Shown in pieces: positions 1 to 64,000 of a DNA stretch of 64,000 bases. The stretch is from a virus (lineage: Duplodnaviria > Heunggongvirae > Uroviricota > Caudoviricetes). Where the stretch lies: the IMG/VR virus record IMGVR_UViG_2974574300_000001, positions 20,420 through 84,419 of that record. The stretch is one strand, 5' to 3'. How positions within the stretch are numbered: the stretch's first letter is position 1; every line of letters begins with the position of its first letter. Made by a program: the position numbers and the translations under genes. The notes under the pieces are model-generated. The model was not told where the DNA came from. It saw only the letters and a program-made list of their open reading frames with translations, and searched no databases.

Positions 1-1
1 A

Positions 2-5694
<5,693 letters not shown>

Positions 5695-5696
5695 TA

Positions 5697-6863
5697 ATGG
5701 CAGTAGGTGAAATTCAAATTAGTGCCTTGCCTCAAGCAGCCTTACCAATTGACCTTAGTGATATCTTCCATCTTAAGCAGGGTATTGAGGATAAGAGATG
5801 TACTCTTGAGCAATTACTTGCTCCACACTCAAGCCTAAGAAATAACCCTCACGGTGTTACTAAAACACAAATTGGTTTAGATAATGTTATCAATGCTCTT
5901 CAGTTAGTTGCTGCAAATAACTTATCAGATGTTGCTAATGTCACTGAGGCAAGAGCAAATCTACAGATTATGTCTTCAGAAGAGGTTAATAGTCTTGTTC
6001 AACAGCATATTAATGATAAAAGTAACCCACACAATACAACTAAGGCACAGATTGGTTTGAGCAATGTCCAGAACTGGACAACATCTAATCTTTATAATGA
6101 AGATGCAGATAAGTACGCTACAGCAAGAGCAGTAAATAACTTGTACAAGGCTGTTCAGGCTTCTTATCCAGTAGGTACTATCCATCTCTCTATGAATCCT
6201 GCAAACCCTTCTACATATTTAATTTGTGGGGGTACTTGGGAGTTAGTTTCAAGAGGAAGAGCACTTGTAGGTTATGATAGTGATTCTAGGCCAGTTGGTA
6301 GTAACTTTGGCTCAAGTAGTGTTAGCTTATCTAGTAACAACCTACCATCACATAGCCATTCAATCTACCTAACTGGTGGTGGACACACTCATGGTGCTGC
6401 TATTACTATTGATGGCTTTGATTACGGCAATAAGAGCACAAACAGTTTCGATTATGGAACAAAGACCACTAATAGCACTGGTGCTCACACCCACTCAGTG
6501 AGTGGTTCAACAAATACCACAGGTAATCACACACATACTGTAGGTGGTCGTTATGGTGGTGACTCTATCGGTGGTAAACCGCGTGTTCAGGTATCTGGTA
6601 CAGAACAGGTTTCCAGTGTAGCTGGTGACCACTCACACACTATTAGCGGTTCAACAAATACCACAGGCAATCACCAACACACTGTTGCAATTGGTGCTCA
6701 CACGCATACTGTTGCAATTGGTGCTCATACCCATAAAGGCACAGTAACTTTGCAGTCATCTGAGCATACTCACTCAGGTACTACAGGTACTACAGGTGCT
6801 GGTCAAGCATTCAGCGTTGAACAACCATCCTTTGTGGTTTATGTATGGCAAAGAACCGCTTAA
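5697..6863 (+). CDS. tail fiber protein with C-terminal His-x-His repeat (metal-binding-type) tip
   Basis: 388 aa; C-terminus has many HxH motifs (SHSHS, GHTHG, AHTHSVSG, NHTHTV, DHSHT, NHQHTV, AHTHTV x2), as in T4 gp37/gp12-type fiber tips; shares a near-identical module with 8322..9257. Confidence 0.6.
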   Translation: MAVGEIQISALPQAALPIDLSDIFHLKQGIEDKRCTLEQLLAPHSSLRNNPHGVTKTQIGLDNVINALQLVAANNLSDVANVTEARANLQIMSSEEVNSLVQQHINDKSNPHNTTKAQIGLSNVQNWTTSNLYNEDADKYATARAVNNLYKAVQASYPVGTIHLSMNPANPSTYLICGGTWELVSRGRALVGYDSDSRPVGSNFGSSSVSLSSNNLPSHSHSIYLTGGGHTHGAAITIDGFDYGNKSTNSFDYGTKTTNSTGAHTHSVSGSTNTTGNHTHTVGGRYGGDSIGGKPRVQVSGTEQVSSVAGDHSHTISGSTNTTGNHQHTVAIGAHTHTVAIGAHTHKGTVTLQSSEHTHSGTTGTTGAGQAFSVEQPSFVVYVWQRTA

Positions 6864-6876
6864 AAATTCTTTTACA

Positions 6877-6898
6877 GGGGGCTGTACAGCCCTCTTTC
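6877..6898 (+). terminator. stem-loop plus T-rich tract between tail fiber genes
   Basis: gggct-gtac-agccc followed by tctttct; preceded by ctttacagggggct motif also present in the 51-54 kb cassettes. Confidence 0.3.
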
Positions 6899-6913
6899 TA
6901 GAGGACAAAAATA

Positions 6914-8275
6914 ATGGCAGATTACAAATTGAGTGAATTAAACTCAATCGATACAATCCGTTCAGACGACCTTCTTCATGTCAGGGTTAAAAAGAGACCT
7001 GAAATGCTGGGTGATGAAGACCGTCGAATGACCTATCAAGACTTCTTAGCATCTTTTAAGCTTGAAAGATTTGTTCAGATTGCTGGTAGTACTATGACTG
7101 GTGACTTAGGGATTGTTAAGTTACTTTATGGTGGTAAGGCAGTCTTTGACCCTACAGGCTCTTCCGAGATTACTATGGGGGATGTTTTAAAGACTTTTAA
7201 AATTAATGCAAATGGTCTTAAACTAACTATTGCAGATGCTTCAAGGTCTGCAACTGTTTATCATACTCTTAATAAGCCAAGTCCTAATGAGCTTGGGATG
7301 AGAACTAATGAAGAGAATGATGCAAGATATGCAAGGCTTGCTGTCACAAACACATTCTCTGGGACTCAGAACATTCAAGGTGATGTTAACTTACTTCGCC
7401 TTAGAAACCAAAATGCAAATAATGCACAATATATTGAAGGTGTAGACCTAGATGGCTCGGCTAGATGGTTGGTTGGTATTAGTAAAAATGGTTCTGATGC
7501 AGTGCAGTTGTACAATAATAAATATGACTCAGCTTTGACTATTGCAAGTAATATCTCTGTTAATAAGTCTTTAGCAATCACTGGTCAAGTCCAACCTTCG
7601 GATTTCTCTAACTTAGATGCTAGATACTTTACTCAGACAGTTGCTAATCAGAGATTTGCACAGTTAGCTGGGAATAACACTTTTACAGGTGCTAATACTT
7701 TCACTAACCTTGTTGTTAAGAAGAATGCTAATGCTATTACTTTGCAGAATACTGATGCAGGTACAGCACTTTATATTCTCGGTAAGAGGTCTGATGGAAC
7801 AAATAAATGGTATGTTGGTACAGATTCTGATGAGACACGTCTGAACATTTATAACTACCTTACAGGTTCACAGGTTTCACTAGGGACTACTATTGGTATT
7901 AATAAAACCGTGCAAATCAATGGTCAAGTTCAGCCATCTGATTGGACTAACATTGACTCTAGATATATTCCGGCAGCAACATTAAGTACAATTGCAAGAA
8001 CTAATGCACAAAATACTTTTAATGGTGCGCAAACAGTTGTTAGTGATGGCGAAGGTTTAGTTATTAAAAACTCTACTCAGAATAGGCCATTGTATATTCG
8101 TGGTAAGGACGCTGCCAATGTATCAAGATGGTGGTTAGGTGTTGGTGACCCAAATTCTACTGATGTAGCCTTAAACAACAGCTTCTCTGGCACTCAGTTA
8201 ATTTTAGGTAACTCATCTGCAAGTATCAATAAGACATTAACCCTAGCAGCAGATTCAACCTTCAGATTTCTCTAA
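6914..8275 (+). CDS. tail fiber protein with triplicated ~115 aa module
   Basis: 453 aa; internal repeats each ending GQVQPSD(F/W)(S/T)N(L/I)D(A/S)RY; third copy runs across the stop into the frame of the next ORF. Confidence 0.55.
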   Translation: MADYKLSELNSIDTIRSDDLLHVRVKKRPEMLGDEDRRMTYQDFLASFKLERFVQIAGSTMTGDLGIVKLLYGGKAVFDPTGSSEITMGDVLKTFKINANGLKLTIADASRSATVYHTLNKPSPNELGMRTNEENDARYARLAVTNTFSGTQNIQGDVNLLRLRNQNANNAQYIEGVDLDGSARWLVGISKNGSDAVQLYNNKYDSALTIASNISVNKSLAITGQVQPSDFSNLDARYFTQTVANQRFAQLAGNNTFTGANTFTNLVVKKNANAITLQNTDAGTALYILGKRSDGTNKWYVGTDSDETRLNIYNYLTGSQVSLGTTIGINKTVQINGQVQPSDWTNIDSRYIPAATLSTIARTNAQNTFNGAQTVVSDGEGLVIKNSTQNRPLYIRGKDAANVSRWWLGVGDPNSTDVALNNSFSGTQLILGNSSASINKTLTLAADSTFRFL

Positions 8276-8321
8276 CTTAGATGCTAGATATTACACGCAA
8301 TCTACCGCAAACTCTAGGTAT

Positions 8322-9257
8322 ATGCTTGCTTATTCTTCTGGCACTGGTACAGAGGTAGGTGATAGTGATGGCATTGCTTGGAATGCTAAAACTGGTCTGT
8401 ATAATGTTACAGGTTATAGTGGAGGCTCAACACAGCTTGTTTTCCAAATGTATCAGGGTGCAAGCTCTACTCCCTCTGCTCAATTAAAATTCAACTACAG
8501 GAATGGGGGTTTTTGGTATAGGTCATCAAGGGATGGTTTTGGTTTTGAAGAGGACTTCACACAAATTTATACAGAGAAGTATAAACCAACTCCTTCAGCT
8601 ATTGGTGCATACACTAAAGCAGAGACTGACCAGAAGATTGCAGAAGCGATTAGTGACTCTACAGACCTTAATAAAATCTATCCAGTAGGTATTGTAACGT
8701 GGTTTAACAGTAATGTTAACCCTAATACCGCACTTCCTGGATTAACTTGGACGTACCTGAACAATGGTGTAGGTAGGACAATCAGGGTTGCAGCAGCTAA
8801 TGGTTCAGATGTTGCTACAACTGGAGGCTCAGATTCTGTTACGTTAGCAGTTGGAAACTTACCTTCACACACTCATAGTTTCTCTGCGACAACCTCTAGC
8901 TTTGACTACGGTACTAAAACCACTAACACTACTGGTGCTCACACCCACTCAGTGAGTGGTTCTACTAACAACACTGGTGCTCATACACATACAGTTGGTG
9001 GTCGTTATGGTGGTGACTCTATCGGTGGTAAACATCGTGTTCAGGTCTCAGGGACTGAACAGGTATCTAGCTATGATGGTGCTCACTCTCACACTGTATC
9101 TGGTACTGCTGCCTCTAACGGAAACCATGCTCACACAGTTGGTATTGGTGCTCACAGTCATACAGTTAGTGGTAACACTGGTGGTACAGGTTCTGGTTCA
9201 GCATTTAGTGTAACTAACCAGTTCTATAAGCTGATGGCTTGGGTAAGAACTGCTTAA
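8322..9257 (+). CDS. tail fiber protein, HxH-tip paralog; frame open upstream from 8247 and possibly fused to 6914..8275
   Basis: 311 aa from first ATG; C-terminal FDYGTKTTNTTGAHTHSVSGSTNNTGAHTHTVGGRYGGDSIGGKHRVQVSGTEQVSS nearly identical to 5697..6863; upstream in-frame translation QQIQPSDFSNLDARYYTQSTANSRY continues the repeat of the preceding gene. Confidence 0.55.
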   Translation: MLAYSSGTGTEVGDSDGIAWNAKTGLYNVTGYSGGSTQLVFQMYQGASSTPSAQLKFNYRNGGFWYRSSRDGFGFEEDFTQIYTEKYKPTPSAIGAYTKAETDQKIAEAISDSTDLNKIYPVGIVTWFNSNVNPNTALPGLTWTYLNNGVGRTIRVAAANGSDVATTGGSDSVTLAVGNLPSHTHSFSATTSSFDYGTKTTNTTGAHTHSVSGSTNNTGAHTHTVGGRYGGDSIGGKHRVQVSGTEQVSSYDGAHSHTVSGTAASNGNHAHTVGIGAHSHTVSGNTGGTGSGSAFSVTNQFYKLMAWVRTA

Positions 9258-9336
9258 TCCCTTATTGACTGATTGTTAAGATGGTGTTAATATTCTTTAT
9301 GGGTATTCTCACCATCTTGGCTGATGAGGTGATTAA

Positions 9337-9531
9337 ATGCCTACAATCCTAGCAATTCTCCTAAAAAATCTAGGTAGCTTCTTCTGGAAACTCATTTTAT
9401 CCCTTCTAAGTGAATACATGATTGAGAAAGTGTTCTTTAAGCTTGCAAGATACCTTGCGGGTAAGACAGACACACCTATTGATGATGAGTTCGTAGATAA
9501 CTTAGAAAAAGCTTTTAAGGGGGAGAAATAA
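9337..9531 (+). CDS. small membrane protein
   Basis: 64 aa, hydrophobic N-terminal segment ILAILLKNLGSFFWKLILSLL. Confidence 0.35.
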   Translation: MPTILAILLKNLGSFFWKLILSLLSEYMIEKVFFKLARYLAGKTDTPIDDEFVDNLEKAFKGEK

Positions 9532-9897
9532 ATGAAGTGGCTAGAGGAAGCTTTTAAAAATAATATTGGTGCAATTGTTGTTGGTATTTTTAGTGTTATT
9601 GGGATGTATACCACGATGCAAGTTTCAAGTGGTAAGCAAGAAGTGTCTGTCACAACAAAGTTACAGCAGCTAGATAATTATTCCAGAAGTAACTATTCAG
9701 CTATTCGTGATTTACAGTCTGACATGAGACTGATTCAGCTAGGGATGGAGAACCAGAAAGTTCAGTTAGAGAATGTTAAGGGTGAAAACGCAAAACTTAC
9801 CAAAACCCTTGATAAATTCTCTGACAGTGTAAATAATCTGGCTCAATCAGTATCAGCCCTCCAAGCTATTACTGAGAAGAACACAAAAGAACACTGA
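9532..9897 (+). CDS. membrane-anchored coiled-coil protein
   Basis: 121 aa; N-terminal TM (IGAIVVGIFSVIGMY) then coiled-coil-like region. Confidence 0.35.
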   Translation: MKWLEEAFKNNIGAIVVGIFSVIGMYTTMQVSSGKQEVSVTTKLQQLDNYSRSNYSAIRDLQSDMRLIQLGMENQKVQLENVKGENAKLTKTLDKFSDSVNNLAQSVSALQAITEKNTKEH

Positions 9898-9910
9898 AAA
9901 TAAAATTTTA

Positions 9911-9940
9911 AGGCTCCTTTTTACGGGAGCCTTTTTGTTT
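9911..9940. terminator. bidirectional rho-independent terminator between convergent operons
   Basis: aggctcc-tttttac-gggagcct followed by ttttgtttt and preceded by an A-run. Confidence 0.6.
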
Positions 9941-10839
9941 TACTTACCTACTGACAAAGGTGCTTCAATCTTCCCTGCGTGTTTGTAGTTGTTAATACCA
10001 CCAATAAAATCACTCGCAGTAAGGTGTTTTAGGTCACTTAGCGTGTTAAGTGGTAGACCAATCTCAAAAGTTGGTGCATGGAACTCTTCATTATTCATCA
10101 ATTCATAAACCTGCTTCATATGGTTCTGATAAATCTGAGTATCCCCAAAGACACCTATCAAGTATCGTGGAGTGTACCCAGTCATCTTGCAAAGTACTTC
10201 CAGAATAAAACCATAAGATGCAATGTTAAACGGAAGTCCTAAAAAGGTGTCTACAGAACGTTGATACCATTGTAAGTCAACTTCACCCTCGTTAGTGATA
10301 TAAATCTGAAACAGAACATGACAAGGTGCTAAAGCCATCGAGTTGGATGCAATATCTGCTGCATTCCAAGCATTAACAAGCATGTAGCGGTCTGTGATAT
10401 CACCTTTCATCTTCGTTACTAAGGTCTCTAACTGGTCTACAACACAACCATTATGACCTTCAAAGTTTCTCCACTGAACCCCGTAGATTCTCCCACCTGC
10501 ATCTTCTAACCAATCTTGTTCAGAAGAATAATTAGAGCTTAACCAGCGTTTAAAATCATCTGACCAGATAGTCCAGCGTTCTCCATCATTTTCACCCCAA
10601 GTACGGTAACGGAGTTCACCAAGTTTATTCTCACCGTTCAGGAACCATAAAGCTTCCCCAATAACTTGCCGTGTAAACACCTGTTTAGATGTTAAGAGTG
10701 GGAAACCAGTACGCATATCAAAACGAAATTGTGGTGGAGCGAATGCAGAGATAACATCTCCAGTTCGTGTAGTACGCAGTTCACCAACGGATAAAACATG
10801 GTTCAGGATATTTTTGTAACTTGAATCTGCTTGTGACAT
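9940..10839 (-). CDS. thyA: thymidylate synthase
   Basis: 299 aa with FAPPQFRFDMRTGFPLLTSK, ALAPCH active-site region and GLPFNIASY motifs. Confidence 0.9.
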   Translation of the reverse strand: MSQADSSYKNILNHVLSVGELRTTRTGDVISAFAPPQFRFDMRTGFPLLTSKQVFTRQVIGEALWFLNGENKLGELRYRTWGENDGERWTIWSDDFKRWLSSNYSSEQDWLEDAGGRIYGVQWRNFEGHNGCVVDQLETLVTKMKGDITDRYMLVNAWNAADIASNSMALAPCHVLFQIYITNEGEVDLQWYQRSVDTFLGLPFNIASYGFILEVLCKMTGYTPRYLIGVFGDTQIYQNHMKQVYELMNNEEFHAPTFEIGLPLNTLSDLKHLTASDFIGGINNYKHAGKIEAPLSVGK

Positions 10840-10840
10840 A

Positions 10841-11386
10841 TCAAAAGTGTCCTTTTACTTGTGGAACATAGATTTCAAAGGTTGCTTTACCATCATCTGA
10901 AGGTCTTGACTGTACCTTTGCAAACACACGGCTATCATACAGTTTATCGAAGAAGTTTTCAAAAGGTAAATACACAGTGGCCTCTTCAGTAACTTTATGG
11001 AAAACTGTATGGAAAACTACACCAGCATACGGTAAAGCATCGACAAGAACACCTGCACCACCAATTACAAAGACATCTTCATCAATAGAGCTATCAAGAT
11101 ACTTCAAAAATGCTCCAAAGGACTCTTTGCTGGCCTTAGCATACATTACATCATCTTTGTCAAAGTCTATACCTAAATATGGTACAGAATTTGTTAAGAT
11201 GAGGTTTGTACGTTCTGGTAAAGGTTTACTACCCAGAGTCTTAAAAGTCTCATTACCCATCACTACTAAATTATCTTTAGTGAGTCTCTTAAACTCTTGC
11301 ATATCCTGTTTATGTCGAGGCCACGGCATACCAGTTGGAGTACCAAACTCTCCATTTTCACCACTTGCAAAGATTAATTTAATCAT
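10841..11386 (-). CDS. folA: dihydrofolate reductase
   Basis: 181 aa; N-terminal IFASGENGEFGTPTGMPW and LVVMGNETFKTLG match DHFR; adjacent to thyA. Confidence 0.8.
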   Translation of the reverse strand: MIKLIFASGENGEFGTPTGMPWPRHKQDMQEFKRLTKDNLVVMGNETFKTLGSKPLPERTNLILTNSVPYLGIDFDKDDVMYAKASKESFGAFLKYLDSSIDEDVFVIGGAGVLVDALPYAGVVFHTVFHKVTEEATVYLPFENFFDKLYDSRVFAKVQSRPSDDGKATFEIYVPQVKGHF

Positions 11387-11643
11387 TTTGTAAACCCTTT
11401 CTTAATGAACCAGTTGATAACATTCTTCACAGCTTTATTGCTATGGTAGATTAAGTGCGGTGTGGGTTGGTATGAACCATAAGCCCAGAAAGCAATGATT
11501 TCATTACATCCTGTACACCTTGTACTCTCTTCAGCAATATGACCGTTGGCTATTTCACTTACCTCACCTTGTAAGTCTGTACACCCACAATGTGGACATC
11601 GGATAGGTGTTCCGTCAGACTCACAGCAGTGTTCAATTTTCAT
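11383..11643 (-). CDS. small zinc-ribbon protein
   Basis: 86 aa with CPHCGC...CTGC cysteine pairs. Confidence 0.4.
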   Translation of the reverse strand: MKIEHCCESDGTPIRCPHCGCTDLQGEVSEIANGHIAEESTRCTGCNEIIAFWAYGSYQPTPHLIYHSNKAVKNVINWFIKKGFTK

Positions 11644-12159
11644 TTACTTAACCTCAAAAACTGGCTCAAGAACCAATATAAAGTCTACACAGTCATCTTC
11701 TTCATCCAGAATACCATCAAAGTTCTTAGGAACGAAGTCGAAGAGGCTCATAACAAAACAGTCAGAAGTGACCCTGATAGTTCCTCCCATGTTCTCTACA
11801 GTTAACACTGTACGACTTTCTTTTACCTCCCTCAGAAGATTACTCACAAAGTCATCTAAGAAATACTTCATTAGTGACTTGAAACCTTTAGGGTAATCTG
11901 TACCAGAGTATGTTTCAATCTGCGGTACAAGCTTAACATTTATACTAGTCTTTGTTAAGAATGTGCTAGAGAACATGCTATCAGGTAACTTACAAACAGT
12001 CTTTCCAGTACCTTCATGCTCAATCTCAACAAAACCAGCTTCATCGCCACATGTAACTATTTTAAAAGATGCTTCATTCTCATACTGTGAAGCCATAAAC
12101 TTTTTAAGCATCACTTTAAGGAAATCTGCATGAGCATCTTGTAAGTAGATATCAATCAT
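11644..12159 (-). CDS. hypothetical protein
   Basis: 171 aa ORF in co-oriented operon. Confidence 0.4.
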   Translation of the reverse strand: MIDIYLQDAHADFLKVMLKKFMASQYENEASFKIVTCGDEAGFVEIEHEGTGKTVCKLPDSMFSSTFLTKTSINVKLVPQIETYSGTDYPKGFKSLMKYFLDDFVSNLLREVKESRTVLTVENMGGTIRVTSDCFVMSLFDFVPKNFDGILDEEDDCVDFILVLEPVFEVK

Positions 12160-12172
12160 AGTTAATCACCTA

Positions 12173-12532
12173 TTATGGGAACAAGCACTTAATGTCATCG
12201 TTTTTGAAAACAAAACTTGTGTAGTTGTGACCGTCAACATCCAGCCAAACAGCCTGAACATCTACACCATCAAGATTCTGGTAAAGCTCTTTGATGAAGT
12301 GGTCTTTTACAATCTGACTGCTAGTTGTTTCCAGCTTAATGTTCGAGATTGCTGAACCTACAGCCATATAACCCATGACACGTTTCTTCTCAGTATGCTT
12401 AATCTTACCATCTTTGTAAGCCATAATGAGATTGGAAAGAATCTTTACACCATAATACTTTTCAAGGTGAGTAGGTACACCATAAAAGCCTAATGCGAAG
12501 TTTTCAGAGTGGATAATGTTTTCACGTTTCAT
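12173..12532 (-). CDS. hypothetical protein
   Basis: 119 aa ORF. Confidence 0.4.
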   Translation of the reverse strand: MKRENIIHSENFALGFYGVPTHLEKYYGVKILSNLIMAYKDGKIKHTEKKRVMGYMAVGSAISNIKLETTSSQIVKDHFIKELYQNLDGVDVQAVWLDVDGHNYTSFVFKNDDIKCLFP

Positions 12533-12533
12533 A

Positions 12534-12863
12534 TTAGTCTGCCAACCTTAAATTGAAATTAACACCAAATTTTTCACATACTTCCAACATATACTCAAGG
12601 GAAACATTACCAGTGAGGTGGATTATGTTGGATACACGAGCCTGAGAGATACCGCAAATTTTAGCAACTTGTTCTTGAGAAAGACCTCTGGATTTAATCT
12701 CTCTCTTAAAACGATGTGCAACGAAGTCTCTCATTTCGTCTACATCCATTGGACAAATATAACTCTCCATTTCAGCCTCTCTATCAGCCTCCCAATCATC
12801 TTGTGGGGCATAAGGGTCAAAAACATCATTCATCTTTCTTCTTCCGTTTGCGTGAAGTGTCAA
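12534..12863 (-). CDS. helix-turn-helix (XRE-like) DNA-binding protein
   Basis: 109 aa; LSQEQVAKICGISQARVSNIIH resembles an XRE-family HTH. Confidence 0.5.
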   Translation of the reverse strand: MTLHANGRRKMNDVFDPYAPQDDWEADREAEMESYICPMDVDEMRDFVAHRFKREIKSRGLSQEQVAKICGISQARVSNIIHLTGNVSLEYMLEVCEKFGVNFNLRLAD

Positions 12864-13038
12864 TCAATGAATCTATGTTTGTAGCCCTAACCTTTTCACG
12901 TTCATCGTTAAGATAATCATCAAGAACCTTTTCAATCTGTGAATCATCTTGACAGATAACTGTAAAGACTGTAAAGCCGTCTGTATCATCAATTATCTTA
13001 CCATAACCGCTTCTGGGATGTAACTTTTTAAGAGCCAT
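12826..13038 (-). CDS. hypothetical protein
   Basis: 70 aa ORF overlapping neighbour. Confidence 0.3.
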   Translation of the reverse strand: MALKKLHPRSGYGKIIDDTDGFTVFTVICQDDSQIEKVLDDYLNDEREKVRATNIDSLIDTSRKRKKKDE

Positions 13039-13039
13039 A

Positions 13040-13423
13040 TCAAATACCTGTGCAGCTTCTGTTTTCTAAGAAATACTCAACACCATACATAGCTTTTTGC
13101 ATCAAATCTTCTTTAAACTGGATACGATGGTTGCGCATAGCCTGTACATCAATATCATCATGGTGCTTCTCTTTAATATTTGCAGATTGCAGGAAATACT
13201 CTCCAAGAACGCGATACTGATAGTCAGTTACCTTATCAGTCATCTCTGTTAAAGACTCTTCAGAGATTGGTTTCAGTAGCTCACCATTAGCTAGAGCAAG
13301 ACCTTTAACAATCTGGCAAGTGTCTTCTGGAACACCTGATAAGTCCACATTTGGAAGTTCTGTTGCATTGACTGGTAAATTCATTGCCATAACCATTGCA
13401 GCAGCTAATAAAATCTTTTTCAT
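13040..13423 (-). CDS. secreted (signal-peptide) protein
   Basis: 127 aa; N-terminus MKKILLAAAMVMAMNLPVNA is signal-peptide-like. Confidence 0.45.
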   Translation of the reverse strand: MKKILLAAAMVMAMNLPVNATELPNVDLSGVPEDTCQIVKGLALANGELLKPISEESLTEMTDKVTDYQYRVLGEYFLQSANIKEKHHDDIDVQAMRNHRIQFKEDLMQKAMYGVEYFLENRSCTGI

Positions 13424-13705
13424 AATGACCTCAAAGTTATATTAAATTTTGTATTACATTGAGTATAAAAATAAGCTATAACACCTGACTTGTCAACAGA
13501 TTTTATAGCTTATTTGGCAGATTTTTTATAAGGCTACTGCCATCCTTCCATACCAGACTACGCCATGCCAGACCAGACTTCACATCACCTTACCGTGCAA
13601 TACATCGCTTAAAACCCTCTTAGAAGACTCTTAAGTGATGCTGGTGAGTACCCGTTGGTTCATGCTGCTCAGTATACTCACCAAATTTTCTATGTCAACA
13701 ACTTT

Positions 13706-14845
13706 TTATTCGTAATCTCGAATAACTAGCCCAACAGGGAACTGTAAAGACCCCTTACGAGTCATCTTCTGGAACTGAACCGTCAAAGGTTTCCCGATAA
13801 ACTCTTCAGGATGCTCAGCAAGATACTGTTTCTTCTCATGAGTAGTTTTCCATGAGACATCTACAAAGACGTTAGGAAGAGTCTCTACAACGAACTTGCC
13901 ATGACCACGTTTATCGGTCTTTACACCAGTCACTTTAAACTCTTCAGTGTGCATCTTCTTGTGCTTAATCAAGAAGTAGGAACGGTGACCACACTCGTAG
14001 AAAGATTCTTCAGAGATTGAGCGGTACATTGCACCTTCAAACTTAGCTTCAACCCACTTATCATGAGCTTCATCAAACTCTTCCCAAGAATTTACACGAC
14101 GAGACTTAACAGGAACAACTTTACAGCCGTCTCTAAAGTCATTCAATGGTGAAGTCTCAATAATATCTCTACGCTCAGGCCACGTCTTAGTACTGTCACA
14201 GATATCATACCAGTAAAACTTGAGTAGATGTCGGTCAGGATTGTCTTCATTTTTAATCATGGAGACAATATCTTCTAAGTCCAACCCATGAGCATAGATT
14301 TCACCATCAAATTCATCAACATCTTTATGGAGCCTCAACATTGCCATAATGTCAGGTATTAGCTCAGTAGGAATTTTATAAATAGTGTTCTCACGAGAAT
14401 ATGCTGTAAATACACTGCCAATACTTAAGTGTCTTGAAATTCTACAACGGACACCATCAAGTTTTGGTTGAGCATCAGCAGGGAACTTCAGATACTTTGC
14501 ATGGCTAACCTTTGCAGCATCATGAGCAAGCTGTACACCTACCTTCTCAGTATTCTGTGCAGACTCTTTTGTGTAAGCGTAACCTTTACGGTCTACTTGT
14601 TTCTTGTACTTAGCAGAAACTTCAAAGAGAGCTTGCTGTTCAGCGTTACGCTCATTCTTTTTACCGATGTTCTTAGGCTCTGCTGTGTACTCTTCAAACA
14701 TCATCTTGCCATTTTCTTTACCGTAGGTTGTAATAACTTTGTCACCTACAGCAACACATGACCAGACGTTAAAAGAGCCGTCTTTATTTTGTTTGTATAG
14801 GATTGTCATTTTATTCCTCTGAGTGATACCAAGTATTGCAAGCAT
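13706..14845 (-). CDS. ATP-dependent DNA ligase
   Basis: 379 aa with ligase motif I PKLDGVR, motif III FDGEIY, EGAMYRS and motif V LIKHKK. Confidence 0.7.
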   Translation of the reverse strand: MLAILGITQRNKMTILYKQNKDGSFNVWSCVAVGDKVITTYGKENGKMMFEEYTAEPKNIGKKNERNAEQQALFEVSAKYKKQVDRKGYAYTKESAQNTEKVGVQLAHDAAKVSHAKYLKFPADAQPKLDGVRCRISRHLSIGSVFTAYSRENTIYKIPTELIPDIMAMLRLHKDVDEFDGEIYAHGLDLEDIVSMIKNEDNPDRHLLKFYWYDICDSTKTWPERRDIIETSPLNDFRDGCKVVPVKSRRVNSWEEFDEAHDKWVEAKFEGAMYRSISEESFYECGHRSYFLIKHKKMHTEEFKVTGVKTDKRGHGKFVVETLPNVFVDVSWKTTHEKKQYLAEHPEEFIGKPLTVQFQKMTRKGSLQFPVGLVIRDYE

Positions 14846-15002
14846 TACATGCGTAAAGCTCTAAGTCATTTTTATCTGGTTTGTGGAAACAGTTGGCTCC
14901 GCAGTGGCAACGAAATGGCTTTCCACCAACTGTCAGGATGAAGGACTGAACCTTTCCATCAGGAGTTCGTACAGCATTTTTATGCTTATCTTCTTTGTTC
15001 AT
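14811..15002 (-). CDS. small zinc-ribbon protein
   Basis: 63 aa with CHCGANC and CNACN cysteine clusters. Confidence 0.35.
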   Translation of the reverse strand: MNKEDKHKNAVRTPDGKVQSFILTVGGKPFRCHCGANCFHKPDKNDLELYACNACNTWYHSEE

Positions 15003-15304
15003 TTTCTCTTACCACCAATCTCTACGTCGATAACTTGAACATCGCCAGCAACATCAAACTTATGAATGATGCTTTCAACAGTGTAAGTCCAACCATCAAT
15101 GCGAACCAGCTCACCTTCTCGTGGAACTATTGGATTACGTTGAGCTACGGTTGTAGTGGAGTGAACAGCATCATAACAGTAGATATAGTTTACTAGGACT
15201 TCCATCGTGAAAACCTCACTCAATAACCGTAGTATGTGATTCCCCATTTTTGCCATAGCTGTAAGATGTTGTTGTTTGAGAGTTTGGGCATCTGACAACA
15301 ACAA
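14999..15304 (-). CDS. hypothetical protein
   Basis: 101 aa ORF. Confidence 0.35.
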   Translation of the reverse strand: MLLSDAQTLKQQHLTAMAKMGNHILRLLSEVFTMEVLVNYIYCYDAVHSTTTVAQRNPIVPREGELVRIDGWTYTVESIIHKFDVAGDVQVIDVEIGGKRK

Positions 15305-15473
15305 TATCTCTGCTTATAGCATCACCATGTAACTTGTATACTCTGCAATCTTGCATCTCTGGTGGGAGGCTGTAAGAAGCATTTTTATCTTCATAAGAAG
15401 GGTTGCAGCCAGATAGAAAAATTACTCCAAGTGCAACCATTGCTTTCACACAACTCTTAACCTTATTGTTCAC
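15216..15473 (-). CDS. small lipoprotein (possible superinfection-exclusion type)
   Basis: 85 aa; signal peptide with lipobox LSGC, two further Cys in the mature part. Confidence 0.45.
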   Translation of the reverse strand: MNNKVKSCVKAMVALGVIFLSGCNPSYEDKNASYSLPPEMQDCRVYKLHGDAISRDIVVVRCPNSQTTTSYSYGKNGESHTTVIE

Positions 15474-15605
15474 GATAGTCTACCTCTCTGTATGTTTTTA
15501 AATAGTGAGTGATGAGTTCTGGTAATTCACTACGTTTAACGTTTGAACGAAGAAGTGTCCAGTCAAAACCTTTACCAACCCTTCCCCAGAGACTGTACAT
15601 TTTCT

Positions 15606-15839
15606 TCATAGCAACTCCAGAATATCAATACGTTCACCTTTGAGTACTCCAGTACGGTCTCTTGCAATCTTACCATCAACAATAAGAATGTGCGCAGACT
15701 TTAAAGCCTCACGATTAAAACCTTTTACGAACTTACTAGGCATCACTACAATGTACATCTCCTGAATCAACTCTGGAGTATAGCAATTGTCATGAAGTTG
15801 CTGAATAACGTCTGCAAGTGTCATTTTTGATGTCTCCAA
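15606..15839 (-). CDS. hypothetical protein
   Basis: 77 aa ORF. Confidence 0.35.
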   Translation of the reverse strand: METSKMTLADVIQQLHDNCYTPELIQEMYIVVMPSKFVKGFNREALKSAHILIVDGKIARDRTGVLKGERIDILELL

Positions 15840-16030
15840 TACTCAATGTCAATAAGTTCTTGTGCAATGCTTTTCAGATTACCTTTCAAGAAAACCTTCT
15901 CAGAACCTGAAAGAGATGAATTGTCAATTAACCTGTTCATCCTCTCAAACAACTTCTGCTTACGGTTCTTGATAGTTTCCTTTGAAGCACCTTTCATCAT
16001 TGCTGCATGGGTTCTTCCACGGTGGCTCAT
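15821..16030 (-). CDS. hypothetical protein
   Basis: 69 aa ORF. Confidence 0.3.
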   Translation of the reverse strand: MSHRGRTHAAMMKGASKETIKNRKQKLFERMNRLIDNSSLSGSEKVFLKGNLKSIAQELIDIEYWRHQK

Positions 16031-16081
16031 AAGCCCTCCTATATAAGATACAGTATAAGGTACTCTTCCCTGAGCACCTTG

Positions 16082-16597
16082 TCAACTTAGTTTTGCAAAC
16101 TCTCCGTGGAGTTTAATAGCAGCTTCACAGTAAGCTTTATGGGCTTCTTCTTCCGTTGTGTATGTTCCTATATGTATAGTCTTGCCATTATGGTTAATCT
16201 GGGCTATCCACTTACCAGACTTGCTTCTACTTGTACCTTTTAAGTTTTTTGATGTTCTGGGTTGTCTCCTATTAGACATGTTCTGCTCTTTTGTGGCCTC
16301 TCTTAGATTGTCCCAAGCGTTATTCAAACCATCTCCATCTTTGTGGTCAATGTGTTTATCAGGCCACTTACCTGTCATCCAGAACCAAGCAATTCGGTGA
16401 TTACCTGTCCTGTATCCTAAAATCTGTGTGTGCATATACACACCAGACCTTGTGCGCTTAATTGCTCCGGCTTGGCTTCCAATGACCACCCTACTACTAT
16501 GTGGAGGTCTCCCAATCCATGTTAAGACCCCTGTTTCGGGGTCATAATCTAACCAAGACTTTAACTGTTCATGTGTGAATCCACAATCTCTCATCAA
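16082..16597 (-). CDS. HNH homing endonuclease with AP2-type DNA-binding domain
   Basis: 171 aa; YDPETGVLTW N-terminus, IDHKDGDGLNNAWDNL HNH region, C-terminal EEEAHKAYCEAAIKLHGEFA; free-standing, directly downstream of the polymerase. Confidence 0.65.
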   Translation of the reverse strand: MMRDCGFTHEQLKSWLDYDPETGVLTWIGRPPHSSRVVIGSQAGAIKRTRSGVYMHTQILGYRTGNHRIAWFWMTGKWPDKHIDHKDGDGLNNAWDNLREATKEQNMSNRRQPRTSKNLKGTSRSKSGKWIAQINHNGKTIHIGTYTTEEEAHKAYCEAAIKLHGEFAKLS

Positions 16598-17148
16598 TGT
16601 ACCTCATACCAGCTCTTACCAACTTTACCAGTACCAGTTACAAGCGTTTCCTCCTTAAGACCTAAGTTTCTTGATGCCTGACCATACATCCAGTCAATTA
16701 CTGCTTTAACATCCTGTGTCATCTCTTCTGGGCACTCCCAACTATTCTCGTCGTGGTATGCTAAAAGCAATCTAGCACCAATAGCTGGTTTTCGACCATT
16801 CAGCTTTGTAAGACCCTCTTCACAAGCCCTTCTACAAGCAAGGTTGATAGCTTCATTCTGAACCTGACTTTCCGAACCCATGAGCAAGTAATTTAAAAGT
16901 TTGTGCGGAGATTTACACCACAACCATGCACCTGCTACCTTTACAAAACCACCCTTAGAGATTGCAGCAGTCTTACCAAACACCTCTTCAAGAGCCTTCT
17001 TAGTGGCTTTGAAGTCTGCTTCCAAATTATCTATCAACTTTTTAATCTTAGGAAGGCGTACAAAGTAAGTTTGCTTAGTTAAAGCACCCTCTTCAGTAGT
17101 TGCAGCTTTAATCGTCTTAGCAAACTTCTCGTCACCTGCCCCAAACAA
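16594..17148 (-). CDS. DNA polymerase (family A), 3' exon
   Basis: 184 aa with FGAGDEKF (end of motif B) and LLAYHDE (motif C); separated from upstream pol ORF by an ORF-bearing intron-like insert. Confidence 0.7.
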   Translation of the reverse strand: MFGAGDEKFAKTIKAATTEEGALTKQTYFVRLPKIKKLIDNLEADFKATKKALEEVFGKTAAISKGGFVKVAGAWLWCKSPHKLLNYLLMGSESQVQNEAINLACRRACEEGLTKLNGRKPAIGARLLLAYHDENSWECPEEMTQDVKAVIDWMYGQASRNLGLKEETLVTGTGKVGKSWYEVH

Positions 17149-17951
17149 TACATCTGGTCAATACACTCGCAAGGTGTACCAGTTCTCTTATGAACTTCTC
17201 CGCATTTCTACGGAGTGTCGGACTATATCACGTAGCAGTGCTGCTACCGTTGCGCTTGGGATGGTCATTAGCTTACCACCCTACTCTACTCAGTTCATAC
17301 GTTAAGTATGCTTTTCGATAGTCTCTGAACGTTTCTCTGTTAGGAATCTCTATAATCATGTTATTTACTCAGGTAGTCAATTGCCCTTTGCATATTATCA
17401 ACGCTATCTGCAAGCAACCCCAAAGCTCTATTGCAATTGTGGCACAACATACCTCTTACTTTTCCGGTTTTGTGGTCATGGTCAACGACAAGTTTAGCCT
17501 TATGCCGTGAGCTATTCATGATAAAACCTTCACCGCCACAAATTTGACATTTGTAATCACAGTTACGAAGTAGGGTTTCAACCTCTTCTCTTTCTAAACC
17601 ATATGTTCTCAGGTAGTAATTCTTAACTCTACCTTTCTCTCCGCAATGCGAAGAACAATAAACTTGCCTTGCTGTTCTAGGCATGAACACCTTCTCACAG
17701 CTAGGACATTTCTTAGTAAGAACCCTATGTTCTGCTCTTCTGTCAAATTTTAATACGCAACTTCTGCACCGTTTTTGATTGTATTGGTATGGTTTAAACT
17801 CTGCACCACACTCAGTACACAATCTCTCTTTGTAACCTGCCATTGTCTCTCTCCTTTGTTTTAGGAGTCCTAACAGAGACTTCGCTGCTGATTACCATGT
17901 CTTTACAGACTTAGGCTTCCAGCAATTCACAACGTTTTACATGCGCCACTG
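17149..17951 (-). mobile_element. putative group I intron in the DNA polymerase gene (boundaries approximate)
   Basis: ~0.8 kb insert with stops in all pol frames, carrying an endonuclease ORF; joining ...RKKAKNGIYA to LLFGAG reconstructs the pol-A motif B spacing. Confidence 0.5.
17361..17843 (-). CDS. intron-encoded endonuclease (endonuclease VII-like HNH)
   Basis: 160 aa with multiple CxxC pairs and VVDHDHKTGKVRGMLCHNCNRALG, resembling T4 endo VII-type HNH. Confidence 0.6.
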   Translation of the reverse strand: MAGYKERLCTECGAEFKPYQYNQKRCRSCVLKFDRRAEHRVLTKKCPSCEKVFMPRTARQVYCSSHCGEKGRVKNYYLRTYGLEREEVETLLRNCDYKCQICGGEGFIMNSSRHKAKLVVDHDHKTGKVRGMLCHNCNRALGLLADSVDNMQRAIDYLSK

Positions 17952-20124
17952 ACGCATAAATACCATTCTTGGCTTTCTTACGACCCTTACTAATTTCTTG
18001 AAGAAGGTTTGTATCCTGAGTAGCTCGACAAGTCAAGATATCTTCCTCTTTATTAAGGCTGAAGTAGATACTATTTAAAGTATGTGCATCAGTTCCTGAG
18101 TACACCACGTACAAGTCATTTTCCGAATCATAATGCAAATACTTGTCAATCTCTGGGTTTAGATACTGGTCAAAATGTTTACAATAGTATCTACCATCCT
18201 CTTGTTTGACAAACTCAACCTCTTCTTTACCCTCTGTCACTGCTTTGGTGAACTCTTTATCACCCATAAAGTTACACAGCAGTACAAGTTGCGCGCTATT
18301 CATATCTGCTGAAACAATATTAGTCCCTTCTTCACAAGTCCACACCTCCCGCATAGGTGCTCCATAGACAGCAGCACCAGATGGTACGTTTACAATACCA
18401 TATTGTGTCATACGCCCAGTTGAAGTACCAAACACCATTGCACCAGCACTAAGGCGACCATCAGGACGAATCTGGTTCAACCAACCTTTTTCATCATCCT
18501 TTGAGTTCTCAATAGTTCTGCGTCTGTGCATCAAAGTATAGTATTTAGCAATCTTCTGTCCAAGCTCACCTTCAATCGTATCATAAGATGATTCAGTAAG
18601 TTTTGGCGAAGTACGGATTAAGCAAGGCTCAAGCAAATCTGTGTACTTCTTCACAGACCAGTTATGCTCAATGTACTGGACACCTTCATGTTCAACATAA
18701 CTCAAACCACACCGCTCAACCATTTCCTGCCACTTAGGATGTTTTGTAATCATCTTTTTATTGTCTTTGAAACGACAAACTTTGACAGGACGACCATCTG
18801 AGTCTTTCTTGTAGTTCCAGTCATCTGGAATCCAACCAACTGATTTCAAGTAGTCTTTAACAACTGCTACCTGAGTCATACGAGAAACTTCGAACTCAAT
18901 TGGTGTATATGGTGCATCAATCAAACCTGTGTAGCGACTTGACTCAAGTTCAAAGTGGTTAACGACGTGGCTGTTATAGTACTTCACAGTTTTGACTGTT
19001 TTTACTGGTTTCCAGTCTTTGCATTTCTTACCAATCTTTGCGTTCAACTCATTGCAAATTGCACGAGCATCCTTCATTGCTACAAAGCCTTCCTTGTACT
19101 CTTCACCAGTTACAGTGTTGGTTGGTGTATAGCAATTTCTCTTTTCAATGTTAAAAATCTTTGTAGTTGGCTTACCAAATGGCTTGATTTCATAAGTTTG
19201 CATCTCACCGTTACGTACCTGCTGACGATACTTTGTTTTAGGGTACTTGGTAATTCTCTTCAGTCCATCTGCATGACCAAATGTTTCAACATACTCATTC
19301 CAAGCTTTTGCAAACTCTTCTCCAGTGACTTTACCTTTGGTCTTAATAGTTGGAGGAAGATGTGGTTCAACCTCTGAAGCAAGCTCATTAGTCAACTTGT
19401 CAAGTTCCTTCACATGGAACTCCATAAGCTCTTTATCAGCTTTCCAACCATTGATAGCTTGTTGACTCATCCAGAAAGATGTTTCTTTAGCTCGCATGTA
19501 GGTTTCATAAGTGTCTATGCCACACTTCTTAAGCTTGAGATACTCATTATCAAGTGCCCGTTTAGTTTTGGCGTTAATACGGATATCTTCTACAACACGA
19601 GTGAAGATTTCTGCATTCCACACACCCCAATGCTCAATCTCTGGTTTACGAACACCAACACGAGCACCCCATGCAGCCAAACCATGAGCACCTTTATAAC
19701 CCTTTGGAGTTGGTCTATCCATCCACTGAACACGAGACTGGATAAGAGAATCCTGAAAGAAATTACTCCACGGCTTACATTTTGGATTATCAAAGTTCCA
19801 TAAATCCGGTGCAATGTGATTGAAGACCCACCAGTCATAACCGAGGCCGTTATGGATACAAAGTCGTTTTGCCTTTAACGCAAACTCAACACCTTCACGT
19901 AAACCACCCTTAATGTACTTAGTGTACTTGTGACCGAGGATAGGCTCATCTGTAAAGACCCATACAGGTGGCTCTTCATCGTCAGATTTATAGTCTGCAA
20001 AGGCCATTACGTGAACTTTAGTGAACTCAAGGAGTAAACCATCAGTTTCTGTATCACCAACCAAATGTAAGTTTTTAAAATCTACGTTTTCCATTTTTAC
20101 TCCCTCTAAAATCATTAACCCCAT
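17952..20124 (-). CDS. DNA polymerase (family A), 5' exon with 3'-5' exonuclease region
   Basis: ORF 17911..20124 (737 aa); the last ~13 codons are probably intron sequence; C-terminus reaches the start of motif B (RKKAKNGIY). Confidence 0.7.
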
Positions 20125-20154
20125 ACATTACTGCAAAAAATTATAAAAAGCAAG

Positions 20155-20183
20155 TTGACAATACACTTGACAAGGTGTTAATC
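20155..20183 (+). promoter_or_regulatory. sigma70-like promoter in divergent intergenic region
   Basis: ttgaca-N17-ttaatc; a second ttgacaagg box lies inside the spacer. Confidence 0.3.
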
Positions 20184-20350
20184 TTTGCGAAGTGGGTTTT
20201 TACTTAAAAGGTTACTTAACAGTTTAACTATACAGATACTTTAAAACTCTTAAAAGATTATTTAATAGCTTTTAAAAAGCTTTAAAGTATAACGTATAGA
20301 ATACGTTAAGATAAAAGATTAAACTTAATAGTTACTTAAAAGAGGCTTAC

Positions 20351-20773
20351 ATGCAGAAAATGTTTGTTCACCCAGACATAGCTGACTTTGTTAGAGCTTT
20401 GCAGAAGTTGGAAGAACTTGACATTGCTGCTCAACGGGAATATGCTCACCATCACAGGAGAATGGTTGATATACAACATGAAATAGAGTTGTCTGAAAAC
20501 TATGAAGATGACTTAAAATGCTCTGTATTTGAGCATATGAAAGATGTTGCTACAGCGAGACGTAAAGCTAAAGACACAGTTGCTTTACTAGATTCTCTTA
20601 AAAAGAGGTTGCAAAGTGGTACAGACCTGTGTAATCTAGCGTCACTGATTAACGATGTTGAAACTTCTTGGGATAGGCACTATTATCCACGTTCTGAAAA
20701 GACACTTGACTTTTCTTCATCCGAAAACTTAAAATGTTCTAGAAAGAAACTTAACCAACTGAGAGAGAAATAA
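20351..20773 (+). CDS. hypothetical protein
   Basis: 140 aa ORF opening the + strand replication block. Confidence 0.4.
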   Translation: MQKMFVHPDIADFVRALQKLEELDIAAQREYAHHHRRMVDIQHEIELSENYEDDLKCSVFEHMKDVATARRKAKDTVALLDSLKKRLQSGTDLCNLASLINDVETSWDRHYYPRSEKTLDFSSSENLKCSRKKLNQLREK

Positions 20774-20774
20774 T

Positions 20775-21575
20775 ATGAATATCGATGTAGAAAAGATGCT
20801 TGAAGAAAAAGGTATTGACGAAGCGTTCTTAATCAATGCTGTAGAAAGCATGGCTATGATTCTTCGTGGTAACAACTACACAGAACAGTTTATGCCTGCA
20901 AGCTATAACTTGCCTGAAGACAAGTCTGATAACGGTGCTTTTGCAGAACAGGTTAACATGATGTTGACAGACACTACACTTGCTCTAGCATCTATTGCTG
21001 TTGGTGTTGATGCACTTGCTGAGTTTATTTTTTATGAAATGCAAAAGAATGACTATATCAGGATGTCAGACGAAGATAAGGAACTGTTACTGACTAAGGA
21101 TACTGATTTCCTTATTGACATGCTTATCTCATCAACAAGTGTTGTTATGGCTGCGCTTGAGAAGCGTATGGAAGAAAAGCTGTCACGATATGAAAAGCTT
21201 GATTGGGGCGTAGAAGAATTAAGCCCACGAATCAAAGAGATTATCCAGCAAACTAAAAAGTCTTTGGAAGAAGCTGTTGAAAATGACTCTGTAGCTGATA
21301 TAGAGCCACTTCAGGTGAAAGTTGCGCTAATGATTCCAGCTATCTCTACGATGATGAATATCGTTGCACTAATCCAACTTTCACAGATGATGGGTATGAG
21401 TATTGAGTTCATTGAGGAGATGACTGGTGGTGTTAGTATGCAAGCAATCAATGATGTTTTGGTGAATATTGGTGCTTCAATCATTGAAGAGAAACTACGC
21501 ATTAACTTCGGTGATGATTTTGTGAAGCAACTCTCAGCTATGGCTGAAAAAGAGTCTGCTGAGCAACTGCACTAA
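20775..21575 (+). CDS. hypothetical protein
   Basis: 266 aa ORF. Confidence 0.4.
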   Translation: MNIDVEKMLEEKGIDEAFLINAVESMAMILRGNNYTEQFMPASYNLPEDKSDNGAFAEQVNMMLTDTTLALASIAVGVDALAEFIFYEMQKNDYIRMSDEDKELLLTKDTDFLIDMLISSTSVVMAALEKRMEEKLSRYEKLDWGVEELSPRIKEIIQQTKKSLEEAVENDSVADIEPLQVKVALMIPAISTMMNIVALIQLSQMMGMSIEFIEEMTGGVSMQAINDVLVNIGASIIEEKLRINFGDDFVKQLSAMAEKESAEQLH

Positions 21576-21594
21576 GCCTTTATAAATCTTACAA

Positions 21595-21620
21595 GCCTCC
21601 TTAGTTGGGGGCTTTTTAGT
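21595..21620 (+). terminator. rho-independent terminator
   Basis: agcctcc-ttagttg-gggggct followed by ttttt. Confidence 0.4.
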
Positions 21621-21636
21621 AATTAATGGAGATAAA

Positions 21637-22380
21637 ATGAGTAAAATCATCGCATTTACTGGAAAGGCACGTTCTGGAAAAGACACCTCGTGCTCTATTG
21701 TGAAGAACATCTTAGAGGATGAGTACGGCTACAATGTTGCAGTAATGGCCTATGCAGACAACCTTAAGCTATCTGCATCAAAGATATTTGACCTGACTTG
21801 GAATGACCTGTATGGTGAAACTAAAGAGACTCCACAGGTTTTTGACTTATCATATCCTGAACTGATGTCAAAAGTTACGGAAGCTATGGAGTTCACCTTC
21901 AGAGATGAACGTTACCATATGGACTTCAAGCTTATGTCAGAGTTAACCGGACGATTGATTATGGAGCTTAAGAAGGTCGCTAAACCAACTCTATTGACAC
22001 GTCTGGGATTTAGCAAGAAGTATAAATTCTCATCAAGACAAATTCAACAGATTTGGGGTACTGAAGTTATCCGTAAAGTTATGGGTGACAAATTCTGGGC
22101 TAAAGACCTTGAAAAAAGAATGGTTAGATTCTATGAAATGTGCTCACTTAGAAATCAATATGGTTTTGTCTTAATCAGTGATTTAAGATTTGACTCTGAA
22201 GCTGAATGGCTGAGTAGATTTGCACACCAAACTATTGAAGTAAAAAGAGACAATGTGGACAAAGTTTCATCACATGTTTCAGAAAATGGGATTTCTACAA
22301 AATATGAGCGTGACATTATTCATAATAATGGTACTCTTGCAGACCTTGAGAACAAGCTAAGAGCCATCATTAAAGTTTAA
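21637..22380 (+). CDS. deoxynucleoside monophosphate kinase-like P-loop kinase
   Basis: 247 aa; N-terminal IIAFTGKARSGKDT P-loop like T4 gp1 dNMP kinase (GVKRSGKDT). Confidence 0.55.
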   Translation: MSKIIAFTGKARSGKDTSCSIVKNILEDEYGYNVAVMAYADNLKLSASKIFDLTWNDLYGETKETPQVFDLSYPELMSKVTEAMEFTFRDERYHMDFKLMSELTGRLIMELKKVAKPTLLTRLGFSKKYKFSSRQIQQIWGTEVIRKVMGDKFWAKDLEKRMVRFYEMCSLRNQYGFVLISDLRFDSEAEWLSRFAHQTIEVKRDNVDKVSSHVSENGISTKYERDIIHNNGTLADLENKLRAIIKV

Positions 22381-22388
22381 AAGAGAGA

Positions 22389-22589
22389 ATGAAGATGAGA
22401 GTAAAAGACAATTTTAAAGTTATTGACCACCGTTTAGTGGAACTCTCATCTCTTTCCAATGAGGTAATGATTGAACGTCTTAAGAGAGTTGAATCACGAA
22501 GGAAAGAGATTGCAGATGAAATTCATGAACTGGACAAGATTGAAAATGGATTGAAGGCAGAACTACAACGAAGAGGTGCTAATGTCTAA
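22389..22589 (+). CDS. small coiled-coil protein
   Basis: 66 aa ORF. Confidence 0.3.
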   Translation: MKMRVKDNFKVIDHRLVELSSLSNEVMIERLKRVESRRKEIADEIHELDKIENGLKAELQRRGANV

Positions 22590-24567
22590 AGGTCGTAAAT
22601 TGAAAGAGGCTGGTCAGTTTATTGGTCATTGTGCATGTCCACGTTGTGGTTCATCAGATGCTGGTTCAATCTACCATCATGACGATGATTCTTATTCGAT
22701 GACTTGCTTTAGCTGTAACAAAGGTTTCCCAGAGTGGGATTTTGATAAAGGACAAATCGTGAGCACTTATTCTACTGGTTCAGACAATAAAAACCGTACT
22801 TTCCGTGGAATGGATTTAGAAGATGTAAAAGAAAACCTTGAAGCAATGGACTTGAAAGACAGGAAGATTCCTGCAAAAGTTCTTGAGCGTTTGGGTATCA
22901 AAGTTGACATTGACAGTGACGGTGAAATTGACGCACATTTCTACCCAACTTACAAACGCAATGAAGATGGCAAGCTAGAGCACGTTGGTTACCGTGTACG
23001 TCATCGTTATCCAGAAGACCATCCAAAAGAACACCTACGAGGTAAGCTAAAAGACTTTTCAGGTGGTGTTGGAGACATTAAAGGTGAACTGGCAATGTTC
23101 GGTTCATGGATTGCTCCAGAAGGTGGTAACCGTCTATTCATCTGGGAAGGTGAGATGGAATGTGCGACAGCAATCTATATGACTTCTCTTGCGATTAAGG
23201 ACAAGTCTCGTCGTAAAAATTACTGTCACGTATCTGTTCCATCAGGTGCAAACATCAAGTCTATCAAAGATAACTATCAGTACATTACATCATTTGATGA
23301 AATCTACTTGTGCTTTGATAACGATGAAGCAGGTGCTAAAGCTACCAAAGAGGCTGCTGGCATTCTCCCTATCGAGAAGGTTCGTTTATTCCAGTATCCA
23401 GAGGGTGTAAAAGACCTTAACGAATGGTGGACAAAGTTCTATAAAGAGAAAGATACAGTTCTGGAAGGATTTAAGCAGCGTATCTACAATGCACCCCGTT
23501 ACTGCCCTGCTGGTATCAAGAACTTCGCAGATGGTTTTGAGGCAATGAAGAACCGTGGTCAGATTCCATTGATTCCTTTCCCAGAATCATTCGGAGATTT
23601 GAACAGACTGACTTATGGTGGTTATGGGCTAGGTGAGATTACAACTCTGGCAGCACCATCTTCAGTGGGTAAATCAGCATACACTCGTGAAATGATTTAC
23701 ACAGCTTGGAAAGATACCGATTACAATATTGGTGTAATTCCTGTAGAGGATACCTATGAAGAGTTGATGGAGATGCTCTGTGCAATCCACCTGAGCAAGC
23801 AGATTTCTGAGATTCCTTATGACGAACGTGATTGGGATGAATTGAAGGAAGCACACGCAGAACTATCTAAAGGTCGTCGTATCCACATCGTAGACCATCA
23901 AGGGGCAATTGACCAAGATAACTTGCTGGAGTTTGTTGACTATCTTGTTAATAGCCTTGATTGTAAGATTATTATTCTTGACCCTATTACGTTGGCTCTG
24001 TCACGTTCAGATACGGATGAAGAGGAAGTTTTGTCTGAGCTATTGCGCCGTTGCAAACGCTACCAGTATGCACAGGTGAACGTCTGCCACGTTCGTAAAA
24101 GTGCAGGTGGTCAGAAGGCTAACTCTGAAGGTGGAGATATCTCTGAAGAGGATATTAAAGGTTCTGGTGCGTATTTCCAGATTTCTATGAACAACATTCT
24201 GTTAATGCGTAACAAGGTTGACCCAGACCCTGTTAAGAAAAACCTGACAAAAATCAAGTTAACTAAATGTCGTCGTCACGGTAAGTCAACGGGTATTGCT
24301 GGTCATACTTGGTACAATCCAGATACAGGACGCCTCATCAAAGCATCTGGTTGCGGAGTTGACATTGATGGTGCAGCAGAGAATATTCGCCAACAGTTTG
24401 GTATTGGCGAAGCTGAAGACCATTACGATGACTCTTTGCCACATTATGAGGATGAAGTGTTTGACCGTGAGACTGGTGAAGTCTATACTGAAGAGCAGCG
24501 TCAAAGCTCAACGATTCCACCTGTATTAAGTGAGGATGCAGATGACTGCCCATTCGAAACTGAGTGA
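22576..24567 (+). CDS. bifunctional primase-helicase (zinc-finger primase plus DnaB-like helicase)
   Basis: 663 aa; N-terminal CPRCGSSD...CFSCNKGF zinc ribbon, central acidic primase-like region, Walker A LAAPSSVGKSAYT. Confidence 0.75.
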   Translation: MLMSKGRKLKEAGQFIGHCACPRCGSSDAGSIYHHDDDSYSMTCFSCNKGFPEWDFDKGQIVSTYSTGSDNKNRTFRGMDLEDVKENLEAMDLKDRKIPAKVLERLGIKVDIDSDGEIDAHFYPTYKRNEDGKLEHVGYRVRHRYPEDHPKEHLRGKLKDFSGGVGDIKGELAMFGSWIAPEGGNRLFIWEGEMECATAIYMTSLAIKDKSRRKNYCHVSVPSGANIKSIKDNYQYITSFDEIYLCFDNDEAGAKATKEAAGILPIEKVRLFQYPEGVKDLNEWWTKFYKEKDTVLEGFKQRIYNAPRYCPAGIKNFADGFEAMKNRGQIPLIPFPESFGDLNRLTYGGYGLGEITTLAAPSSVGKSAYTREMIYTAWKDTDYNIGVIPVEDTYEELMEMLCAIHLSKQISEIPYDERDWDELKEAHAELSKGRRIHIVDHQGAIDQDNLLEFVDYLVNSLDCKIIILDPITLALSRSDTDEEEVLSELLRRCKRYQYAQVNVCHVRKSAGGQKANSEGGDISEEDIKGSGAYFQISMNNILLMRNKVDPDPVKKNLTKIKLTKCRRHGKSTGIAGHTWYNPDTGRLIKASGCGVDIDGAAENIRQQFGIGEAEDHYDDSLPHYEDEVFDRETGEVYTEEQRQSSTIPPVLSEDADDCPFETE

Positions 24568-24637
24568 TAGTTATAAAAGAGAGGGGTTCACACCCTTCTT
24601 TGAAGAAAAAAGTTTAAATAAATTTCAGGAAGAGTGT

Positions 24638-24666
24638 TTGACAAAGATTGATAGGTTCTATAGAAT
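24638..24666 (+). promoter_or_regulatory. sigma70-like promoter
   Basis: ttgaca-N17-tagaat upstream of a small basic ORF and the SSB-like gene. Confidence 0.45.
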
Positions 24667-24819
24667 GCTCCTTATGAAATGCGATGGGGAAGTTGAGATA
24701 AAAGAAGATTTCCACCAAAGCATAATTACAGTCATCATTGCGCTGCCTCAGCATAATATTAGTTGGCTGTTTATAATTAAAGAAAATGTGTTTGAATATC
24801 AAGTATATCGGAGAATATC

Positions 24820-24969
24820 ATGAAACACTCTAAAGCATTTGAAAAAGTTTTTGGGGATTCCTTAAAAGCCACTGCTGGAAAACCAGCAAAATACTATGAA
24901 GAAAAACGTGTAAGAACTGGAAAAACTGCACGTAAAGCAGCTTCTAAAGATAAGCACAACTTCCAGTAA
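24820..24969 (+). CDS. small basic protein (not in ORF track)
   Basis: 49 aa, Lys/Arg-rich, ATG with ggag RBS 8 nt upstream. Confidence 0.3.
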   Translation: MKHSKAFEKVFGDSLKATAGKPAKYYEEKRVRTGKTARKAASKDKHNFQ

Positions 24970-25041
24970 TTAGTATTTGACAATAGAGTATCAACAAATT
25001 AGAATTGGTACTCTTCATAAATTGAGATAGAGGTTTAAATA

Positions 25042-25905
25042 ATGTCTAAAGTTGTTAAAATGAAAGCTCCGGTAGAGAAGTACAACGGTACTGAACGTCA
25101 AACTCTGCGTTACCTGCTGAAAGATGTCTGGTTTTATTACCTGAACACTTCACCACGTCCGGGAAAAGGTAAGTCTATTGATAAGAAATTCCCAGGAAAA
25201 GACTGTAACTACAGCGTATCAATTCTGGCAGAAGACGGTAACAAACTGTTTAAAGAGTTTACTAAGTCTAAGAAAAATCCAGAAGGCTGGGATAAAGTTA
25301 CTACTGAAGCAGTTGATGCAGATGACTTCGAAGAGAAGTTTGGTTGTAAACCACCTTTTGAAGCAGACACTTACTACATCTTGAAAGTAAGTCGTGCAGC
25401 AGCTTATAAAGATGGTGCTGTATGGACAGCTAAACAGTCATTCCCTGTTATGCTTATTGAAGAAGTAAATGGTAAGCGTGTAGCTGTTAAACAGCCGATG
25501 AAGAAAATCAAAGCTCAAGCATCTGATAAACATGAAGATGACAAGAACTATGATGTAATTCATCCAGATATTGCAGTTGGTAACGGTTCTTTTGGTAGTG
25601 TGATTCTTTCTACTCACTTCTACACTTTTGAGAACAATGTTCTGACAAAACCTATTCAGGAACAGTTTATCATTGATACTCTTGTACCTTACACTGGTGG
25701 TAACGGTGCTAATGGTGAACCTGAACTTGATGAAGATGAACTGGCTATGCTTGGTCTTGATGGTGTTGAAGATAACGGTGAAATCACTGAAGAAGACGCA
25801 ACAGACCATAAACCTTCGAATGCTTCTGATGATGGCGATGGCGATGACGAAGACTTGCCAGACCCAGATGACGAAGAAGATGAAGACTTCGATACAGAAG
25901 ACTAA
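25042..25905 (+). CDS. putative single-stranded DNA-binding protein with acidic C-terminal tail
   Basis: 287 aa; C-terminal ~50 residues strongly acidic (DDGDGDDEDLPDPDDEEDEDFDTED); sits between primase-helicase and flap endonuclease. Confidence 0.45.
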   Translation: MSKVVKMKAPVEKYNGTERQTLRYLLKDVWFYYLNTSPRPGKGKSIDKKFPGKDCNYSVSILAEDGNKLFKEFTKSKKNPEGWDKVTTEAVDADDFEEKFGCKPPFEADTYYILKVSRAAAYKDGAVWTAKQSFPVMLIEEVNGKRVAVKQPMKKIKAQASDKHEDDKNYDVIHPDIAVGNGSFGSVILSTHFYTFENNVLTKPIQEQFIIDTLVPYTGGNGANGEPELDEDELAMLGLDGVEDNGEITEEDATDHKPSNASDDGDGDDEDLPDPDDEEDEDFDTED

Positions 25906-25924
25906 TCTCTAAAAGTTACTTTAA

Positions 25925-25952
25925 AGCCCTGTACTTAGTATGGGGCTTTTTC
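25925..25952 (+). terminator. stem-loop terminator
   Basis: agccc ... gggct followed by ttttt. Confidence 0.3.
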
Positions 25953-25967
25953 ATATGGAGAGCCATA

Positions 25968-27014
25968 ATGGAGAAGTACACATTAACAAAACTTCCCGAT
26001 TCAGTTACACATGTTTTTATTGACTCTGACAGCATTGCCTATAAAGGTGCTTGTGTAGTTGAGAAAGCAAAATATAAATACGTCAATAAACTCACAGCAG
26101 AAGAATCTGAACCATTTGACAATGCGAAAGATGCTGCAAGATGGTTAGCAGACCAGAGAATCCTTGTGGAAGAACTTGGCCTGACATTTGATGAAGATGA
26201 ATGGGAAAGACAGACTTGGAAAGAAGCTAAGAGTGAGAAAGAAGCTATCATGGCGACTCAACAGGTGCTTCAGGAATGGCTTAAGGTTGTTGGGAAAGAG
26301 AGAACTTGGGTAGGTTATTTAACAGAGAAAGGTGTGCATAAACATAAAGACATTAAAGGTCTTGAGCACCAATATCAAGGTAACCGCAAAGATGCTGTCA
26401 CACCAACACACTTAGTTGCTTGTCGTGAGTATCTTCTGTCAAGACCAGAGTTCAAATTGATTCTTGATGGATTTGAAGCTGACTCTATCGTTATTGCTAA
26501 AGCTGAAAAAATGGGAAAAAAGGCTGCCTTAATGAGTATTGATAAAGACCTTCGCCAAGCTGAAGGGACTTACTGCATTGATATGACCTATGAAAAGTCA
26601 CCTTTGATTTTCATTGCTGACAACAACGTAGGTGAAATTTGGGATTGCCCAATAAAATCTACACCAAAAGCTAAGAAGACAGTCGGGGTAGGTTTTAAAT
26701 TTCTTTGCTATCAAGCCGTGGCTGGTGATAATGCGGATAATTATTTTGGCTTAAAGGGTGTTGGCAAGGTTACTATAATGAAAGCCCTTGAAGGTAAAAC
26801 CACCTACAAAGAGTGTCTTGATGCAATTTATGAGCTTTATGCTAAGAAAGAGTCATATACTTATGTCTCGTGGGATGGTCAAACAATTACCAGAACACCT
26901 TTAGAGTTAATGCAACAACACTTTTTCTTAGCTTATCAGGAAAGAAATAAGAAAGACGATTTCACTTTTGATAAGTATGGATGGACACCAAATGTTAACC
27001 CAACAAACTCTTAA
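25968..27014 (+). CDS. flap endonuclease / 5'-3' exonuclease (FEN family)
   Basis: 348 aa with GDNADNYFGLKGVGKVTIMKAL (H3TH-type motif) and acidic active-site residues. Confidence 0.65.
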   Translation: MEKYTLTKLPDSVTHVFIDSDSIAYKGACVVEKAKYKYVNKLTAEESEPFDNAKDAARWLADQRILVEELGLTFDEDEWERQTWKEAKSEKEAIMATQQVLQEWLKVVGKERTWVGYLTEKGVHKHKDIKGLEHQYQGNRKDAVTPTHLVACREYLLSRPEFKLILDGFEADSIVIAKAEKMGKKAALMSIDKDLRQAEGTYCIDMTYEKSPLIFIADNNVGEIWDCPIKSTPKAKKTVGVGFKFLCYQAVAGDNADNYFGLKGVGKVTIMKALEGKTTYKECLDAIYELYAKKESYTYVSWDGQTITRTPLELMQQHFFLAYQERNKKDDFTFDKYGWTPNVNPTNS

Positions 27015-27491
27015 AGAATACCTACACTATGACCCGAAACAGGGGTCTTTACTTGGTTAGTTGATAGAAAAGGTAAGGCCAAAGCTGGCTCAGTAGCAGG
27101 TTTTAAACACCATAGCGGTTATATCTATATAAAACTCTTCGGAAAAAGATATGCAGCACACAGGCTGGCATTCTTGTATATGAAAGGATACCTCCCAAAA
27201 TTTGTTGACCACAAGAATTGTATCAGATACGACAACTGGTTCGACAATTTGAGAGAGTGTAGCAGGTCAGACAACAACTGTAATGCAGTCAAAAGAAGAG
27301 ATAATAAGTCTGGTGTGAAGGGTGTATATTACCACAAGCAAAGAGGTAGATGGGCTGCACAAGTTAAGCATAATAAAGTTTGCTACCATCTAGGTCTATT
27401 TGACTCTGTTGCTGAGGCTGAAGAAGTTGTCAAAAAGAAAAGAGAAGAACTTCATAGAGAGTTTACAAATCACGGAGAAGCTCATGAATGA
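26992..27491 (+). pseudogene. HNH-AP2 homing endonuclease interrupted by a frameshift near 27033-27040
   Basis: ATG at 26992 gives MLTQQTLKEYLHYDPKQGSLLG then stop; next frame continues PETGVFTWLVDRKGKAKAGSVAGFKHHSGYIYIKLFGKRYAAHRLAF into ORF 27174..27491; YDPETGV(F/L)TW matches the intact paralogs at 16082 and 40416. Confidence 0.55.
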
Positions 27492-27988
27492 TTAAAGTTA
27501 AAGGTTTTGGGAGTTGTCCAACTTATGGACATTGGATTTCACTATGTGGTGAAGTTGACCCAGCAAAGCACTTTGGTTTTGTCTACCTAGTGTACTGCAA
27601 AAAGACTGGACAGTACTATTTGGGTAAAAAACAGCTTAACAGTGTGACCAAAAGAAAAGTTGCTGGTAAGACTCGGAAGAAGATAGTCACTAAGGAAAGT
27701 GATTGGATGACTTATGAGACTTCTTCTGAGTATATCAAAAAAGATATTGAAAGTTTTGGAAAAGAATTTTTTGACTTTTACATTATCCAAACCTACTACA
27801 CAAAAGGTGGTCTAGTTTATGGTGAAGCAAACCTTCAACATAAGTTCGATGTAATGACAAAAAGGATTGACTCGAAGCTCAGACTCTTCTACAATGCCAA
27901 TATTGCAGCAATTAAGTTTATTACCAAAGAAACTTATGAAGATGCTGAAAAAAGAATCCATAAGGTAATGAAAGTAAATTGTGCTTGA
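27488..27988 (+). CDS. putative GIY-YIG-like endonuclease
   Basis: 166 aa; FVYLVYCKKTGQYYLGKK resembles GIY-(x9-10)-YIG, then basic region. Confidence 0.35.
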   Translation: MIKVKGFGSCPTYGHWISLCGEVDPAKHFGFVYLVYCKKTGQYYLGKKQLNSVTKRKVAGKTRKKIVTKESDWMTYETSSEYIKKDIESFGKEFFDFYIIQTYYTKGGLVYGEANLQHKFDVMTKRIDSKLRLFYNANIAAIKFITKETYEDAEKRIHKVMKVNCA

Positions 27989-28009
27989 TAACTATTAAGA
28001 GAGAATAAA

Positions 28010-28258
28010 ATGTTTAACAAAAGTAAAGCTGTAAGTCATGTAGCAAAAGTTGACAGCAAGATTGAAGAACTTGAGCGCATCCTTGCAAATGCTAGAGAGT
28101 CAATAATTAAAGAAGTTGAAGCTGTTGAATCTCAAATGCAGCATCTAATGCTTAAACGTCAAGAGCTACGTGAGCATCTAGAATATATTGAAACACGAGA
28201 GCTAAAGGTTAACAAATATTTTAAGGAGTCCGAATGTTTAACTCAAGAGAATCAGTAA
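28010..28258 (+). CDS. small coiled-coil protein
   Basis: 82 aa, heptad-like pattern. Confidence 0.3.
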   Translation: MFNKSKAVSHVAKVDSKIEELERILANARESIIKEVEAVESQMQHLMLKRQELREHLEYIETRELKVNKYFKESECLTQENQ

Positions 28259-28989
28259 AAAACTGGAACCTTCGTTGTGGAAACACTCAAAAGCAACCTT
28301 ACAGTGATGAGTATTGGGAATCTTTAAAATCTCAATCTCTGTGTATGCTTGAAGAAGCAAAAGAACTTGTAAAAGCAATTGAAGAGGAAGACCCCATTGA
28401 GACACTGGATGCTCAGGCAGATTTACAATATGTTCTTGACGGCTTGATTTACCTGTCACAACATGACCATAACGGTGCTATGAAAGCTGTTTGTCATAAT
28501 AATGACCTGAAGTACACAGATGATTATGAAGAAGCTTTAAAACGTCTTGCAGACATTGAAAAGCGTACTGGTCAAGAGTGTATTATCAGAATGTCAGTAG
28601 TTGATGGTAAAGAGTGGTATGCGATTGTTCGTGCAGCCGATGGGAAGATTATGAAGCAATCAAATCTCCCTAAAGTACAGCTTGGTGAATACATTGTAGA
28701 GCTTGAAAGCCAAGAACTTTTTGTGGTAGTATCTGAGACATGCGTTATCTGCAAAGGTATTGTAGGTAGCTTAAAGGATTTGGGTGTAGATGGTTTTGTA
28801 GAAGTTAATCCAATTACCTCTAAAGCAGATAAAGATTTCTGTAAAGAGAACGGACTATGGATTGCAGATATTGTCTACTATGATGGTGAGCAGTTCCATG
28901 TAACCTCATACCCGAAACTGAATTATGATGCTAATAACCTGAAGTGCTGGTTAAAAGGGGTTGGTTATAATGGATTCACAGAACATTAA
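28234..28989 (+). CDS. hypothetical protein, possible MazG-like pyrophosphohydrolase N-terminal region
   Basis: 251 aa; LEEAKELVKAIEEEDPIETLDAQADLQYVLDGL resembles the MazG E-x-x-E...D helix pair; weak. Confidence 0.3.
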   Translation: MFNSRESVKNWNLRCGNTQKQPYSDEYWESLKSQSLCMLEEAKELVKAIEEEDPIETLDAQADLQYVLDGLIYLSQHDHNGAMKAVCHNNDLKYTDDYEEALKRLADIEKRTGQECIIRMSVVDGKEWYAIVRAADGKIMKQSNLPKVQLGEYIVELESQELFVVVSETCVICKGIVGSLKDLGVDGFVEVNPITSKADKDFCKENGLWIADIVYYDGEQFHVTSYPKLNYDANNLKCWLKGVGYNGFTEH

Positions 28990-29293
28990 TAAAGAGGGTG
29001 TGGCTCAGAAGAGCCACTTCTCAAACTACAATATTTCTATGACGGTGTTTATGAATGACCCGTTACTAGAAAAATATAGTGAGACTCCAGATACACTTCT
29101 GGACAATGAACAAGTTTTAAAAGCAGTCCTGTACAAATACGGGATTGATATTGAGAAAGAGTATTCCTTTGAAATCTGCCAACACAGGAATACTTTCGGT
29201 AAAGTTGTGATGGCTCCACTCTTTATGGGTGTAGAAAGGACTGACTATGGTTGGTTGTATCTAAAAAGAAACTTGGAGAAATACCGTGTCTAA
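28961..29293 (+). CDS. hypothetical protein
   Basis: 110 aa ORF. Confidence 0.35.
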   Translation: MVIMDSQNINKEGVAQKSHFSNYNISMTVFMNDPLLEKYSETPDTLLDNEQVLKAVLYKYGIDIEKEYSFEICQHRNTFGKVVMAPLFMGVERTDYGWLYLKRNLEKYRV

Positions 29294-29624
29294 AGCAAAA
29301 AAGCTATCTTATGATGACATTATCTCAGGTGCTAAATTAGGTGTTGATAGTATCGGACAAGATGTTAAGCACGGGGACACAGTTATGTACTGTGATGACC
29401 GAAGAGGCAGAAGTGCAATCTTGTTTGGAAGAATTGTTTGCAAGATGCGAGGTAATTACGTTGTTGCAGACATGGATGTGAACGTTACACAAAAACTTGA
29501 AACACTTATGGATGATAATACACCATCATGGTTCTCCCTGAATTGTATGCACACTTCTTCAGTCACAAGAGTAAGTGATAAGTTTTACGATATGTGGCAG
29601 AATGAGCAAATTTTCAAGATTTAA
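29286..29624 (+). CDS. hypothetical protein
   Basis: 112 aa ORF. Confidence 0.35.
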   Translation: MSKAKKLSYDDIISGAKLGVDSIGQDVKHGDTVMYCDDRRGRSAILFGRIVCKMRGNYVVADMDVNVTQKLETLMDDNTPSWFSLNCMHTSSVTRVSDKFYDMWQNEQIFKI

Positions 29625-29628
29625 ACTA

Positions 29629-29654
29629 GGGAGCCTCTTCGGAGGCTCTTTTCA
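29629..29654 (+). terminator. rho-independent terminator
   Basis: gagcctc-ttcg-gaggctc followed by ttttc. Confidence 0.6.
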
Positions 29655-29670
29655 TCTGTAGGATTCGAAA

Positions 29671-31905
29671 ATGATTAAGACAATTAAAAAATCAAACGGT
29701 ACAGTAGTAAGCTTTGACCCAGAAAGACTGAATAAGTGGGCATCATGGGCAGATAAGCGTGGAATTATCTGGTCAGAAGTCACTATGGAAGCCATGAAAC
29801 GTGTCTATGAGGGTTGCACTACAAAAGAGATGCACCAAGCCATGATTGATGTTTGTGTTGATAAACAAACTCAAGAGTACTCAGATATGGCTGGACGGCT
29901 GCTTTTGGGTATTATCTACAAAGAAGCCTTTGGAGGCTTTACTAAGGTTCCTACGCTGGTTACCTTCGTTAAAAATATGGAGAGAGCAGGACTTTGGGAG
30001 AAGATGGATTATTCACAGGAAGAGCTTGAATACCTGCAAGGTTACATCGTACACTCAAAAGATATCTCTTACGGTTATGCAGTCTTGAAACAGTTCAGAG
30101 ACAAGTATGGTATCCGTGATATTAAAACGGGAAGACTTTTTGAGTCACCACAATTTATGTTTATGGGTATGGCTATGAAAGCCTTTGAGAAGCAACCAAA
30201 GCACCGTAGACTGCAAGATGTTATCAAGCTGTACACTTACCTATCTGACCTGAAGATTAACGCTCCTACGCCTTATTTAAATGGTTTAAGAGCAACTAAA
30301 TCAGGTTATGCGTCATGCTGTTTGATTAAGGCAAATGATACTGCTGAGTCTCTCGGTATTGCTGCAAAGGTTGCTTATGATATGACCACAAAGCAAGCTG
30401 GTATTGGGATGCTGATGGAGACTCGCACTATTGGTGATGGTATCCGTCAAAATACGATTGAGCACATGGGTAAGCTACCTTATTACAAGCTTGTACGTTC
30501 ATCTGTAGAGGCAAACAAACAGAAGAGTCGTGGTGGTTCAGCTAATAACTTCTACACTGCTCTAGACCCGCAGATTGAAGATTTACTGCGTTTGAAGCAC
30601 CCTACAACGGTTCCTTCTAAACGTATTAATGAGATGGACTACTCATTCGGCACAAACGATTATTTCTGGCAGTGTGTTCAGTATGATACAGATTGGTTGC
30701 TATTCTCTTACAAAGATGCACCAAAACTCTATGACATGTTCTACACAGCATCTGCTGATGAGTTTGCTATGGCAGTTGGTCACGCAGTACATTCAGGAGT
30801 TAAGCACAGACGAGTAAAGGCTCGTGAAATTGCTAAGCTGTTTATTCAACAGCGTTATGCTACAGGTCGTGTGTATCCATTCTTCACAAATAATGCGAAC
30901 ACACATACACCATTTAAAGAACCATTGAAGATGTCAAATCTTTGTATGGAAATTGTGTTGCCAGTGTATGGTTTTGAGAAAGAGACAGACCTTTACAGAG
31001 ACGATGCTGTGAAAGAGGATGGTGAGGTGGCTCTTTGCTTCCTAGCTAGTTTGGTTGCAGGGAGAATTTCAGAAGATGAATACGCTGACGTTGCTTATTA
31101 TGCTCTTGCAATGGTTGACTCCGTTATTGACCTTATGGATTATCCGTATCCGTCGATGCGTAACCATGTTCAGAAGCGTCGTTCTGTTGGGATTGGCCTT
31201 ACAAATGTGGCTCATTACCTTGCGAAGAACTACGTGAACTACTCTTCACGAGCAGGTAAAACAAAACTTCATGAACTGGCAGAGATGCACTCTTACTATC
31301 TGCATGAAGCCTCTCTGAGACTTGCTAAAGAGCGTGGCGTTCCAGAGTACATGAAGTTCACTAAGTATCCTGAAGGCTGGGTTCCTCCAAAGACAGCTAA
31401 CAAGAAGATTGATGAAAAGCATGATGCAAAACTACGATATGATTGGGATGACTTAGCACAACGTATCAAAGAAAATGGTGGAATCCGAAACTCTGTATTA
31501 GAAGCTTACATGCCTAATGAGAGTTCTTCACTAGCAACTAATACGACAAATGGCTTGTACCCAATTCGTGACTTTATTTTAACTAAAAAATCTGCAACTG
31601 GTAACGTACTATTTATTGTTCCAGATTATGAAGAGTTGAAGTATGTCTATGAGATTGCTTGGGATATTGACACCTTTGATATGATTGATTGTTATGCAAT
31701 TGTTCAAAAGTTCACTGGTCAAGCTATCTCTTCAGACTTCTATGTTGACTATGCAAAGTCTAAGAAGGTATCATTGGCTCAAGCTTTGAAGTACATGATT
31801 TATGCCAACTCGGTAGGTATGAAAACCATGTACTACCTTAACAGTCGCATTGGTGTAGGTAAATCTGCACTGCAAGATGCTTATTGCGAGGGTTGCGGTG
31901 TTTAG
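29671..31905 (+). CDS. nrdA: ribonucleotide reductase class I large subunit
   Basis: 744 aa; N-terminal ATP-cone region, class Ia large-subunit length and conserved Cys. Confidence 0.85.
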   Translation: MIKTIKKSNGTVVSFDPERLNKWASWADKRGIIWSEVTMEAMKRVYEGCTTKEMHQAMIDVCVDKQTQEYSDMAGRLLLGIIYKEAFGGFTKVPTLVTFVKNMERAGLWEKMDYSQEELEYLQGYIVHSKDISYGYAVLKQFRDKYGIRDIKTGRLFESPQFMFMGMAMKAFEKQPKHRRLQDVIKLYTYLSDLKINAPTPYLNGLRATKSGYASCCLIKANDTAESLGIAAKVAYDMTTKQAGIGMLMETRTIGDGIRQNTIEHMGKLPYYKLVRSSVEANKQKSRGGSANNFYTALDPQIEDLLRLKHPTTVPSKRINEMDYSFGTNDYFWQCVQYDTDWLLFSYKDAPKLYDMFYTASADEFAMAVGHAVHSGVKHRRVKAREIAKLFIQQRYATGRVYPFFTNNANTHTPFKEPLKMSNLCMEIVLPVYGFEKETDLYRDDAVKEDGEVALCFLASLVAGRISEDEYADVAYYALAMVDSVIDLMDYPYPSMRNHVQKRRSVGIGLTNVAHYLAKNYVNYSSRAGKTKLHELAEMHSYYLHEASLRLAKERGVPEYMKFTKYPEGWVPPKTANKKIDEKHDAKLRYDWDDLAQRIKENGGIRNSVLEAYMPNESSSLATNTTNGLYPIRDFILTKKSATGNVLFIVPDYEELKYVYEIAWDIDTFDMIDCYAIVQKFTGQAISSDFYVDYAKSKKVSLAQALKYMIYANSVGMKTMYYLNSRIGVGKSALQDAYCEGCGV

Positions 31906-31960
31906 TTTTAACAACTATGAGGGTCGTAAAAGACCCTCTAAAAATAACTTTGGAGAGACC

Positions 31961-32218
31961 ATGAAAGATTTAATAGAAAAACATGAGCGACCAATATACT
32001 TGCTCCACAAGCCTCGGAAAACGATGTACTATGTGGGTAGCACAGACATGATGATAAAGCAAAATGATGACTCATGGGTTGCTGGTATCTCTTACATCTC
32101 TACAGCAGATGGTAAAATTTATGCAAGACCTTATGAGATGTTTAACAAAGAAAATTGGGAAGTTTTAGACAGAAAACAAGCCTTAGAAATGATAAAGAAA
32201 GGAGAAATCACACTATGA
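31961..32218 (+). CDS. small hypothetical protein between nrdA and nrdB
   Basis: 85 aa from ATG with ggagag RBS (track ORF 31877..32218 trimmed). Confidence 0.35.
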   Translation: MKDLIEKHERPIYLLHKPRKTMYYVGSTDMMIKQNDDSWVAGISYISTADGKIYARPYEMFNKENWEVLDRKQALEMIKKGEITL

Positions 32219-33288
32219 TTAACCAGCACCCAATCTTTTTAGGTGGTGAGAGAAAAACTTTTGACTCACTTAATAAACACTACCCAAAAATCTTTGAGCT
32301 TTATAAACAACAAAAAGCACAAGATTGGTCAGAAGATGAGTTCCCTTTTGAACAATCACGTCTTGATTTTGAGAGTGTCCCAGCATCAATGTCAGGTGTA
32401 ATGCTTGAGATTCTTAAGTGGCAATGGGAAGCAGACACTCAAGTTGCTAAGAGCTTGGCATTTGCCTTTGCACCCTTTATCTCTGATGACATCTATGCAA
32501 CTGCAATTATGAAGCAGTCTGAGATTGAAAACCTACATGCTCTTACTTACTCAGAGATTGTAAGACAATGTATTAAAAACCCTGAAACAATCTTAGATGA
32601 GATTAACCAGAATGTTGCTGTGCAAGACCGATTAAAAACTGTGAATCGTGTTCTTGAAGAATTACTGGATGAAGGGATAAACTACCGACTGAGTTATGTC
32701 CGTGATTCACTTCTGGACAAAGACCCTTTACACTTCCATAAAGTTATTCTGAAAGGTCTGTTTGCAGTGACTGCACTTGAAGGTATATCTTTTATGGCAT
32801 CCTTTGCATGTACCTTTGCACTTGATGCTCAAGATAAATTTCAGGGTATTGCTCAAGCTGTCCAGAAAATTATGCTTGATGAAATCCTTCACACTAAAAT
32901 TGATATTGAAGTTTTAAAAGAAACTTTAAGAGATGATGAGTGGCAGAAAGCTTTTCAACAAATTCTTCCAGAGATTAAAGTAATCTTAGATGAAGTAGTT
33001 GAAAGTGAAGAAAAATGGTCGTATTATATCTTCTCCGAAGGACGTGCTGTAGTAGGCTTAAATACAAAGCTTCTTCATGAGTGGGTTTACTATAATGCTG
33101 CCCCACTGTATGATATGTTTGGCATTCAAAGAGATTTTGTAGCTCCTAAAGAACCACCTTTGAAGTATATGATTAAGAAGATGGAAATTGATAAAGAGCA
33201 GAATGCTAATCAGGAGCAACAGAACGGTGCGTACCTATTGAATACTGTTGTAGATGATTTGAATAGTGGATTTTTAGAGGTTCCTTAA
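32215..33288 (+). CDS. nrdB: ribonucleotide reductase class I small subunit
   Basis: 357 aa from ATG with aaggag RBS (track ORF 32155..33288 trimmed); ferritin-like R2 character, directly after nrdA. Confidence 0.8.
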   Translation: MINQHPIFLGGERKTFDSLNKHYPKIFELYKQQKAQDWSEDEFPFEQSRLDFESVPASMSGVMLEILKWQWEADTQVAKSLAFAFAPFISDDIYATAIMKQSEIENLHALTYSEIVRQCIKNPETILDEINQNVAVQDRLKTVNRVLEELLDEGINYRLSYVRDSLLDKDPLHFHKVILKGLFAVTALEGISFMASFACTFALDAQDKFQGIAQAVQKIMLDEILHTKIDIEVLKETLRDDEWQKAFQQILPEIKVILDEVVESEEKWSYYIFSEGRAVVGLNTKLLHEWVYYNAAPLYDMFGIQRDFVAPKEPPLKYMIKKMEIDKEQNANQEQQNGAYLLNTVVDDLNSGFLEVP

Positions 33289-33530
33289 TGACTTATGTAA
33301 TTTACTCCAAAACTGGATGCCCTCAGTGCGAGACCGCAAAGAATTTTGCAAAAGCTCGTGGTATTGACCATGTTGTGAGAATGTTAGGGCAGGATTATGA
33401 GCTATCAGAACTAATGGATATTGCACAGATGCCAGTTCGTCAGATGCCATTCATCATGAAAACTGATGGACAAAACCTAAAACCTGTTGGGACGCTACAG
33501 AATTTTATGGCAGAGGTGAATAATGCTTAA
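33288..33530 (+). CDS. glutaredoxin/NrdH-like redoxin
   Basis: 80 aa with CPQC active-site motif near the N-terminus. Confidence 0.65.
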   Translation: MTYVIYSKTGCPQCETAKNFAKARGIDHVVRMLGQDYELSELMDIAQMPVRQMPFIMKTDGQNLKPVGTLQNFMAEVNNA

Positions 33531-33729
33531 ACGCCTTTGGGAAGGTTTGGTTGTTGATGCACCAGCTATTGTGATTGGTATGCTTATTGTTAACCTATTT
33601 ACTGACTTTGAACAAGGTTCATTGTTTGGAGCCATGTTACTATGGGTTATCTTTGAAATATTAGAGATACAGTTAGGTATCACTGAAAACCTAAGAGAAC
33701 TCTTTGCGAAGTTTTCTAAAAAGATTTAA
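33523..33729 (+). CDS. small membrane protein
   Basis: 68 aa, two hydrophobic segments. Confidence 0.3.
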   Translation: MLKRLWEGLVVDAPAIVIGMLIVNLFTDFEQGSLFGAMLLWVIFEILEIQLGITENLRELFAKFSKKI

Positions 33730-33736
33730 AATGAAA

Positions 33737-33758
33737 GGGTCTCTTCGGAGACCTTTTT
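33737..33758 (+). terminator. rho-independent terminator
   Basis: gggtctc-ttcg-gagacc followed by ttttt. Confidence 0.6.
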
Positions 33759-33777
33759 AGCATGTAAAGGGGCAATA

Positions 33778-34974
33778 ATGAACAAAGTACAGATTATTAA
33801 AAAGAATGGCTCACTCGAAGAACCTGATATCAAAAAAGTTTTAGCAGCAGTCACAAAGTCAGCTAACAGAGTTGGTTATAAAGAGCTTCCACCAGATGTT
33901 ACTCAAGCTCTTGAGTCAGCATTTATGAGGATTCTGGTAAAGTCCACTAAGCAGAATAATTTACTCATTTCAGTAAATGATATTCACAGTATTGTTGAGG
34001 GTGCTTTGGCAGAAGTCAATCACGAGATTTATGAGTCTTACTCAACATATAGAAATTACCGTAAAGAAGTTGCTCAGAATTGGGATGAACTCTACCAGAA
34101 GACCAAAGATACACTCTTCTTAGGTGACCGAGAAAACGCTAATTTTGACAGCAGTTTAATTTCTACAAAAGGTTCAATTATTCGTGGTTATCTGACTAAA
34201 GAAATCTTTAAACAGTACCATTTAACACCAGAGGAACTTGAAGCCATTGAAAAAGGGTTTATCTATATCCATGATTTAAGAGACCTAATTTTTGGTGGTA
34301 TCAACTGTTGCCTGTTTGACATTGGTAAAGTCCTGAAAGGTGGCTTTGAAATGTCTGGCATTGAATATTGTGAACCGAAGTCTGTACTGTCAGCCTTACA
34401 GGTTATTGGTGACGTAGTTCTTTCAGCAACTGCACAGCAATTTGGTGGCTTTACTTTAGCAGAGATTGATAAGGTACTTGTGCCGTATGCTAAGAAGTCT
34501 CTACGCTATCATGCTGAGAAAGCAACAGCTTATGGTATTCCTAAAGAACATTACCACAACTATGTCATGGAGCAGCTACAGATTGAATTAACTCAAGGTT
34601 TTCAGTCTCTTGAAATGAAACTAAATACTGTACCTTGTAGCCGTGGTGATTTTGCATTCACAACTTTGACATTCGGGTTGCTTGACTCAGATATGTCTAA
34701 TGAAGATAACCGACTGCAATACATGATTGCGAGCACTCTCCTAGATGTTCGTATGAATGGACAAGGTAAGAGCAAGAAGCCTGTTGTATTCCCTAAATTG
34801 GTTTATATTTATGACCAGAAGAGACACAATGAGAATATCTGTCAAGGCCACCTGTACAGTAAAGCTATTGAGTGTTGCTCTAAAGCTATGTATCCAGATT
34901 TCTTAAGTGTATCTGGACATGGTGCTGTAGCAGAGGCTTTTGAGCGTTCTGGCAAGGTAATTTCCCCGATGGGT
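33778..34974 (+). CDS. nrdD: anaerobic ribonucleotide reductase (class III), 5' exon
   Basis: 399 aa beginning with an ATP-cone-like N-terminus; frame ends ...VISPMG then stop at the proposed intron start. Confidence 0.75.
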
Positions 34975-35716
34975 TAACAGGCTCTATAGCTCATCTAAAA
35001 CGTGCCTAAACAGGGAAACTCTACAGATGTAGACAATCCTGTGCTAAATGATGTACGATGTAAGAAACTATACAACATAGGAGTCTTACATGCCAAACTA
35101 TCACGTCACTGAAGATGGAAAAGTCTTTAGGGAAAATGGTGTAGAGCTTACGCAGTGGAAATCCAACACTGGGTATATGAAAGTGAGGTTTTACGGTAAG
35201 AAGAATCGTGACATGTATGTCCACAGGTTAGTTGCTGAGAAATATGTACCTAACCCAAATAATCTTCCAATTGTAAAACATAAGGACGATAACAAACTAA
35301 ATAACCACGCATCTAACTTAGAATGGGGTACTCATTCTGAGAATGCTAAAGAAGGTTATGAGAACGGATGCTACAAGTTCCACAAGCGTTCATATGCCGT
35401 GAAAGCCACACACAAAGTGACAAAGGAAGTTATTGTTGCTAAGTCAATACGAGAGTTATCCAATATACTTGGACACAATCGCAAGACCATCTCTTCAATA
35501 TTGAAGGGTGTAAAAGAGCATAATAACTTCGAATATGAGTTTGAATACATCTAAATGCCGAACGACTAACCGTGATGAATGTAGCGGTGTAGGGTCAAGC
35601 GACTCGAAATGGTACGCTACTTAGAAATAAGTAGAAGATATAGTCTGGACTTACTGGCGACAGTAAGCAGCTTGAATAAAGCGGGGTAAGCTTAGCGAAC
35701 TTACCTGAACAACAAG
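34975..35716 (+). mobile_element. putative group I intron in nrdD carrying an HNH endonuclease ORF
   Basis: 742 nt insert; upstream exon ends in T, insert ends in G; splicing gives ...VISPMG-CRAFLSPYHNEYGEEFYVGRANIGAVSLNLP and a 714 aa product. Confidence 0.6.
35090..35554 (+). CDS. intron-encoded HNH homing endonuclease
   Basis: 154 aa with VHRLVAEKYV...KHKDDNKLNNHASNLEWGTHSEN (HNH-type His/Asn motif). Confidence 0.6.
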   Translation: MPNYHVTEDGKVFRENGVELTQWKSNTGYMKVRFYGKKNRDMYVHRLVAEKYVPNPNNLPIVKHKDDNKLNNHASNLEWGTHSENAKEGYENGCYKFHKRSYAVKATHKVTKEVIVAKSIRELSNILGHNRKTISSILKGVKEHNNFEYEFEYI

Positions 35717-36664
35717 TGTAGAGCATTTTTATCACCATACCATAACGAATATGGTGAAGAGTTTTATGTAGGTCGTGCTAACATTGGTGCTGTATCTTTG
35801 AACTTACCAATGATTTACCAGTATTCTAAAGAGAATGGCTTAGATTTCTGGAAAGAGCTTGATAAGTACCTAGAAATGATTCGCAGCTTCCACAAGAAAC
35901 GTTACGAAATGATTGCTAATATGCCAGCAAGTTCTAACCCTCTTGCATTCACACAAGGTGGTCTGTACAAAGGGAATAAGAAACCTACTGACAAGGTTGG
36001 CTGGGATATCGTGAAGTCCTTCACAGCTTCTTTTGGGGTTACTGCGCTTGATGAGCTAGATGTTCTTGCTGAAGGTAAACGACTTCATGAAGTTGGAAGC
36101 TGTAGTTTTGCATATGATGTTCTGGAATATATCAACATGAAGACTGAAGAGTTTAAAAATGAAGATGGCTTCTTATATGCAGTCTATGGCACTCCAGCAG
36201 AATCACTTTGTGGAACTCAGCTAAAACAGTTCAGAGATATGTTTGGCGTTATCAAAGGCGTTTCTGACAAGGAATACTTTACAAACAGCTTCCATATGAA
36301 TGTTGCAGCCGACATTACACCATTTGAGAAGCAGGACTTAGAAGAACCCTTCTTCCATATCTGTAGAGGCGGCAGAATCCAGTATGTAAGAGTGGCTAAT
36401 CCAGAAAACTTACCAGCACTTAAGAGTTGTATTACAAGAGGGATGTTGAAAGGTTTCTATCAGGGACTTAACTTTGACTTAGCAATCTGTGAGCATTGTG
36501 GCAACAGACCAAAGGCTGATGTTGAAGAATGTGAGGTTTGTCATTCACACGATATCTCTGTGATTAACAGGGTGTGCGGGTACTTGTCATTCACAAAAAT
36601 TAAAGGTCAGTCTCGAATGAATGACGCTAAGATGGCAGAAATTAAGGATAGGGTTTCTATGTAG
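35717..36664 (+). CDS. nrdD: anaerobic ribonucleotide reductase (class III), 3' exon
   Basis: Frame open from 35696; contains a four-Cys cluster and C-terminal glycyl-radical motif RVCGYL. Confidence 0.75.
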   Translation, partial: CRAFLSPYHNEYGEEFYVGRANIGAVSLNLPMIYQYSKENGLDFWKELDKYLEMIRSFHKKRYEMIANMPASSNPLAFTQGGLYKGNKKPTDKVGWDIVKSFTASFGVTALDELDVLAEGKRLHEVGSCSFAYDVLEYINMKTEEFKNEDGFLYAVYGTPAESLCGTQLKQFRDMFGVIKGVSDKEYFTNSFHMNVAADITPFEKQDLEEPFFHICRGGRIQYVRVANPENLPALKSCITRGMLKGFYQGLNFDLAICEHCGNRPKADVEECEVCHSHDISVINRVCGYLSFTKIKGQSRMNDAKMAEIKDRVSM

Positions 36665-36671
36665 AATACAA

Positions 36672-37229
36672 ATGAATTACGAACTAATATATAATGCAAT
36701 TATTAAGAAGGCACATTCTGAAAGGGGTGTGCCTCTTACATACTACAAATGTCAAGGTAAGGGTTATGAAAGACACCATATCATACCAGTGTGTCTAGGT
36801 GGCGATAAAATTAGTGGAGATAATATTGCTTTACTTACACCTAGAGAGCATTATGTAGCTCATAAATTACTGGTTAAGATGTATCCAAACAATCATAAGT
36901 TATGGTTTGCATGGAACAGGTTAGCTCATGATGGCCTAGATAGGAAAATATCATCCAGAGACTATGAAAAGGTAAGGGCTTTGAACTCGAAAGCTTCATC
37001 CATTGTGAATAAAGGTAGGGTTTTCACTGAAGAACATCGAAGACGATTAGGAGAATCTCAAATAGGTAATACAAAATCAAAAGGTTGTAAAAGGTCTATA
37101 GAAACAAGGAAGAGGATGTCAGAAGCCGGAAAAAAGCCAAAGAAAAAGAAAACTTGCCATCATTGTGGTATGACTGGTGGTGCTGGTAACATGACTCGAT
37201 ATCATTTTGACAATTGTAAGAAAAAATAA
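36672..37229 (+). CDS. free-standing HNH homing endonuclease
   Basis: 185 aa from ATG at 36672 (track start 36621 overlaps nrdD); GYERHHIIPVCLGGDKISGDNIALLTPREHYVAH HNH core, basic C-terminus. Confidence 0.6.
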   Translation: MNYELIYNAIIKKAHSERGVPLTYYKCQGKGYERHHIIPVCLGGDKISGDNIALLTPREHYVAHKLLVKMYPNNHKLWFAWNRLAHDGLDRKISSRDYEKVRALNSKASSIVNKGRVFTEEHRRRLGESQIGNTKSKGCKRSIETRKRMSEAGKKPKKKKTCHHCGMTGGAGNMTRYHFDNCKKK

Positions 37230-37242
37230 CCTTATGTAAAAC

Positions 37243-37272
37243 TTGACAAGGCGGTGTAGGTCTTGATAGGCT
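37243..37272 (+). promoter_or_regulatory. sigma70-like promoter upstream of nrdG
   Basis: cttgacaagg -35 box with a weak -10 (ataggc/taggct) 17-18 nt downstream. Confidence 0.3.
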
Positions 37273-37303
37273 TACATCACCTTTTTATTGGTGAGGTAAC
37301 TAT

Positions 37304-37789
37304 ATGAATTACATGGAGATTAGACCATTTGACACAGCTAATGGTGAAGGGGTTCGTGTAAGCCTCTTCGTAGCTGGTTGTAAGCATCACTGTGAAGGCT
37401 GCTTTAACAGGGAGTCTTGGAAGTTTAATGCTGGTAAAGAGTTTACTTATGCAAACCTTTACGGGATTCTAAGACTTTTGGAAGATGATTCTTTAAGTGG
37501 ATTATCTATTCTTGGTGGAGAACCACTAGATGACCGTAACGTTGAAGAGGTCACAAAGATTTGCCAGAAGGTAAAGTCTATCTACCCAGAAAAATCTATC
37601 TGGCTCTGGACAGGTTTTCAGTTACACGAAAAAATTCACCTAGATGTGATGAAATATGTTGACGTGGTGATTGATGGTAAGTATGATTCATCTAAACCAA
37701 CAGTTAAACCATATCGTGGTTCTGATAACCAAAACCTCTGGAGAAAAGAGTATGGGTGGCAAGGTGATTGTCAGTGGAGAGCCGAGTAA
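37304..37789 (+). CDS. nrdG: anaerobic ribonucleotide reductase activating protein (radical SAM)
   Basis: 161 aa with GCKHHCEGC (CxxxCxxC radical-SAM cluster motif); next to nrdD. Confidence 0.8.
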   Translation: MNYMEIRPFDTANGEGVRVSLFVAGCKHHCEGCFNRESWKFNAGKEFTYANLYGILRLLEDDSLSGLSILGGEPLDDRNVEEVTKICQKVKSIYPEKSIWLWTGFQLHEKIHLDVMKYVDVVIDGKYDSSKPTVKPYRGSDNQNLWRKEYGWQGDCQWRAE

Positions 37790-37826
37790 GTCTCGTCGTA
37801 GAGTAGGTTACGGAAAAGGTGAGATA

Positions 37827-38129
37827 ATGGTTCTTTCTTTTAACAGTGCTTTATTAGGTACTTACAAAGTTAAGACCGAACTCCTTGATGAGTGGAGAAA
37901 GTATACAAACTCACTTTTCGGTAATGTTGGAATGGAAGCCTTAGCAGAGATTGAGAAGGCTGGAACATTTGAAGTTGTCGGTAAAGGTAACTACACAATG
38001 TTCTACAAAACAAATTTAAACGTTGGTGACAGTATTGTTGGTGTCACTGAAGAAGAACTTAAAACATTTTGTGAAAAGATTGAGAGAGATACGAAATGGG
38101 ACTCTGGAACAGTTTTAAATCAAAAGTAA
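37827..38129 (+). CDS. hypothetical protein
   Basis: 100 aa from ATG with ggaaaaggtgag RBS (track ORF 37671..38129 overlaps nrdG). Confidence 0.35.
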   Translation: MVLSFNSALLGTYKVKTELLDEWRKYTNSLFGNVGMEALAEIEKAGTFEVVGKGNYTMFYKTNLNVGDSIVGVTEEELKTFCEKIERDTKWDSGTVLNQK

Positions 38130-38353
38130 AAGCAGCACTAGCTTCATTAGGTATGCTCACTGGTGTTGATGTGACTCATCTTATGCAGAACTTTAAGATG
38201 GATGAGAAGCTGGCTAATGAGATTATGAAAAGTATCTATGTAGGCCGTGGTAAAGGTGGTAAGAAACAAGCCCATCGTCCGTCTGGTGCAGCAGCTATTA
38301 AACGAGCAGCTAAGAAAGCTCGTAACCGTAAACGTAATAAGAAGGCTAAATAA
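38096..38353 (+). CDS. small highly basic protein
   Basis: 85 aa; C-terminal half Lys/Arg/Ala-rich (GRGKGGKKQAHRPSGAAAIKRAAKKARNRKRNKKAK). Confidence 0.4.
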   Translation: MGLWNSFKSKVKAALASLGMLTGVDVTHLMQNFKMDEKLANEIMKSIYVGRGKGGKKQAHRPSGAAAIKRAAKKARNRKRNKKAK

Positions 38354-38355
38354 TC

Positions 38356-38676
38356 ATGAGCAAAATCTATAACACTCGCAAATTACAGATTTTCGTACTG
38401 TGCCAGTTTATGGCTAAAGAATATAACTTCTACTATTGTGGTACAGGTTTTATTAGTGATGATGATGGTTCATATCTACCATTTAAAGAAGCTGTGAAGC
38501 TCTTTAATGAAGAGAAAAACTCTAAGAAAGATATTGAAAAGGTTAAGCTAACCTACAGCAAGAAAGATAAGAAGATTATCTGCCTAGATAACTTTGTAAA
38601 AGTTACTGGAGAAGCAAAAGAGTTTATGGATGAGAGTGAGATTTCATTCACAAGCATCTTGAAAGTAGCTCAGTAA
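38356..38676 (+). CDS. hypothetical protein
   Basis: 106 aa ORF. Confidence 0.35.
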   Translation: MSKIYNTRKLQIFVLCQFMAKEYNFYYCGTGFISDDDGSYLPFKEAVKLFNEEKNSKKDIEKVKLTYSKKDKKIICLDNFVKVTGEAKEFMDESEISFTSILKVAQ

Positions 38677-38689
38677 ACAGATACTATAA

Positions 38690-38715
38690 GGGAACTGTAA
38701 AGGTTCCCTTTTTAT
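38690..38715 (+). terminator. rho-independent terminator
   Basis: gggaac-tgtaaag-gttccc followed by tttttatttt. Confidence 0.55.
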
Positions 38716-38727
38716 TTTGGAGATAAA

Positions 38728-39243
38728 ATGTATCTGTCAAACCTGAAACGTTCGGCTGCAATGTCAGTCCTAAGACTCAGCTTTGAGGAACGTCAAGAGT
38801 TCATTGACTCCCACCAATACGACCCTTCTAACTCGAATCACATGGTTCTTTGGAATCGTGATAACTTCCGTGAAAGAGCACTTGTCCGTTATTACCCACA
38901 CTACACAATAGATAACCTGTATGAATGGTGTGTTGTGAAGAACACTATTGCAACACTGAACAATCTTTGCAGGTATACAGGTAAGCAAGCATTTACATTA
39001 GGCCACCACAAACCTGTTACAAAGGGTGGTGAGCATCACTGTGCAAACTGGTTTATCCAGACTAAGCTCGATAACCAGAAGCAAGGAGATAACCTTCTAA
39101 GCACACCTAAGATGACCTATGAAGAGCAAGAGAAATATATCAAAAATAATATGCCAGATGTGCTTGACAACAACTATACAGATTTGGCAATATCTCTCCT
39201 GTTGAAGTTCGAGACAGTTTATAGGGCAACTTATAATGGCTAA
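38728..39243 (+). CDS. hypothetical protein, possible HNH-like nuclease
   Basis: 171 aa; LGHHKPVTKGGEHHCANWFIQTKLDNQ loosely fits an HNH core. Confidence 0.3.
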   Translation: MYLSNLKRSAAMSVLRLSFEERQEFIDSHQYDPSNSNHMVLWNRDNFRERALVRYYPHYTIDNLYEWCVVKNTIATLNNLCRYTGKQAFTLGHHKPVTKGGEHHCANWFIQTKLDNQKQGDNLLSTPKMTYEEQEKYIKNNMPDVLDNNYTDLAISLLLKFETVYRATYNG

Positions 39244-39514
39244 AGAGAAGTGGAAGATTTTACCATTAGTCAGTGAAGGTGGTAATGGTTGTGAAATGTA
39301 CATGATACGTGGTCATGTTCCAGAACCAATTGCACTTGAGATGGTAAACAACTTTACAGATGGCTCTTACAAAGACTTAGGGGAGCCAACTATAAAGCAG
39401 CAATGGGTAAAGCCTGTACCAGACAGCACAGGTAACTGTAGTGTACTTTATCACGTTGTAGACCCTGCAAAATGCAAATCTGCAATGGCAGTAACAAACG
39501 TAACTTTTGATTGA
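39236..39514 (+). CDS. hypothetical protein
   Basis: 92 aa ORF. Confidence 0.35.
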   Translation: MAKEKWKILPLVSEGGNGCEMYMIRGHVPEPIALEMVNNFTDGSYKDLGEPTIKQQWVKPVPDSTGNCSVLYHVVDPAKCKSAMAVTNVTFD

Positions 39515-40407
39515 GAGAGAAAACTATGAAAACATCTATCCGTGTTACAGTTCATTCACCAACTAAAGGGACTCATGAAGAAGAGTTTAACATCGTCCAA
39601 TTTCCTTCTGGTGAGATTGGTGGACATTTTTCACCAGAGTTTGTTGATTTTACTGCTTATGCTGCATCATCCATCAACAACGTGATTATGATTGTAAAGG
39701 GTTATGACAAAGACACATTATTTGCTGTGGCACTTGCTAAAGAGGCAATTGATGATTTAGTACCTCATAAGTTTGCTATGAAGACTGCTATCTTTTACTA
39801 TTTGCCAAATGCACGTTACGACCGTCACATGTTTAAAGGCGATGCAGCAGCTTTGAAAGTGTTTGCACAACAGGTTAATGCAATGGGTTTTGATGCAGTC
39901 TGTGCAGTTGACCCTCATAGTTACGTTCCAGATAACCTTTTCAACTGCTTCCAGAGTATTCCTCAAAAGGAGATTGCAGTCCACTATGCAAATGACCCTC
40001 TGATTGATTACTTAGTAGCCCCAGATGCAGGTGCTTCTAAGAAGATTGCAGAGACTGCTAAAGAGGTGGATAAACCATATATCACAATGTCTAAAGTACG
40101 CAACCTTAAGACTGGTGAAATAACTGGTATGCGAATCCTTGATGATGTTGATTTGACAGATAAAACTGTCATGATTCTTGATGATATTTGTGATGGTGGT
40201 CGAACCTTCGTAGAAGCAGCGAAACATCTTCGTGAAGCAGGTGCAAAACGTGTGGAACTTTATGTAACACATGGTATCTTCTCTAAAGATGTTGAAAACC
40301 TTCTTGACAATGGTATCGACCATATTTACACTACAAACTCTTTAGGCGAAGCTAAAGACCGTGGCTTAACACATTACAGTCAAGTTACTGTAGCAAACCT
40401 TGATTAG
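39511..40407 (+). CDS. ribose-phosphate pyrophosphokinase family protein (Prs-like; candidate Adps-type)
   Basis: 298 aa; two-domain phosphoribosyltransferase-like architecture with PRPP-binding-loop-like VMILDDICDGGRT. Confidence 0.6.
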   Translation: MREKTMKTSIRVTVHSPTKGTHEEEFNIVQFPSGEIGGHFSPEFVDFTAYAASSINNVIMIVKGYDKDTLFAVALAKEAIDDLVPHKFAMKTAIFYYLPNARYDRHMFKGDAAALKVFAQQVNAMGFDAVCAVDPHSYVPDNLFNCFQSIPQKEIAVHYANDPLIDYLVAPDAGASKKIAETAKEVDKPYITMSKVRNLKTGEITGMRILDDVDLTDKTVMILDDICDGGRTFVEAAKHLREAGAKRVELYVTHGIFSKDVENLLDNGIDHIYTTNSLGEAKDRGLTHYSQVTVANLD

Positions 40408-40415
40408 GTAACAGT

Positions 40416-40907
40416 ATGAATAAGGGTTATTTTGAAAGATACCTAATATATGAACCAGATACAGGTTTATTAATTTGGAGAGTAACCCTTTGCAGTACCG
40501 CTATTGCTGGTAATGTGGCTGGCACAAGGTCTAAGAAGGGTTATATCCAAGTCCAGATAAATAAGAAGAGGTACTATGCACATAATATTGCATGGATTAT
40601 GTCTGGAGGTGAGATACCAAGTGGATATGAGATAGACCACATAGACCTTGATAAATCTAATAATAAGTTGGAGAATTTAAGACTTAGCACAAAGTCACAA
40701 AATCAGAGGAATAGGGGTATATACAAGAATAATAAAACTGGTGTGAAGGGTGTAAGTTTTTGTAAACAAACAGGTCTTTACAAAGCAAGAGTCATGCTTT
40801 ACCATAAAGAATACTTTTGTGGAAGATTTAAAACGGTAGAAGAAGCAAAAGAAGCTGTAATTAAAAAGCGAATAGAACTTCATGGTGAGTTTGCAAGACA
40901 TAACTAA
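40416..40907 (+). CDS. HNH homing endonuclease with AP2-type DNA-binding domain
   Basis: 163 aa; YEPDTGLLIW N-terminus, YEIDHIDLDKSNNKLENL HNH region, C-terminal EEAKEAVIKKRIELHGEFA; sits between the Prs-like and NAMPT-like genes. Confidence 0.65.
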   Translation: MNKGYFERYLIYEPDTGLLIWRVTLCSTAIAGNVAGTRSKKGYIQVQINKKRYYAHNIAWIMSGGEIPSGYEIDHIDLDKSNNKLENLRLSTKSQNQRNRGIYKNNKTGVKGVSFCKQTGLYKARVMLYHKEYFCGRFKTVEEAKEAVIKKRIELHGEFARHN

Positions 40908-40921
40908 GAGAGAGATAAAAT

Positions 40922-42703
40922 ATGAGTAAGTCACTTTACGCAGTACCAGCAGGTCTTAATGCAGATGCTTACAAGGCATCACATATATATCAGTATCCAG
41001 ATGCTACGCAATATCTTATGTTGAACCTGACACCACGTAGTGATAAATGGTTTAACAGTCCTTTAGCAATTGACGGTGTAGTGGCTTTTGGTATTCAACG
41101 TTTTGTTAAAGATTACTTGATAGACCACTGGAACGCCACTTTCTTTGAACGTGATAAAAAAGAAGCAATTGATGAAATCTTAGAAGTCATGAATGGTGTT
41201 CTGGGTAAAGATGCTATCGGTCGAGAGCATTGGGAAGCACTTCACGACTTAGGTTATCTACCAGTTGAAGTATACGCTGTAGAAGAAGGCACAGTTGTCC
41301 CTATGCGTGTTCCAATGATTGTCTTCCAGAACACTGTTTCAGGTTTCCATTGGGTAGCAGGTTATCTGGAAGATGCTTTCTCTGCTGAGATTTGGAAGGC
41401 TTGCACCATTGCGACTATCGCATTGCACTACAAACGTATCTGTAAGAAGTGGGCTGACCTTACTTGCGACAACGACTTACATTTACCTTATCAGTGCCAT
41501 GACTTTGCTATGCGTGGTATGTCCGGCTTTACTGATGACGCATTTAATGCTGTAGGTCACTTAACCAGCTTTAAAGGGACTGATAGCTTCCCTGCTGTAT
41601 ACACAGCTAAACGTATCTATGGACAGTCTTGCCCAATCTCTGATATTGGCAGTTCTGTACCAGCCACTGAACACTCTGTGATGTGTGCAAACATTGCTTG
41701 GGAAGGTGGTAACGAGTTGGTTGAAGAAGAAAGACGATTTAAAGGTGAGTTGCAAACCTTCCGTCGTTTCTTAACAGAAACTTACCCAACTGGTATTGCA
41801 AGTATTGTTTCAGATACTTATAACTTCTGGAGAACTGTGTCAGAAATCTTACCAGCACTTCGTAAAGAAATTATGGAACGTGATGGTAAGCTGGTAATTC
41901 GCCCTGACTCTGGAGACCCTGTACATATTGTCACAGGTTATAAAGCAATCCACTTAGAGTGTGCTAAAAAGGCTTACTACGAGCACCTAAGCAAGCTAGA
42001 GGCAAGTGATACAATGCTGAACTCTGTCCTGAACATGAAGCTTGAAAACATTAGTTACGGTATTGCTGGATGGCTACTGTCAGAAGGCTACGAGATGGTT
42101 GTTGACAGAGAAGACTTTGGAGTTGCTGATACAGTGATGTTGAAAAATGCTTATATGGTTGGTTCTGCAAACGTTGTAACACGTCCTGTAGCTGAAATTG
42201 ATGGAGCTATTAAGACACTGTACAACATCTTTGGGGGAACTATTAACTCTAAAGGATTTAAGGTACTTGATGAGCACATCGGCCTTATCTATGGTGACTC
42301 TATCACGCTGGAACGTGCAAACGAAATCCTGAAGCGTCTGTATGAAATGGGTTTTGCAAGCTCTAACGTAGTGTTTGGTGTAGGCTCTTACACTTACCAG
42401 TACATGACTCGTGACACCTTTGCATTTGCTGTCAAAGCAACTCTTGCAAGCATTGGTGGTAAAGAGATTATGCTTGCAAAAGACCCTAAAACAGATAGTG
42501 GTGTTAAGAAGTCTGCCTTTGGTGGTGTAGCACCCATGTGGGATGGTGATAAGCTGAAAGCTGTAGATGGCTATGGATTCCGGAGTTTTGCAGATGTACT
42601 TGACCACCCAGCTTGTGCTTTACGTTTAGTCTTTAGCGACTCTGAGCAGTTCGGTTATACAACTCTTGGTGATATTCGAAACAATATTGACAAGCAGCTT
42701 TAA
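40922..42703 (+). CDS. nicotinamide phosphoribosyltransferase family protein (NAMPT-like; candidate Namat-type)
   Basis: 593 aa; NAMPT-like N-terminus (GLNADAYKASHIYQYP), ~100 aa longer than typical NAMPT. Confidence 0.6.
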   Translation: MSKSLYAVPAGLNADAYKASHIYQYPDATQYLMLNLTPRSDKWFNSPLAIDGVVAFGIQRFVKDYLIDHWNATFFERDKKEAIDEILEVMNGVLGKDAIGREHWEALHDLGYLPVEVYAVEEGTVVPMRVPMIVFQNTVSGFHWVAGYLEDAFSAEIWKACTIATIALHYKRICKKWADLTCDNDLHLPYQCHDFAMRGMSGFTDDAFNAVGHLTSFKGTDSFPAVYTAKRIYGQSCPISDIGSSVPATEHSVMCANIAWEGGNELVEEERRFKGELQTFRRFLTETYPTGIASIVSDTYNFWRTVSEILPALRKEIMERDGKLVIRPDSGDPVHIVTGYKAIHLECAKKAYYEHLSKLEASDTMLNSVLNMKLENISYGIAGWLLSEGYEMVVDREDFGVADTVMLKNAYMVGSANVVTRPVAEIDGAIKTLYNIFGGTINSKGFKVLDEHIGLIYGDSITLERANEILKRLYEMGFASSNVVFGVGSYTYQYMTRDTFAFAVKATLASIGGKEIMLAKDPKTDSGVKKSAFGGVAPMWDGDKLKAVDGYGFRSFADVLDHPACALRLVFSDSEQFGYTTLGDIRNNIDKQL

Positions 42704-42716
42704 AAGTATATGATAA

Positions 42717-42740
42717 GAGGCTCCTACGGGAGCCTTTTTA
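42717..42740 (+). terminator. rho-independent terminator
   Basis: gaggctcc-tacg-ggagcc followed by ttttt. Confidence 0.6.
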
Positions 42741-42756
42741 ATTTCTGGAGAAAGAC

Positions 42757-43092
42757 ATGAAAATCAAAGAGATGAATATTAACGTTGTCTTGGAAGAACG
42801 CTGGGAAAACATTAAGAAACCTGAAGATGGTAAAAAGTTTCTTAACAAAATTTTAGTAGCAGCTAAAGAAGAACTGACGGGTAAGGTTGCAGCAGCAATC
42901 ACAATAAAGGTTTGTGTAAAAGGTCTTCCACAACATCACCAATTTGCACTTGACGAGTTTAAAGAAAGCTTCTACAATCCAAACAAACAGATGCTTGAAA
43001 GTAACTTTGCAGTGTCTACAAGTATCGTCCATGACAGAAGCTTTATCCTTTACAAAAACATGAGAGGTGAGTCATGCAAGCATATTGGATAG
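42757..43092 (+). CDS. hypothetical protein
   Basis: 111 aa ORF. Confidence 0.35.
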   Translation: MKIKEMNINVVLEERWENIKKPEDGKKFLNKILVAAKEELTGKVAAAITIKVCVKGLPQHHQFALDEFKESFYNPNKQMLESNFAVSTSIVHDRSFILYKNMRGESCKHIG

Positions 43093-43250
43093 AAATTTTA
43101 CTGTCACTTGGTAGTGTAGCAGTATTTGTTTACCTTCTTTGCAAGTACTATGCAGAGCACAAGAAGTGTGACTACTGCAACGGAGAAGGGTATACAAGAG
43201 CAGGTTGTTGCCCTATGTGTGGCGGTTCTGGTAAAATGTTTAATAAGTGA
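43074..43250 (+). CDS. small membrane-anchored zinc-finger protein (not in ORF track)
   Basis: 58 aa; N-terminal TM (ILLSLGSVAVFVYLL) then CDYCNGEGYTRAGCCPMCGGSGK (two CxxCxGxG-type units); gaggtg RBS. Confidence 0.35.
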   Translation: MQAYWIEILLSLGSVAVFVYLLCKYYAEHKKCDYCNGEGYTRAGCCPMCGGSGKMFNK

Positions 43251-43278
43251 TTTAACAGTAAACTAAGAGGAAAGTATT

Positions 43279-45645
43279 ATGCGCATGGTAAACGACCACG
43301 CAGAAGTGATTAAGAGTTCAACTTCTTTAGAGACGTCTCAAGCACAGATTACAATGACACCTGAAATGTTCAGCCTTCTGAGTTCTGGTGTATACACATT
43401 CAAAGAAAGGGCAGTGATTCGTGAGCTGTCATGTAATGCAGTAGATGCTCAGAAAGAAGCTGGAAAAGAGAACATCCCATTCCATGTGCATTTACCTACT
43501 CGATTTGAGCCTTACTTTGAAGTCCGTGACTTTGGAACTGGTTTAACCCATGACAAAGTAATGAGTTTGTACCTGAACTACGGGGCTTCTACGAAGAACG
43601 ACTCTAATGACTACATTGGTGCAATGGGTATCGGCTCAAAGTCACCGTTTGCAATTGCTCAGTCATTCACAGTATCTAGCTATGTTGATGGTGTTGTTAA
43701 TAAGTACTCTGTTTACCTTGAGAATGGTATCCCTCAAGTGACTAAGCTTACTACCAACCCAACAAATGAACCTAATGGCTTAGCTGTACGTGTGGCAGTT
43801 GCTGACCATCGTATTTCAAAGTTCTTTGAAGAGGCTGGTAACGTATACTCATACTTTGCTGTAAAACCAGAAAGTAATATTGTATATGATGATGTATTAG
43901 CAGACATGAATGTCATTGCCCGTGAAAAAGGTGTTTATGATGCTATGATTCATAAGCAAAGCTGGCGTTCTAGTGGCAACAGGACAGATTTTAATGTGGT
44001 AATGGGTAATATTGCCTATCCAGTTAATATGGAAGCATTACTTGGTGATGATTTCTTCAAAGTCTTGCCAGAATTTTTCCGTAGGAGCGTAGACCTTGTA
44101 AACATTTACATGCCTATTGGTTCAGTTGCTATTGCTGCTTCTCGTGAAGCATTGCAGATGAATGATACGACAAAAAATGTTATCATTGAGGCTACTAAAA
44201 AGATAACTGAAGCAATTACAAAGGATGTTATCAAGAAAGTTAATAGCCAACCTACACTTATGGATGCTGCACAGGCTTATGCGGAGTTGCGTTTGAACTC
44301 ACGAGAAATGTTTAATGCTGTGTGTCCAAAGCTAGAGTGGGGTGGTGTTAAACTTGATACTCTGGAAGAAGAATTACTAAACATTCGTCGTGGGATTATC
44401 TACGCAGAAGACGGCTCAATCATTTATGAACGTGACGGTAAAGGTAATATTAAGGTTGATAGGAACGGAAACAACATCCCTAAAGTAGATTATCTTTATA
44501 ACCCAGTTGCTTATGTCAAGTTCAACTCTTTAGAGAGCAAGATTCGTGCAACAGCACTTTCCTACACTCAAGAGGCAAGTATGTTCAATATCTTTGGCGC
44601 AATGCGTAAAAGCCAAATTGAACAGTTTTTGTTCGTGATTAATGACCGTCGCAATAAAAACGGTACTGAGAAGACTGTAGGCCGCAATCAGATTCTGCGT
44701 GGTGCATGTCGAGACTATGCCAACGAATCAAGTCTGTTTCACAGATACAATGGTATTGTGTTTGTATTCTCGACTGAGAAAGAGTTAGATGATTTAATCA
44801 ATCTGCACAAACTTGATAAAAGCTTGTTAAAGATTGTGAAAATGTCTGATAAGGAACACCATTACCAGCGCAAAGAAGCTGTAAGGGGTGTTGTAAAACT
44901 CTGGAAAGCAGTTCCAGCAGAATCTGTAGCTTCATACACAGAGGTGTCAGAAGACTTAGACACAATTGAAGAACCCCAGCTTTACATTAAGGCAGTAGGT
45001 GACACAGTTGACAGCGAATGTTTTTGCTCATCTCCAGAAGATGTAGCTAAGTCAGTTGCTAATGTTATAGGGAAGACAGTCTATGTTTTCCGAAAAGCAA
45101 ATTGGAAAAAGATACCAGAAGACTGGATTGAAGTAGATGAGAAGCTCTTGAACGACAGCTTAACTGATGTTCATTGGATTAATCATAACAGGTATATGAC
45201 ACGCATCTACATGAATGGTGTTCTTGACCTTACAAGCAGTTGGATTATTGCCAGAAACTTTACATTCAATAACAGGAAGATTTCTCGTGGTTATTGCTAT
45301 TCACGAGATACTAGCAAAACTATCTTCCTAGAGGGTAACGAAGAGGCTGTAGAGGCAATTTTCGGTAAAATCCAGTATGTTGCTGCACCATTTGCATACA
45401 CTTACACTATTAGTGTCTTGCAAACTCTGAAAGGGTGTCTTGACAATAACACAAAGCTTTACAAGAAAATCAGGAAAGCTGGTGACCGTATGGTTATTAA
45501 GGTGACAAACTACCTTTCAAAAAGAAAACAAGAAAACTTCTTGCTTTCCCATTTAGATTGGAATAAAGTGTCACCTATTGAAGTGAGTAAGTTTTTGGGC
45601 TTTAATGTGAAATGTGTTCCAGAAGGTACAACAGTTTACGATTAA
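43279..45645 (+). CDS. rIIA: rIIA protein
   Basis: 788 aa; N-terminus TMTPEMFSLLSSGVYTFKERAVIRELSCNAVDA closely parallels T4 rIIA, followed by GIGSKSPF ATPase-fold motif. Confidence 0.85.
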   Translation: MRMVNDHAEVIKSSTSLETSQAQITMTPEMFSLLSSGVYTFKERAVIRELSCNAVDAQKEAGKENIPFHVHLPTRFEPYFEVRDFGTGLTHDKVMSLYLNYGASTKNDSNDYIGAMGIGSKSPFAIAQSFTVSSYVDGVVNKYSVYLENGIPQVTKLTTNPTNEPNGLAVRVAVADHRISKFFEEAGNVYSYFAVKPESNIVYDDVLADMNVIAREKGVYDAMIHKQSWRSSGNRTDFNVVMGNIAYPVNMEALLGDDFFKVLPEFFRRSVDLVNIYMPIGSVAIAASREALQMNDTTKNVIIEATKKITEAITKDVIKKVNSQPTLMDAAQAYAELRLNSREMFNAVCPKLEWGGVKLDTLEEELLNIRRGIIYAEDGSIIYERDGKGNIKVDRNGNNIPKVDYLYNPVAYVKFNSLESKIRATALSYTQEASMFNIFGAMRKSQIEQFLFVINDRRNKNGTEKTVGRNQILRGACRDYANESSLFHRYNGIVFVFSTEKELDDLINLHKLDKSLLKIVKMSDKEHHYQRKEAVRGVVKLWKAVPAESVASYTEVSEDLDTIEEPQLYIKAVGDTVDSECFCSSPEDVAKSVANVIGKTVYVFRKANWKKIPEDWIEVDEKLLNDSLTDVHWINHNRYMTRIYMNGVLDLTSSWIIARNFTFNNRKISRGYCYSRDTSKTIFLEGNEEAVEAIFGKIQYVAAPFAYTYTISVLQTLKGCLDNNTKLYKKIRKAGDRMVIKVTNYLSKRKQENFLLSHLDWNKVSPIEVSKFLGFNVKCVPEGTTVYD

Positions 45646-45650
45646 AGTGT

Positions 45651-45680
45651 TTGACAAGGGGCTTTGAAGCCCCTTAGAAT
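45651..45680 (+). promoter_or_regulatory. sigma70-like promoter with a hairpin in the spacer, upstream of rIIB
   Basis: ttgaca-aggggctttgaagcccc-tagaat; spacer forms ggggc/gcccc. Confidence 0.4.
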
Positions 45681-45724
45681 AGCCTCACAAAATGATTTAT
45701 TAACTAACAAGAGAGAGTAATAAG

Positions 45725-46834
45725 ATGACTACTAAAACTAAAGCACAGATTGACGCAGAAATTTACAAACTGGTTAAAGAAGGTAAGCTGACTAAAACAG
45801 CTATTGCACAGAAATTTAATACTTCAACCCGTTCAGTTGGTCGTGCTGTAGAGCGTCATGAAGCAACCTTAAAAGGGGATAAGAAGGTGACTTCTACACC
45901 AGCTACTAAGACTTTGAAACAAGTTGCTAAGACTTTTAAAAAGAAAGCTGACAAACCAGTTGAAAAGGTTGTTAAAGAGTCTGTACAGAAAGCTCCAGTA
46001 AATAAACTACATGAAGCTATGCAGAAAGATGACAAGATTGAGTACATGATTACTGGTGACTCTGTAATTATGACTTACGGTTCAGAATCTGAAATTGTTG
46101 AGTCTACTCATCCGAACTATCAAGGGATTGTAGTTCATGTTGTGAAAGGTGAGTTCAAAAAAGCCTTTGAACTGATGAACATTCGTAAGTCTATCGAAAA
46201 CTTCACTCAGGGTGCTATCACAATCAAAGGTGACAAGTTATTCTACGGTGCTGTTGAGATGCGTTCTACTCTGGTTGACCGTATTCTTCACATGATGAAG
46301 ACTGGTGATAAAGGTTTTGAACGACTTGTAATGTTCTTCGAAAAACTGATGGAAAACCCATCTAAAGATTCTGTAGAACAACTTTGGGGCTTCGTATCTC
46401 ACCTTGATGTTGAAATTGATGAAGAAGGATACATCATTGGTTGGAAGAAAGTCTCTACTCGTGAAGGCAAGCTGGTTGACTCCCACACCTACAGAGTACC
46501 TAATGATTTAGGCAACATTGTAGAAATGCCACGTTGGATGGTTGATAATAACCGTAACGTGACTTGCTCTCAAGGTCTTCACGTTGGTGCTTGGGATTAT
46601 GTTCGTTGCTTCTCAGGTGATACAATTCTGAAGGTTCGTGTTCATCCACGAGATGTTGTATCTGTTCCAACTGATTACAACGATATGAAGATGCGCTCGT
46701 CTCGTTATGAAGTTGCAGCAATCGTTGATAATCAACGTAAAGTACTGAAAGCATGGGATGGCAAGACTGAAGCTTTGCATGTCATCGTTGGTACTGCTGG
46801 AGAACTTATCTCCCAACGTAAACGTGAAATCTAA
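45725..46834 (+). CDS. rIIB: rIIB protein
   Basis: 369 aa; LFYGAVEMRSTLVDRIL, EEGYIIGWKKV and PRWMVDNNRNVTCSQGLHVGAWDYV parallel T4 rIIB. Confidence 0.85.
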   Translation: MTTKTKAQIDAEIYKLVKEGKLTKTAIAQKFNTSTRSVGRAVERHEATLKGDKKVTSTPATKTLKQVAKTFKKKADKPVEKVVKESVQKAPVNKLHEAMQKDDKIEYMITGDSVIMTYGSESEIVESTHPNYQGIVVHVVKGEFKKAFELMNIRKSIENFTQGAITIKGDKLFYGAVEMRSTLVDRILHMMKTGDKGFERLVMFFEKLMENPSKDSVEQLWGFVSHLDVEIDEEGYIIGWKKVSTREGKLVDSHTYRVPNDLGNIVEMPRWMVDNNRNVTCSQGLHVGAWDYVRCFSGDTILKVRVHPRDVVSVPTDYNDMKMRSSRYEVAAIVDNQRKVLKAWDGKTEALHVIVGTAGELISQRKREI

Positions 46835-46850
46835 TAAGTAATTTCTTAAA

Positions 46851-46875
46851 AGGCTGCTTCGGCGGCCTTTTTTAT
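46851..46875 (+). terminator. rho-independent terminator
   Basis: aggctgc-ttcg-gcggcct followed by tttttt. Confidence 0.55.
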
Positions 46876-46934
46876 TTGTATTTTGTGCAGAGTGCTGTAT
46901 AATTGTTGTCACGATAAACTAAACAGGAGAACCA

Positions 46935-47483
46935 ATGAAGAAATTGATTCTAGGTTTGTGCTTAATGTTTACAGCACACTTATCTTATGCAGTTGACTGC
47001 CCAGAGCTATCAATTAGCCAAAAAGTAAACATGTTAAAAGCTTACCAGTATGGTGAGAATAACATGGGTAAAGGTTGGGGTATTACTCTAGCAGCTATAG
47101 CCTTACAAGAGTCAGAGTTAGGTCTGAAGGTAGAGAATAAAAAGACCCATGACTATGGTATTTTCCAGAATCACTTGAAGACTGTTGTAAAGCGTAACAA
47201 AATTAGCCCTAATGTGGCTAAAAAGAAACTCTTAAGAGATTTTGATTATGCTGCGAAGGAAACGCACAAAGAGCTTGAGTTTTGGACAAAGGTACATGGT
47301 CAGCCAAAGTCAAAGAAGACTTTACAAAAAGTTTTAGCATCATATAATGCTGGGTATTCGTACAGAATCCCTAAAGCTAAGAAATATTCTCAAGATGTTT
47401 ATAACAATATGAAAGTAATTGCTCAATGTGAATTTGCAACAAACATTTCTAAGGTAAACCATGAAAAAATTAAGAAAGTCTGA
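46935..47483 (+). CDS. secreted lytic transglycosylase-like protein (SLT family)
   Basis: 182 aa; signal peptide MKKLILGLCLMFTAHLSYA; SLT-like motifs AIALQESELG, YGIFQN and ASYNAGYS. Confidence 0.55.
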   Translation: MKKLILGLCLMFTAHLSYAVDCPELSISQKVNMLKAYQYGENNMGKGWGITLAAIALQESELGLKVENKKTHDYGIFQNHLKTVVKRNKISPNVAKKKLLRDFDYAAKETHKELEFWTKVHGQPKSKKTLQKVLASYNAGYSYRIPKAKKYSQDVYNNMKVIAQCEFATNISKVNHEKIKKV

Positions 47484-48156
47484 TGAAGTATTGTGCCATG
47501 CTTATGACTTACAGCCTCATGAGTTAGGACTTGATTCCTGTGTATGGACTCCAGAACAGTGCAGGGATTTTGAAGACACCGCAAGAGAAGTTGTATGTTC
47601 ACTTGAAGAGTTCCACATATCAGAACCAATTGTGAACGTTGTGGACAAAGAGACTGGGCAATCCATAGGTGTAAAACGTGATAGCTTAGTCATAGTCAAC
47701 AAAGACCTTGTAGAGAAAGGTAATCTTATCTTAGCAGATATTGATGGAGTTCTTACAAATTTTAATCACGAAGATTGTTCAACGGAATTGACTGATGGTT
47801 CATTTTCACAGTACACTAATCTTCTTGATTCTGTAAGAGCAAAACCAACGTATGTTTTCAATATCATTGATGCAATTGCTAATCATGCTGCCGTTGGACT
47901 CTTGACAGCGAGAGGTGAATCTCAGAGAATACCCACTGAGATGTTTTTAAGGCATAACACGGAGCATGACTACATGCTTTTTATGCGTGGTTTTGGGACT
48001 AACTCTATAAGTGCAGAAAGTTTGAAAGTGAGGATGATTCAGTCTTGCATTCTGCCTTACTTTAATATAGTATGTTTTATAGAAGACACAGAGAAGAATG
48101 TGCAGAAGGTGAACAGAATCCTTCCACACATCAAAACCATGTTAGTTAAACATTGA
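47461..48156 (+). CDS. hypothetical protein, possible HAD-like hydrolase
   Basis: 231 aa; LILADIDGVLT resembles HAD motif I but is not N-terminal; weak. Confidence 0.3.
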   Translation: MKKLRKSDEVLCHAYDLQPHELGLDSCVWTPEQCRDFEDTAREVVCSLEEFHISEPIVNVVDKETGQSIGVKRDSLVIVNKDLVEKGNLILADIDGVLTNFNHEDCSTELTDGSFSQYTNLLDSVRAKPTYVFNIIDAIANHAAVGLLTARGESQRIPTEMFLRHNTEHDYMLFMRGFGTNSISAESLKVRMIQSCILPYFNIVCFIEDTEKNVQKVNRILPHIKTMLVKH

Positions 48157-48166
48157 GAGAAAACTT

Positions 48167-48631
48167 ATGAACAATATCATTACGGTAGCACTGGACGTTA
48201 CGGCAAACAAATCTGAAGTAGTTCGTAACATTATCAAGAGCAACTTTGAGGGTAAAATCTTCCGTGCTGTCAATGTAAAAGCAGACGGTAACATTCGGGA
48301 GTATCGTGCCCTTTTGAATGTTAAGAAACACGTCAAAGGTGCTGGTTCAACGACTGCACACAAAGAAAACCTGATGACCATCTATGATATTGGGATGGCT
48401 TCAGAATTAGGTGCTGAAGGTATCGTTAAAGAAGGTGCTCCGTATCGCTCTTTCAATCTGGAAACTGCTCTCATGCTTTCCTTTACAAGTGGTTCTAAAA
48501 CAACTACTTATCTCTTTACTGATGCTGCAACGGTATCTGCTATCAAGGATAGCACTGTCAAAGCTGGGGTAGCTGCTGCTGCAAAAGCTTCTTCGATGGC
48601 TGCAAATGTCCTTGCTAAAGTCCTCGGTTAA
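48167..48631 (+). CDS. hypothetical protein
   Basis: 154 aa ORF with Ala-rich C-terminus. Confidence 0.35.
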   Translation: MNNIITVALDVTANKSEVVRNIIKSNFEGKIFRAVNVKADGNIREYRALLNVKKHVKGAGSTTAHKENLMTIYDIGMASELGAEGIVKEGAPYRSFNLETALMLSFTSGSKTTTYLFTDAATVSAIKDSTVKAGVAAAAKASSMAANVLAKVLG

Positions 48632-48642
48632 GGTTAAGATAC

Positions 48643-48666
48643 AGGCTCCTTCGGGAGCCTTTTTCA
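48643..48666 (+). terminator. rho-independent terminator
   Basis: ggctcc-ttcg-ggagcc followed by tttttc. Confidence 0.6.
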
Positions 48667-48683
48667 TTTCAGGAGATTGTTAA

Positions 48684-49031
48684 ATGACATTTAAAGAGTT
48701 CTGTCAAGCCACTTTCATAATTGTTTTCTTAGTTGGGGCAGGTGTCTGGGGAGGATACTCTTACAGAGACTGTCAAGTTGCTGAAACTGAGCTAAACAAT
48801 CAAAAGCTCATAAGTGTTGCTAAAGATGCTTATCAGGAAGGATTAGTCACACTGAGCACCAATTACAAAAATGATTTGAAAGATGTGCTTGCTAAGAATA
48901 AGCATACAAAAGAGGTACTAACATATGAAAAAACTAAGCCAGAGTTTTATAATGTTTGTGTTACTGATAACTATGTCAGGGTGTTCAACGAACAAAGTGA
49001 ACAGTACATTCAAAAACTCCCAAGTAAGTGA
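48684..49031 (+). CDS. putative i-spanin (inner-membrane spanin subunit)
   Basis: 115 aa; N-terminal TM (ATFIIVFLVGAGVWGGY) and charged periplasmic domain; 3' end overlaps a lipoprotein ORF in another frame. Confidence 0.45.
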   Translation: MTFKEFCQATFIIVFLVGAGVWGGYSYRDCQVAETELNNQKLISVAKDAYQEGLVTLSTNYKNDLKDVLAKNKHTKEVLTYEKTKPEFYNVCVTDNYVRVFNEQSEQYIQKLPSK

Positions 49032-49194
49032 GAGCGATAAGTACACTCAAGAAGAGTCACAGTATATCATCAAAGGCAACACAGGCAGTGATGTAGCAGC
49101 AGCCCTTGAGTTCTATCGTGACGGCTTTTACCAGTGTACAATCAAAGCTAATAACCTTATTGACATGATTTTATTAGGGAATAAGCAGCAATGA
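48925..49194 (+). CDS. putative o-spanin (outer-membrane lipoprotein spanin subunit)
   Basis: 89 aa; signal peptide with lipobox ITMSGC, one further Cys; start embedded in the 3' end of 48684..49031. Confidence 0.45.
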   Translation: MKKLSQSFIMFVLLITMSGCSTNKVNSTFKNSQVSESDKYTQEESQYIIKGNTGSDVAAALEFYRDGFYQCTIKANNLIDMILLGNKQQ

Positions 49195-49460
49195 CAGAGA
49201 ATCAAGATACTTTCTATGTAGAAGGTTACTTACTGTTACCACGACCAAAAGAAACTTATATGCGAATTGATTTCTCACCAACCATCATGGATAATGTGAT
49301 GTGCCATATCTTTATGCAAGGTGTCACAGCACAACTTAAGCATGTTGGCAAAGAGTGCAAAATAAAGGTTGACACTCATCCAGAAATCAAAGAAAATCAC
49401 TACACATGGTTCTTACCAGACTCTAAAGAAATCTTAGCAGTTCTTAAAACGAGGAAGTAA
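49191..49460 (+). CDS. hypothetical protein
   Basis: 89 aa ORF. Confidence 0.35.
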   Translation: MTENQDTFYVEGYLLLPRPKETYMRIDFSPTIMDNVMCHIFMQGVTAQLKHVGKECKIKVDTHPEIKENHYTWFLPDSKEILAVLKTRK

Positions 49461-49462
49461 CT

Positions 49463-49786
49463 ATGCAGATTAATGGAAGAGACTTTGTAGCCGTTTACTA
49501 CGAGAAAGGTAAAGAGGTTGGTGTAGCACAAGTAACTTATGGCAATGGTAAGTGGCTATATGGAACAATCGCAGTAGTAGGAACAAGAAGTGATACAAAA
49601 ACTTTTAAAGATTGTGTTGACCTTCTTGAAGAATCCATCCAGAATCATTGGTGTCTGATATGGATGACTGATAACGAAGTGATGGAGCGTTTCAAAAAGA
49701 TTGATATCAACATTGACAGTATTGAGCATGTTGATTTATATGAGCTAACTGAGAAGGTAAACTATGAAAGCTCTAGAGGTAATTGA
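49463..49786 (+). CDS. hypothetical protein
   Basis: 107 aa ORF. Confidence 0.35.
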   Translation: MQINGRDFVAVYYEKGKEVGVAQVTYGNGKWLYGTIAVVGTRSDTKTFKDCVDLLEESIQNHWCLIWMTDNEVMERFKKIDINIDSIEHVDLYELTEKVNYESSRGN

Positions 49787-49991
49787 TAAAGACACTGGAG
49801 AAGTTACATCAGCATGTGTTTTCGTTAGTAACGACACAGTGATACCATTTTACAATCTCGATAGTTTTAGTTTTACAGGGATAACTCCAGAAGAATACTT
49901 TGAAGACCTTACCTTTGCCAGAATTTCTATAGATACATTCTATAAATGCTTCTATGATGAAGGTAAAGAATTACGAGAAACTGAACTATAA
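49764..49991 (+). CDS. hypothetical protein
   Basis: 75 aa ORF. Confidence 0.3.
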   Translation: MKALEVIDKDTGEVTSACVFVSNDTVIPFYNLDSFSFTGITPEEYFEDLTFARISIDTFYKCFYDEGKELRETEL

Positions 49992-50003
49992 GGTGTAAAT
50001 TAC

Positions 50004-50204
50004 ATGGCTGACTTCTGCAAAGATTGTTCTATCGAGATGTTTGGACGTGATACAGGTGACTTAAAAGGTCTTATCACTGAAGATGACTTTAAAGCTGGTT
50101 ATGCAATGCCAGTAATATGTGAAGGTTGTGGGTGCATCTGGGTAGACCACGAAGGGCAACGTGTAAAACCTTCAGAAGATAAAGAATCTTGGGAGAGATG
50201 TTAA
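50004..50204 (+). CDS. small zinc-ribbon protein
   Basis: 66 aa with CKDC ... CEGCGC cysteine clusters. Confidence 0.35.
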   Translation: MADFCKDCSIEMFGRDTGDLKGLITEDDFKAGYAMPVICEGCGCIWVDHEGQRVKPSEDKESWERC

Positions 50205-50984
50205 ATGGGTATTGTAAAAGTTGTGAAAGGTAACTTACTGGCTGCCTTCAAAAACACAGATATTGAGTTAATTGCTCATGGTTGCAACTGTCGTAACCTC
50301 ATGGGTGCTGGAATCGCTCAAAAAATTGCTAAGATTTTCCCAAAAGCTGAAGAAGCTGACCGGAAATTCCATAAAAAGTTTGGCTACAGTGCTCATGATA
50401 TCGGATACCAGATGGTCGGTGAGGTGTCACATGCTCGAACGGAGTATGGTTACATTTTTAACCTATATACACAGTTGGATGTTGGGAAGTGTGCATCATA
50501 CCGATACTTAGTGGAGTCACTAGAAAAACTCCGTAAATTTTGCTGGCTGCACAACATTCGTAAGATTGGTTTACCCATGATTGGGGCAGGTATAGGTGGT
50601 TTAGATGCACAAGCTGTGAAAAGCCTCATTAATAGTGTTATGTATAACGTTGATGTGTACCTCTACGTCTATGATGAAACAATGGCAAGTGTAGTTACCC
50701 CTAAGTATGCTACCTCAGCACCACAATTCTATGATGGTGTCGTGCTAAGTGACGGGAAGACTAATCAAGTTACCCTCTATCAACTTGTTGAAGGTAAGGT
50801 CGAGGTTAGTTACCCTCTGGTTAGTGAGATGGGTATGTGCAACAGTGAAATGTTCCCAGTTGACCCGTTTGGAAGATATGAAGGTGTATTCTTTGATAAC
50901 TACCCAGCAGCGTACATCTACACAACAAATCAGGATGAAGTTCACTACTTGCTGTATTCTAAAAAGTTCAAATTCATAAGCTGA
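50205..50984 (+). CDS. macro-domain-like protein (ADP-ribose binding/processing)
   Basis: 259 aa; ELIAHGCNCRNLMGAGIAQKIAKIFP resembles the macro-domain glycine-rich loop of the OARD1/TARG1-like subgroup, as recalled. Confidence 0.45.
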   Translation: MGIVKVVKGNLLAAFKNTDIELIAHGCNCRNLMGAGIAQKIAKIFPKAEEADRKFHKKFGYSAHDIGYQMVGEVSHARTEYGYIFNLYTQLDVGKCASYRYLVESLEKLRKFCWLHNIRKIGLPMIGAGIGGLDAQAVKSLINSVMYNVDVYLYVYDETMASVVTPKYATSAPQFYDGVVLSDGKTNQVTLYQLVEGKVEVSYPLVSEMGMCNSEMFPVDPFGRYEGVFFDNYPAAYIYTTNQDEVHYLLYSKKFKFIS

Positions 50985-51130
50985 TTAGTACTTCACAGTA
51001 TCTGTAAGGTATTTAAGAAGGTCACCTAACCCATTGAAAAATTTAAGGTAAGGTGGCCTTTTTCATTTTCAATTCGTGCAGGTATCTGTATAGGTCTGTA
51101 CAGATATCTCCAAAAATCTCATCGCCGGAT

Positions 51131-51201
51131 AGAAAAATCATTTTCAAAACGTGCAGACCCCGCTCAGGTCGGGCAAGAAAAATCATTTTAGAATTGTGCA
51201 G
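51131..51201 (+). repeat. two ~25 bp direct repeats with a third partial copy at 51061-51081
   Basis: agaaaaatcattttcaaaacgtgcag and agaaaaatcattttagaattgtgcag. Confidence 0.5.
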
Positions 51202-51220
51202 GTAGGTTTTTATAGAGAGC

Positions 51221-51259
51221 CAGCCCAGCCCCTCTCCCCCTCTTACTCCCCCTCTCCCC
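51221..51259. repeat. C/T-only tract, G-rich on the minus strand
   Basis: cagcccagcccctctccccctcttactccccctctcccc; at least five C-runs of 3 or more in 39 nt. Confidence 0.5.
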
Positions 51260-51380
51260 AAAAGTCAAGAGAAAAATTTGTAGCGGATTGAAAAATAATT
51301 CTTGATTTGCGTTCTGTTTTGTGGTAGTCGTGTGCGCCCGTTCATTTCCCAACCTTACAAAAAATATTTAATAAAAACCG

Positions 51381-51409
51381 TTGACACGCCAAACAAGTTT
51401 ACGTACTAT
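51381..51409 (+). promoter_or_regulatory. sigma70-like promoter for the small-ORF cluster
   Basis: ttgaca-N17-tactat, then ggag RBS and ATG at 51459. Confidence 0.5.
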
Positions 51410-51458
51410 TTGCATCAGACGGGCAAGCAAGCCCACTTCCTAAACTGGAGAATCGAAA

Positions 51459-51665
51459 ATGCTTTACAGTCGTGAATTGATGGCTACAACTAACGTTAAC
51501 ACAAATGCAAAACGTTTTTACATGCAAATTTGTGGCGTATGGTCTAGAATATCAGAAGCTGACTATTGCAACTATGTAGAAACAGCTATAAACTCTAATT
51601 GCTACCTTACAAGAAATACTAAGAAGTTTACAAGGCAAACAGCGATTTACTATTACGATAAATAA
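51459..51665 (+). CDS. small early-type protein
   Basis: 68 aa; ATG with ctggag RBS. Confidence 0.4.
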   Translation: MLYSRELMATTNVNTNAKRFYMQICGVWSRISEADYCNYVETAINSNCYLTRNTKKFTRQTAIYYYDK

Positions 51666-51753
51666 AAAGTACTTTACATGGGGCTTAAAAGTCTGTAAAG
51701 TAAGCCCCAGATAAAGAGCTTTACCACTCAATCCTAAATTGGAGAACTTAAAA
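51666..51753 (+). promoter_or_regulatory. cassette A copy 1 (stem-loop plus conserved leader)
   Basis: ctttacatggggcttaaaagtctgtaaagtaagccccagataaagagctttaccactcaatcctaaattggag then ATG. Confidence 0.5.
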
Positions 51754-52134
51754 ATGGCATACCGCGCACCGAAATTCATCAATAAAGAAAATTTTCGTAA
51801 TGTATTAGAGAAGGCGCTTGATGAAAAATTTAACGGCAAAATAATTGTTGTTCACTCGTTCAATTTCAAGTATGATATCAACGGGAATAAAATCAACCAT
51901 TACACGGCAACCATGTTAGATGGCACTCTTTCAAGTGAAAAAACAATTCTCCATGCACTTGCTGGACGTGGAAAAAACCTGATAAGATGCGATAAGAGAC
52001 GTTATCAAGGTGGCGCATATGGTTATGATGATGCTATTTATCATCTTGAAAATATGGGCTATCAAGTAGAAAAAGCTGGAGTATCACAAATCATCGGGAG
52101 TGATGGTTATGTAACAACTTTCAAAATTAGATAA
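51754..52134 (+). CDS. small early-type protein
   Basis: 126 aa from ATG after the cassette (track start 51739 is an alternative start inside the cassette). Confidence 0.4.
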   Translation: MAYRAPKFINKENFRNVLEKALDEKFNGKIIVVHSFNFKYDINGNKINHYTATMLDGTLSSEKTILHALAGRGKNLIRCDKRRYQGGAYGYDDAIYHLENMGYQVEKAGVSQIIGSDGYVTTFKIR

Positions 52135-52223
52135 TAAAGTACTTTACAGGGGGCTTATAGTTCAATAAAGTAAGCCCCAGATAAAGAGCTTTACCACTAA
52201 ATCCTAAATTGGAGATTCAAAAA
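52135..52223 (+). promoter_or_regulatory. cassette A copy 2
   Basis: ctttacagggggcttatagttcaataaagtaagccccagataaagagctttaccactaaatcctaaattggag. Confidence 0.5.
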
Positions 52224-52514
52224 ATGGCTATTATCAAAAACGTTGTAATTCCTGCAAAAACTCGTGATGACGCTCGCATCATGGCGAAAAAGTTAGGCGG
52301 GAAAGTGGTTGACAATGGGAAACAATCTGCTGTAAGGTGGGGCGTGAAGGTTGATAAACAGTTGAAGTTAAAAAATTCACCAATAAACCTTTTTACATGT
52401 GTAAACACTATCGGGAAGACAAATGTATACACGAAAAAGGCATATATTAGACGCGTAGCCTTAACATCTCCCATTCGTACAATGAGAAGCTATGCAAAGC
52501 TAAAAATTAACTGA
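52224..52514 (+). CDS. small early-type protein
   Basis: 96 aa from ATG at 52224 (track 52209 trimmed). Confidence 0.4.
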   Translation: MAIIKNVVIPAKTRDDARIMAKKLGGKVVDNGKQSAVRWGVKVDKQLKLKNSPINLFTCVNTIGKTNVYTKKAYIRRVALTSPIRTMRSYAKLKIN

Positions 52515-52601
52515 TAAAGTACTTTACAGGGGGCTTAAAAGTTGATATCTTAAGCCCCAGATAAAGAGCTTTACCACTAAATCCTAAATTGGAGATTCAA
52601 A
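52515..52601 (+). promoter_or_regulatory. cassette A copy 3
   Basis: ctttacagggggcttaaaagttgatatcttaagccccagataaagagctttaccactaaatcctaaattggag. Confidence 0.5.
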
Positions 52602-53114
52602 ATGAAAAATGTAGACGCTACCTTTGAAGTTGTAAAAGAAAAATTTTCCATCATCTACGAAGCGGTAAATTGCTATGAAGCAAGCCATAATCTTGATAAT
52701 TGGAAGTTTACAGATGACCATCAAGGCGGCGTGACTGTTAAAAATCCTAACTGTCAGTATAATGAATTTAAATATGCAATCCCTTTGCATTACAGCCTTA
52801 AACAGCTTTCAAGTGACTATGCAAAACAAGGCCGGGAAAATCCATCAAAAGATGCTTACATTAGCTTACAGAAAGAATTAGAAAGAGATTTAGAGGCTTC
52901 AGAATACGACCTTGCCGCGAAAGTTGTCGATGCAAATGGCAACACGGTTTTAGAGAGTTTTTATCTAGGATATGCCTTTGACTGGTGCTATAGTGACGGT
53001 GATGATTTAGAGGAAAGACTAAAAGAAGAGGTGAGCAATTCAGACGCAGAAACTGAAGTATTAGAACGTTTGGAATCATTAAAAGACTCAGTGATGAATA
53101 TCTTTAAGAACTAA
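52602..53114 (+). CDS. small early-type protein, acidic
   Basis: 170 aa ORF directly after cassette A copy 3. Confidence 0.4.
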   Translation: MKNVDATFEVVKEKFSIIYEAVNCYEASHNLDNWKFTDDHQGGVTVKNPNCQYNEFKYAIPLHYSLKQLSSDYAKQGRENPSKDAYISLQKELERDLEASEYDLAAKVVDANGNTVLESFYLGYAFDWCYSDGDDLEERLKEEVSNSDAETEVLERLESLKDSVMNIFKN

Positions 53115-53200
53115 AGAGATTTCTTTACACGGGGTTATCAAGCTGATAAGATAGCCCCAGATAAAGAGATTTATCAACTGTCCTAAACTGGAGATTCAAA
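53115..53200 (+). promoter_or_regulatory. cassette A copy 4 (diverged)
   Basis: ctttacacggggttatcaagctgataagatagccccagataaagagatttatcaactgtcctaaactggag. Confidence 0.45.
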
Positions 53201-53497
53201 ATGAAATTATCAAATAAAGTTCGTGAAAATCTAAGCAAGTTACTAAACAAAATTGATTTCATTGAAACATCAAGGAATAATCATGATGTTATGGAATGGT
53301 TACATGGAAAAATAAAAGGCCGTCGTGTAGTGATTTGCTTATGGAATAGTTGCAGGGAGTATAAAAAACCTGTATTGCAAGTCAATATTTATGATGACAC
53401 TTTTAAAAGTCCAGTAAAGTCTAAAAGCGATTTATTAGAATCCTATGAGATAACTGTAAATGGCAAAGTATCACGTAAAGAGGAAACACCATGTTAA
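53201..53497 (+). CDS. small early-type protein
   Basis: 98 aa ORF after cassette A copy 4. Confidence 0.4.
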   Translation: MKLSNKVRENLSKLLNKIDFIETSRNNHDVMEWLHGKIKGRRVVICLWNSCREYKKPVLQVNIYDDTFKSPVKSKSDLLESYEITVNGKVSRKEETPC

Positions 53498-53823
53498 TGA
53501 CTGGTATCACTGCAATCATTGCCATTTTCGCGCTATATAAGGCATATAAAGCCTATAATCTAGCAAATAAGGCAATCACGCAACAGGTTAGCAATAGCCT
53601 TGTAGAGAGCTTTCTAGAGCGCCTCAGTGATGAGCAAATAAAGCGGCTAGAGATGAGCTTCAGATATAAAGCGAAAACCTATCAGATAAGTGACATCTTC
53701 AAAGATGATTTTCAGTTAGTCGATGATTATAATTCACTGATAAATGCTTTAAATATCAGTGACTTAAAAGACTACTACGCTGTAATTGTTCAAGAATTGA
53801 GCAAACGAAAACAAAGTGTTTGA
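53491..53823 (+). CDS. small early-type protein
   Basis: 110 aa; start overlaps upstream stop; hydrophobic N-terminus. Confidence 0.4.
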   Translation: MLMTGITAIIAIFALYKAYKAYNLANKAITQQVSNSLVESFLERLSDEQIKRLEMSFRYKAKTYQISDIFKDDFQLVDDYNSLINALNISDLKDYYAVIVQELSKRKQSV

Positions 53824-53913
53824 CACTGGTTTTTAGATAGATTAAATTACACATCAACGGGGAGGGAATGACCTTCCCCACTAAATAAAGTCCTTAAACT
53901 AGGAGAGTCTAAA
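53820..53913 (+). promoter_or_regulatory. cassette B copy 1: sigma70-like promoter, leader stem-loop, RBS
   Basis: ttgaca-ctggtttttagatagat-taaatt, then ggggagggaatgaccttcccc hairpin and aggag before ATG 53914. Confidence 0.55.
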
Positions 53914-54186
53914 ATGTATACTACTAACAATGGTCGTACTTTAAATGTAACTTTACGTCACTATGTAGACGGTGTAATGCACTTTGAGGATTTACGGGCT
54001 GAACAACATATCTTAGATTGGCAAGTAGCAGGACTCCAAAAAACTGCTACGGGATACGGTAAAAAGATTCCAACCAGTTGGAAAGTACACTACGAAGGAC
54101 GTTTGCGCAGAATTTATCAAGATGTATGTAGTAATAGTGCATCAAGTTACATCATAGTAAAAGGTAAAAAGCTGCATTTAGTATAA
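53914..54186 (+). CDS. small early-type protein
   Basis: 90 aa ORF after cassette B. Confidence 0.4.
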   Translation: MYTTNNGRTLNVTLRHYVDGVMHFEDLRAEQHILDWQVAGLQKTATGYGKKIPTSWKVHYEGRLRRIYQDVCSNSASSYIIVKGKKLHLV

Positions 54187-54271
54187 AGTACTTTACAAGG
54201 GGCTTAAAAGTCTGTAAAGTAAGCCCCAGATAAAGAGCTTTACCACTAAATCCTAAATTGGAGATTCTAAA
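54187..54271 (+). promoter_or_regulatory. cassette A copy 5
   Basis: ctttacaaggggcttaaaagtctgtaaagtaagccccagataaagagctttaccactaaatcctaaattggag. Confidence 0.5.
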
Positions 54272-54676
54272 ATGGCTATTAACAACCGTGAATTAGCAAT
54301 CTTAAAAGCACGTTTGACCGTTAACCGGATTAATGTTATTACGTCATCAGCACCGGATGAAACATTGCATAACATTATTGGGAAGATTCAAAGTGTTATC
54401 TTAGACGTTGAAAATGTAAAAAGCTCATTGGCTGACGTTGCAGCAGGTATCACGCTAGACGGCGCACAATATGAAATGTCCGACATGTTAGGCAAATCAA
54501 AGGTAATGAATAAAGAATTAGACTTGAAAATGTTTCGATTTGCTGTCAAAGTGTGGCTATCTGTCGAGTATGACGCTAATTTTGCAATCGCTGATTTCTT
54601 TGCCACTTGGTTACAACGTAATTTGACAAATCACGATTTTCGTGATGTCTGTGATGCAATTTATGCAGAACTCTAA
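54272..54676 (+). CDS. small early-type protein
   Basis: 134 aa ORF after cassette A copy 5. Confidence 0.4.
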   Translation: MAINNRELAILKARLTVNRINVITSSAPDETLHNIIGKIQSVILDVENVKSSLADVAAGITLDGAQYEMSDMLGKSKVMNKELDLKMFRFAVKVWLSVEYDANFAIADFFATWLQRNLTNHDFRDVCDAIYAEL

Positions 54677-54684
54677 AAATTTTG

Positions 54685-54779
54685 TTGACACTGGTTTTTA
54701 TATAGATTAAATTACTAATCAACGGGGAGGGAATGACCTTCCCTACTAAATAAAGTCCTTAAACTAGGAGATTCTAAAA
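54685..54779 (+). promoter_or_regulatory. cassette B copy 2: promoter, leader stem-loop, RBS
   Basis: ttgaca-ctggtttttatatagat-taaatt, then ggggagggaatgaccttccc hairpin and aggag. Confidence 0.55.
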
Positions 54780-55127
54780 ATGGCTTATGTAACCGTAATT
54801 ACTGATAAAGCTGGCGCATCTTGGTCAACTCAGGTTAGTGATAAGATGTCACCTATGCAGTGTCTAAAATACTTTGAGCAATGGAATAAAGGCGAAGATG
54901 TAAGCCCCTTTCAAGTGATGCAGGTTATCCATGTAGATAACGAAGGGAATAAAACGACCTTAAATAGTGAGTACTACGCAAGCCGTTTTGAAACGAGAAG
55001 TAAAGCAATGAAGCTCTTACGTGAGGCCGGATATGGTCACATTGCCGCGATAATCTGGGATGACCTTCTAAAAAGTCAACGTATCAGCTATGTAAAACCT
55101 GAAAAATATTCATCAGTTAATCAATAA
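54780..55127 (+). CDS. small early-type protein
   Basis: 115 aa ORF after cassette B copy 2. Confidence 0.4.
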   Translation: MAYVTVITDKAGASWSTQVSDKMSPMQCLKYFEQWNKGEDVSPFQVMQVIHVDNEGNKTTLNSEYYASRFETRSKAMKLLREAGYGHIAAIIWDDLLKSQRISYVKPEKYSSVNQ

Positions 55128-55152
55128 CTTACAAAAAACTTTTAAAAAATTG

Positions 55153-55343
55153 TTGACAATACCCCTTGACATTGGTAACTTTGTTCGAGGGGGTTTATCT
55201 AAAAGGGATTCACTTAAAAGATTCTTTATAGATAAGCTTAAAAAATTGCTTGCAATCAGCTATCAAAAATCTGTAAATTACTAATCAACGGGGAGGCGAT
55301 AACCTCCCCACTAAATAAAACCCTTAAACTAGGAGATTCTAAA
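55153..55343 (+). promoter_or_regulatory. cassette B copy 3 (extended): tandem ttgaca boxes, then B-type -10/stem-loop/RBS
   Basis: ttgacaataccccttgacattgg; later ttgcaa-N18-taaatt, ggggaggcgataacctcccc hairpin, aggag before ATG 55344. Confidence 0.45.
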
Positions 55344-55592
55344 ATGGCTACTATCCGCGCAACTGTTAACGAATTTGGCTTCTACTCTCTGGATGTTAAA
55401 TTTGACATTGCAGGCACTGATAACGCCTTTGAAATGGTGAAAGGCCTTATCAGTCAGACCATCAAAGATTATAATCCTTCGGATGAGTTCTGGGAGGAAA
55501 CAAAACAAGAAGTTCTCAAGGATGGCTATACTTATCACTATTGGGGAGAAAAAATCGTCTCCCTGTACTACAATAAACAAGATTATAACTAA
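55344..55592 (+). CDS. small early-type protein
   Basis: 82 aa ORF, last of the cassette-framed array. Confidence 0.4.
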   Translation: MATIRATVNEFGFYSLDVKFDIAGTDNAFEMVKGLISQTIKDYNPSDEFWEETKQEVLKDGYTYHYWGEKIVSLYYNKQDYN

Positions 55593-55612
55593 ATAGCCCC
55601 AGATACCTTTAC

Positions 55613-55637
55613 AGCCCCTTCATAGGGGCTTTTTTAC
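55613..55637 (+). terminator. rho-independent terminator ending the small-ORF array
   Basis: agcccct-tcat-aggggct followed by tttttt. Confidence 0.6.
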
Positions 55638-55978
55638 GTCTATCGAATCTTTATACAATCCCTTTTCCTCGCCTTTCTAGAATCTTACTAGACCTTAAAA
55701 AGCAATAACTCTATAGCCTACTCTATAGCCTTTTATCAAATCAACTTAAATATAAGCCATAACCCGAAAGGGAAGGGCAACCACTAAAACGCTCTATAAC
55801 GCTCTATAACAGCCTTATCAACCTAACTTAAGCAATCATATTAACCCACCCTAAAAAGCCCTTTATAAAGCTTCTTAGAGCCTTAAAAGAATCTTATAAG
55901 GGTGTAAGCTTTATTATCTCGTTAGTTATCTTGTGAACTACTAAAAAGGGCTTGGTAGCTCCTTTAAAGTATGTTATA

Positions 55979-56133
55979 GGGGCTATGAAGTTACTTCAAA
56001 GTAACGTAAAAGGGGCTTAAAAGTTACTTCAAAGTAACGTAAAAGGGGCTATGAAGTTACTTCAAAGTAACGTAAAAGGGGCTTAAAAGTTACTTCAAAG
56101 TAACGTAAAAGAGGTTATAAAGTTACGTAAATG
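55979..56133. repeat. tandem array of a 33 bp unit (4 full copies plus a partial), each with a short palindrome
   Basis: ggggct(atgaa/taaaa)gttacttcaaagtaacgtaaaa repeated; internal inverted repeat gttac-ttcaaa-gtaac. Confidence 0.7.
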
Positions 56134-56141
56134 CTAGCCCC

Positions 56142-56193
56142 CTTAACATTTTCTTAACATTTTCTTAACATTTTCTTAACATTTTCTTAACAA
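56142..56193. repeat. 11 bp tandem repeat, about 4.7 copies
   Basis: cttaacatttt repeated head-to-tail. Confidence 0.7.
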
Positions 56194-56222
56194 ATCCTAC
56201 ATAGTTATGCTTTTAAGCAACT

Positions 56223-56752
56223 TGTTAGCCCCTTGTTAAATCTCTGTTAAGACCACGTAAAAGCCTTGTAAGAGTCTTTGACATAGCCTTAAAAGCCCCT
56301 GTAAAGCCCTATAAAGAGCTATCCGTACAGTTGAGGGGTAAATACTAGGAAGAGACTTAAAAGAGCCTATAAAGAGCTATAGAGGGCTTTTAAGAGGTAT
56401 GTTTAAGGAATCACTAAGAAAGGAAAGGGAACGATAAGAAAGAAGAGTTGTGTTTGTAAACAACCACTGTGACCATGTTAATAGCTTGTTAAAAAGATTA
56501 AACACTTGTTAGGAACTTGTTAATTATCTTAACAAAATAACTCTTTAAAATTAACTAATTAACTCTTGTTAGTCATCTGTTAAGCCTCTGTAAAGACTAT
56601 GTATCAACTGTTAAGAAACTGTTACACCCTTGTTAGTTCTGTTAAGAATCTGTTAAGACCTTTGAAGAGTTGTTAAGAAGATGTGAGAACTGTTAAGAGA
56701 TTGTTAAGGATATTTTAAAATTCTGCAAAGGGGGTGTTAAGGGGCTGTTAAG
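56223..56752. repeat. cluster of TGTTAAG / TGTTAG heptamers (iteron-like), many phased about 11 bp apart
   Basis: at least 17 copies; spacings of 11, 11, 9, 11 and 20, 20, 11 nt between successive copies in 56609-56752. Confidence 0.6.
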
Positions 56753-57125
56753 GGCTACCAAGCAGATATACATCCTCTACAGATATTTTTCAGTTCCTTC
56801 AAAGACCCTAAAAAATGACTTGATAGTCCTATTTTATAAAAATTTTAAAATTCTGAATAATTACCTATACAGTCTTTCTAAAATACAGGTGATAACAGGC
56901 TTATAAGATACCTTGTTAGTACCGTGTTAGACCTTGTGAGATAAGGTCTGTAAAGATATTCCTGTTAAGTTTGTTAAAACAGTCTATATAGAGGCTTAGT
57001 AATACCGAGTGAACACCTATAGAGGGTCACATAGCTAACCTAATGGGTTACTGTTAAGTAACACAGATAACCCAGAGATTAAGAGGTGTATAGGAGCTTC
57101 TAAGAGGGTATAGAGAGGTGGTTAA

Positions 57126-57167
57126 GGTGATTGTATAGGTTGTTAAGGTGATTGTATAGGTTGTTAA
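57126..57167. repeat. perfect 21 bp direct tandem repeat
   Basis: ggtgattgtataggttgttaa x2, flanked by more gttaag motifs. Confidence 0.7.
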
Positions 57168-57363
57168 GATGGCTTGTTAGAGGGCTAGTTAGAAGGGTTA
57201 TACAGAGGGCTATTAAGACCACTAGATAGTTACTAAGATACTATATAGTACTATATAACTATATAGAGAGTAAGATTAAGAAGGTTGTTAAGAAGGATAG
57301 ATATTTTGTTCACATATGATGGTGACCCAGAGGTTGGGACAACCGATAAAATTTTATAAAAAT

Positions 57364-57392
57364 TAAAAAGCCCCCAATTAAGGAGGCTCTTA
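57364..57392 (-). terminator. rho-independent terminator for the minus-strand cluster
   Basis: minus strand reads agcctcc-ttaatt-gggggct followed by ttttaattttt. Confidence 0.5.
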
Positions 57393-57399
57393 AGATATT

Positions 57400-57951
57400 T
57401 TAAATCAGTGTTTCCAGAACTGTTTTTAATGATGACTTGGTTGTCTGATAAAAATGAGTGAATCCATTGTTGTTATCAAATATCTGCATCATAACAGCAT
57501 CTCCCTTGATTGGGTACACTCGGATATCATAGTGAAACCCATTAAAGACACAAGACCCATTACAGAATGCACTAAAGTCATCCACTGAGATATACTCTTC
57601 ATGACCTGTGATTTTTATACAGACACCTTTACTTGGTCTCTTAGGGTTGATATCTTCCATCACAGACATACTCTGTCCACCAAGAGATACCATCGTGACC
57701 ACTTTACGGTTCTTCTGTTTAAAGTACATTTTAACTTTCTGTAAAGTGTCTTCATAGAACGGATAAGACTTTTCTACAAAGATTCCTTCAAGTGGCTCTT
57801 TACCATTTCTAACTTCTCTGATATGTCGTACTGAGAAAATAAGTTGCTCTAGTATGTCAAGACTTTCTTTGGAGAGTGCTTCTCGAACATCACTCCAATC
57901 AAGAACTAGGTAGTTACCTTCAACTTCTTTTACATCCATAAGCTCTTTCAT
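57400..57951 (-). CDS. hypothetical protein
   Basis: 183 aa ORF; no confident motif. Confidence 0.4.
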   Translation of the reverse strand: MKELMDVKEVEGNYLVLDWSDVREALSKESLDILEQLIFSVRHIREVRNGKEPLEGIFVEKSYPFYEDTLQKVKMYFKQKNRKVVTMVSLGGQSMSVMEDINPKRPSKGVCIKITGHEEYISVDDFSAFCNGSCVFNGFHYDIRVYPIKGDAVMMQIFDNNNGFTHFYQTTKSSLKTVLETLI

Positions 57952-58005
57952 TCCGCTACCTTCTAAGTTTCTATAAAGGGGCTATCAAGTAACCCCCTCA
58001 AGTTA

Positions 58006-58230
58006 CTACTCAGACTTTTCAGTCTTCTTATCGGATTTCTTACTAGTCTTCTTCTCAGCTTTCTGCTCAGGTTCCTTCTCAGAAGTTGCCTTGATAACCA
58101 TATCAAGAAGTTCTGATAAGTCACTCTTCAGAAGTGTTACAGGCTGCTCATTATAGAAGTTTTTGTCAAGATAAACTTTAAACTCTTCTATAGAAGGAAA
58201 TCCAAAAATTGGTACAGGTGTCTTAATCAT
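58006..58230 (-). CDS. small acidic/basic-tailed protein
   Basis: 74 aa; C-terminal Lys/Glu/Ser-rich tail. Confidence 0.3.
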   Translation of the reverse strand: MIKTPVPIFGFPSIEEFKVYLDKNFYNEQPVTLLKSDLSELLDMVIKATSEKEPEQKAEKKTSKKSDKKTEKSE

Positions 58231-58306
58231 TACTTAGTCTCTCCATAGGCATCTTTTAAGATTGCCTTGTTAATCATTTCAGCGATTGCAAAACGAACAC
58301 ATACAG

Positions 58307-58840
58307 CTATAATTGTAGGTTGCATTCTTTACTTACCTCTTCAAGTTTAACCTCAGAGTCCTTAAGTCGTTTCTTATGAACTCTGAACCTCATTAGTGAG
58401 ATGATGATACCAGCTAAAGGAACAGCATACAAGTACCAAATATCGTGTATCTTTGTAGTAATCTGTGTAATTGTCAAATCTTGAGCTGTGTAGCTGATTA
58501 CTGATACTGCCAGTAACGTTGCTAAGAAGAATGCTAGTACCATAATAATACTCAGGCATCCTCTGGCATGGTGTTCATGCTTAATGCACTTATTCTTTTC
58601 GTCAACGACCCTGTTGTAGTCATTTGTAAAGTCTCTGTAGAAAGCTTTCAAGTATTCTTGAGTGTAGCCTTCAAAGCAACCTGTACCATACCAATAATCA
58701 CCACCAAAATGTGCGATGATACCAGTATCTCCATTTGGTTTCGTCACTCTTAAAGAAGTGTGATGGCGAGTATCCTGAAAATCTATCTTGTATCTTTCTT
58801 CGTAAATCATTTTCCAACCCCTCTCAATCGTTTGTTCCAT
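58307..58840 (-). CDS. membrane protein
   Basis: 177 aa with two hydrophobic segments. Confidence 0.4.
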   Translation of the reverse strand: MEQTIERGWKMIYEERYKIDFQDTRHHTSLRVTKPNGDTGIIAHFGGDYWYGTGCFEGYTQEYLKAFYRDFTNDYNRVVDEKNKCIKHEHHARGCLSIIMVLAFFLATLLAVSVISYTAQDLTITQITTKIHDIWYLYAVPLAGIIISLMRFRVHKKRLKDSEVKLEEVSKECNLQL

Positions 58841-59025
58841 TCAAGGCCAACAAATCTTTGCAGAACTTTCCCTCTAGGTGTTACGCCTTTTAAATCTGCA
58901 TCATAGCAATGGTAAAAATCACCTTCAGCGTGCTTACCATAGCATTTTCTGATATTCTGGCTTCTGCGATACTGTTCTAACAGGGAAAGTTTGTAGTAAT
59001 CTTCAACTGTAGTTAACTTTTTCAT
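58807..59025 (-). CDS. hypothetical protein
   Basis: 72 aa ORF. Confidence 0.3.
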   Translation of the reverse strand: MKKLTTVEDYYKLSLLEQYRRSQNIRKCYGKHAEGDFYHCYDADLKGVTPRGKVLQRFVGLEWNKRLRGVGK

Positions 59026-59108
59026 TCTTTTACCATGTCTCTTATCTAGAAACTAAAAAGGGAACTACCTCTCGATAGCTCCCATCATAAGCAGTTTTGT
59101 ATACTCGG

Positions 59109-59690
59109 TCAAGAGTATTTTTTAGGCAGTAATGCACTGCGCTTGTTACTCTCTTCACTCAATAGTGCGATAAAATCATCACTTTTACCTTTCCACGGGC
59201 TGAATGAAGGGATATGTTCGCGGATAGCCTCAATCACTGTTTTAAGTGCTGTGTTCTTCATCCACCAATCAGAATCTGCTGATGCTACCACGTAGTATCC
59301 ACCGTCATCAGTTAAAATTGGCTCTGAAATACATGGTGAAATCAAAGTGGTGATAATTGAACCGTTGTTCATGTAGTATGTACGCTTCATAACCTTTTCA
59401 AGAAGCTTGTGAAGGTCACCAAACAGTGTTACAAGTTCTTTATGGTCAATATCTTTTTCGAGACTAGCTCGATACTTCAAAAGTGCAGCATCAACTTCTC
59501 TGTCATTAAACTTGAAGTACTGGACTTCATCAACAAGGCAAACACTGATATTGTTAACGTTCATAGTCAACTTGCAAACTTTTACAGGAGAATTGATGTT
59601 TGGTTGAAAAAGTGCAACACACCCTTCAATATTTCCAAAGTGTTGTACAAGTGTTACTTGTGGAATGATATCCTGTTGCTCTTCGGACAT
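59109..59690 (-). CDS. hypothetical protein
   Basis: 193 aa ORF. Confidence 0.4.
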   Translation of the reverse strand: MSEEQQDIIPQVTLVQHFGNIEGCVALFQPNINSPVKVCKLTMNVNNISVCLVDEVQYFKFNDREVDAALLKYRASLEKDIDHKELVTLFGDLHKLLEKVMKRTYYMNNGSIITTLISPCISEPILTDDGGYYVVASADSDWWMKNTALKTVIEAIREHIPSFSPWKGKSDDFIALLSEESNKRSALLPKKYS

Positions 59691-60034
59691 TACAGTTTCC
59701 TCATTAAATACTTTTTAAGTTGTGTGTTAGGTTTCTCAAAAACTTCTATAGAAGATATCTTGACAGATTCACCACGCATACCAGTATGTTTGAATATGTA
59801 ATACTCTAGCATCCCTATGTACTTTGCTGGTAAATCATATTTGACATACACCGTCACAGAATCTTCAAATTCAACGACCTTCGTACCATCTTTGTAGTTG
59901 AACTCTTTAGGATGGTTGTAGTTGTCTATGTCATACATTAAAAAGAGTCTTTTACGTTGTAAGTCAAGCTTATTTGTTAAAGACTCTTTGATATCTGAGA
60001 AGTTTTTGTACACTGTGACATGGAGCTTACTCAT
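59690..60034 (-). CDS. hypothetical protein
   Basis: 114 aa ORF, coupled to neighbours. Confidence 0.35.
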   Translation of the reverse strand: MSKLHVTVYKNFSDIKESLTNKLDLQRKRLFLMYDIDNYNHPKEFNYKDGTKVVEFEDSVTVYVKYDLPAKYIGMLEYYIFKHTGMRGESVKISSIEVFEKPNTQLKKYLMRKL

Positions 60035-60320
60035 CGTTAAACTCTCTGACGAAGAAATAGTTGACTTTGTTATTGCCTACCATAAGGTCAAAACAGGTAT
60101 TCTCAAAAGGTTTGTTGTAGGCATCATAAGAAGTATATGTATCAGCTACTTGTTTAGTATTGAGCTTTTTACTTGATGGGTTTAAGAGGCCACCATACAG
60201 TTTCTTGATAGCCTCTTCTACAACAGACCAGATAATTTCGTCAGTAATTTCTTCGTACAGGTCAAGTTCACGCTCTAGTGAGAAGTCACAAATAGGGAAA
60301 ACAACCTGTACTTTACTCAT
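60027..60320 (-). CDS. hypothetical protein
   Basis: 97 aa ORF. Confidence 0.35.
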   Translation of the reverse strand: MSKVQVVFPICDFSLERELDLYEEITDEIIWSVVEEAIKKLYGGLLNPSSKKLNTKQVADTYTSYDAYNKPFENTCFDLMVGNNKVNYFFVREFNDE

Positions 60321-60715
60321 TAACGAATAACCTGTGAGACTTGAATTGCTTCGGTTACTGACAAGTCACCTACTTTCTCTTCTTTGATAAAAGTGAAGGT
60401 AAGTTCAACGGGTTCTTGCTCTTCTTGCTCAACTGGAATACCGTTAAGCTCATCAAAGATTGCTTGAGTAGTCCAGTCTTCCCCACCATCTGGGTAGTGG
60501 ATTGCATAAAGAGGTAACTCTAAATTATAACAAGCAAAAACAGGACAACCATCTACATCATCTCGACATCTGTGTAGACATGTGTTTGTGCATTCAAAAT
60601 GTAAATGAAGATTACCATTCTTCTCATAGAGAATCGCATCTCGCAGGTCTAATTCTTCATCTCCACTGTAACGGCTAACATCGACTTTAACTTTAATCTG
60701 ACTGATATTATTCAT
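60320..60715 (-). CDS. hypothetical protein with Cys/His cluster
   Basis: 131 aa; HLHFECTNTCLHRCRDDVDGCPVFAC. Confidence 0.35.
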   Translation of the reverse strand: MNNISQIKVKVDVSRYSGDEELDLRDAILYEKNGNLHLHFECTNTCLHRCRDDVDGCPVFACYNLELPLYAIHYPDGGEDWTTQAIFDELNGIPVEQEEQEPVELTFTFIKEEKVGDLSVTEAIQVSQVIR

Positions 60716-61106
60716 AAAAACCTCTCTCTGCTTGTTCGATTTTTGCTCTTAAAGTTTCGCAATGCTGTAAATGGTAGTTAGCTTCTTGTTCATGTGTTGC
60801 TAACTGCCTTTCCAGAACAGTTTTATAATAACTTGCAAGTTGCTCTTTTGTCAATGGGTGCTCTGAAATAATATCAAGTCCACTTTCACCAAGAGGGTTG
60901 AATTGTCCATGTTCGTTGACATTGTAAGTCTCAAACTTGAACAGGCCATTGTTCACAGACTCAATAGGTGACAGTTCAACAAGCTCTACAGTAAACCGTG
61001 TATATACCTTGTCACCTCTTGAAACCACATTGTTCCCGACAATGCGTACAAGCGAGCCATTACGAGTGTACTTAAAAGTTCCAAAGTCACTAGCCCAAAG
61101 TTTCAT
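60708..61106 (-). CDS. hypothetical protein
   Basis: 132 aa ORF. Confidence 0.35.
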   Translation of the reverse strand: MKLWASDFGTFKYTRNGSLVRIVGNNVVSRGDKVYTRFTVELVELSPIESVNNGLFKFETYNVNEHGQFNPLGESGLDIISEHPLTKEQLASYYKTVLERQLATHEQEANYHLQHCETLRAKIEQAERGFYE

Positions 61107-61119
61107 AGTTTTCTCCTTA

Positions 61120-61146
61120 GAAAATAAAAAGGCTCCCGAAGGAGCC
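61120..61146 (-). terminator. rho-independent terminator downstream of the endolysin
   Basis: minus strand reads ggctcc-ttcg-ggagcc followed by tttttatttt. Confidence 0.6.
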
Positions 61147-61156
61147 TATGAAGATA

Positions 61157-61621
61157 TTACTTTGGGTATACACTGTCAAGATAAATGTCAGCTTCCATTC
61201 TACGTCTGTTTTTCAGGCCGTTTGAAGTGACCTTCTTACCTTTGACTGTAACCTTGTTCCACCACTGCATAGCTTCTGCACAACCTACCTTATTACCAGC
61301 GTTGTGGCGCTTGATAAATGTAGAATCCTGCATAGCTGTGATACCGATGTTGTATGTTTCACTTACAAGTGCATCGAACTCGTTCTGAGAAGTTGGAACC
61401 TTGATGGCTTTGTTCACCGCTGCAACGAACTTCTCAACATCTGCGAGAAGATACTGTTCAGCTTGTTCAGCCGTAATTTTCATACCCATCTTAACAGGTT
61501 TTCCGTCAATACGGATTGTACCATACCCGATTGTTGGGATTCCGGCAGAATCTTCGTAAGCCTCTAGCTTAAGACCTTCAAAGAACTTAATAGCTTCTAA
61601 ACCTTTTCTTGAGAGTTGCAT
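61157..61621 (-). CDS. endolysin, phage lysozyme (GH24-type)
   Basis: 154 aa; N-terminal GLEAIKFFEGLKLEAYEDSAGIPTIGYGT matches the phage-lysozyme E...D...T(I/L)GYG signature. Confidence 0.8.
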   Translation of the reverse strand: MQLSRKGLEAIKFFEGLKLEAYEDSAGIPTIGYGTIRIDGKPVKMGMKITAEQAEQYLLADVEKFVAAVNKAIKVPTSQNEFDALVSETYNIGITAMQDSTFIKRHNAGNKVGCAEAMQWWNKVTVKGKKVTSNGLKNRRRMEADIYLDSVYPK

Positions 61622-62505
61622 TATGCCTCCCCTGCTGGGTTAACAGTAACTGTTGCTGCGTTAGATGTTACAGAGCCACCTGCACCAGTAACTACACAGG
61701 TGTAGCTTCCTGCATCAGCAGTGGTTGCACCTTCTTTGGTGTAAGTTGCAGTAGTTGCATCGAGGATGTCTTCCTCCCCTTTCTTCCACTGGTAACCTGT
61801 CGCACCTGTTGCAGTCACTTCCAAGTTAATGCTTCCACCCTCATTGATGGTCTGGCTAGAAGGTTGCTGTGTAATCACAGGCAGTGCGTTGACAGTAACT
61901 GTTGCCGCATCTGAGGTAACACTTGTCCCAGCCTCTCCAGATACAACACAAGTATAGGAGCCAGCATCAGAAGGTGCTACAGACTGTTTTGTGTAGGTTG
62001 CAGATGTGGCACTAGTGATATCCTCACCACCCTTTTTCCACTGATATCCAGTGGCATTGGTTGCAATAACGCTTAGGGTAAGTGTGTCACCTTCATTTAC
62101 TGTTTGATTGGTTGGCTGCTGAGTGATTGCTGGTGGCTTGATAGCATCCTTCAACTTAGCATTCAACATTGAGAACGGATTAACCCTTACCAGCCATTCA
62201 CAATAAATTGTATCAACGTCTTTACCATTGATAATTGCATATTGTAAGTCCATGAAGAAGTCAGAAGTTCTCATTTGAGCACCGATGCTGTAAAGCAACT
62301 CATCACTAAATGGAACTTTGTAGTCTGGTTTGTAGTCAAACTCCTCAACTTCTGCAATATCAGCTTCAGGCCAATACGAACTATAGGTAAGCGGTAAAAT
62401 AGCCTCTTGATATGTTCTAAAATCATATCTCTTACCAGCTTTTACGTTTGCAATGAAGCCCTTCACAAACTCTTTGAAGTCTGGGTAAGTCTTTGCTTTA
62501 ATCAT
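61621..62505 (-). CDS. protein with N-terminal domain paralogous to 62502..62873 plus two tandem Ig-like repeats
   Basis: 294 aa; C-terminal half has two ~85 aa repeats (ITQQP..NEG..L.V.ATGATGYQWKKG.EDI..AT.ATYTK...AGSYTCVV.G..GSVTS.AATVTV). Confidence 0.45.
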   Translation of the reverse strand: MIKAKTYPDFKEFVKGFIANVKAGKRYDFRTYQEAILPLTYSSYWPEADIAEVEEFDYKPDYKVPFSDELLYSIGAQMRTSDFFMDLQYAIINGKDVDTIYCEWLVRVNPFSMLNAKLKDAIKPPAITQQPTNQTVNEGDTLTLSVIATNATGYQWKKGGEDITSATSATYTKQSVAPSDAGSYTCVVSGEAGTSVTSDAATVTVNALPVITQQPSSQTINEGGSINLEVTATGATGYQWKKGEEDILDATTATYTKEGATTADAGSYTCVVTGAGGSVTSNAATVTVNPAGEA

Positions 62506-62873
62506 TTCTTTTTAGCCTCTAAATGTGCGTTTAGTCTAAAATAACCTTTGTGATGCGGAGATACATCACCAACAACAATACCTTTAACCTTATAACCTTT
62601 ACCAATTACATACTGGATATCCATAAGGAATCTTCCAAGTCCAACAATATGGAACATTGGATATAATAGATTCTCAGAGTCTGGAATATTGATTTCGGGT
62701 TTGTAGGTACGCTGTTCGATTGTTGGTGTAATATCTTCTTCAGGCCATTTGCTGAGTCTCCATGTCAAAGGTGTTGGGATAACATCATTAAGGCTGTACC
62801 TTTCACCATTTTGCACGGAATTGATATAGGATTGTAGGAAGCAATAAAAGTCTTTTGCACTCTTAGCTTTCAT
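62502..62873 (-). CDS. paralog of the N-terminal domain of 61621..62505
   Basis: 123 aa; shared features KAK..(Y/K)(P/D)F..F...I.NV..G.RY, WPE.DI and FLMDIQY/FFMDLQY. Confidence 0.4.
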   Translation of the reverse strand: MKAKSAKDFYCFLQSYINSVQNGERYSLNDVIPTPLTWRLSKWPEEDITPTIEQRTYKPEINIPDSENLLYPMFHIVGLGRFLMDIQYVIGKGYKVKGIVVGDVSPHHKGYFRLNAHLEAKKK

Positions 62874-62919
62874 TAAATATCCTTATAAATAGTTAAAGGG
62901 GCATCAGCCCTATTCACAC

Positions 62920-63510
62920 TTAAGCTTTGGTCTTAAGTAGGTTCTTAAGTTTTTTAAGATTCATACTCTCATCAAACTTAAAACCAAATCCATTGACATA
63001 ATCAATGAACTCGGATTTCTTACTGAGTGACAATGCGTAACTCATATCAAAGTTCTTACTTGTTTCTGCGTCTGGACTAGAGTTCACATCAAATGAAATT
63101 TCTGTAGGCTCTTGCTTACTTTTTCTCATATTATCAATCAACAAACATGTATAGTTTGCTGGATAGAAATTTACACTACCATCAACGTAGCTGTACTTAT
63201 TATTATGGATAAGGTTGGAAAATACCTTAAGGAATGTTTCTGAGTCGTGGCAAACAAGTTTGAATTGGCTGGACTCTCCAAGCGCAACTAATGAGTACGG
63301 ACTTTCACTATCAAAGTCATAGTTTGGATTTGATGCCGTCACTGTTACACGCATCAAGTTATTAGCAATAGTCTTCTGTTTAAAAGAATTTTGAACATAG
63401 TGAAGACCCCTCTCACACTGATTGACTAGCTCTTTAAGTAGGTCATTTGCATATGGTGAGTTAATTGATACAGAGCCGTCACTATTGTAATTAAAACTTA
63501 CTGTTAACAT
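62920..63510 (-). CDS. hypothetical protein
   Basis: 196 aa ORF. Confidence 0.4.
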   Translation of the reverse strand: MLTVSFNYNSDGSVSINSPYANDLLKELVNQCERGLHYVQNSFKQKTIANNLMRVTVTASNPNYDFDSESPYSLVALGESSQFKLVCHDSETFLKVFSNLIHNNKYSYVDGSVNFYPANYTCLLIDNMRKSKQEPTEISFDVNSSPDAETSKNFDMSYALSLSKKSEFIDYVNGFGFKFDESMNLKKLKNLLKTKA

Positions 63511-63737
63511 TTTTCAGTTCTCCTGCGATTTATAATTTTGCTGCAATAGAGAAACGAAGTAAACTCACTGGAAGAAACCACTAAGTGTTGTTCACTAGAT
63601 TGAGCCATTGCCCTGAAATACATTCCAGTCAAAGCATCATAGTGACTATTCTTTCCAATTGAGGTTATATAGCCATGACTCTTTGCAGTTTGATATAAAT
63701 CTATAATATCTGCGATTTCTAATTGGGAACTACACAT
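63504..63737 (-). CDS. hypothetical protein
   Basis: 77 aa ORF. Confidence 0.3.
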   Translation of the reverse strand: MCSSQLEIADIIDLYQTAKSHGYITSIGKNSHYDALTGMYFRAMAQSSEQHLVVSSSEFTSFLYCSKIINRRRTEKC

Positions 63738-63901
63738 AGATAATCCTCTTGTCTTCTGTAATTTTGAAAGAACAGGTACAGACCAATTTCAGAGGATGAA
63801 TAGTAGATTAATTCTACCCTTTTTGATTCCTTACAGTGATTGGTATTCTTACCTTTCTTCGGTTTATTTGATTTTCTCATTAAGTCTCCTTTGTAGAACA
63901 A
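63719..63901 (-). CDS. small basic protein
   Basis: 60 aa ORF, Lys-rich. Confidence 0.3.
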   Translation of the reverse strand: MFYKGDLMRKSNKPKKGKNTNHCKESKRVELIYYSSSEIGLYLFFQNYRRQEDYLCVVPN

Positions 63902-64000
63902 GGCAGACCTACAGCTTTAAGTAAGATGGTACAGTAATCCATACAACAAGTCAAGAACTATTGCAAGTTAAAAAAGTTGTTGACAAAGTACTTGACAAGG

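Follow-up and report, generated by a model that had tools for sequence, protein, structure and literature searches.

The DNA analysed here, a 64,000-nt stretch of a viral genome that we refer to as the window, belongs to the genus Felixounavirus (Felix O1-like myophages). It matched Salmonella phage PMBT20 at 97% identity over 100% of the query, with a shared gene order, and 344 phage records matched the window in total. The segment between 16 and 41 kb corresponds to the part of a Felix O1-type Salmonella/E. coli phage genome devoted to replication and nucleotide metabolism. The original prediction had described this region as carrying an unusually high load of homing-endonuclease-type genes, and all the ORFs that it named were found where it had placed them (Table 1).

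Table 1. Candidate endonuclease genes, predicted introns and interrupted host genes in the 16–41 kb region of the window.
Feature	Position	Strand	Basis
Copy a, free-standing HNH_3 + AP2 gene, directly 3′ of polymerase gene	16082..16597	-	Pfam HNH_3 1e-14, AP2 2e-9; PHROG 99
DNA polymerase (family A) exon 2	16594..17150	-	Spliced product colinear with intronless ortholog
Predicted group I intron, 801 nt, DNA polymerase gene	17151..17951	-	Boundaries from intronless alleles; Rfam Intron_gpI pieces flank ORF
Putative intron-encoded endonuclease VII-type (His-Me finger) endonuclease	17361..17843	-	Pfam Endonuclease_7 9e-20; PHROG 307
DNA polymerase exon 1	17952..20124	-	Intronless allele alignment
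Copy b, HNH_3 + AP2, between flap endonuclease/exonuclease and GIY-YIG genes	26992..27491	+	Pfam partial HNH_3 + AP2 at 27174-27491
GIY-YIG-domain protein, 166 aa, catalytic domain only (residues 22-139)	27488..27988	+	Pfam SegE_GIY-YIG 1e-26
nrdD (anaerobic ribonucleotide reductase) exon 1	33778..34974	+	Intronless alleles
Predicted group I intron, 742 nt, nrdD	34975..35716	+	Boundaries from intronless alleles; Rfam pieces
Putative intron-encoded HNH_3 homing endonuclease	35090..35554	+	Pfam HNH_3 1e-10; PHROG 59
nrdD exon 2	35717..36664	+	Intronless alleles
Putative free-standing HNH + NUMOD3 homing-endonuclease gene, between nrdD and nrdG	36672..37229 (ORF also from 36621)	+	Pfam NUMOD3; PHROG 655
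Conserved 171-aa protein with HNH-like motif, core gene	38728..39243	+	Present across relatives
Copy c, free-standing HNH_3 + AP2 gene, between prs and NAMPT gene	40416..40907	+	Pfam HNH_3 2e-19 + AP2

Domain searches with Pfam and PHROG supported nuclease families for most of the listed ORFs. Nuclease domains of the His-Me/HNH type were found in the three HNH-AP2 genes (hereafter copies a, b and c) and in the ORF of the nrdD intron, all as HNH_3, and in the ORF of the polymerase intron as Endonuclease_7; the two intron-borne endonucleases and the trio of HNH-AP2 genes, one of them frameshifted, had thus been correctly recognised. The gene at 36672, which had been called a free-standing HNH gene, was confirmed by its NUMOD3 module, a match to PHROG 655 ‘homing endonuclease’ (1e-55), a weak colicin-DNase (HNH) match in Pfam and a readable HH..P..GG..N..H motif. 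As DNA-binding modules, Pfam identified AP2 in copies a–c and NUMOD3 in the gene at 36672, and found no DNA-binding domain in the two intron ORFs. Within 16–41 kb, 8 of the 34 ORFs matched a nuclease family, while such families were absent from the 65 ORFs elsewhere in the window (Fisher p = 1e-4, or 1e-3 when 6 of the 34 are counted). The predicted concentration in the DNA-metabolism region therefore held, and most of the genes indeed lie within or next to conserved genes for replication and nucleotide metabolism. We also searched the 7–46 kb portion of the window for endonuclease sites that are empty here and filled in relatives; the main further variable spot (~13.4–13.7 kb, upstream of the ligase gene) is filled in relatives by ORFs without a Pfam family. 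The load is unusual relative to sister genomes, but not otherwise, since six HNH genes were reported for Felix O1 in 2010 (Whichard et al. 2010, PMC3185647).

In a comparison with 29 relatives, six elements, namely the three HNH-AP2 genes, the two intron ORFs and the HNH-NUMOD3 gene, proved to vary between presence and absence at fixed sites, and the empty sites were clean, with spacers of 29, ~49 and 65 bp. None of the six sites was filled in 4 relatives, one in 9, two in 6, three in 6, four in 2, five in 1 and six in 1. The median relative has one or two filled sites, whereas the window, with all six, reaches the maximum seen; PMBT20 also holds all six and phage Mushroom five of them. Conversely, IMG/VR genome 2706795709 lacks the element at every one of the six sites, and phage wV8 at five. 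The HNH-NUMOD3 gene, for example, occurs in 7 of the 29 relatives. Such presence or absence at fixed sites is as expected of homing elements and, at the level of genome comparison, supports that reading. The remaining two candidates, the GIY-YIG gene and ORF 38728, failed the same comparison, as they were found in all relatives. Mean identity to the relatives drops from ~96–97% to 79–88% next to the polymerase intron with copy a, and again next to copy b, although ordinary mosaic recombination would also fit such dips near these sites. Divergent alleles 3′ of the polymerase gene switch to ~100% identity inside the gene's last ~70 nt.

We consider it very probable that the replication and nucleotide-metabolism module of this Felix O1-like phage has been colonised by six selfish homing elements. 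Each intron holds a His-Me-finger endonuclease gene, which would loop out of the ribozyme core, and four free-standing HNH genes (three with AP2, one with NUMOD3) sit in short spacers right behind essential genes, those for the polymerase, the flap endonuclease, nrdD and prs. In a mixed infection, each endonuclease would cut the allele of a co-infecting relative that lacks the element, within or close to the conserved gene next door. Repair by recombination, with the element-bearing genome as template, would then bring in the endonuclease gene (or the intron along with it) and adjoining sequence. The polymerase and NrdD would stay functional through intron splicing. We infer cleavage specificity, splicing activity and homing itself from the sequences compared.

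Could the nuclease-like genes instead be domesticated phage functions, acting in host DNA degradation, recombination, regulation or packaging? For the set as a whole we regard this as unlikely, but it fits two of its members. In all relatives whose site was covered by the fetched DNA, the GIY-YIG gene keeps its position directly behind the flap endonuclease gene, and its identity (94–99%, ~85% and 61% across relatives) falls in step with that of the polymerase and flap endonuclease genes. ORF 38728 is likewise at a fixed position in every relative with the site covered, and its identity follows that of the neighbouring core genes. Because both are found in all relatives and track their core neighbours down to 61% identity, they are nuclease-like, vertically inherited core genes that show no mobility and fall outside the mobile set. 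The GIY-YIG domain of the first had been rightly recognised, with the motif positions GFVY, Y[ILV]G.K, Glu and Asn kept across distant homologs, but the sporadic distribution implied by a homing type is lacking, and the same pattern speaks against mobility of ORF 38728, which had been listed as a weaker HNH-like candidate. Pfam found no domain beyond the catalytic one in the GIY-YIG protein, and hence no C-terminal DNA-binding domain; a related protein that is annotated as a homing endonuclease in phage S16 has 361 aa, compared to 166 aa here. Its homologs include ~400 cyanophage records in which the family is kept in this short, catalytic-domain-only form under the label ‘NAD synthetase’, which is almost certainly wrong. 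PDB sequence searches with either protein returned nothing meaningful, and the homolog search for ORF 38728 yielded 20 close relatives only, too shallow a set for a strong profile. Domestication accounts poorly for the other six elements: most relatives lack them and have clean empty sites, several divergent alleles can be found at one and the same site, and one element has crossed between distant lineages. With such a distribution, an indispensable function would be an ill-fitting explanation for them.

That crossing concerns copy a, whose start codon (ATG, 16594) shares bases with the stop codon of the polymerase gene (TGATG). Its site holds the window's allele in 6 of the 29 relatives and other HNH-AP2 alleles in 12, and is empty in 11. 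In a Hafnia-phage-like genome (L055), copy a is 94–98% identical at the DNA level, with a sharp boundary at the polymerase stop, while the polymerase DNA of that genome is only 67% identical to the window's overall and 60–76% in the exon adjoining copy a. Judging from this mismatch, copy a represents one clear case of transfer between distant phage lineages. Copy c occurs in 7 of the 28 relatives with a readable site, and the ~49-bp spacer mentioned above is that of its empty site.

Copy b had been described as frameshifted and decaying. The frameshift is real in the window sequence; the decay, however, comes down to one nucleotide missing from a C4 run at ~27033, the rest being identical to intact copies such as that of Mushroom. 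All 27 occurrences of this context sampled in the relatives' loci read CCCC, so the deletion is unique to the window sequence, and the PMBT20 annotation shows an intact gene of 166 aa. Since a second frameshift, with GG missing at 8249, lies in the tail-fibre gene of the window, a sequencing error is plausible. As written, copy b is predicted to be incapable of activity. Programmed frameshifting was rejected, given that the lesion is confined to the window and all occurrences in the relatives' loci read through. Across the 29 relatives, the site holds the window's allele in 6 and another allele (52–56% amino-acid identity) in 9, and is empty, with the 29-bp spacer, in 14.

The original prediction had seen in the three HNH-AP2 genes one family spreading inside the genome, with one copy now decaying; on this reading they would be recent copies of a single element. 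They do have the same two-domain architecture, the N- and C-terminal motifs common to all three are visible in the alignment, and one copy is frameshifted. The shared termini, however, are signatures of the family's domains, and the copies are merely 33–38% identical to each other at the amino-acid level. Moreover, the HNH-AP2 alleles of all relatives fall into 14 clusters that group by insertion site and not by genome, with identities of 38–58% between different lineages at one site versus 31–46% between sites. The frameshifted copy, for its part, otherwise equals its intact orthologs and carries a lesion unique to the window, and the tail-fibre frameshift suggests an error in the sequence rather than decay. 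Recent spread inside the genome is thus not supported by the alleles compared, and we hold it to be quite improbable.

A tentative alternative for the history of these sites, which we think possible though somewhat short of an even chance, is that the slots 3′ of the polymerase and flap endonuclease genes are cassette sites with competing HNH-AP2 lineages, at least six at the former and four at the latter, and that the adjoining GIY-YIG nuclease has been domesticated. If so, unrelated HNH-AP2 lineages would replace each other through recombination, with one anchor in the essential gene and the other in the endonuclease gene's conserved final ~70 nt, and endonucleases with different target specificities would compete. 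The GIY-YIG protein would then be a domesticated, catalytic-domain-only core enzyme with a conserved function, shared with cyanophages and widely mislabelled.

Both interruptions of host genes (17151–17951 and 34975–35716) are best read as group I introns, as predicted from their junctions, core and homologs. The first splits the conserved polymerase segment between KKAKNGIYA and LLFGAG, with U at the end of the 5′ exon (17952, ...GCGU) and G at the end of the intron (17151, ...CAGAUG); the spliced polymerase has 909 aa, of which 876 are identical to an intronless ortholog, with zero gaps. The second lies between the Gly of PMG and the Cys of CRAFLSPY in nrdD, again with U closing the exon (...GGU) and G closing the intron (...CAACAAG), and the spliced NrdD of 714 aa is colinear without gaps with an intronless ortholog (698/714 identical). 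At the gathering threshold, Rfam gave zero matches on the whole window, and the introns came to light only when sub-regions were searched at permissive thresholds, and by way of homologs lacking the ORF. With RF00028 (gathering score 50), the polymerase intron matched in two pieces of 26.2 and 12.4 bits and the nrdD intron in two of 33.1 and 15.6 bits. These scores are low because the ORF splits the core, and the group I assignment therefore leans on homologous introns that lack an ORF, which reach 62.3 bits for the polymerase intron of Mushroom and 53.6 bits for an nrdD intron in a further relative (L004). The polymerase-intron endonuclease is present in 5 of the 29 relatives, as two allele types (79% and 97–99% amino-acid identity), and 2 further relatives have the intron without the ORF. 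For nrdD, the corresponding figures are 10 relatives with the endonuclease, 2 more with an ORF-less intron and 17 without an intron.

That the two genes are truly split, with an inserted endonuclease gene and two assembling polypeptides as in some T4-like phages, is very hard to credit: public annotations do give ‘DNA polymerase’ and ‘NrdD’ as two separate coding sequences each, and the window's own introns score under the Rfam threshold, but a group I core is recognised on either side of each ORF, the ORF-less homologs exceed that threshold, the junctions are canonical, excision restores an uninterrupted frame of exactly ortholog length, and exon 2 of each gene begins mid-motif. Inteins were also rejected, as the intervening ORFs are out of frame with the host genes and a group I core is present. 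The paired coding sequences in public records would thus be single intron-interrupted genes, whose exact boundaries, not defined in the Felixounavirus papers PMC3185647 and PMC4837284, are now given.

Selfish DNA is real and unusually complete in the window, but it is well known in Felix O1-like phages. Their high HNH load has already been published, and so has an nrdD interrupted by a homing endonuclease gene (Bardina et al. 2016, PMC4837284); in phage SPJ41 two introns were detected and relatives were found to differ at HNH regions (PMC9951933). The HNH genes of Felix O1 and other felixounaviruses belong to the same genus and genome module, and some records share both genes and sites with the window; Felix O1 itself, however, was reported to be intron-free, unlike the window with both introns and all six variable elements. 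The main value of our analysis for phage biology lies in annotation hygiene; no new kind of element is revealed. It is at the endonuclease sites that the phylogenies of these therapeutic and typing phages are scrambled by recombination and gene conversion, and the matrix of presence and absence offers natural pairs of element-bearing and element-free genomes for work on homing.

Polymerase-gene group I introns occur in the Bacillus phages SPO1/SP82 (I-HmuI/II) and the T7-like phage PhiI (I-TslI). Another is known from the DNA polymerase gene of Staphylococcus phage K (cited in PMC3185647). In all of these, as in the window, an intron with a His-Me-finger endonuclease interrupts a conserved polymerase segment, but the window's enzyme is of the endonuclease VII (PF02945) subtype. 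Proteins combining HNH and AP2 are likewise a known family of homing endonucleases (Magnani et al. 2004, as cited in PMC10448857), and such genes cluster around essential phage genes (PMC10448857). The IPA-HNH genes of the Vibrio phage ICP1 resemble copies a–c in their N-terminal HNH and C-terminal AP2 domains and in flanking one essential locus with several genes, and ICP1 has a frameshifted copy, too. They are, however, too divergent for Pfam HNH_3, whereas the window's copies match this canonical model directly.

Phage T4, too, has endonuclease genes lodged in group I introns of genes for nucleotide metabolism, nrdD among them (I-TevI/II/III), as well as free-standing ones between essential genes (Seg, Mob), and its mobile elements are sporadic among relatives, with co-converted flanking sequence. 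It differs in lacking HNH-AP2 types (Barth et al., PMC10448857), which are among the free-standing genes of the window. Over a stretch of 42 nt, the window's nrdD intron shares 97.6% identity with that of the T4-type phage HY03. I-TevII of T4 is not known to be an HNH_3 enzyme. In HY03, the annotated intron enzyme is encoded by a different, longer gene that follows the shared core segment, and, going by the annotated gene halves, the position of the T4-type nrdD intron also differs, with an exon 1 of ~180 codons versus 399 in the window.

The 16-41 kb stretch of the window is a replication and nucleotide-metabolism module, which holds the genes for DNA ligase, family A DNA polymerase, primase/helicase and flap endonuclease/exonuclease, together with nrdA/B, nrdD/G, prs and the NAMPT gene. 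It was matched by 344 phage records, nearly all of them Felixounavirus (Felix O1-like myophages of Salmonella, E. coli and Shigella); Salmonella phage PMBT20 covered the whole query at 97% identity with the same gene order, all endonuclease-like genes included. The original prediction had held that homing-endonuclease-type genes are concentrated in this module, and every ORF it named is present where it had been placed. Pfam and PHROGs supported the nuclease assignments in the table, and an HH..P..GG..N..H motif can be read in the protein of the HNH-NUMOD3 gene. Nuclease or homing-endonuclease families were matched by 8 of the 34 ORFs inside 16-41 kb versus 0 of the 65 ORFs outside (Fisher p = 1e-4), meaning that the concentration is real; 10 further ORFs inside the module had no match to such families either. 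The observation was thus borne out, and its interpretation found support in part.

Endonuclease-like genes and introns of the module, with positions in the window
Feature	Position	Strand	Domains or context
Copy a	16082-16597	-	HNH_3 + AP2 (Pfam, PHROGs)
Polymerase intron	17951-17151	-	801 nt; splits conserved KKAKNGIYA/LLFGAG
Polymerase-intron endonuclease	17361-17843	-	Endonuclease_7 (His-Me finger)
Copy b (part)	27174-27491	+	truncated HNH_3 + AP2 (Pfam, PHROGs)
GIY-YIG gene	27488-27988	+	SegE_GIY-YIG 1e-26
nrdD intron	34975-35716	+	742 nt; between Gly and Cys of PMG/CRAFLSPY
nrdD-intron endonuclease	35090-35554	+	HNH_3
HNH-NUMOD3 gene	36672-37229	+	NUMOD3, weak colicin-DNase match, PHROG 655 'homing endonuclease'
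Copy c	40416-40907	+	HNH_3 + AP2 (Pfam, PHROGs)

The intron boundaries were set by alignment with relatives having uninterrupted genes; in both introns, U is the last base of the upstream exon and G the last base of the intron. After intron removal, the polymerase (909 aa) and NrdD (714 aa) aligned without gaps to their intronless orthologs, with 876/909 and 698/714 identical residues, respectively. Rfam at gathering threshold gave no match in the whole window, since an ORF, looped out, sits mid-ribozyme in each intron; once thresholds were relaxed, a group I core appeared in two halves, one on the 5' and one on the 3' side of each intron ORF. The same introns without an ORF scored 62.3 bits (polymerase intron of phage Mushroom) and 53.6 bits (nrdD intron of L004, a relative's locus) against the Rfam gathering score of 50. 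Judging from sequence, the interruptions of both genes are group I introns. Just 3' of the HNH ORF in the nrdD intron, 42 nt (35552-35593) are 97.6% identical to nrdD-intron sequence of the T4-type phage HY03, with similar matches in other T4-like, T5-like and Vibrio phages; this stretch could belong to a strongly conserved part of the ribozyme core or stem from exchange between introns.

We compared the insertion sites among relatives, using the regions of about 20 kb that surround nrdD and the polymerase gene in 27 IMG/VR genomes, Mushroom and PMBT20. Six sites were scored: 3' of the polymerase gene, the polymerase intron, the flap endonuclease/GIY-YIG gap, the nrdD intron, the nrdD/nrdG gap and the prs/NAMPT gap. 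The six elements proved sporadic at these fixed sites, each being carried by only a minority of the sampled relatives, and the empty sites were clean, whether as short spacers (65, 29 and about 49 bp) or as precise intronless genes. Among the 29 genomes, 0 sites were filled in 4, 1 in 9, 2 in 6, 3 in 6, 4 in 2, 5 in 1 (Mushroom) and 6 in 1 (PMBT20); with 6/6 filled, the window stands at the top of the occupancy range for the genus. In the nrdD-nrdG spacer (36665-37303), most relatives have 3-5 small ORFs (predicted products of 55, 66, 99, 128 and 131 aa, some apparently membrane proteins), of which tblastn found no match in the window; the window, PMBT20 and Mushroom have the HNH-NUMOD3 gene only.

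The occupants of these sites also turn over. The site 3' of the polymerase gene holds at least six HNH-AP2 lineages (38-52% identity for most pairs, 73-85% among three related lineages), and the site after the flap endonuclease gene holds four (52-58% for most pairs, 84% for one). Polymerase-site alleles that diverge elsewhere abruptly become ~100% identical in the last ~70 nt of the gene. The copy a allele was also found in the Hafnia-phage-like contig L055, where the endonuclease gene is 94-98% identical while identity over the polymerase DNA is 67% in total and 60-76% within the exon adjoining copy a, the boundary falling exactly at the polymerase stop codon. Such a mismatch is direct evidence that the gene recently moved horizontally into the homologous site. 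Between the window and its close relatives, mean identity is ~96-97% but drops to 79-88% next to the polymerase intron and copy a, and likewise next to copy b; the remaining sites show shallower dips. Such a pattern is what co-conversion or target-site divergence would produce. The drop covers the exons and genes flanking the elements (16500-18250 and 26500-27500). Even in PMBT20, the endonuclease of the polymerase intron is another allele, at 79% aa identity.

The proposal that one family had been spreading within the genome was not supported, as copies a, b and c are only 33-38% identical to one another and HNH-AP2 alleles group by insertion site, not by genome; for these reasons, their shared termini are family signatures rather than evidence of recent intragenomic spread. 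Nor was it shown that one copy is now decaying. Copy b differs from intact orthologs only by one C missing from a C4 run at about 27033, a context that reads CCCC in 27/27 occurrences in relatives' loci, and past the missing base it matches the Mushroom copy exactly. The tail-fibre gene, a single gene of 2346 nt in PMBT20 (window counterpart 6914-9257), also has a deletion in the window, 2 nt at 8249, which splits it into ORFs 6914-8275 and 8322-9257; either the sequence is in error here or an important gene is truly truncated. For copy b, sequencing error and very recent inactivation are therefore about equally likely.

Two genes leave the mobile set. The GIY-YIG gene retains its place as a nuclease by domain and loses it as a sporadic element: it lies directly 3' of the flap endonuclease gene in every relative, and its identities (94-99%, about 85%, 61%) run in step with those of the polymerase and flap endonuclease genes. 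Its 166-aa protein consists of the catalytic domain only, with no DNA-binding domain found, and belongs to a family of conserved short proteins in about 400 cyanophage records and a Stenotrophomonas phage, with conservation at the GIY, YIG, Glu and Asn positions. The best reading of the gene is that it encodes a nuclease which is fixed and probably domesticated. ORF 38728 (38728-39243, plus strand), proposed as a weaker HNH-like candidate, is likewise a core gene. Most members of the GIY-YIG family are labelled 'NAD synthetase' (RefSeq Mushroom, wV8, many cyanophages and PHROG 447; homolog loci L064-L066); Pfam finds the GIY-YIG nuclease domain alone, and the label looks like a propagated misannotation.

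The six HNH genes of Felix O1 have been remarked on as an unusually high number (Whichard et al., PMC3185647), and Felix O1-like phages 'typically' carry several homing endonuclease genes, one of which splits nrdD in several of them (Bardina et al., PMC4837284). Two introns were detected in phage SPJ41, whose relatives vary at HNH regions (PMC9951933), and HNH + AP2 proteins are a recognised homing-endonuclease family whose genes cluster around essential phage genes (PMC10448857). T4 intron homing and intronless homing are the closest functional models. As nothing departs from these published models, the finding, though real, is not new. What the present analysis adds is the precise placing of both introns, the occupancy of each site with the turnover of its alleles, the movement of copy a between phage lineages, and a new standing for the GIY-YIG gene and ORF 38728, now counted among the core genes.

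Upstream of the DNA ligase gene (13423-13706), 18 loci of relatives contain additional DNA, 0.5-2 kb long; two ORFs of one such insert (15802-16847 of relative locus L042) matched no Pfam family. ARAGORN found no tRNA genes in the whole window; as about 18-23 tRNAs are reported in Felix O1-like genomes, the cluster must lie outside it. Between convergent gene blocks, an AT-rich 1.8-kb region (55600-57400) without ORFs of at least 60 aa is dense in repeats. A 33-nt unit recurs in tandem about 6 times (55940-56137), the 11-nt unit CTTAACATTTT occurs 4-5 times (56142-56196), and TGTTAAG/CTTAACA motifs, numerous and facing either way, extend to about 57320. In appearance the region is iteron-like; it could be an origin of replication or have a regulatory role.

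Follow-up and report, generated by a model that had tools for sequence, protein, structure and literature searches.

A single-base frameshift in a Felix O1 ORF106-type homing endonuclease gene: recent decay or an error in the record

The window analyzed here, a 64-kb stretch of DNA, belongs to a Felix O1-like myovirus of the genus Felixounavirus, and the host genus of the Felix O1-like phage is given as Salmonella. An 801-nt query around the site of interest matched 115 phage records, the best matches (98.8 to 98.9%) being ST11, Felix O1, FO1a, Mushroom, VSe11/102, and PMBT20. At this site, an HNH-AP2 gene broken into two reading frames lies between a gene for a 5'-3' exonuclease and a gene for a SegE-like GIY-YIG endonuclease (Table 1). 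The upstream gene had been labeled a flap endonuclease in the original prediction; Pfam gives this label weak backing (a 5_3_exonuc match of 21 bits versus a cutoff of 40), although relatives annotate the gene as exodeoxyribonuclease or 5'-3' exonuclease. The downstream gene, which relatives label either "GIY-YIG homing endonuclease" or "NAD synthetase," begins with an ATG that overlaps the HNH stop codon (ATGA). The HNH ORF thus sits between two genes and overlaps both of them, reaching 23 nt into the exonuclease end, in another frame, on one side and into the start of the GIY-YIG gene on the other, and is in neither an intron nor an intein.

Table 1. Features of the frameshifted endonuclease locus and its paralogs (window coordinates)
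Feature	Position	Strand	Basis
Intact HNH-AP2 paralog beside split DNA polymerase gene	16082..16597	-	ORF, Pfam, alignment
Upstream 5'-3' exonuclease gene, 348 aa	25968..27014	+	ORF list
Truncated N-terminal frame of HNH-AP2 gene, 22 codons then TAG	26992..27060	+	Sequence reading
29-nt core (28 nt in the window), CACTATGACC[C]CGAAACAGGGGTCTTTAC	27025..27052	+	Contig alignments
Hairpin, 17 nt past the exonuclease stop codon	27031..27047	+	Folding
Lesion, CCC versus CCCC in relatives (1-nt deletion, -1 frame change)	27033..27035	+	Alignments, census
Open frame, endonuclease residues 15 to 166	27033..27491	+	Sequence, Pfam, alignment
Downstream SegE-like GIY-YIG endonuclease gene	27488..27988	+	Pfam SegE_GIY-YIG, 93.8 bits
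Intact HNH-AP2 paralog, 163 aa	40416..40907	+	ORF, Pfam, alignment

The first of the two frames opens at the ATG at 26992, reads MLTQQTLKEYLHYDPKQGSLLG, and stops at 27058-27060. The second reads PETGVFTWLVDRKGK...EAHE and has as its tail the ORF at 27174..27491. The original prediction had described this arrangement, with an ATG overlapping the end of the upstream gene, a short frame followed by a stop, and that ORF as the continuation, and we saw each of these elements. It had also placed a single missing base in the C-run, and direct alignment locates the loss there: the run is CCCC in Felix O1, FG1m, PMBT20, and fjerdesal and CCC in the window, at codon 15 of the gene. In an alignment with Felix O1, FG1m, and ST11, the C-run is the sole length difference, with CCC in both the window and ST11. 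When one base is put back into the run, the two frames join to encode a protein of 166 aa with 99% identity to Felix O1 ORF106 (NP_944978.1), and nucleotides 27033-27491 have zero differences from Felix O1, ST11, and PMBT20.

The restored protein bears out the HNH-AP2 homing endonuclease identity first proposed for it. Its residues 54 to 96, encoded at ~27150-27278, match Pfam HNH_3 (PF13392) at 45 bits (cutoff, 24.8; E value, 8.2e-12), while the match of residues 107 to 143 (~27309-27419) to AP2 (PF00847), at 31.2 bits (E value, 2.7e-7), falls just under the cutoff of 33.3. No significant sequence match was found among solved structures. The paralogs that had been claimed at 16082 and 40416 are present and intact; they are 38% and 40% identical, respectively, to the restored protein, with the YDPETG/YEPDTG motif in common. 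Their AP2 scores lie on either side of the cutoff (38.1 bits for the former and 20.9 bits for the latter), and the catalytic-motif residues D73, H74, N82, N86, N95, and N98 are invariant in the restored protein, ORF106, and both paralogs. Judged from its sequence, the gene is an ORF106-type free-standing homing endonuclease gene, whose product would comprise an N-terminal YDPETG region, an HNH_3 nuclease domain, and an AP2-like DNA-binding domain. With its base restored, it is a gene of a known kind, and the frameshifted form, too, has a precedent in the truncated CDS annotated for ST11.

The gene is part of a mobile segment. About 493 nt are absent in many Felixounaviruses (EC106, Alf5, JH2, UAB_69, and others), which have 1008 nt where the window has 1501, and in these cassette-free phages the exonuclease gene abuts the GIY-YIG gene. 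The empty site of EC106 aligns with the window up to ~26969 and again from ~27485; the cassette therefore brings its own version of the last ~15 codons of the exonuclease gene, and these codons (from ~26970) are part of the HNH cassette and not of the backbone. Three or more heterologous cassettes, among them types A, B, and C, are found at this same site with the same flank. Nine metagenome/Logan contigs encode exactly the window's exonuclease protein, and in the three Logan/ENA contigs shown for this exonuclease allele, the C-run reads CCCC and is followed by a different, intact, 163-aa HNH_3 gene, which starts at the same ATG and diverges from the Felix O1 type at 27057. A third cassette type occupies the site in other contigs. 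Presence/absence polymorphism, exchanged flanks, and the position outside any intron or intein identify the gene as a free-standing homing endonuclease cassette of ~0.5 kb that is mobile, with cleavage and homing as its predicted activities.

The surrounding genome is itself a mosaic. When ST11, PMBT20, and Felix O1 are taken for comparison, the window resembles PMBT20 at 1 to 8 kb and ST11 at 8 to 9.5 kb and at 34 to 36 kb; it is privately diverged from 11 kb to position 27024 and, from 27033, essentially identical to all three. Up to 27056, the window and one contig (L023) agree almost perfectly, and both parental types read alike from 27025 to 27056. Because the window is L023-like up to 27056 and carries the Felix O1-type cassette thereafter, the ancestry switch lies within 27025-27056, an interval that includes the deletion and the whole of the 29-nt core described below. 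Felix O1 ORF106 itself, annotated as "HNH endonuclease," occupies the same place between exonuclease and GIY-YIG genes, with 0 nt differences from the window over 27033-27600; the window differs from it in the one C missing at codon 15 and in the L023-like exonuclease allele upstream. The truncated "homing endonuclease" CDS of ST11 (MF370225; ASR76761.1) has the identical CCC lesion and identical downstream sequence, but its upstream flank is of the Felix O1 type, and ST11 has many other frameshifts that are absent from the window. The window and ST11 differ by 5 SNPs within the 55 nt upstream of the deletion and so represent different upstream haplotypes, each of which has a CCCC counterpart (Felix O1 and, in part, contig L016). 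Given these differing haplotypes, shared descent of the CCC needs a crossover within 27025-27032.

The missing C falls within a 29-nt core (CACTATGACCCCGAAACAGGGGTCTTTAC). At least four HNH cassettes that diverge elsewhere have this core in identical form. The fourth core-bearing type has an entirely different upstream flank, indicating another locus, sometimes on the same contig, and the window's own paralog at 16082..16597 contains the core once more, as an exact copy that reads CCCC (positions 16524-16546). In its intact form, the core folds into a hairpin (GACCCC-GAAACA-GGGGTC) with a perfect 6-bp stem (-12.6 kcal/mol; z = -2.3), compared with 5 bp and -8.8 kcal/mol for the form in the window. 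The intact form of Felix O1 is flagged as terminator-like, and a T-rich tail follows the hairpin. Synonymous recodings that fold equally well make up 0.01% with usage-weighted codon choice and 0.6% with uniform codon choice. The paralog at 40416..40907 also forms a hairpin at these codons, but a different and weaker one that is offset by one position, and an Rfam search matched no family. About 40 distant HNH homologs encode YDPETG by other codons, with no such hairpin and little structure. A family-wide conserved RNA hairpin can be rejected on this basis, and the core is instead a lineage-specific island of DNA identity.

It is conceivable that the core is a functional DNA or RNA element with two roles: shielding the selfish gene from read-through transcription, as a terminator or attenuator, and providing a recombination point for cassettes. 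Its identity across at least four divergent cassettes, including paralogs at other loci, the rarity of equivalent recodings, and the terminator-like flag favor such a role; the distant homologs that lack the hairpin do not, and the identity would be explained equally well by one ancestral accident that gene conversion then spread. We consider a functional core unlikely. If it were functional, the missing C would be a mutation in a hot spot of regulation and recombination; it would weaken the hairpin and silence the enzyme, with some leaky expression perhaps persisting through a -1 slip on C_CCG.

The position of the deletion inside the switch interval raises the question of whether the exchange itself was mutagenic. 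One C could have been lost during the recombination or double-strand-break repair that brought a Felix O1-type cassette into a backbone like that of L023; the loss in ST11 would then be an unrelated error or a later acquisition. The ancestry switch is confined to 27025-27056 with the deletion inside it, and the hairpin at this site, with C4 in one arm and G4 in the other, is of the quasi-palindromic kind that favors slippage and template switching. The co-location is less striking, however, because this interval is the last homology before the heterologous cassettes, and any swap would be forced to cross there. Moreover, ST11 has the deletion without the junction, so that this route would call for one more crossover or else for a coincidence. 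We regard this special case of a real mutation as quite improbable.

As sequenced, the gene would be a null allele: translation would end after 22 codons, the domains would be left without a usable start, and no functional enzyme would be expected. The first in-frame restart is at TTG 27174 or ATG 27180, at about residue 62, and neither codon has a Shine-Dalgarno sequence. A functional restart product is unlikely, since it would start inside the HNH_3 match and without such a sequence.

Recoding would be another way for the split gene to be expressed, and the original prediction had offered a frameshift-regulated gene as one of three readings. The split would then be functional or regulatory, bridged by a programmed or leaky -1 ribosomal frameshift in the 8-codon overlap at 27033-27058. 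The shift needed is indeed -1, and the overlap contains two single-tRNA slip sites. A slip at C_CCG (27033-27036) would give back the wild-type peptide exactly; one at G_GGG (27042-27045) would replace ET with KQ and alter nothing else. Homing endonucleases also need little expression. Yet the overlap, which reads C CCG AAA CAG GGG UCU, contains no X XXY YYZ heptamer, so that only single-tRNA slips are possible; the RNA from 27028 to 27130 folds no better than shuffled sequences (z = -0.42) and has no Rfam match; and the deletion weakens the local hairpin rather than creating one. Nor is the split conserved, as relatives are in frame almost without exception and ST11 alone shares it. With the -1 frameshift sites of dnaX and of the phage tail-chaperone G/GT genes, the window has in common only the direction of the required shift; a slippery heptamer, a stimulator, and conservation are all missing. 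We therefore reject programmed frameshifting, and -1 recoding of any kind seems to us very improbable. The other two of the original readings, decay and sequencing error, both remain live.

An in-frame gene is the norm among relatives. The original prediction had suggested comparing the site in related phages, and this comparison gives CCCC nearly throughout and CCC in ST11 only. Of the 38 GenBank phage records with full-length matches to the 100 nt surrounding the site, 36 span 101 nt, i.e., have one extra base, and ST11 is the only one of the 38 with CCC, although some of these records are duplicates of one phage and the counts are not all independent. The run is also CCCC in 12/12 IMG/VR copies and in 5/5 metagenome copies, and no CCC copy was found in IMG/VR or in the metagenomes and Logan/ENA contigs examined. 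GTDB genomes contained no copy of the site. The same gene is broken elsewhere in other records: an A has been lost from an A5 run in FG1m, and other indels truncate the gene in two unverified drafts, GE_vB_B1 and GE_vB_NS7 (the former reads CCCC but has a different 1-nt loss, of a G elsewhere). Products of 103 aa are called in FG1m and these two drafts alone, all with different lesions, and a 58-aa product is called only in ST11; a 105-aa HNH product is not on record.

The window contains only two ORF-breaking indels in its 64 kb, and both are exactly common to ST11. The second is a 2-nt loss at ~8250 (GCAGGGCAG to GCAGCAG; GGG to G), which splits a tail fiber gene into ORFs at 6914..8275 and 8322..9257. 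At this locus, the window and ST11 have ~25 derived SNPs in common, which points to common ancestry there. The broken gene encodes gp77, a tail fiber confirmed as a virion protein of Felix O1 (PMC3185647). The C-terminal ORF has no credible ribosome-binding site, products of 453 aa and 311 aa are not on record, and an IMG/VR scan for the site found neither form, the search pattern being too specific. It is hard to see how a phage with such a lesion would be viable, which hints at an artifact common to both records.

The C may be missing from the phage DNA itself or only from the record. If the record is at fault, the phage truly has CCCC and an intact gene, and the assembly has undercalled a 4-base run inside a GC-rich hairpin, with both the CCC and the tail fiber loss recurring in ST11 through a common platform, pipeline, or laboratory. 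A change in homopolymer length, here from C4 to C3, is a classic type of error. ST11, the only other carrier, has at least 15 private 1- to 2-nt deletions and many split genes, essential ones included, so that its CCC could be one more error in an error-rich record. The truncation of this gene by other indels in unverified drafts fits the same pattern; GEC_vB_B1, by its name apparently a resequenced GE_vB_B1, spans the normal 101 nt. Likewise, the co-shared tail fiber frameshift strikes a confirmed virion protein, and CCC is absent from the environmental copies described above. There is also no further decay downstream of the lesion: positions 27033-27600 (458 nt of them within the gene) are identical to functional alleles, and a genuine pseudogene would be compatible only with a very recent event. 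Sister Felix O1-like phages were sequenced by a Russian group on the Ion Torrent PGM, a platform prone to homopolymer errors.

Other observations speak against an artifact. Over ~19 kb in which the window is nearly identical to PMBT20, there are 0 indels among 974 homopolymer runs of at least 3 nt, and a 7-kb comparison with contig L023 turns up, apart from the cassette, just two further indels, both of them in-frame repeat changes. A context-driven error is disfavored by the copy of the 23-nt context at 16524-16546, which is identical and which this assembly correctly gives as CCCC. The loss of two bases from GGG in the tail fiber gene is untypical of a homopolymer undercall, and two phages that were sequenced by Ion Torrent, VSe11 and VSe102, include the additional base or bases at each of the two lesion sites. 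Direct copying of ST11 is not a ready explanation either: a private 8-SNP patch of ST11 (8591-8648) is absent from the window, so that the tail fiber block is not simply a copy of ST11, and gap filling of the window from the ST11 sequence can be rejected for that block. Finally, two independent random errors at the two positions of ST11 would be expected at a frequency that we estimate as ~1e-7, a negligible chance. An artifact would therefore require a specific common cause, and no pipeline explanation that fits was found.

Weighing these points, we give an even chance to a real, recent null mutation, a figure that includes the small share for a deletion at the recombination junction. An error in the record is a serious possibility as well, if one that we would put short of even. 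If the mutation is real, one C would have been lost very recently from the CCCC at codon 15 of a Felix O1-type cassette, and the CCC cassette would now be found on two backgrounds, those of ST11 and the window, as a result of recombination inside the shared 29-nt core. The transfer would probably have run from the Felix O1-type background into the L023-like one. Such a course, invasion followed by decay, would be nothing out of the ordinary for a selfish endonuclease gene.

The cassette has several counterparts among known systems. Like the Seg and Mob free-standing homing endonuclease genes of T4-like phages, it is intergenic, occurs sporadically among close relatives, and has mosaic flanks, and its GIY-YIG neighbor is SegE-like. 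The HNH genes of Felix O1, unlike those of the T4-like phages, are known from sequence, with no cleavage site or homing reported (PMC3185647), and six HNH endonuclease copies have been described in that phage (Whichard et al. 2010, PMC3185647). Compared by description, the HNN/HNH-AP2 endonucleases of the Xanthomonas oryzae phages Xp10, OP1, and Xop411 are similar in domain plan, in having multiple dispersed copies, and in a history of gain and then decay (PMC2248197). Intact, truncated, and degenerate copies exist in those phages, and gain followed by stepwise decay has been documented for their HNH-AP2 genes (PMC2248197). Their degenerate copies have lost whole domains, however, whereas the gene in the window has a single 1-nt lesion.

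The significance of the lesion as such is small, because it is routine for a known selfish endonuclease gene to turn up in frameshifted form, be it through decay or through an error in the record. If the lesion is real, the phage still has two intact paralogs and the GIY-YIG gene. For annotation, the gene is best described as a frameshifted ortholog of Felix O1 ORF106, and the base needs checking before deposit or use. The tail fiber frameshift matters more to users of the phage, since it decides between the reliability of the record and an unusual split fiber. A by-product of this analysis is a map of a locus with three states, being either empty or occupied by one of several heterologous HNH cassettes, and with a 29-nt hairpin-forming exchange point. 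This map makes the swapping of homing endonuclease cassettes in Felix O1-like phages directly testable.

The interval between the exonuclease and GIY-YIG genes (window 26970-27485; also loci L115 and L023-L025, the last three being contigs with the window's own exonuclease allele) is a three-state locus: it is empty in EC106 and many coliphages, or it is occupied by the Felix O1-type HNH gene (166 aa), by a second HNH type (163 aa), or by a third type. The final ~15 codons of the exonuclease gene are supplanted by cassette sequence. The downstream gene (27488-27988, 166 aa) encodes a SegE-like GIY-YIG endonuclease (Pfam, 93.8 bits); its designation as "NAD synthetase" in the RefSeq Felix O1 entry and many derived records is probably a propagated misannotation.

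At least four HNH cassettes that otherwise diverge from one another, among them paralogues at different loci of one contig, share an exactly identical 29-nt DNA stretch at their 5' ends; this island folds into a 6-bp GC hairpin. Its codon choice is extreme when set against synonymous recoding, and distant homologues are without the element.

Features of the window (positions in nucleotides unless stated)
Feature	Position	Remark
PMBT20-like block	1-8 kb	
ST11-like blocks	8-9.5 kb; 34-36 kb	
Privately diverged 16-kb block	11 kb to 27024	
Block near-identical to all Felix O1-group genomes	27-32 kb	
gp77-type tail-fibre gene, two pieces	6914..8275; 8322..9257	break at 8248-8251
HNH-AP2 gene	16082..16597 (minus-strand region)	abuts DNA polymerase piece
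DNA polymerase gene, two pieces	16594..17148; 17911..20124 (minus strand)	
Endonuclease VII-like ORF	17361..17843 (minus-strand region)	between the polymerase pieces
29-nt island copies	27025-27052; 16524-16546 (minus)	also at compared loci L008-L019, L023-L025 and L029-L033
~95-105-nt repeats, examples	51663-51758; 52134-52237; 52514-52604; 54183-54285	

Across its whole length (1-64000), the window shows block mosaicism. Among the comparison sequences, the ST11 record (MF370225) should be treated as low-accuracy sequence; it carries at least 15 private 1- to 2-nt deletions relative to the window, and its annotations are split for rIIA (three pieces), the tail fibre (three), NadV (two), NrdG (two), Prs, and a baseplate wedge gene.

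A 2-nt deletion (GCAGGGCAG to GCAGCAG) divides the tail-fibre gene of the window in two, while in Felix O1, FO1a, PMBT20, and VSe11/102 it is one ORF (781 aa in PMBT20). The identical deletion occurs in ST11, and the two sequences have ~25 SNPs in common just 3' of it. Because the matches of several phages to the window (e.g., UAB_Phi87) begin exactly at 8250, this position may be a module boundary. No good ribosome-binding site lies upstream of the ATG at 8322 that opens the second piece.

At 25831-25846, an in-frame 6-nt (GATGGC) difference in repeat number from ST11, PMBT20, and contigs L023-L025 affects ORF 25042..25905, where it lies in the acidic C-terminal tail of the encoded protein (287 aa). 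A family of ~95-105-nt repeats, placed between small genes, extends from about 51660 to 54780, and several PMBT20 sites are 87-92% identical to its members.

The region holding the divided DNA polymerase gene (16082-20124) diverges by 12-18% from PMBT20 and is largely missing in ST11. A segment of ~748 nt at 34978-35724 is missing in ST11 and present in PMBT20, where the matching position is annotated as an HNH homing endonuclease flanked on each side by an annotated half of the anaerobic ribonucleotide reductase large subunit; it looks like another mobile insertion.

Follow-up and report, generated by a model that had tools for sequence, protein, structure and literature searches.

The nrdD gene in the 64,000 nt stretch of phage DNA analysed here (hereafter the window) is, at a probability that we put at roughly 0.92, interrupted by a td-like group I intron of the self-splicing type, which carries its own HNH homing endonuclease gene, with splicing and nuclease activity both predicted from sequence. 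The phage is a Felixounavirus, that is, a Felix O1-like Salmonella phage, and has 99% identity to the Salmonella phages VSe11 and Mushroom. The insertion lies directly 5' of the codon for the catalytic cysteine of NrdD, and the same element is found in dozens of related genomes.

The nrdD locus and its empty site

The locus comprises the following features:

33778..34974, + strand: nrdD exon 1; 399 codons, ATP-cone and N-terminal half of NrdD (Pfam ATP-cone and NRDD matches)
34975..35716, + strand: group I intron; 742 nt, td-like (IA2), begins TAA and ends CAAG, G35716 being the omega-G
35090..35554, + strand: HNH homing endonuclease ORF; 154 aa, I-HmuI-like, in the P6 loop (Pfam HNH_3, 1U3E, PHROG 59)
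35717..36664, + strand: nrdD exon 2; 315 codons and stop, opens with the catalytic Cys400 codon and holds the glycyl-radical motif RVCGYL
36672..37229, + strand: free-standing HNH gene; MobC-like, NUMOD3 motif, PHROG 655, between nrdD and nrdG
37304..37789, + strand: nrdG (NrdD activase); Pfam Fer4_12 and Radical_SAM matches

The exon 1 ORF (33778..34977) reads GKVISPMG and is then closed by an in-frame TAA (34975-34977), the three bases of which are the first three of the intron, T34974 being the final exon base. The exon 2 frame contains a TAG at 35693-35695, is open from 35696 and reads TGT (Cys) from 35717. Joining 34974 to 35717 results in the sequence SPMG-CRAFL and a 714 aa product that carries RVCGYL near its C-terminus. 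Cys400 of the joined protein aligns to Cys290 of T4 NrdD, and the insertion site between Gly399 and Cys400 is thereby located immediately ahead of the catalytic (thiyl-radical) cysteine. No start codon precedes Cys400 in the frame of exon 2; the earliest is TTG at 35798, which is 27 codons downstream of the exon 2 start. As exon 1 stops just before this residue, an enzyme made from unspliced message would lack the catalytic cysteine. An intein was ruled out on account of the TAA directly after exon 1 and the TAG by which the frame of exon 2 is closed within the insert.

An empty site is provided by Felix O1, whose uninterrupted nrdD encodes 714 aa and runs CCGATGGGT followed directly by TGCAGAGC across the insertion point. 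The gene is also uninterrupted in wV8, adrianh and garuso. Nucleotide alignment placed the intron boundaries between 34974 and 34975 and between 35716 and 35717. The joined NrdD of the window is identical to that of Felix O1 at 699 of 714 residues with 0 gaps; residues 1-399, ending in SPMG, account for the gap-free exon 1 portion. Since Felix O1 nrdD runs uninterrupted across exactly this point and the joined protein aligns without gaps, the boundaries of the insert are not due to chance. A preliminary description of this DNA had given the exon and insert coordinates, all of which match the ORF frames and stops, and had predicted a junction of 34974 with 35717 and a product of 714 aa, which is exactly where the empty site was found. 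The comparison of the fused protein with an intronless NrdD that it proposed is the Felix O1 alignment given above.

The same description had pointed to a second, free-standing HNH gene upstream of nrdG, and this was borne out by the ORF at 36672..37229, its PHROG 655 assignment and its match to T4 MobC (29% identity, E = 1e-13). The alignment begins at residue 1 of both proteins, which supports the start at 36672. T4 mobC occupies the equivalent position between nrdD and nrdG, while other ORFs are found there in Felix O1. The gene lies outside the intron, yet is part of the same mobile-element cluster. A scan of 33500-37400 for promoters and terminators returned no more than expected by chance and is uninformative on expression of the endonuclease gene.

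Splice-site pairings

Two elements define the predicted splice sites:

34968..34974, + strand: P1 5' strand (GAUGGGU), pairs with GCUCAUC at 34989-34995; read from the sequence
34982..34995, + strand: internal guide sequence, made up of CUCUAUA at 34982-34988 (P10) and GCUCAUC at 34989-34995 (P1)

P1 consists of 7 bp, and its U34974·G34989 wobble pair marks the 5' splice site. Directly adjoining it is a P10 of 7 bp between CUCUAUA (34982-34988) and the exon 2 sequence UGUAGAG (35717-35723), which was also recovered in the unconstrained MFE fold of an ORF-less allele (z = -3.4). No P2 is evident, as only UAAAA separates P1 from P3. The same P1 arrangement with a U·G pair can be read from the related introns of Vibrio phage F96 and Escherichia phage nieznany. 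In the former, changes in the exon sequence are matched in both P1 and P10, the latter being formed by GGCA and UGCC.

Splicing is proposed to proceed from pairing of the internal guide sequence with the end of exon 1 in the pre-mRNA (P1, with U·G at the splice site). Free guanosine bound by P7 would then attack 3' of U34974, after which the start of exon 2 would also be held by the guide sequence through P10 and the 3'-OH of exon 1 would attack after the terminal G35716. The ligated mRNA would read CCGAUGGGU joined to UGUAGAGCA and encode an intact 714 aa NrdD.

The catalytic core

The core is divided in two by the endonuclease ORF and comprises the following:

35001..35058, + strand: 5' core half; P3 5' strand 35001-35006, P4 35010-35015 with 35037-35042, P5 35020-35024 with 35029-35033, P6 5' strand 35043-35044, P6a 5' strand 35050-35055
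35058..35091, + strand: P6b hairpin; AUGUAAGA at 35058-35065 with UCUUACAU at 35084-35091, from sequence and the MFE fold of the REP11 allele
35546..35716, + strand: 3' core half; P6a 3' strand 35546-35551, P6 3' strand 35557-35558, P7 5' strand 35564-35568, P7.1 35569-35572 with 35585-35588, P7.2 35592-35596 with 35601-35605, P3 3' strand 35611-35616, P8 35617-35623 with 35628-35634, P7 3' strand 35641-35645, P9 35650-35656 with 35661-35667, P9.1 35670-35673 with 35679-35682, P9.2 35685-35690 with 35700-35705

All core helices are intact in the window copy. In an alignment of 10 homologues, 94.1% of the cells from P3 to P9.2, including the P3/P7 pseudoknot, were paired as compared to 34–43% with shifted partners, a difference that is inflated by the structure having been drawn from the window sequence. 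The compensatory-change counts are independent of this. Changes on both sides of the helix were observed in 45 out of 63 core pairs, and none of 500 shuffles reached any of the measures. P3 was 100% paired with 5 of its 6 pairs covarying, P4 and P5 were 88% and 93% paired, P7 was invariant in all 10 homologues, and P7.1 and P7.2 both pair and covary. Subgroup IA2 is defined by relatedness to the T4 introns and by two additional helices, P7.1 and P7.2, located between P7 and the 3' strand of P3. The 3' half of the intron is furthermore roughly 71% identical to the T4 td intron over about 160 nt. Judged by its sequence, the insert belongs to the td-like group I introns (IA2).

The preliminary description had read the insert as a putative group I intron with an exon 1 ending in T and an insert ending in G. 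Both bases fall where they were expected, T34974 in the U·G pair and G35716 at the terminus, and the reading is upheld by the empty site, the P1 and P10 pairings, the covarying core and an Rfam match on ORF-less alleles. The Rfam search that it suggested gave a divided result. At the gathering threshold of Intron_gpI (RF00028), which is 50 bits, nothing in the whole window was matched; in a local E-value scan the window copy scored 33.1 bits (E = 2e-6) in two partial matches. Natural ORF-less alleles of the same intron, on the other hand, exceeded the threshold at 55.4 bits (REP11) and 60.4 bits (RPN213), and in what they retain of the intron these are 97–99% identical to the window copy. The low score of the window copy is thus attributed to the ORF in the P6 loop, which splits the match. 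The T4 td intron with its ORF, a proven self-splicer that served as a control, likewise fell below the gathering threshold. Neither a whole-window Rfam E-value scan nor a P7 motif search returned any intron in the 64 kb other than that in nrdD.

The intron-encoded endonuclease

The 154 aa ORF was correctly recognized as HNH in the preliminary description, given a Pfam HNH_3 match of 41.2 bits against a cut-off of 24.8. It matches I-HmuI (PDB 1U3E) over nearly its full length (query residues 3-151, chain residues 12-168, E = 4e-9), while its NUMOD1/HTH match at the C-terminus is weak. The HNH motif has kept its His and Asn, and the Asp that precedes the catalytic His in I-HmuI aligns with Lys. 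The ORF is intact and has 93–100% nucleotide identity across dozens of phages. It also overlaps the ribozyme. The P6b loop contains an AGGAG ribosome-binding site (35079-35083), the 3' strand of P6b overlaps the endonuclease start codon (35090-35092) and the final two sense codons of the ORF (UAC AUC, 35546-35551) form the 3' strand of P6a.

Distribution and mobility

Out of approximately 247 Felixounavirus records, about 59 contain the intron with its ORF, about 35 contain an ORF-less intron and about 150 are intronless. The ORF-less derivatives REP11 and RPN213 have different deletion end-points; on this sequence evidence the ORF has been lost at least twice. Related intron and HNH units were found at the same MG/CR site of nrdD in Escherichia phage nieznany (Phapecoctavirus) and in Vibrio phage F96, where the ORFs have 52% and 40% identity, respectively, to that of the window.

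A cluster of about 10 substitutions within the first ~50 nt of exon 2 is common to all of the examined alleles that contain the intron. A mosaic structure was observed among the 11 sequences compared for this purpose. Exon 1 of Alf5 and LinBro differs from that of the window by 8–20 mismatches per 50 nt between positions -500 and -100 and is near-identical to that of the intronless garuso. Over the intron, both are nonetheless 98.7% identical to the window, and over the first 100 nt of exon 2 there is no difference. A window-type intron and exon 2 start in a divergent exon 1 therefore indicates homing with co-conversion. In a mixed infection, the 154 aa HNH enzyme would cut or nick an intronless nrdD near the insertion site, and repair from an intron-containing genome would transfer the intron along with some 50 nt from the start of exon 2.

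Phage ST11 has an imprecise deletion at the insertion site that destroys the gene, which suggests that nrdD may not be required under laboratory conditions. Selection for splicing could consequently be weaker than in an essential gene.

Alternative explanations

A cassette encoding an endonuclease might have cut nrdD in two without any splicing, with the halves translated separately and assembled into an active enzyme. GenBank records do list two separate NrdD CDSs and an HNH gene, published accounts go no further than a "split gene interrupted by a homing endonuclease" (PMC4837284), and a precedent exists in Aeromonas phage Aeh1, in which nrdA is split by mobE (PMC3653736). Such an arrangement would not account for the presence in the insert of P1, P10, a terminal G and a full group I core with covariation, nor for ribozymes that are still 97–99% identical in alleles from which the endonuclease gene has been lost. 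Moreover, translation from the annotated TTG at 35798 would cost the enzyme 27 residues including the catalytic Cys. We consider this explanation extremely improbable, and a split gene of the Aeh1 type was rejected on the ribozyme fold, the reading frames, the stop codons and the absence of a start before Cys400. That the intron is a decayed relic which no longer splices, leaving nrdD a pseudogene in the carrier phages, is also very improbable. In its favor, the destructive deletion at this very site in ST11 shows that loss of nrdD can be tolerated, and the window copy does not reach the Rfam threshold. However, the ORF in P6 is a mechanical cause for that score, the core helices of the window copy are all intact and compensatory changes maintain pairing across the homologues. 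Both exons are open and encode a protein 98% identical to Felix O1 NrdD, and the reading frame on either side of the junction is preserved in the alleles examined, even though their exon 1 sequences diverge by as much as 40% per 50 nt.

The self-splicing intron might, alternatively, carry an HNH gene that no longer specifies an active homing enzyme, in which case its spread would be only vertical or by ordinary recombination. ORF-less introns of at least two origins (REP11 and RPN213) are what is expected of the decay phase of a homing-endonuclease cycle, and the Lys in place of the Asp ahead of the catalytic His in I-HmuI is consistent with inactivity. Against this, the ORF is intact with the HNH His and Asn positions conserved and varies little in nucleotide sequence among the phages that carry it. 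In addition, the near-identical intron of Alf5 and LinBro, accompanied by ~50–100 nt of exon 2 within a divergent exon 1, is the pattern of endonuclease-driven gene conversion. Loss of homing activity is therefore regarded as unlikely, and a self-splicing intron with its own homing endonuclease is the favored interpretation.

Implications

In the literature searches, no paper came up that describes the nrdD insert of Felix O1-like phages as a group I intron. A non-coding RNA scan of phage SPJ41 mentions "two introns" in passing (PMC9951933), and Felix O1 itself has been stated to be without introns (PMC3185647). The split gene has already been reported, and the element belongs to a kind that is familiar from phages, of which it is a new and well-supported case; existing knowledge of group I introns is left unchanged. 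The practical consequence concerns gene records. In dozens of Felixounavirus genomes, including many from candidates for phage therapy or biocontrol, "NrdD" is entered as two fragments accompanied by an isolated HNH gene, where the correct annotation is a single spliced NrdD of 714 aa, join(33778..34974,35717..36664) in window coordinates.

The genus furthermore holds a natural allele series, in which intronless genes and introns with endonuclease are joined by two introns that lost their ORF independently and by a single imprecise deletion. As the carriers are easily grown phages of E. coli and Salmonella, they offer a convenient system for studying co-conversion and the invasion, decay and loss cycle of homing introns. 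That related introns from three unrelated groups of phages use the same site ahead of the catalytic Cys is a further instance of the rule by which mobile introns come to occupy codons of the highest conservation and catalytic importance.

Comparison with known systems

A close known counterpart in ribozyme structure is the T4 td intron with I-TevI (IA2). The identity of the 3' halves extends from P7 to P9.2, with P7.1, P7.2, P9.1 and P9.2 present in both, and the 5' core is near-identical, td reading CUAAACGGGGAAC and, further on, GACAAUCCCGUGCUAAAU. Both introns follow an exon 1 that ends in GGGU, continue with an in-frame UAA, hold their ORF in the P6 loop and reside in virulent enterobacterial myoviruses, in each case within a gene for nucleotide metabolism. 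They differ in the gene occupied, td as opposed to nrdD, in the endonuclease, which is GIY-YIG in I-TevI and HNH here, and in the helix P2, which is not evident in the nrdD intron.

T4 also has a group I intron in nrdD (sunY, with I-TevII) and the free-standing HNH gene mobC between nrdD and nrdG. The T4 intron is inserted inside codon 180 (QAYE/YEVN), however, whereas the Felixounavirus site corresponds to T4 residues 289/290, about 110 codons downstream; a shared insertion site was thereby ruled out. I-TevII is furthermore annotated as GIY-YIG and not HNH. The endonuclease is instead of the same family as I-HmuI from the DNA-polymerase intron of Bacillus phage SPO1, including the HNH_3 catalytic motif, although host gene, phage lineage and ribozyme subgroup context differ. 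I-HmuI nicks one strand.

An intron-encoded endonuclease is likewise found in the PhiPA3 gp210 intron, and Birkholz et al. 2024 reported that intron endonucleases can damage an intronless co-infecting relative (PMC11620839). td-like introns are also present in the phiKZ-like phage PhiPizzaParty. By analogy with PhiPA3, the HNH enzyme could conceivably act as a weapon between co-infecting Felixounaviruses by cutting intronless nrdD within the recoded ~50 nt of exon 2 and, separately, NrdD output could be coupled to translation or growth conditions through the site ahead of the Cys codon and the overlap of the ORF with P6a and P6b. We regard this as speculative and rather doubtful. Competition was shown for PhiPA3, while the Felixounavirus case is known from sequence, and nrdD is probably non-essential under aerobic growth, so that the cost to a competitor could be small.

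The introns of nieznany and Vibrio F96 share with the Felixounavirus intron the site ahead of the catalytic Cys codon, the td-like core and homologous HNH proteins. The phage families and exon sequences differ, and P1, P10, P3, P6a and P8 differ by compensatory changes. The nrdD gene of Vibrio F96 contains a second interruption further upstream. On the basis of these sequence comparisons, the Felixounavirus, nieznany and F96 introns are members of one site-specific family of homing elements.

Exons, junction and empty site of nrdD

Over bases 33700-37300, sequence identity is 99.3% with Salmonella phages VSe11 and VSe102 and 98.9% with phage Mushroom; these phages and the window phage are all Felixounaviruses (Felix O1-like myoviruses). 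Locally, nrdB is followed by the glutaredoxin gene, a small ORF, the two pieces of nrdD, an HNH gene and nrdG. The features are:

33778-34974, exon 1 of nrdD, the anaerobic ribonucleotide reductase gene
34975-35716, insert of 742 nt that begins with TAA and ends in G
35090-35554, HNH endonuclease ORF of 154 aa in the P6 loop of the insert (Pfam HNH_3, PHROG 59)
35717-36664, exon 2 of nrdD
36672-37229, free-standing MobC-like HNH gene between nrdD and nrdG

A preliminary description had read nrdD as split by a putative group I intron encoding an HNH endonuclease, and all of its coordinates proved correct when reading frames and sequence were checked. The ORF 33778..34977 terminates with ...GKVISPMG followed by TAA; the exon 2 frame has a TAG at 35693-35695, is open from 35696, and the TGT (Cys) begins at 35717. 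Conceptual joining at the predicted junction 34974/35717 gave the expected 714-aa protein ending in the glycyl-radical motif RVCGYL. The two halves match positions 1-250 and 264-560 of the 562-position NRDD Pfam profile and therefore make up one NrdD together. An intein was excluded by the stop codons.

The nrdD gene of Felix O1 is uninterrupted, has exactly 714 codons and reads ...CCGATGGGT|TGCAGAGC... over the junction point. Alignment of the fused protein to this intronless NrdD, a check proposed earlier, matched 699 of 714 residues without gaps. Intronless nrdD is also found in wV8, adrianh and garuso. The 5' boundary has a T both before and after it, so the DNA comparison alone permits a 1-nt slide, with the mRNA unchanged under either choice; since a terminal G and a U·G pair are both required, the boundaries are set to 34974|34975 and 35716|35717.

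Ribozyme fold

Splice-site pairings were found at both ends of the insert. In P1, exon 1 GAUGGGU (34968-34974) pairs with GCUCAUC (34989-34995), placing the splice-site U opposite G, a hallmark of group I introns. In P10, CUCUAUA (34982-34988), directly 5' of the P1 strand of the guide, pairs with UGUAGAG, bases 1-7 of exon 2. The 3' 160 nt of the insert share ~71% identity with the T4 td intron, and the 5' core sequences of the two are nearly the same.

Helices P3 to P9.2 were drawn on the window sequence and tested after aligning it with nine homologues (the RPN213 allele, the td intron of phage RB5 and the td-like introns of Vibrio F96, Vibrio S4-7, Escherichia nieznany, three Aeromonas phages and Pseudomonas PhiPizzaParty), with P3/P7 encoded as a pseudoknot. 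This resulted in 94.1% of cells being paired, as compared to 34–43% with partners shifted by 1–3 columns, a comparison biased in favour of the structure as it was drawn from the window sequence. The compensatory changes are independent of that bias: 45 of 63 pairs changed on both sides, and none of 500 shuffles reached any of five measures. P3 was 100% paired with 5 of its 6 pairs covarying, while P7, which contains the guanosine-binding site, was invariant across the alignment. Unconstrained minimum-energy folding of a natural ORF-less allele (z = -3.4) gave P3, P4, P5, P6, P6a, P6b, P7.1, P7.2, P8, P9, P9.1, P9.2 and P10.

The earlier reading is thus supported by the splice-site pairings, the covarying core, the similarity to td and the empty site, and by the sequence evidence the insert is a mobile group I intron of ordinary T4 td type that is predicted to splice and carries an HNH gene resembling that of I-HmuI. 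The alternative that NrdD is a two-piece enzyme made without splicing is unlikely, as the ribozyme is intact and conserved even in alleles lacking the endonuclease gene, and exon 2 has no start codon ahead of the catalytic Cys, the first being a TTG at 35798, 27 codons later. A dead relic intron that leaves nrdD a pseudogene is likewise improbable, given that the two exons are intact and evidently constrained and that all helices pair in the window copy.

In the Rfam group I search, also proposed earlier, no match to the window copy was obtained at the gathering threshold, and a permissive local scan returned Intron_gpI in two pieces flanking the ORF (33.1 and 15.6 bits); the natural ORF-less alleles of REP11 (316-nt intron) and RPN213 (292 nt) scored 55.4 and 60.4 bits against a threshold of 50. 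The ORF-containing td intron, a proven self-splicer with its ORF in the same loop, also falls below the gathering threshold. The negative result therefore comes from the model's limited handling of large loop insertions and is no evidence against the intron. At thresholds, Rfam found zero families in the whole 64-kb window (1-64000), including no tRNA. For Felix O1, 22 tRNA genes are reported (PMC3185647), and the tRNA cluster of the window phage presumably lies outside the window.

Endonucleases of the operon

Residues 3-151 of the intron-encoded ORF match the I-HmuI structure 1U3E (E = 4e-9). Within 35058-35092, the ORF's AGGAG ribosome-binding site lies in the P6b hairpin loop and its AUG overlaps the 3' strand of the P6b stem, and its last two sense codons (35546-35554 region) form the 3' strand of P6a. 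Because the ORF ends overlap P6b and P6a, translation and P6 folding could interfere mutually; a regulatory effect is speculation.

The free-standing HNH protein is 29% identical to T4 MobC (E = 1e-13), both aligned from residue 1. In T4, mobC occupies the same nrdD-nrdG gap, whereas in Felix O1 the gap is filled by unrelated small ORFs (118-120). By sequence, the operon appears to have received a second mobile endonuclease gene here, independently of the intron.

Distribution and probable homing

The joined exons have matches in about 247 phage records, and in ~59 of these 80% or more of the 742-nt element is present. Roughly 35 more match the ribozyme parts only, at 90% identity or above (estimated from identity bands), and the rest are intronless. 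In the REP11 and RPN213 introns the ORF was removed by deletions with different end-points; the endonuclease gene has therefore been lost at least twice with the ribozyme kept, which is the decay phase expected of a homing endonuclease gene.

Alf5 and LinBro differ from the window by 8–20 mismatches per 50 nt in exon 1 from -500 to -100, where they are almost identical to the intronless garuso; their intron, nevertheless, departs from the window's at only 10 of 742 positions, and exon 2 is identical over its first 100 nt. In every comparison of intron-plus with intron-minus alleles, exon 2 +1 to +50 held 10–11 mismatches and the adjoining 50-nt blocks 0–3. These substitutions are mostly silent, a few of them altering residues 408-411. 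Across the 11 sequences compared, the mosaic alleles and the exon 2 cluster form the pattern that gene conversion driven by an endonuclease leaves when flanking exon is co-converted, and suggest that the predicted endonuclease target would lie within the +1 to +50 stretch.

Salmonella phage ST11 (L014, MF370225.1, ~locus position 700) displays imprecise intron loss, retaining the intron's first three bases, TAA, and missing the first nine exon 2 bases, TGTAGAGCA (Cys-Arg-Ala). Its nrdD is therefore stopped and without the catalytic Cys. Either the assembly is at fault here or the inactivating deletion is real, which would imply that the phage can do without nrdD in culture. Records named Campylobacter phage A126 and A13b and Staphylococcus phage SA1 hold a Felixounavirus nrdD (93–96% identity) and are probably mislabelled or contaminated assemblies.

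Comparison with known introns

T4 NrdD (PDB 1H78 and related entries) aligns with the joined protein on both sides of the junction, with the Cys codon 35717-35719 aligned to T4 Cys290 (position counted along the alignment). In the T4 structure, Cys290 is the thiyl-radical cysteine and sits at the finger-loop tip. Related introns occupy the same MG|CR site in Escherichia phage nieznany (Phapecoctavirus; ...AGTATGGGT|AAAC...ATAATG|TGTAGAAG) and Vibrio phage F96 (...TATATGGGT|TAAG...GGGATG|TGCCGA). F96 exon 2 begins with UGCC and a matching GGCA lies beside the guide sequence, and P10 therefore covaries with the exon. The window ORF is 52% identical to the nieznany and 40% to the F96 intron ORF; since these introns share a site and homologous ORFs, ribozyme and endonuclease travel as a unit tied to the target site. 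F96 nrdD (L005, 724-1884 and 2390-3140) has two interruptions, each with an HNH ORF, the downstream one being the homologue of the window intron.

Td-like cores occur widely in other phages, mostly without annotation, lying between DNA polymerase fragments in S4-7, between terminase fragments in 4L372D, and in phiA009, phiA047 and PhiPizzaParty beside ORFs annotated only as hypothetical proteins. Close pairs occur in phiA009 (L008, ~1440-1600 and 1620-1955) and PhiPizzaParty (L010, ~1690-1940 and 2180-2545).

Felix O1 was reported to be without introns (PMC3185647), and this holds for that isolate. Bardina et al. (2016) described nrdD of UAB_Phi87, HB-2014 and JH2 as 'split' by a homing endonuclease gene (PMC4837284), and a 2023 paper listed 'two introns' from an ncRNA scan of Felixounavirus SPJ41 without detail (PMC9951933). 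The searchable literature yielded no account that identifies the element as a group I intron and gives its splice sites, structure or evidence of homing, and every record whose annotation was inspected carries two NrdD CDSs. The main value of the result is an annotation correction and a convenient natural system for homing studies. The T4 nrdD intron lies elsewhere, within codon 180 (...QAYE|YEVN...), and carries a GIY-YIG enzyme, which rules out identity with it. The window element is a well-documented new case of a well-known kind of intron, at an nrdD site different from that of the T4 nrdD intron.

Follow-up and report, generated by a model that had tools for sequence, protein, structure and literature searches.

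Very probably, the locus studied here is a counter-defence operon of the NARP1 type in a FelixO1-like phage, with the gene of a free-standing homing endonuclease inserted between the two enzyme genes. The module itself is already known and characterised in this very genus, since NARP1 was discovered at genes 79-80 of Escherichia phage Bas63 (JohannRWettstein) (Osterman et al., bioRxiv 10.1101/2024.02.11.579819). The main value of our analysis is correct annotation: in the GenBank records examined in the genus, the two products are labelled "ribose-phosphate pyrophosphokinase" and "nicotinamide phosphoribosyltransferase", and they are better read as Adps and Namat, which together counteract a broad range of NAD+-depleting defences (SIR2-HerA, Thoeris, DSR, SEFIR). 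This annotation matters when FelixO1-like phages are selected for the biocontrol of Salmonella or E. coli. The new material is small and consists of a mobile endonuclease inside the operon in about a quarter of the phages, in close linkage with one of the namat 5' haplotypes, and of an unlinked, candidate Adpp-like Macro protein in the genome that could extend the pathway.

Layout of the operon and its intergenic cassette

The window (the whole stretch of DNA analysed, ~64 kb of a genome of ~86 kb) comes from a Felixounavirus: over 4.3 kb its nucleotide sequence is 99.1% identical to that of Salmonella Felixounaviruses, and the Salmonella phages PMBT20 and Mushroom are 99% identical to it. The Prs-like, HNH and NAMPT-like ORFs all lie on the + strand, separated by gaps of 8 nt and 14 nt, confirming the earlier note, which had described a co-oriented Prs-like and NAMPT-like pair with the endonuclease in the middle; adps and namat are co-oriented at a spacing of 514 nt. 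The gene order NrdG, gp77, gp78, gp79, gp80, rIIA, rIIB is common to the window and Bas63. The first ORF of the unit (38728..39243, + strand) is the orthologue of Bas63 gp77 (92% aa identity to bas63_0077), a reported counter to retron Ec67, and matches phrog_3500, with a weak HNH-like match in addition. It is followed by a small ORF (39236..39514, + strand; phrog_4726, E 4.5e-60), orthologous to gp78 and matching bas63_0078 in position. Two terminator-like hairpins lie on the + strand. The one at 38688..38710 (9-bp stem, then a T-run), recognised by its match to the consensus only, is likely to bound the transcription unit on the upstream side; the other, at 42715..42738 (10-bp stem with 5 GC pairs, then a T-run), lies 12 nt past the namat stop. 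The predicted transcription unit would thus extend from upstream of gp77 through the terminator that follows namat.

The locus resembles that of Bas63 in genus, syntenic position, ribosome-binding motifs, flanks (gp77, gp78, rIIA, rIIB) and clamp residues, but differs in the intergenic region, where a 500-bp HNH cassette (40408..40907, + strand; ORF at 40416-40907) stands in place of the 30-nt hairpin seen in Bas63 and in all endonuclease-less genomes examined. Neither of the enzyme ORFs is disrupted by the insertion, nor is the namat ribosome-binding site; in the alignment with endonuclease-less genomes, the ribosome-binding region of namat (GAGAGAGA-N6-ATG, 40908..40921, + strand) is kept. 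The loss of a hairpin present in every endonuclease-less genome examined could suggest that the endonuclease has crippled the operon, through polarity or through the hairpin loss itself, and that the module of the window is decaying, with Namat expressed weakly or out of balance. We consider this improbable, since the enzyme ORFs are full-length, namat retains its GAGAGAGA motif, and the arrangement adps-HNH-namat is intact in 60 records from three genera, including the 90%-diverged endonuclease lineages of FelixO1, Moogle and SUSP1. The intact ORFs of these records thus point to a long-term coexistence of the endonuclease with a functional module. Expression of namat could nevertheless differ between the window phage and Bas63, because the latter, without insert, keeps the intergenic hairpin.

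Adps and Namat as very probable NARP1 enzymes

The Prs-like ORF (39511-40407) matches Pribosyltran and Pribosyl_synth of Pfam and phrog_619 (E 4.6e-98). The earlier note had read it as a protein of 298 aa starting at 39511. However, the start codon of adps is most likely ATG 39526 (39526..40407, + strand, 293 aa), because the stop of the upstream gp78-like ORF, at 39512-39514, is followed by GAGAGAGAAAACT-ATG, with a GAGAGAGA ribosome-binding motif 5' of adps as there is 5' of namat; Bas63 gp79 and all relatives are annotated from the equivalent of this ATG. TTG 39511 was rejected as an artefact of the ORF caller. The product, a Prs-family ADP-ribose pyrophosphokinase, shares 80% aa identity with Bas63 gp79 (233/293 identical). 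The C-terminal 110 aa are nearly identical in the two proteins, whereas the N-terminal half of Bas63 Adps is a different allele, with ~70% aa identity to that of the window; at the nucleotide level, the corresponding segment (39526..40000, + strand) is ~64% identical to the allele of the Bas63 type and 88-99% identical to that of the window type. These N-terminal alleles assort independently of the endonuclease, and the one carried by the window is presumably functional. The catalytic Lys lies inside an SKVRN loop, identical in Bas63 gp79, that aligns with the flexible loop EKERD of the Prs structure 4twb; in SpβL1 Adps the catalytic Lys is K162, equivalent to K197 of B. subtilis Prs.

The NAMPT-like gene (namat, nicotinamide ADP-ribose transferase; 40922..42703, + strand) encodes 593 aa, of equal length to Bas63 gp80 and 97% identical to it (578/593), and matches NAPRTase, NAMPT_N and phrog_448 (E 1.9e-201). 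A sequence search of the PDB returned 9w5w and 9w5x first (E ~1e-129), with NadV of H. ducreyi, a genuine Nampt, second (E 1e-105) and human NAMPT at 1e-41; the rank of NadV indicates that the Namat and Nampt classes are close in sequence. The AF2 model (pLDDT 92.7) had 9w5x, "Namat", as its best fold match (TM 0.95 on target), and H. ducreyi NadV is the second-best relative by structure as well. The window protein is only 47% identical to SpβL1 Namat but shares with the SpβL1 enzymes (PDB 9w5w, 9w5x; NAR 2026, PMC12774641) the fold, the catalytic core, the selectivity-clamp helix and the ligand contacts. The core residues D15, Y17, F195, R198, D221, R327 and D329 are present, together with H251 in an ATEHS motif (the reference residues in SpβL1 being D13, Y15, F189, R192, D215, R306, D308 and the catalytic His), and all residues contacting NAM, NMN and AMP are conserved or conservatively replaced. 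The selectivity-clamp helix, GSYTYQYMTRD (aa 488-498; 42383..42415, + strand), fits the published Namat signature of the adenine clamp, GS-X-Φ1-X-Φ2-X-Φ3-TRD with aromatic X, and the motif is common to 35/35 aligned homologues. The selectivity-clamp loop, S40-D41-K42-W43 (41039..41050, + strand), aligns with T38-S39-R40-V41 of SpβL1 and has the same residues as that of Bas63. Adenine is stacked by Arg when this residue occupies the third position of the loop, as in SpβL1; with Lys or Tyr at this position it is the fourth residue that stacks, as in Bas63, and the window protein has Lys-Trp.

Namat is indeed ~100 aa longer than its relatives, as the earlier note stated (593 aa against 491 aa in SpβL1 Namat and ~490 aa in NAMPTs), but this length fails as evidence for NARP1, because the biochemically characterised SpβL1 enzyme is of normal size and the additional residues fall at sites of variable length. 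In sequence comparisons, the extra ~100 aa are two lineage-specific insertions at indel hot-spots and no hallmark of NARP1. The minor one, relative to SpβL1 Namat, covers aa 257-275 (41690..41746, + strand), at a site whose length varies from 5 to 44 aa among homologues. The major one, aa 343-427 (41948..42202, + strand), is predicted to form a compact alpha/beta subdomain without counterpart in SpβL1 Namat (pLDDT 93-96 and defined secondary structure in the AF2 model); its site varies from 11 to 91 aa among homologues, and outside 252 Ounavirinae-type records the segment was not found.

The profile searches called for by the earlier note returned Prs-like and NAMPT-like families in Pfam, PHROG and NCBIfam, and the GenBank names also all say Prs and NAMPT. 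The Prs-like ORF passed the broad subfamily model TIGR01251 (125.9 bits, cut-off 113) and the namat product passed NF006629 (nicotinate phosphoribosyltransferase; 470 bits, cut-off 405), a model that does not separate Namat from Nampt. The pair could thus be viewed as a booster of canonical NAD+ salvage, with PRPP made by the Prs-like enzyme, NMN by the NAMPT-like one, and the last steps completed by the host in a NadR/PncC-dependent manner. This reading is very unlikely and, for the orthologues, already largely refuted. Deletion of genes 79-80 abolished the ability of Bas63 to overcome SIR2-HerA, ADPR-PP was detected in vivo and the phenotype persisted in a pncC nadR double-deletion host (bioRxiv 10.1101/2024.02.11.579819); the proteins concerned are 97% and 80% identical to those of the window. 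An independent second study confirmed NARP1 at the Bas63 locus by single-gene deletions with complementation. SpβL1 Adps phosphorylates ADPR but formed no product when tried in the Prs-type reaction, and the conversion of ADPR and ATP into ADPR-PP, then with nicotinamide into NAD+, was shown with the SpβL1 enzymes. In the window, the Namat-specific adenine clamp is present, and Adps fell below the cut-offs of all NCBIfam Prs equivalog models by large margins (the best, NF002095, giving 105.8 bits for a cut-off of 296). Some canonical salvage activity is possible, because Namat enzymes retain PRPP-dependent NMN synthesis in vitro.

The preference of the earlier note for NARP1 over canonical salvage thus holds, the two genes being syntenic orthologues of Bas63 79 and 80. 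The NARP1 pairing, an Adps-clade Prs gene within ten genes of a Namat homologue, is present, Bas63 gp79 being one of the query sequences that defined the Adps clade. The NARP2 arrangement (Nampt and Nmnat without Adps partner) was not found at the locus. Compared with NARP2 and canonical Nampt (NadV/NatV of Vibrio phage KVP40; H. ducreyi NadV, PDB 9ke8), the window shares the homologous type II phosphoribosyltransferase fold and the nicotinamide-binding chemistry, but has an adjoining Adps gene, the Namat clamp motif and no Nmnat partner, and its protein is far more similar to Namat than to mammalian or Xanthomonas Nampt. The earlier statement that no NMNAT gene is visible stands for the 64 kb, of a genome of ~86 kb, that the window covers: no match to CTP_transf_like or Nudix was obtained when its ORFs with a length of 130 aa or more, ~50 in number, were compared with Pfam. 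There is likewise no Nmnat annotation in Bas63 from 40 to 87 kb, and NARP1 and NARP2 have never been found together in one genome.

By orthology with Bas63 and SpβL1, for which the pathway has been shown in published work, the module would act once NAD+ has been split into ADP-ribose and nicotinamide by an NAD+-depleting defence of the host (SIR2-HerA, type I Thoeris, DSR1/2 or SEFIR). Adps (39526-40407) would pyrophosphorylate ADP-ribose with ATP to give ADPR-PP, and Namat (40922-42703) would combine ADPR-PP with nicotinamide directly into NAD+, a regeneration that would need neither an NMN intermediate nor an NMNAT.

The homing endonuclease and the namat haplotypes

The ORF of the cassette encodes a 163-aa HNH_3 and AP2-like protein, with a full-length match to HNH_3 (profile positions 1-46 of 46, E 1.7e-19), an AP2-type DNA-binding domain match below Pfam's cut-off (E 4.5e-4) and a match to phrog_99 (E 2.9e-68). 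It is a free-standing homing endonuclease, outside the pathway. That it could instead be a functional NARP1 accessory like Adpp or RyDEP, as the order Adps-Macro-Namat in Vibrio phages Gary and Morian and the presence of RyDEP at or beside the NARP1 slot in DyoEdafos might suggest, is highly improbable given its nuclease and DNA-binding domains, the 38%-identical paralogue that splits PolA in the same window, its horizontal-transfer tract, and its absence from roughly three quarters of relatives, among them Bas63 with its working NARP1.

T4-like phages have comparable free-standing homing endonucleases, such as the seg genes and mobE, which lies between nrdA and nrdB. The window endonuclease resembles them as an intergenic, promoter-less ORF between two functionally linked conserved genes, with presence/absence polymorphism and co-transfer of flanks, but belongs to a different family (HNH_3 + AP2, phrog_99), and its target site is deduced: it would cleave endonuclease-less alleles near the adps/namat junction. 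The endonuclease was found in 60 of about 232-259 related records and was lacking in ~170, always at the same site, downstream of the adps stop and upstream of the ribosome-binding site of namat. This polymorphism and the transfer tract described below support the earlier view of a selfish insertion. The module is, however, not singled out, as ~six endonuclease genes are present in the window, the others beside or inside PolA, NrdD and NrdD/NrdG; endonuclease indels have been described in the literature as the main difference among FelixO1-like phages.

The window and LinBro show a single difference in 659 nt (40400-41058), whereas the flanks diverge by 5-8%, and this recent-transfer tract takes in 137 nt of the namat 5' end. 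Across genera, the endonuclease is 90-91% identical and its flanks 81-84%. These comparisons indicate that the endonuclease moved recently between genomes along with ~140 nt of the namat 5' end. Within this part of namat, a segment of 69 nt (40955..41023, + strand) carries ~20 linked substitutions that define two haplotypes. The endonuclease-linked hapA was recovered in 7/7 HEG+ genomes, while the HEG- genomes comprised 4 hapA and 16 hapB. The other Ounavirinae genera are hapA-like at this tract, and hapB is derived relative to them and confined to endonuclease-less genomes. Bas63 carries hapB; the hapA of the window changes 6 aa within residues 19-34 and replaces Thr2 by Ser2. The hapB tract could be a homing-refractory variant of the target site, and the endonuclease may shape the distribution of alleles in a counter-defence enzyme.

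An unlinked Macro-domain gene

A single Macro-domain ORF was found, at 50205-50984, 7.5 kb downstream of the unit. It shares 29% identity (E 1e-14) with Morian gp169, which is encoded between the Adps and Namat genes of that phage, and matches Poa1p in the PDB (E 1e-4); members of the family are present in 2,832 phage records, and many of these probably lack NARP1. In NARP1-AP (Adps-Adpp-Namat; Vibrio phage Gary, bioRxiv 10.64898/2026.01.28.702374), as in the window, the core pair has a third gene in its middle; a Poa1p-like Macro protein is encoded there too, of which the Macro ORF of the window may be a homologue. The middle gene of NARP1-AP is the Macro phosphatase itself, whereas no Macro-domain gene lies inside the NARP1 operon of the window, where the slot is taken by the HNH endonuclease; the Macro protein encoded outside the unit also has an extra C-terminal ~100 aa. 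Felixounaviruses may have an "unlinked NARP1-AP", in which the Macro protein would turn ADPR-1''-phosphate into ADPR for Adps. Together with an endonuclease that shapes namat alleles and a homing-refractory hapB, this forms a joint proposal that we regard as tentative and rather doubtful. If the Macro protein acts in this way, aRES-type defences would also be beaten, and surveys based on operons would not class such phages as NARP1-AP.

The adps and namat genes and their Bas63 counterparts

The Prs-like, HNH endonuclease and NAMPT-like ORFs that the earlier note had described as a co-oriented trio were all present in the window in the same orientation. The Prs-like ORF matched Pribosyltran, Pribosyl_synth and, at E 4.6e-98, phrog_619 ("ribose-phosphate pyrophosphokinase"); it also hit TIGR01251, a broad subfamily, and stayed below all Prs equivalog cut-offs by a wide margin. 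The middle ORF (40416-40907, + strand) contained a full-length HNH_3 domain and a weak AP2 domain, with a match to phrog_99 (E 2.9e-68), and the 593-aa ORF (namat, 40922-42703, + strand) matched NAPRTase, NAMPT_N and phrog_448 (E 1.9e-201). The note had placed the start of the Prs-like ORF (adps) at 39511 (298 aa), a TTG that turned out to be a product of mechanical ORF calling. The stop codon of the upstream ORF (39512-39514) is followed by GAGAGAGAAAACT-ATG, and the GAGAGAGA motif before this ATG also precedes namat; the start is thus most likely ATG 39526 (293 aa), which is the annotation in all relatives.

A 4.3-kb query around the locus was 99.1% identical to the Salmonella phages PMBT20, Mushroom and GEC_vB_B1 and matched 259 records, essentially all of them from FelixO1-like Ounavirinae phages. 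Elsewhere the window encoded NrdA/B, NrdD/G, rIIA/B, thymidylate synthase, DHFR, PolA and tail-fibre genes. The Felixounavirus Bas63 (MZ501086), in which NARP1 was discovered, exhibited the same gene order as the window: NrdG, gp77, gp78, gp79, gp80, then rIIA and rIIB. Its gp80 was identical to the window Namat at 578 of 593 positions without a gap, and its gp79 to the window Adps at 233 of 293. By position and sequence, adps and namat of the window are same-locus orthologues of Bas63 genes 79 and 80, which goes beyond family-level resemblance.

In cells carrying SIR2-HerA, Bas63 deleted for 79-80 plates ~20-fold worse, ADPR-PP was seen only with wild-type phage in defence-carrying cells, and the phenotype persists when the host lacks both pncC and nadR; the purified homologues from SpβL1 convert ADPR and ATP to ADPR-PP, then ADPR-PP and nicotinamide to NAD+ (bioRxiv 10.1101/2024.02.11.579819). 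Both g79 and g80 were confirmed by an independent knockout screen with complementation (PhageMaP preprint). The NARP1 mechanism is therefore known from same-genus orthologues, and the locus itself was already known.

Diagnostic features of Namat and Adps

Namat differs from Nampt by a selectivity-clamp helix of signature GS-X-Φ-X-Φ-X-Φ-TRD, in which X is aromatic, and by a clamp loop that stacks its third or fourth residue on adenine (NAR 2026, PMC12774641). The window Namat had GSYTYQYMTRD at aa 488-498 and S-D-K-W at aa 40-43, a Lys-then-aromatic variant of the loop shared with Bas63 Namat. When mapped by HMMER alignment, the NAM, NMN and AMP contacts of SpβL1 were all conserved or conservatively replaced, and the catalytic His was present (ATEHS). 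Residue R327 corresponded to SpβL1 R306, whose mutation abolished activity (NAR 2026, PMC12774641). Every one of these Namat features was thus present, and the comparison with Namat and NAMPT that the earlier note had proposed agreed: when the PDB was searched by sequence, E was ~1e-129 for Namat (9w5w and 9w5x), against ~1e-52 for Xanthomonas Nampt and ~1e-41 for mammalian Nampt. The AlphaFold2 model (pLDDT 92.7, pTM 0.91, from a 35-sequence alignment) superposed best on "Crystal structure of Namat" (TM 0.95 on target, rmsd 2.0 Å). With same-locus Bas63 orthologues, the clamp residues and Namat as best match in both sequence and fold, the note's identification of NARP1 was right.

The catalytic lysine of Adps (SpβL1 K162, equivalent to B. 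subtilis Prs K197) lay in the window protein within an SKVRN loop that aligned with the Prs flexible loop and was identical in Bas63. Felixounaviruses had two alleles of the adps 5' half (39526 to ~40000), with ~64% nucleotide and ~70% amino acid identity, the breakpoint lying inside the gene near 40000. The window-type allele was the commoner (21/26 typed genomes, the window counted); the rarer one is that of Bas63, the phage used in the experiments. The function of the window-type Adps N-terminal domain is putative. The alleles assorted freely with respect to endonuclease status and namat haplotype.

The absence of NMNAT noted earlier was borne out: a scan of the ~50 window ORFs with 130 aa or more turned up neither a CTP_transf_like (NMNAT) nor a Nudix domain. 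NARP1 and NARP2 (Nampt + Nmnat) have been reported not to occur together, and the result agrees with this.

The length of Namat, which the note had also counted in favour of NARP1, proved uninformative. The window protein carries insertions at aa 257-275 and 343-427 that are missing from the 491-aa Namat of SpβL1. Across 35 homologues these two sites held 5-44 and 11-91 residues, respectively; both are indel hot-spots. Since Bas63 gp80 carries the same insertions and SpβL1 Namat lacks them, and both are functional, the ~100 extra residues are neither required nor diagnostic and were rejected as a NARP1 hallmark. The larger insertion, predicted as a compact alpha/beta subdomain (pLDDT 93-96, AlphaFold2 model), had tblastn matches in 252 records only, all Ounavirinae-type. 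Homologues with as little as ~46% identity, from other myophages of 85-92 kb (Yersinia P778, Pectobacterium Arno162 and Salmonella SB18 among them), still had the long form of Namat. The text of the structural paper (PMC12774641) makes no mention of the insertion.

The endonuclease cassette and the namat haplotypes

The 514-bp segment 40408-40921 was present in only 60 records, against 232-259 for its flanks. FelixO1 carries the endonuclease as ORF128, between ORF127 and nadV. Genomes without the cassette (HEG-), including Bas63, had in its place a 45-nt spacer; this contains a hairpin, GGGGCTT(G/A)AAAGCCCC then ATTTT, and the unchanged GAGAGAGA ribosome-binding site lies downstream. Neither of the two enzyme ORFs nor the ribosome-binding site of namat is disrupted by the cassette, which takes the place of ~30 nt. 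It removes this conserved, GC-rich, 6-bp tetraloop hairpin (-11.5 kcal/mol), which read GGGGCU-UGAA-AGCCCC followed by AUUUU at 13637-13652 of the Bas63 sequence (L002) and at the equivalent site of all HEG- relatives examined. We do not claim it as a terminator, given a z of only -1.7 and a short T-run.

Sequence comparisons spoke for mobility of the cassette. The insert was 99.8-100% identical among phages with flanks ~94-97% identical. The window and LinBro showed a single difference over 40400-41058 (the endonuclease and the first 137 nt of namat), while the sequences to the left and right diverged by 5-8%. In comparisons with other genera (Moogle, phiSUSP1), identity was 90-91% for the endonuclease and 81-84% for the adps 3' end and namat.

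A namat 5' tract of 69 nt (40955-41023) existed as two haplotypes, hapA and hapB, with ~20 differing positions. In the window and 27 relatives with readable junctions, genomes with the cassette (HEG+) were all hapA (7, against 0 hapB) and HEG- genomes were mostly hapB (16, against 4 hapA), giving a Fisher's exact p of 3.7e-4 that is no true probability, the genomes being related. Codon 2 of Namat was AGT in all HEG+ and ACT in all HEG- genomes. We infer that the site of endonuclease action is the adps/namat junction or its vicinity. A reading of hapA as a derived, cleavage-resistant flank made by the endonuclease was discarded because Ounavirinae genera other than Felixounavirus were hapA-like with or without the endonuclease. 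The derived haplotype is thus hapB, which was confined to HEG- Felixounaviruses. Either the endonuclease may erase hapB via co-conversion, or hapB may be refractory to homing.

The idea that the middle ORF assists the pathway, as Adpp or RyDEP do, was rejected, as it is an HNH_3 nuclease with a 38% identical paralogue at PolA and is missing from most relatives. Within the library searched, no paper mentioned NARP1 together with homing endonucleases. Other endonuclease genes of the window also lay beside or within conserved genes. The HNH-AP2 paralogue (16082-16597) and an EndoVII-like ORF (17361-17843) lay between or beside the fragments (16594-17148 and 17911-20124) of the family A DNA polymerase gene (16082-20124 region, - strand). 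An HNH ORF (35090-35554) split NrdD (33778-34977 and 35798-36664, + strand), which in Bas63 is annotated as a two-piece join with a homing endonuclease inside. Between NrdD and NrdG was an HNH/NUMOD3 ORF (36621-37229, + strand), where Bas63 has small hypothetical ORFs instead. The ORF at 27488-27988 (+ strand) matched phrog_447, labelled "NAD synthetase" (E 2e-47), and a Pfam SegE-type GIY-YIG domain (E 1e-26); on the latter match we dismissed it as further NAD metabolism, and the phrog_447 label looks misleading here.

According to earlier comparative work, FelixO1-like phages differ mainly by endonuclease indels, which lie inside conserved genes or between them. The HNH endonuclease is nothing unusual in these genomes and is not specific to the NARP1 module. 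The suggestion that the module is a target of selfish elements thus held for the mobility of the insert, but the module is not singled out, other window genes being hit as well.

Neighbouring genes

Terminator-like hairpins at 38688-38710 and 42715-42738, which are consensus matches only, bracketed gp77, gp78, adps, the endonuclease and namat, and a promoter scan gave no excess over background (18 observed, 13.5 ± 3.9 expected). The ORF at 38728-39243 (+ strand) was 92% identical to Bas63 gp77, reported to counter retron Ec67 and described as GIY-YIG (PhageMaP preprint). Profile searches gave this orthologue no GIY-YIG match, only phrog_3500 and a weak HNH-like one (HHKPVTKGGEHHCANW). Just downstream of the module are rIIA and rIIB, which are reported to counter QatABCD. 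With gp77, rIIA and rIIB all reported to act against defences, the NARP1 module is within an anti-defence neighbourhood.

Upstream of nrdA, a MazG-like ORF (28234-28989, + strand, 251 aa) with a PRA-PH domain (PF01503, E 9e-6) encoded a nucleotide pyrophosphohydrolase-type protein.

A Macro-domain protein of 259 aa (50205-50984, + strand; PF01661) matched phrog_335 ("phosphatase", E 2e-85) and, in the PDB, TARG1 (E 5e-8) and the ADPR-1''-phosphatase Poa1p (E 1e-4). It was 29% identical (E 1e-14) to gp169 of Vibrio phage Morian, a phage with the published NARP1-AP arrangement (Adps-Adpp-Namat) in which gp169 takes the middle place. On this resemblance, the window protein could be an unlinked Adpp feeding NARP1. 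Its family, however, occurred in 2,832 phage records, and it differed from the NARP1-AP protein by an extra ~100 aa at the C-terminus. The orthologue that Bas63 has at this position (L002:23278-24063) was only 41% identical, and the window gene was matched at 95% identity or more in 11 records only, a further case of a strongly diverged allele where the genome is otherwise ~95% identical.
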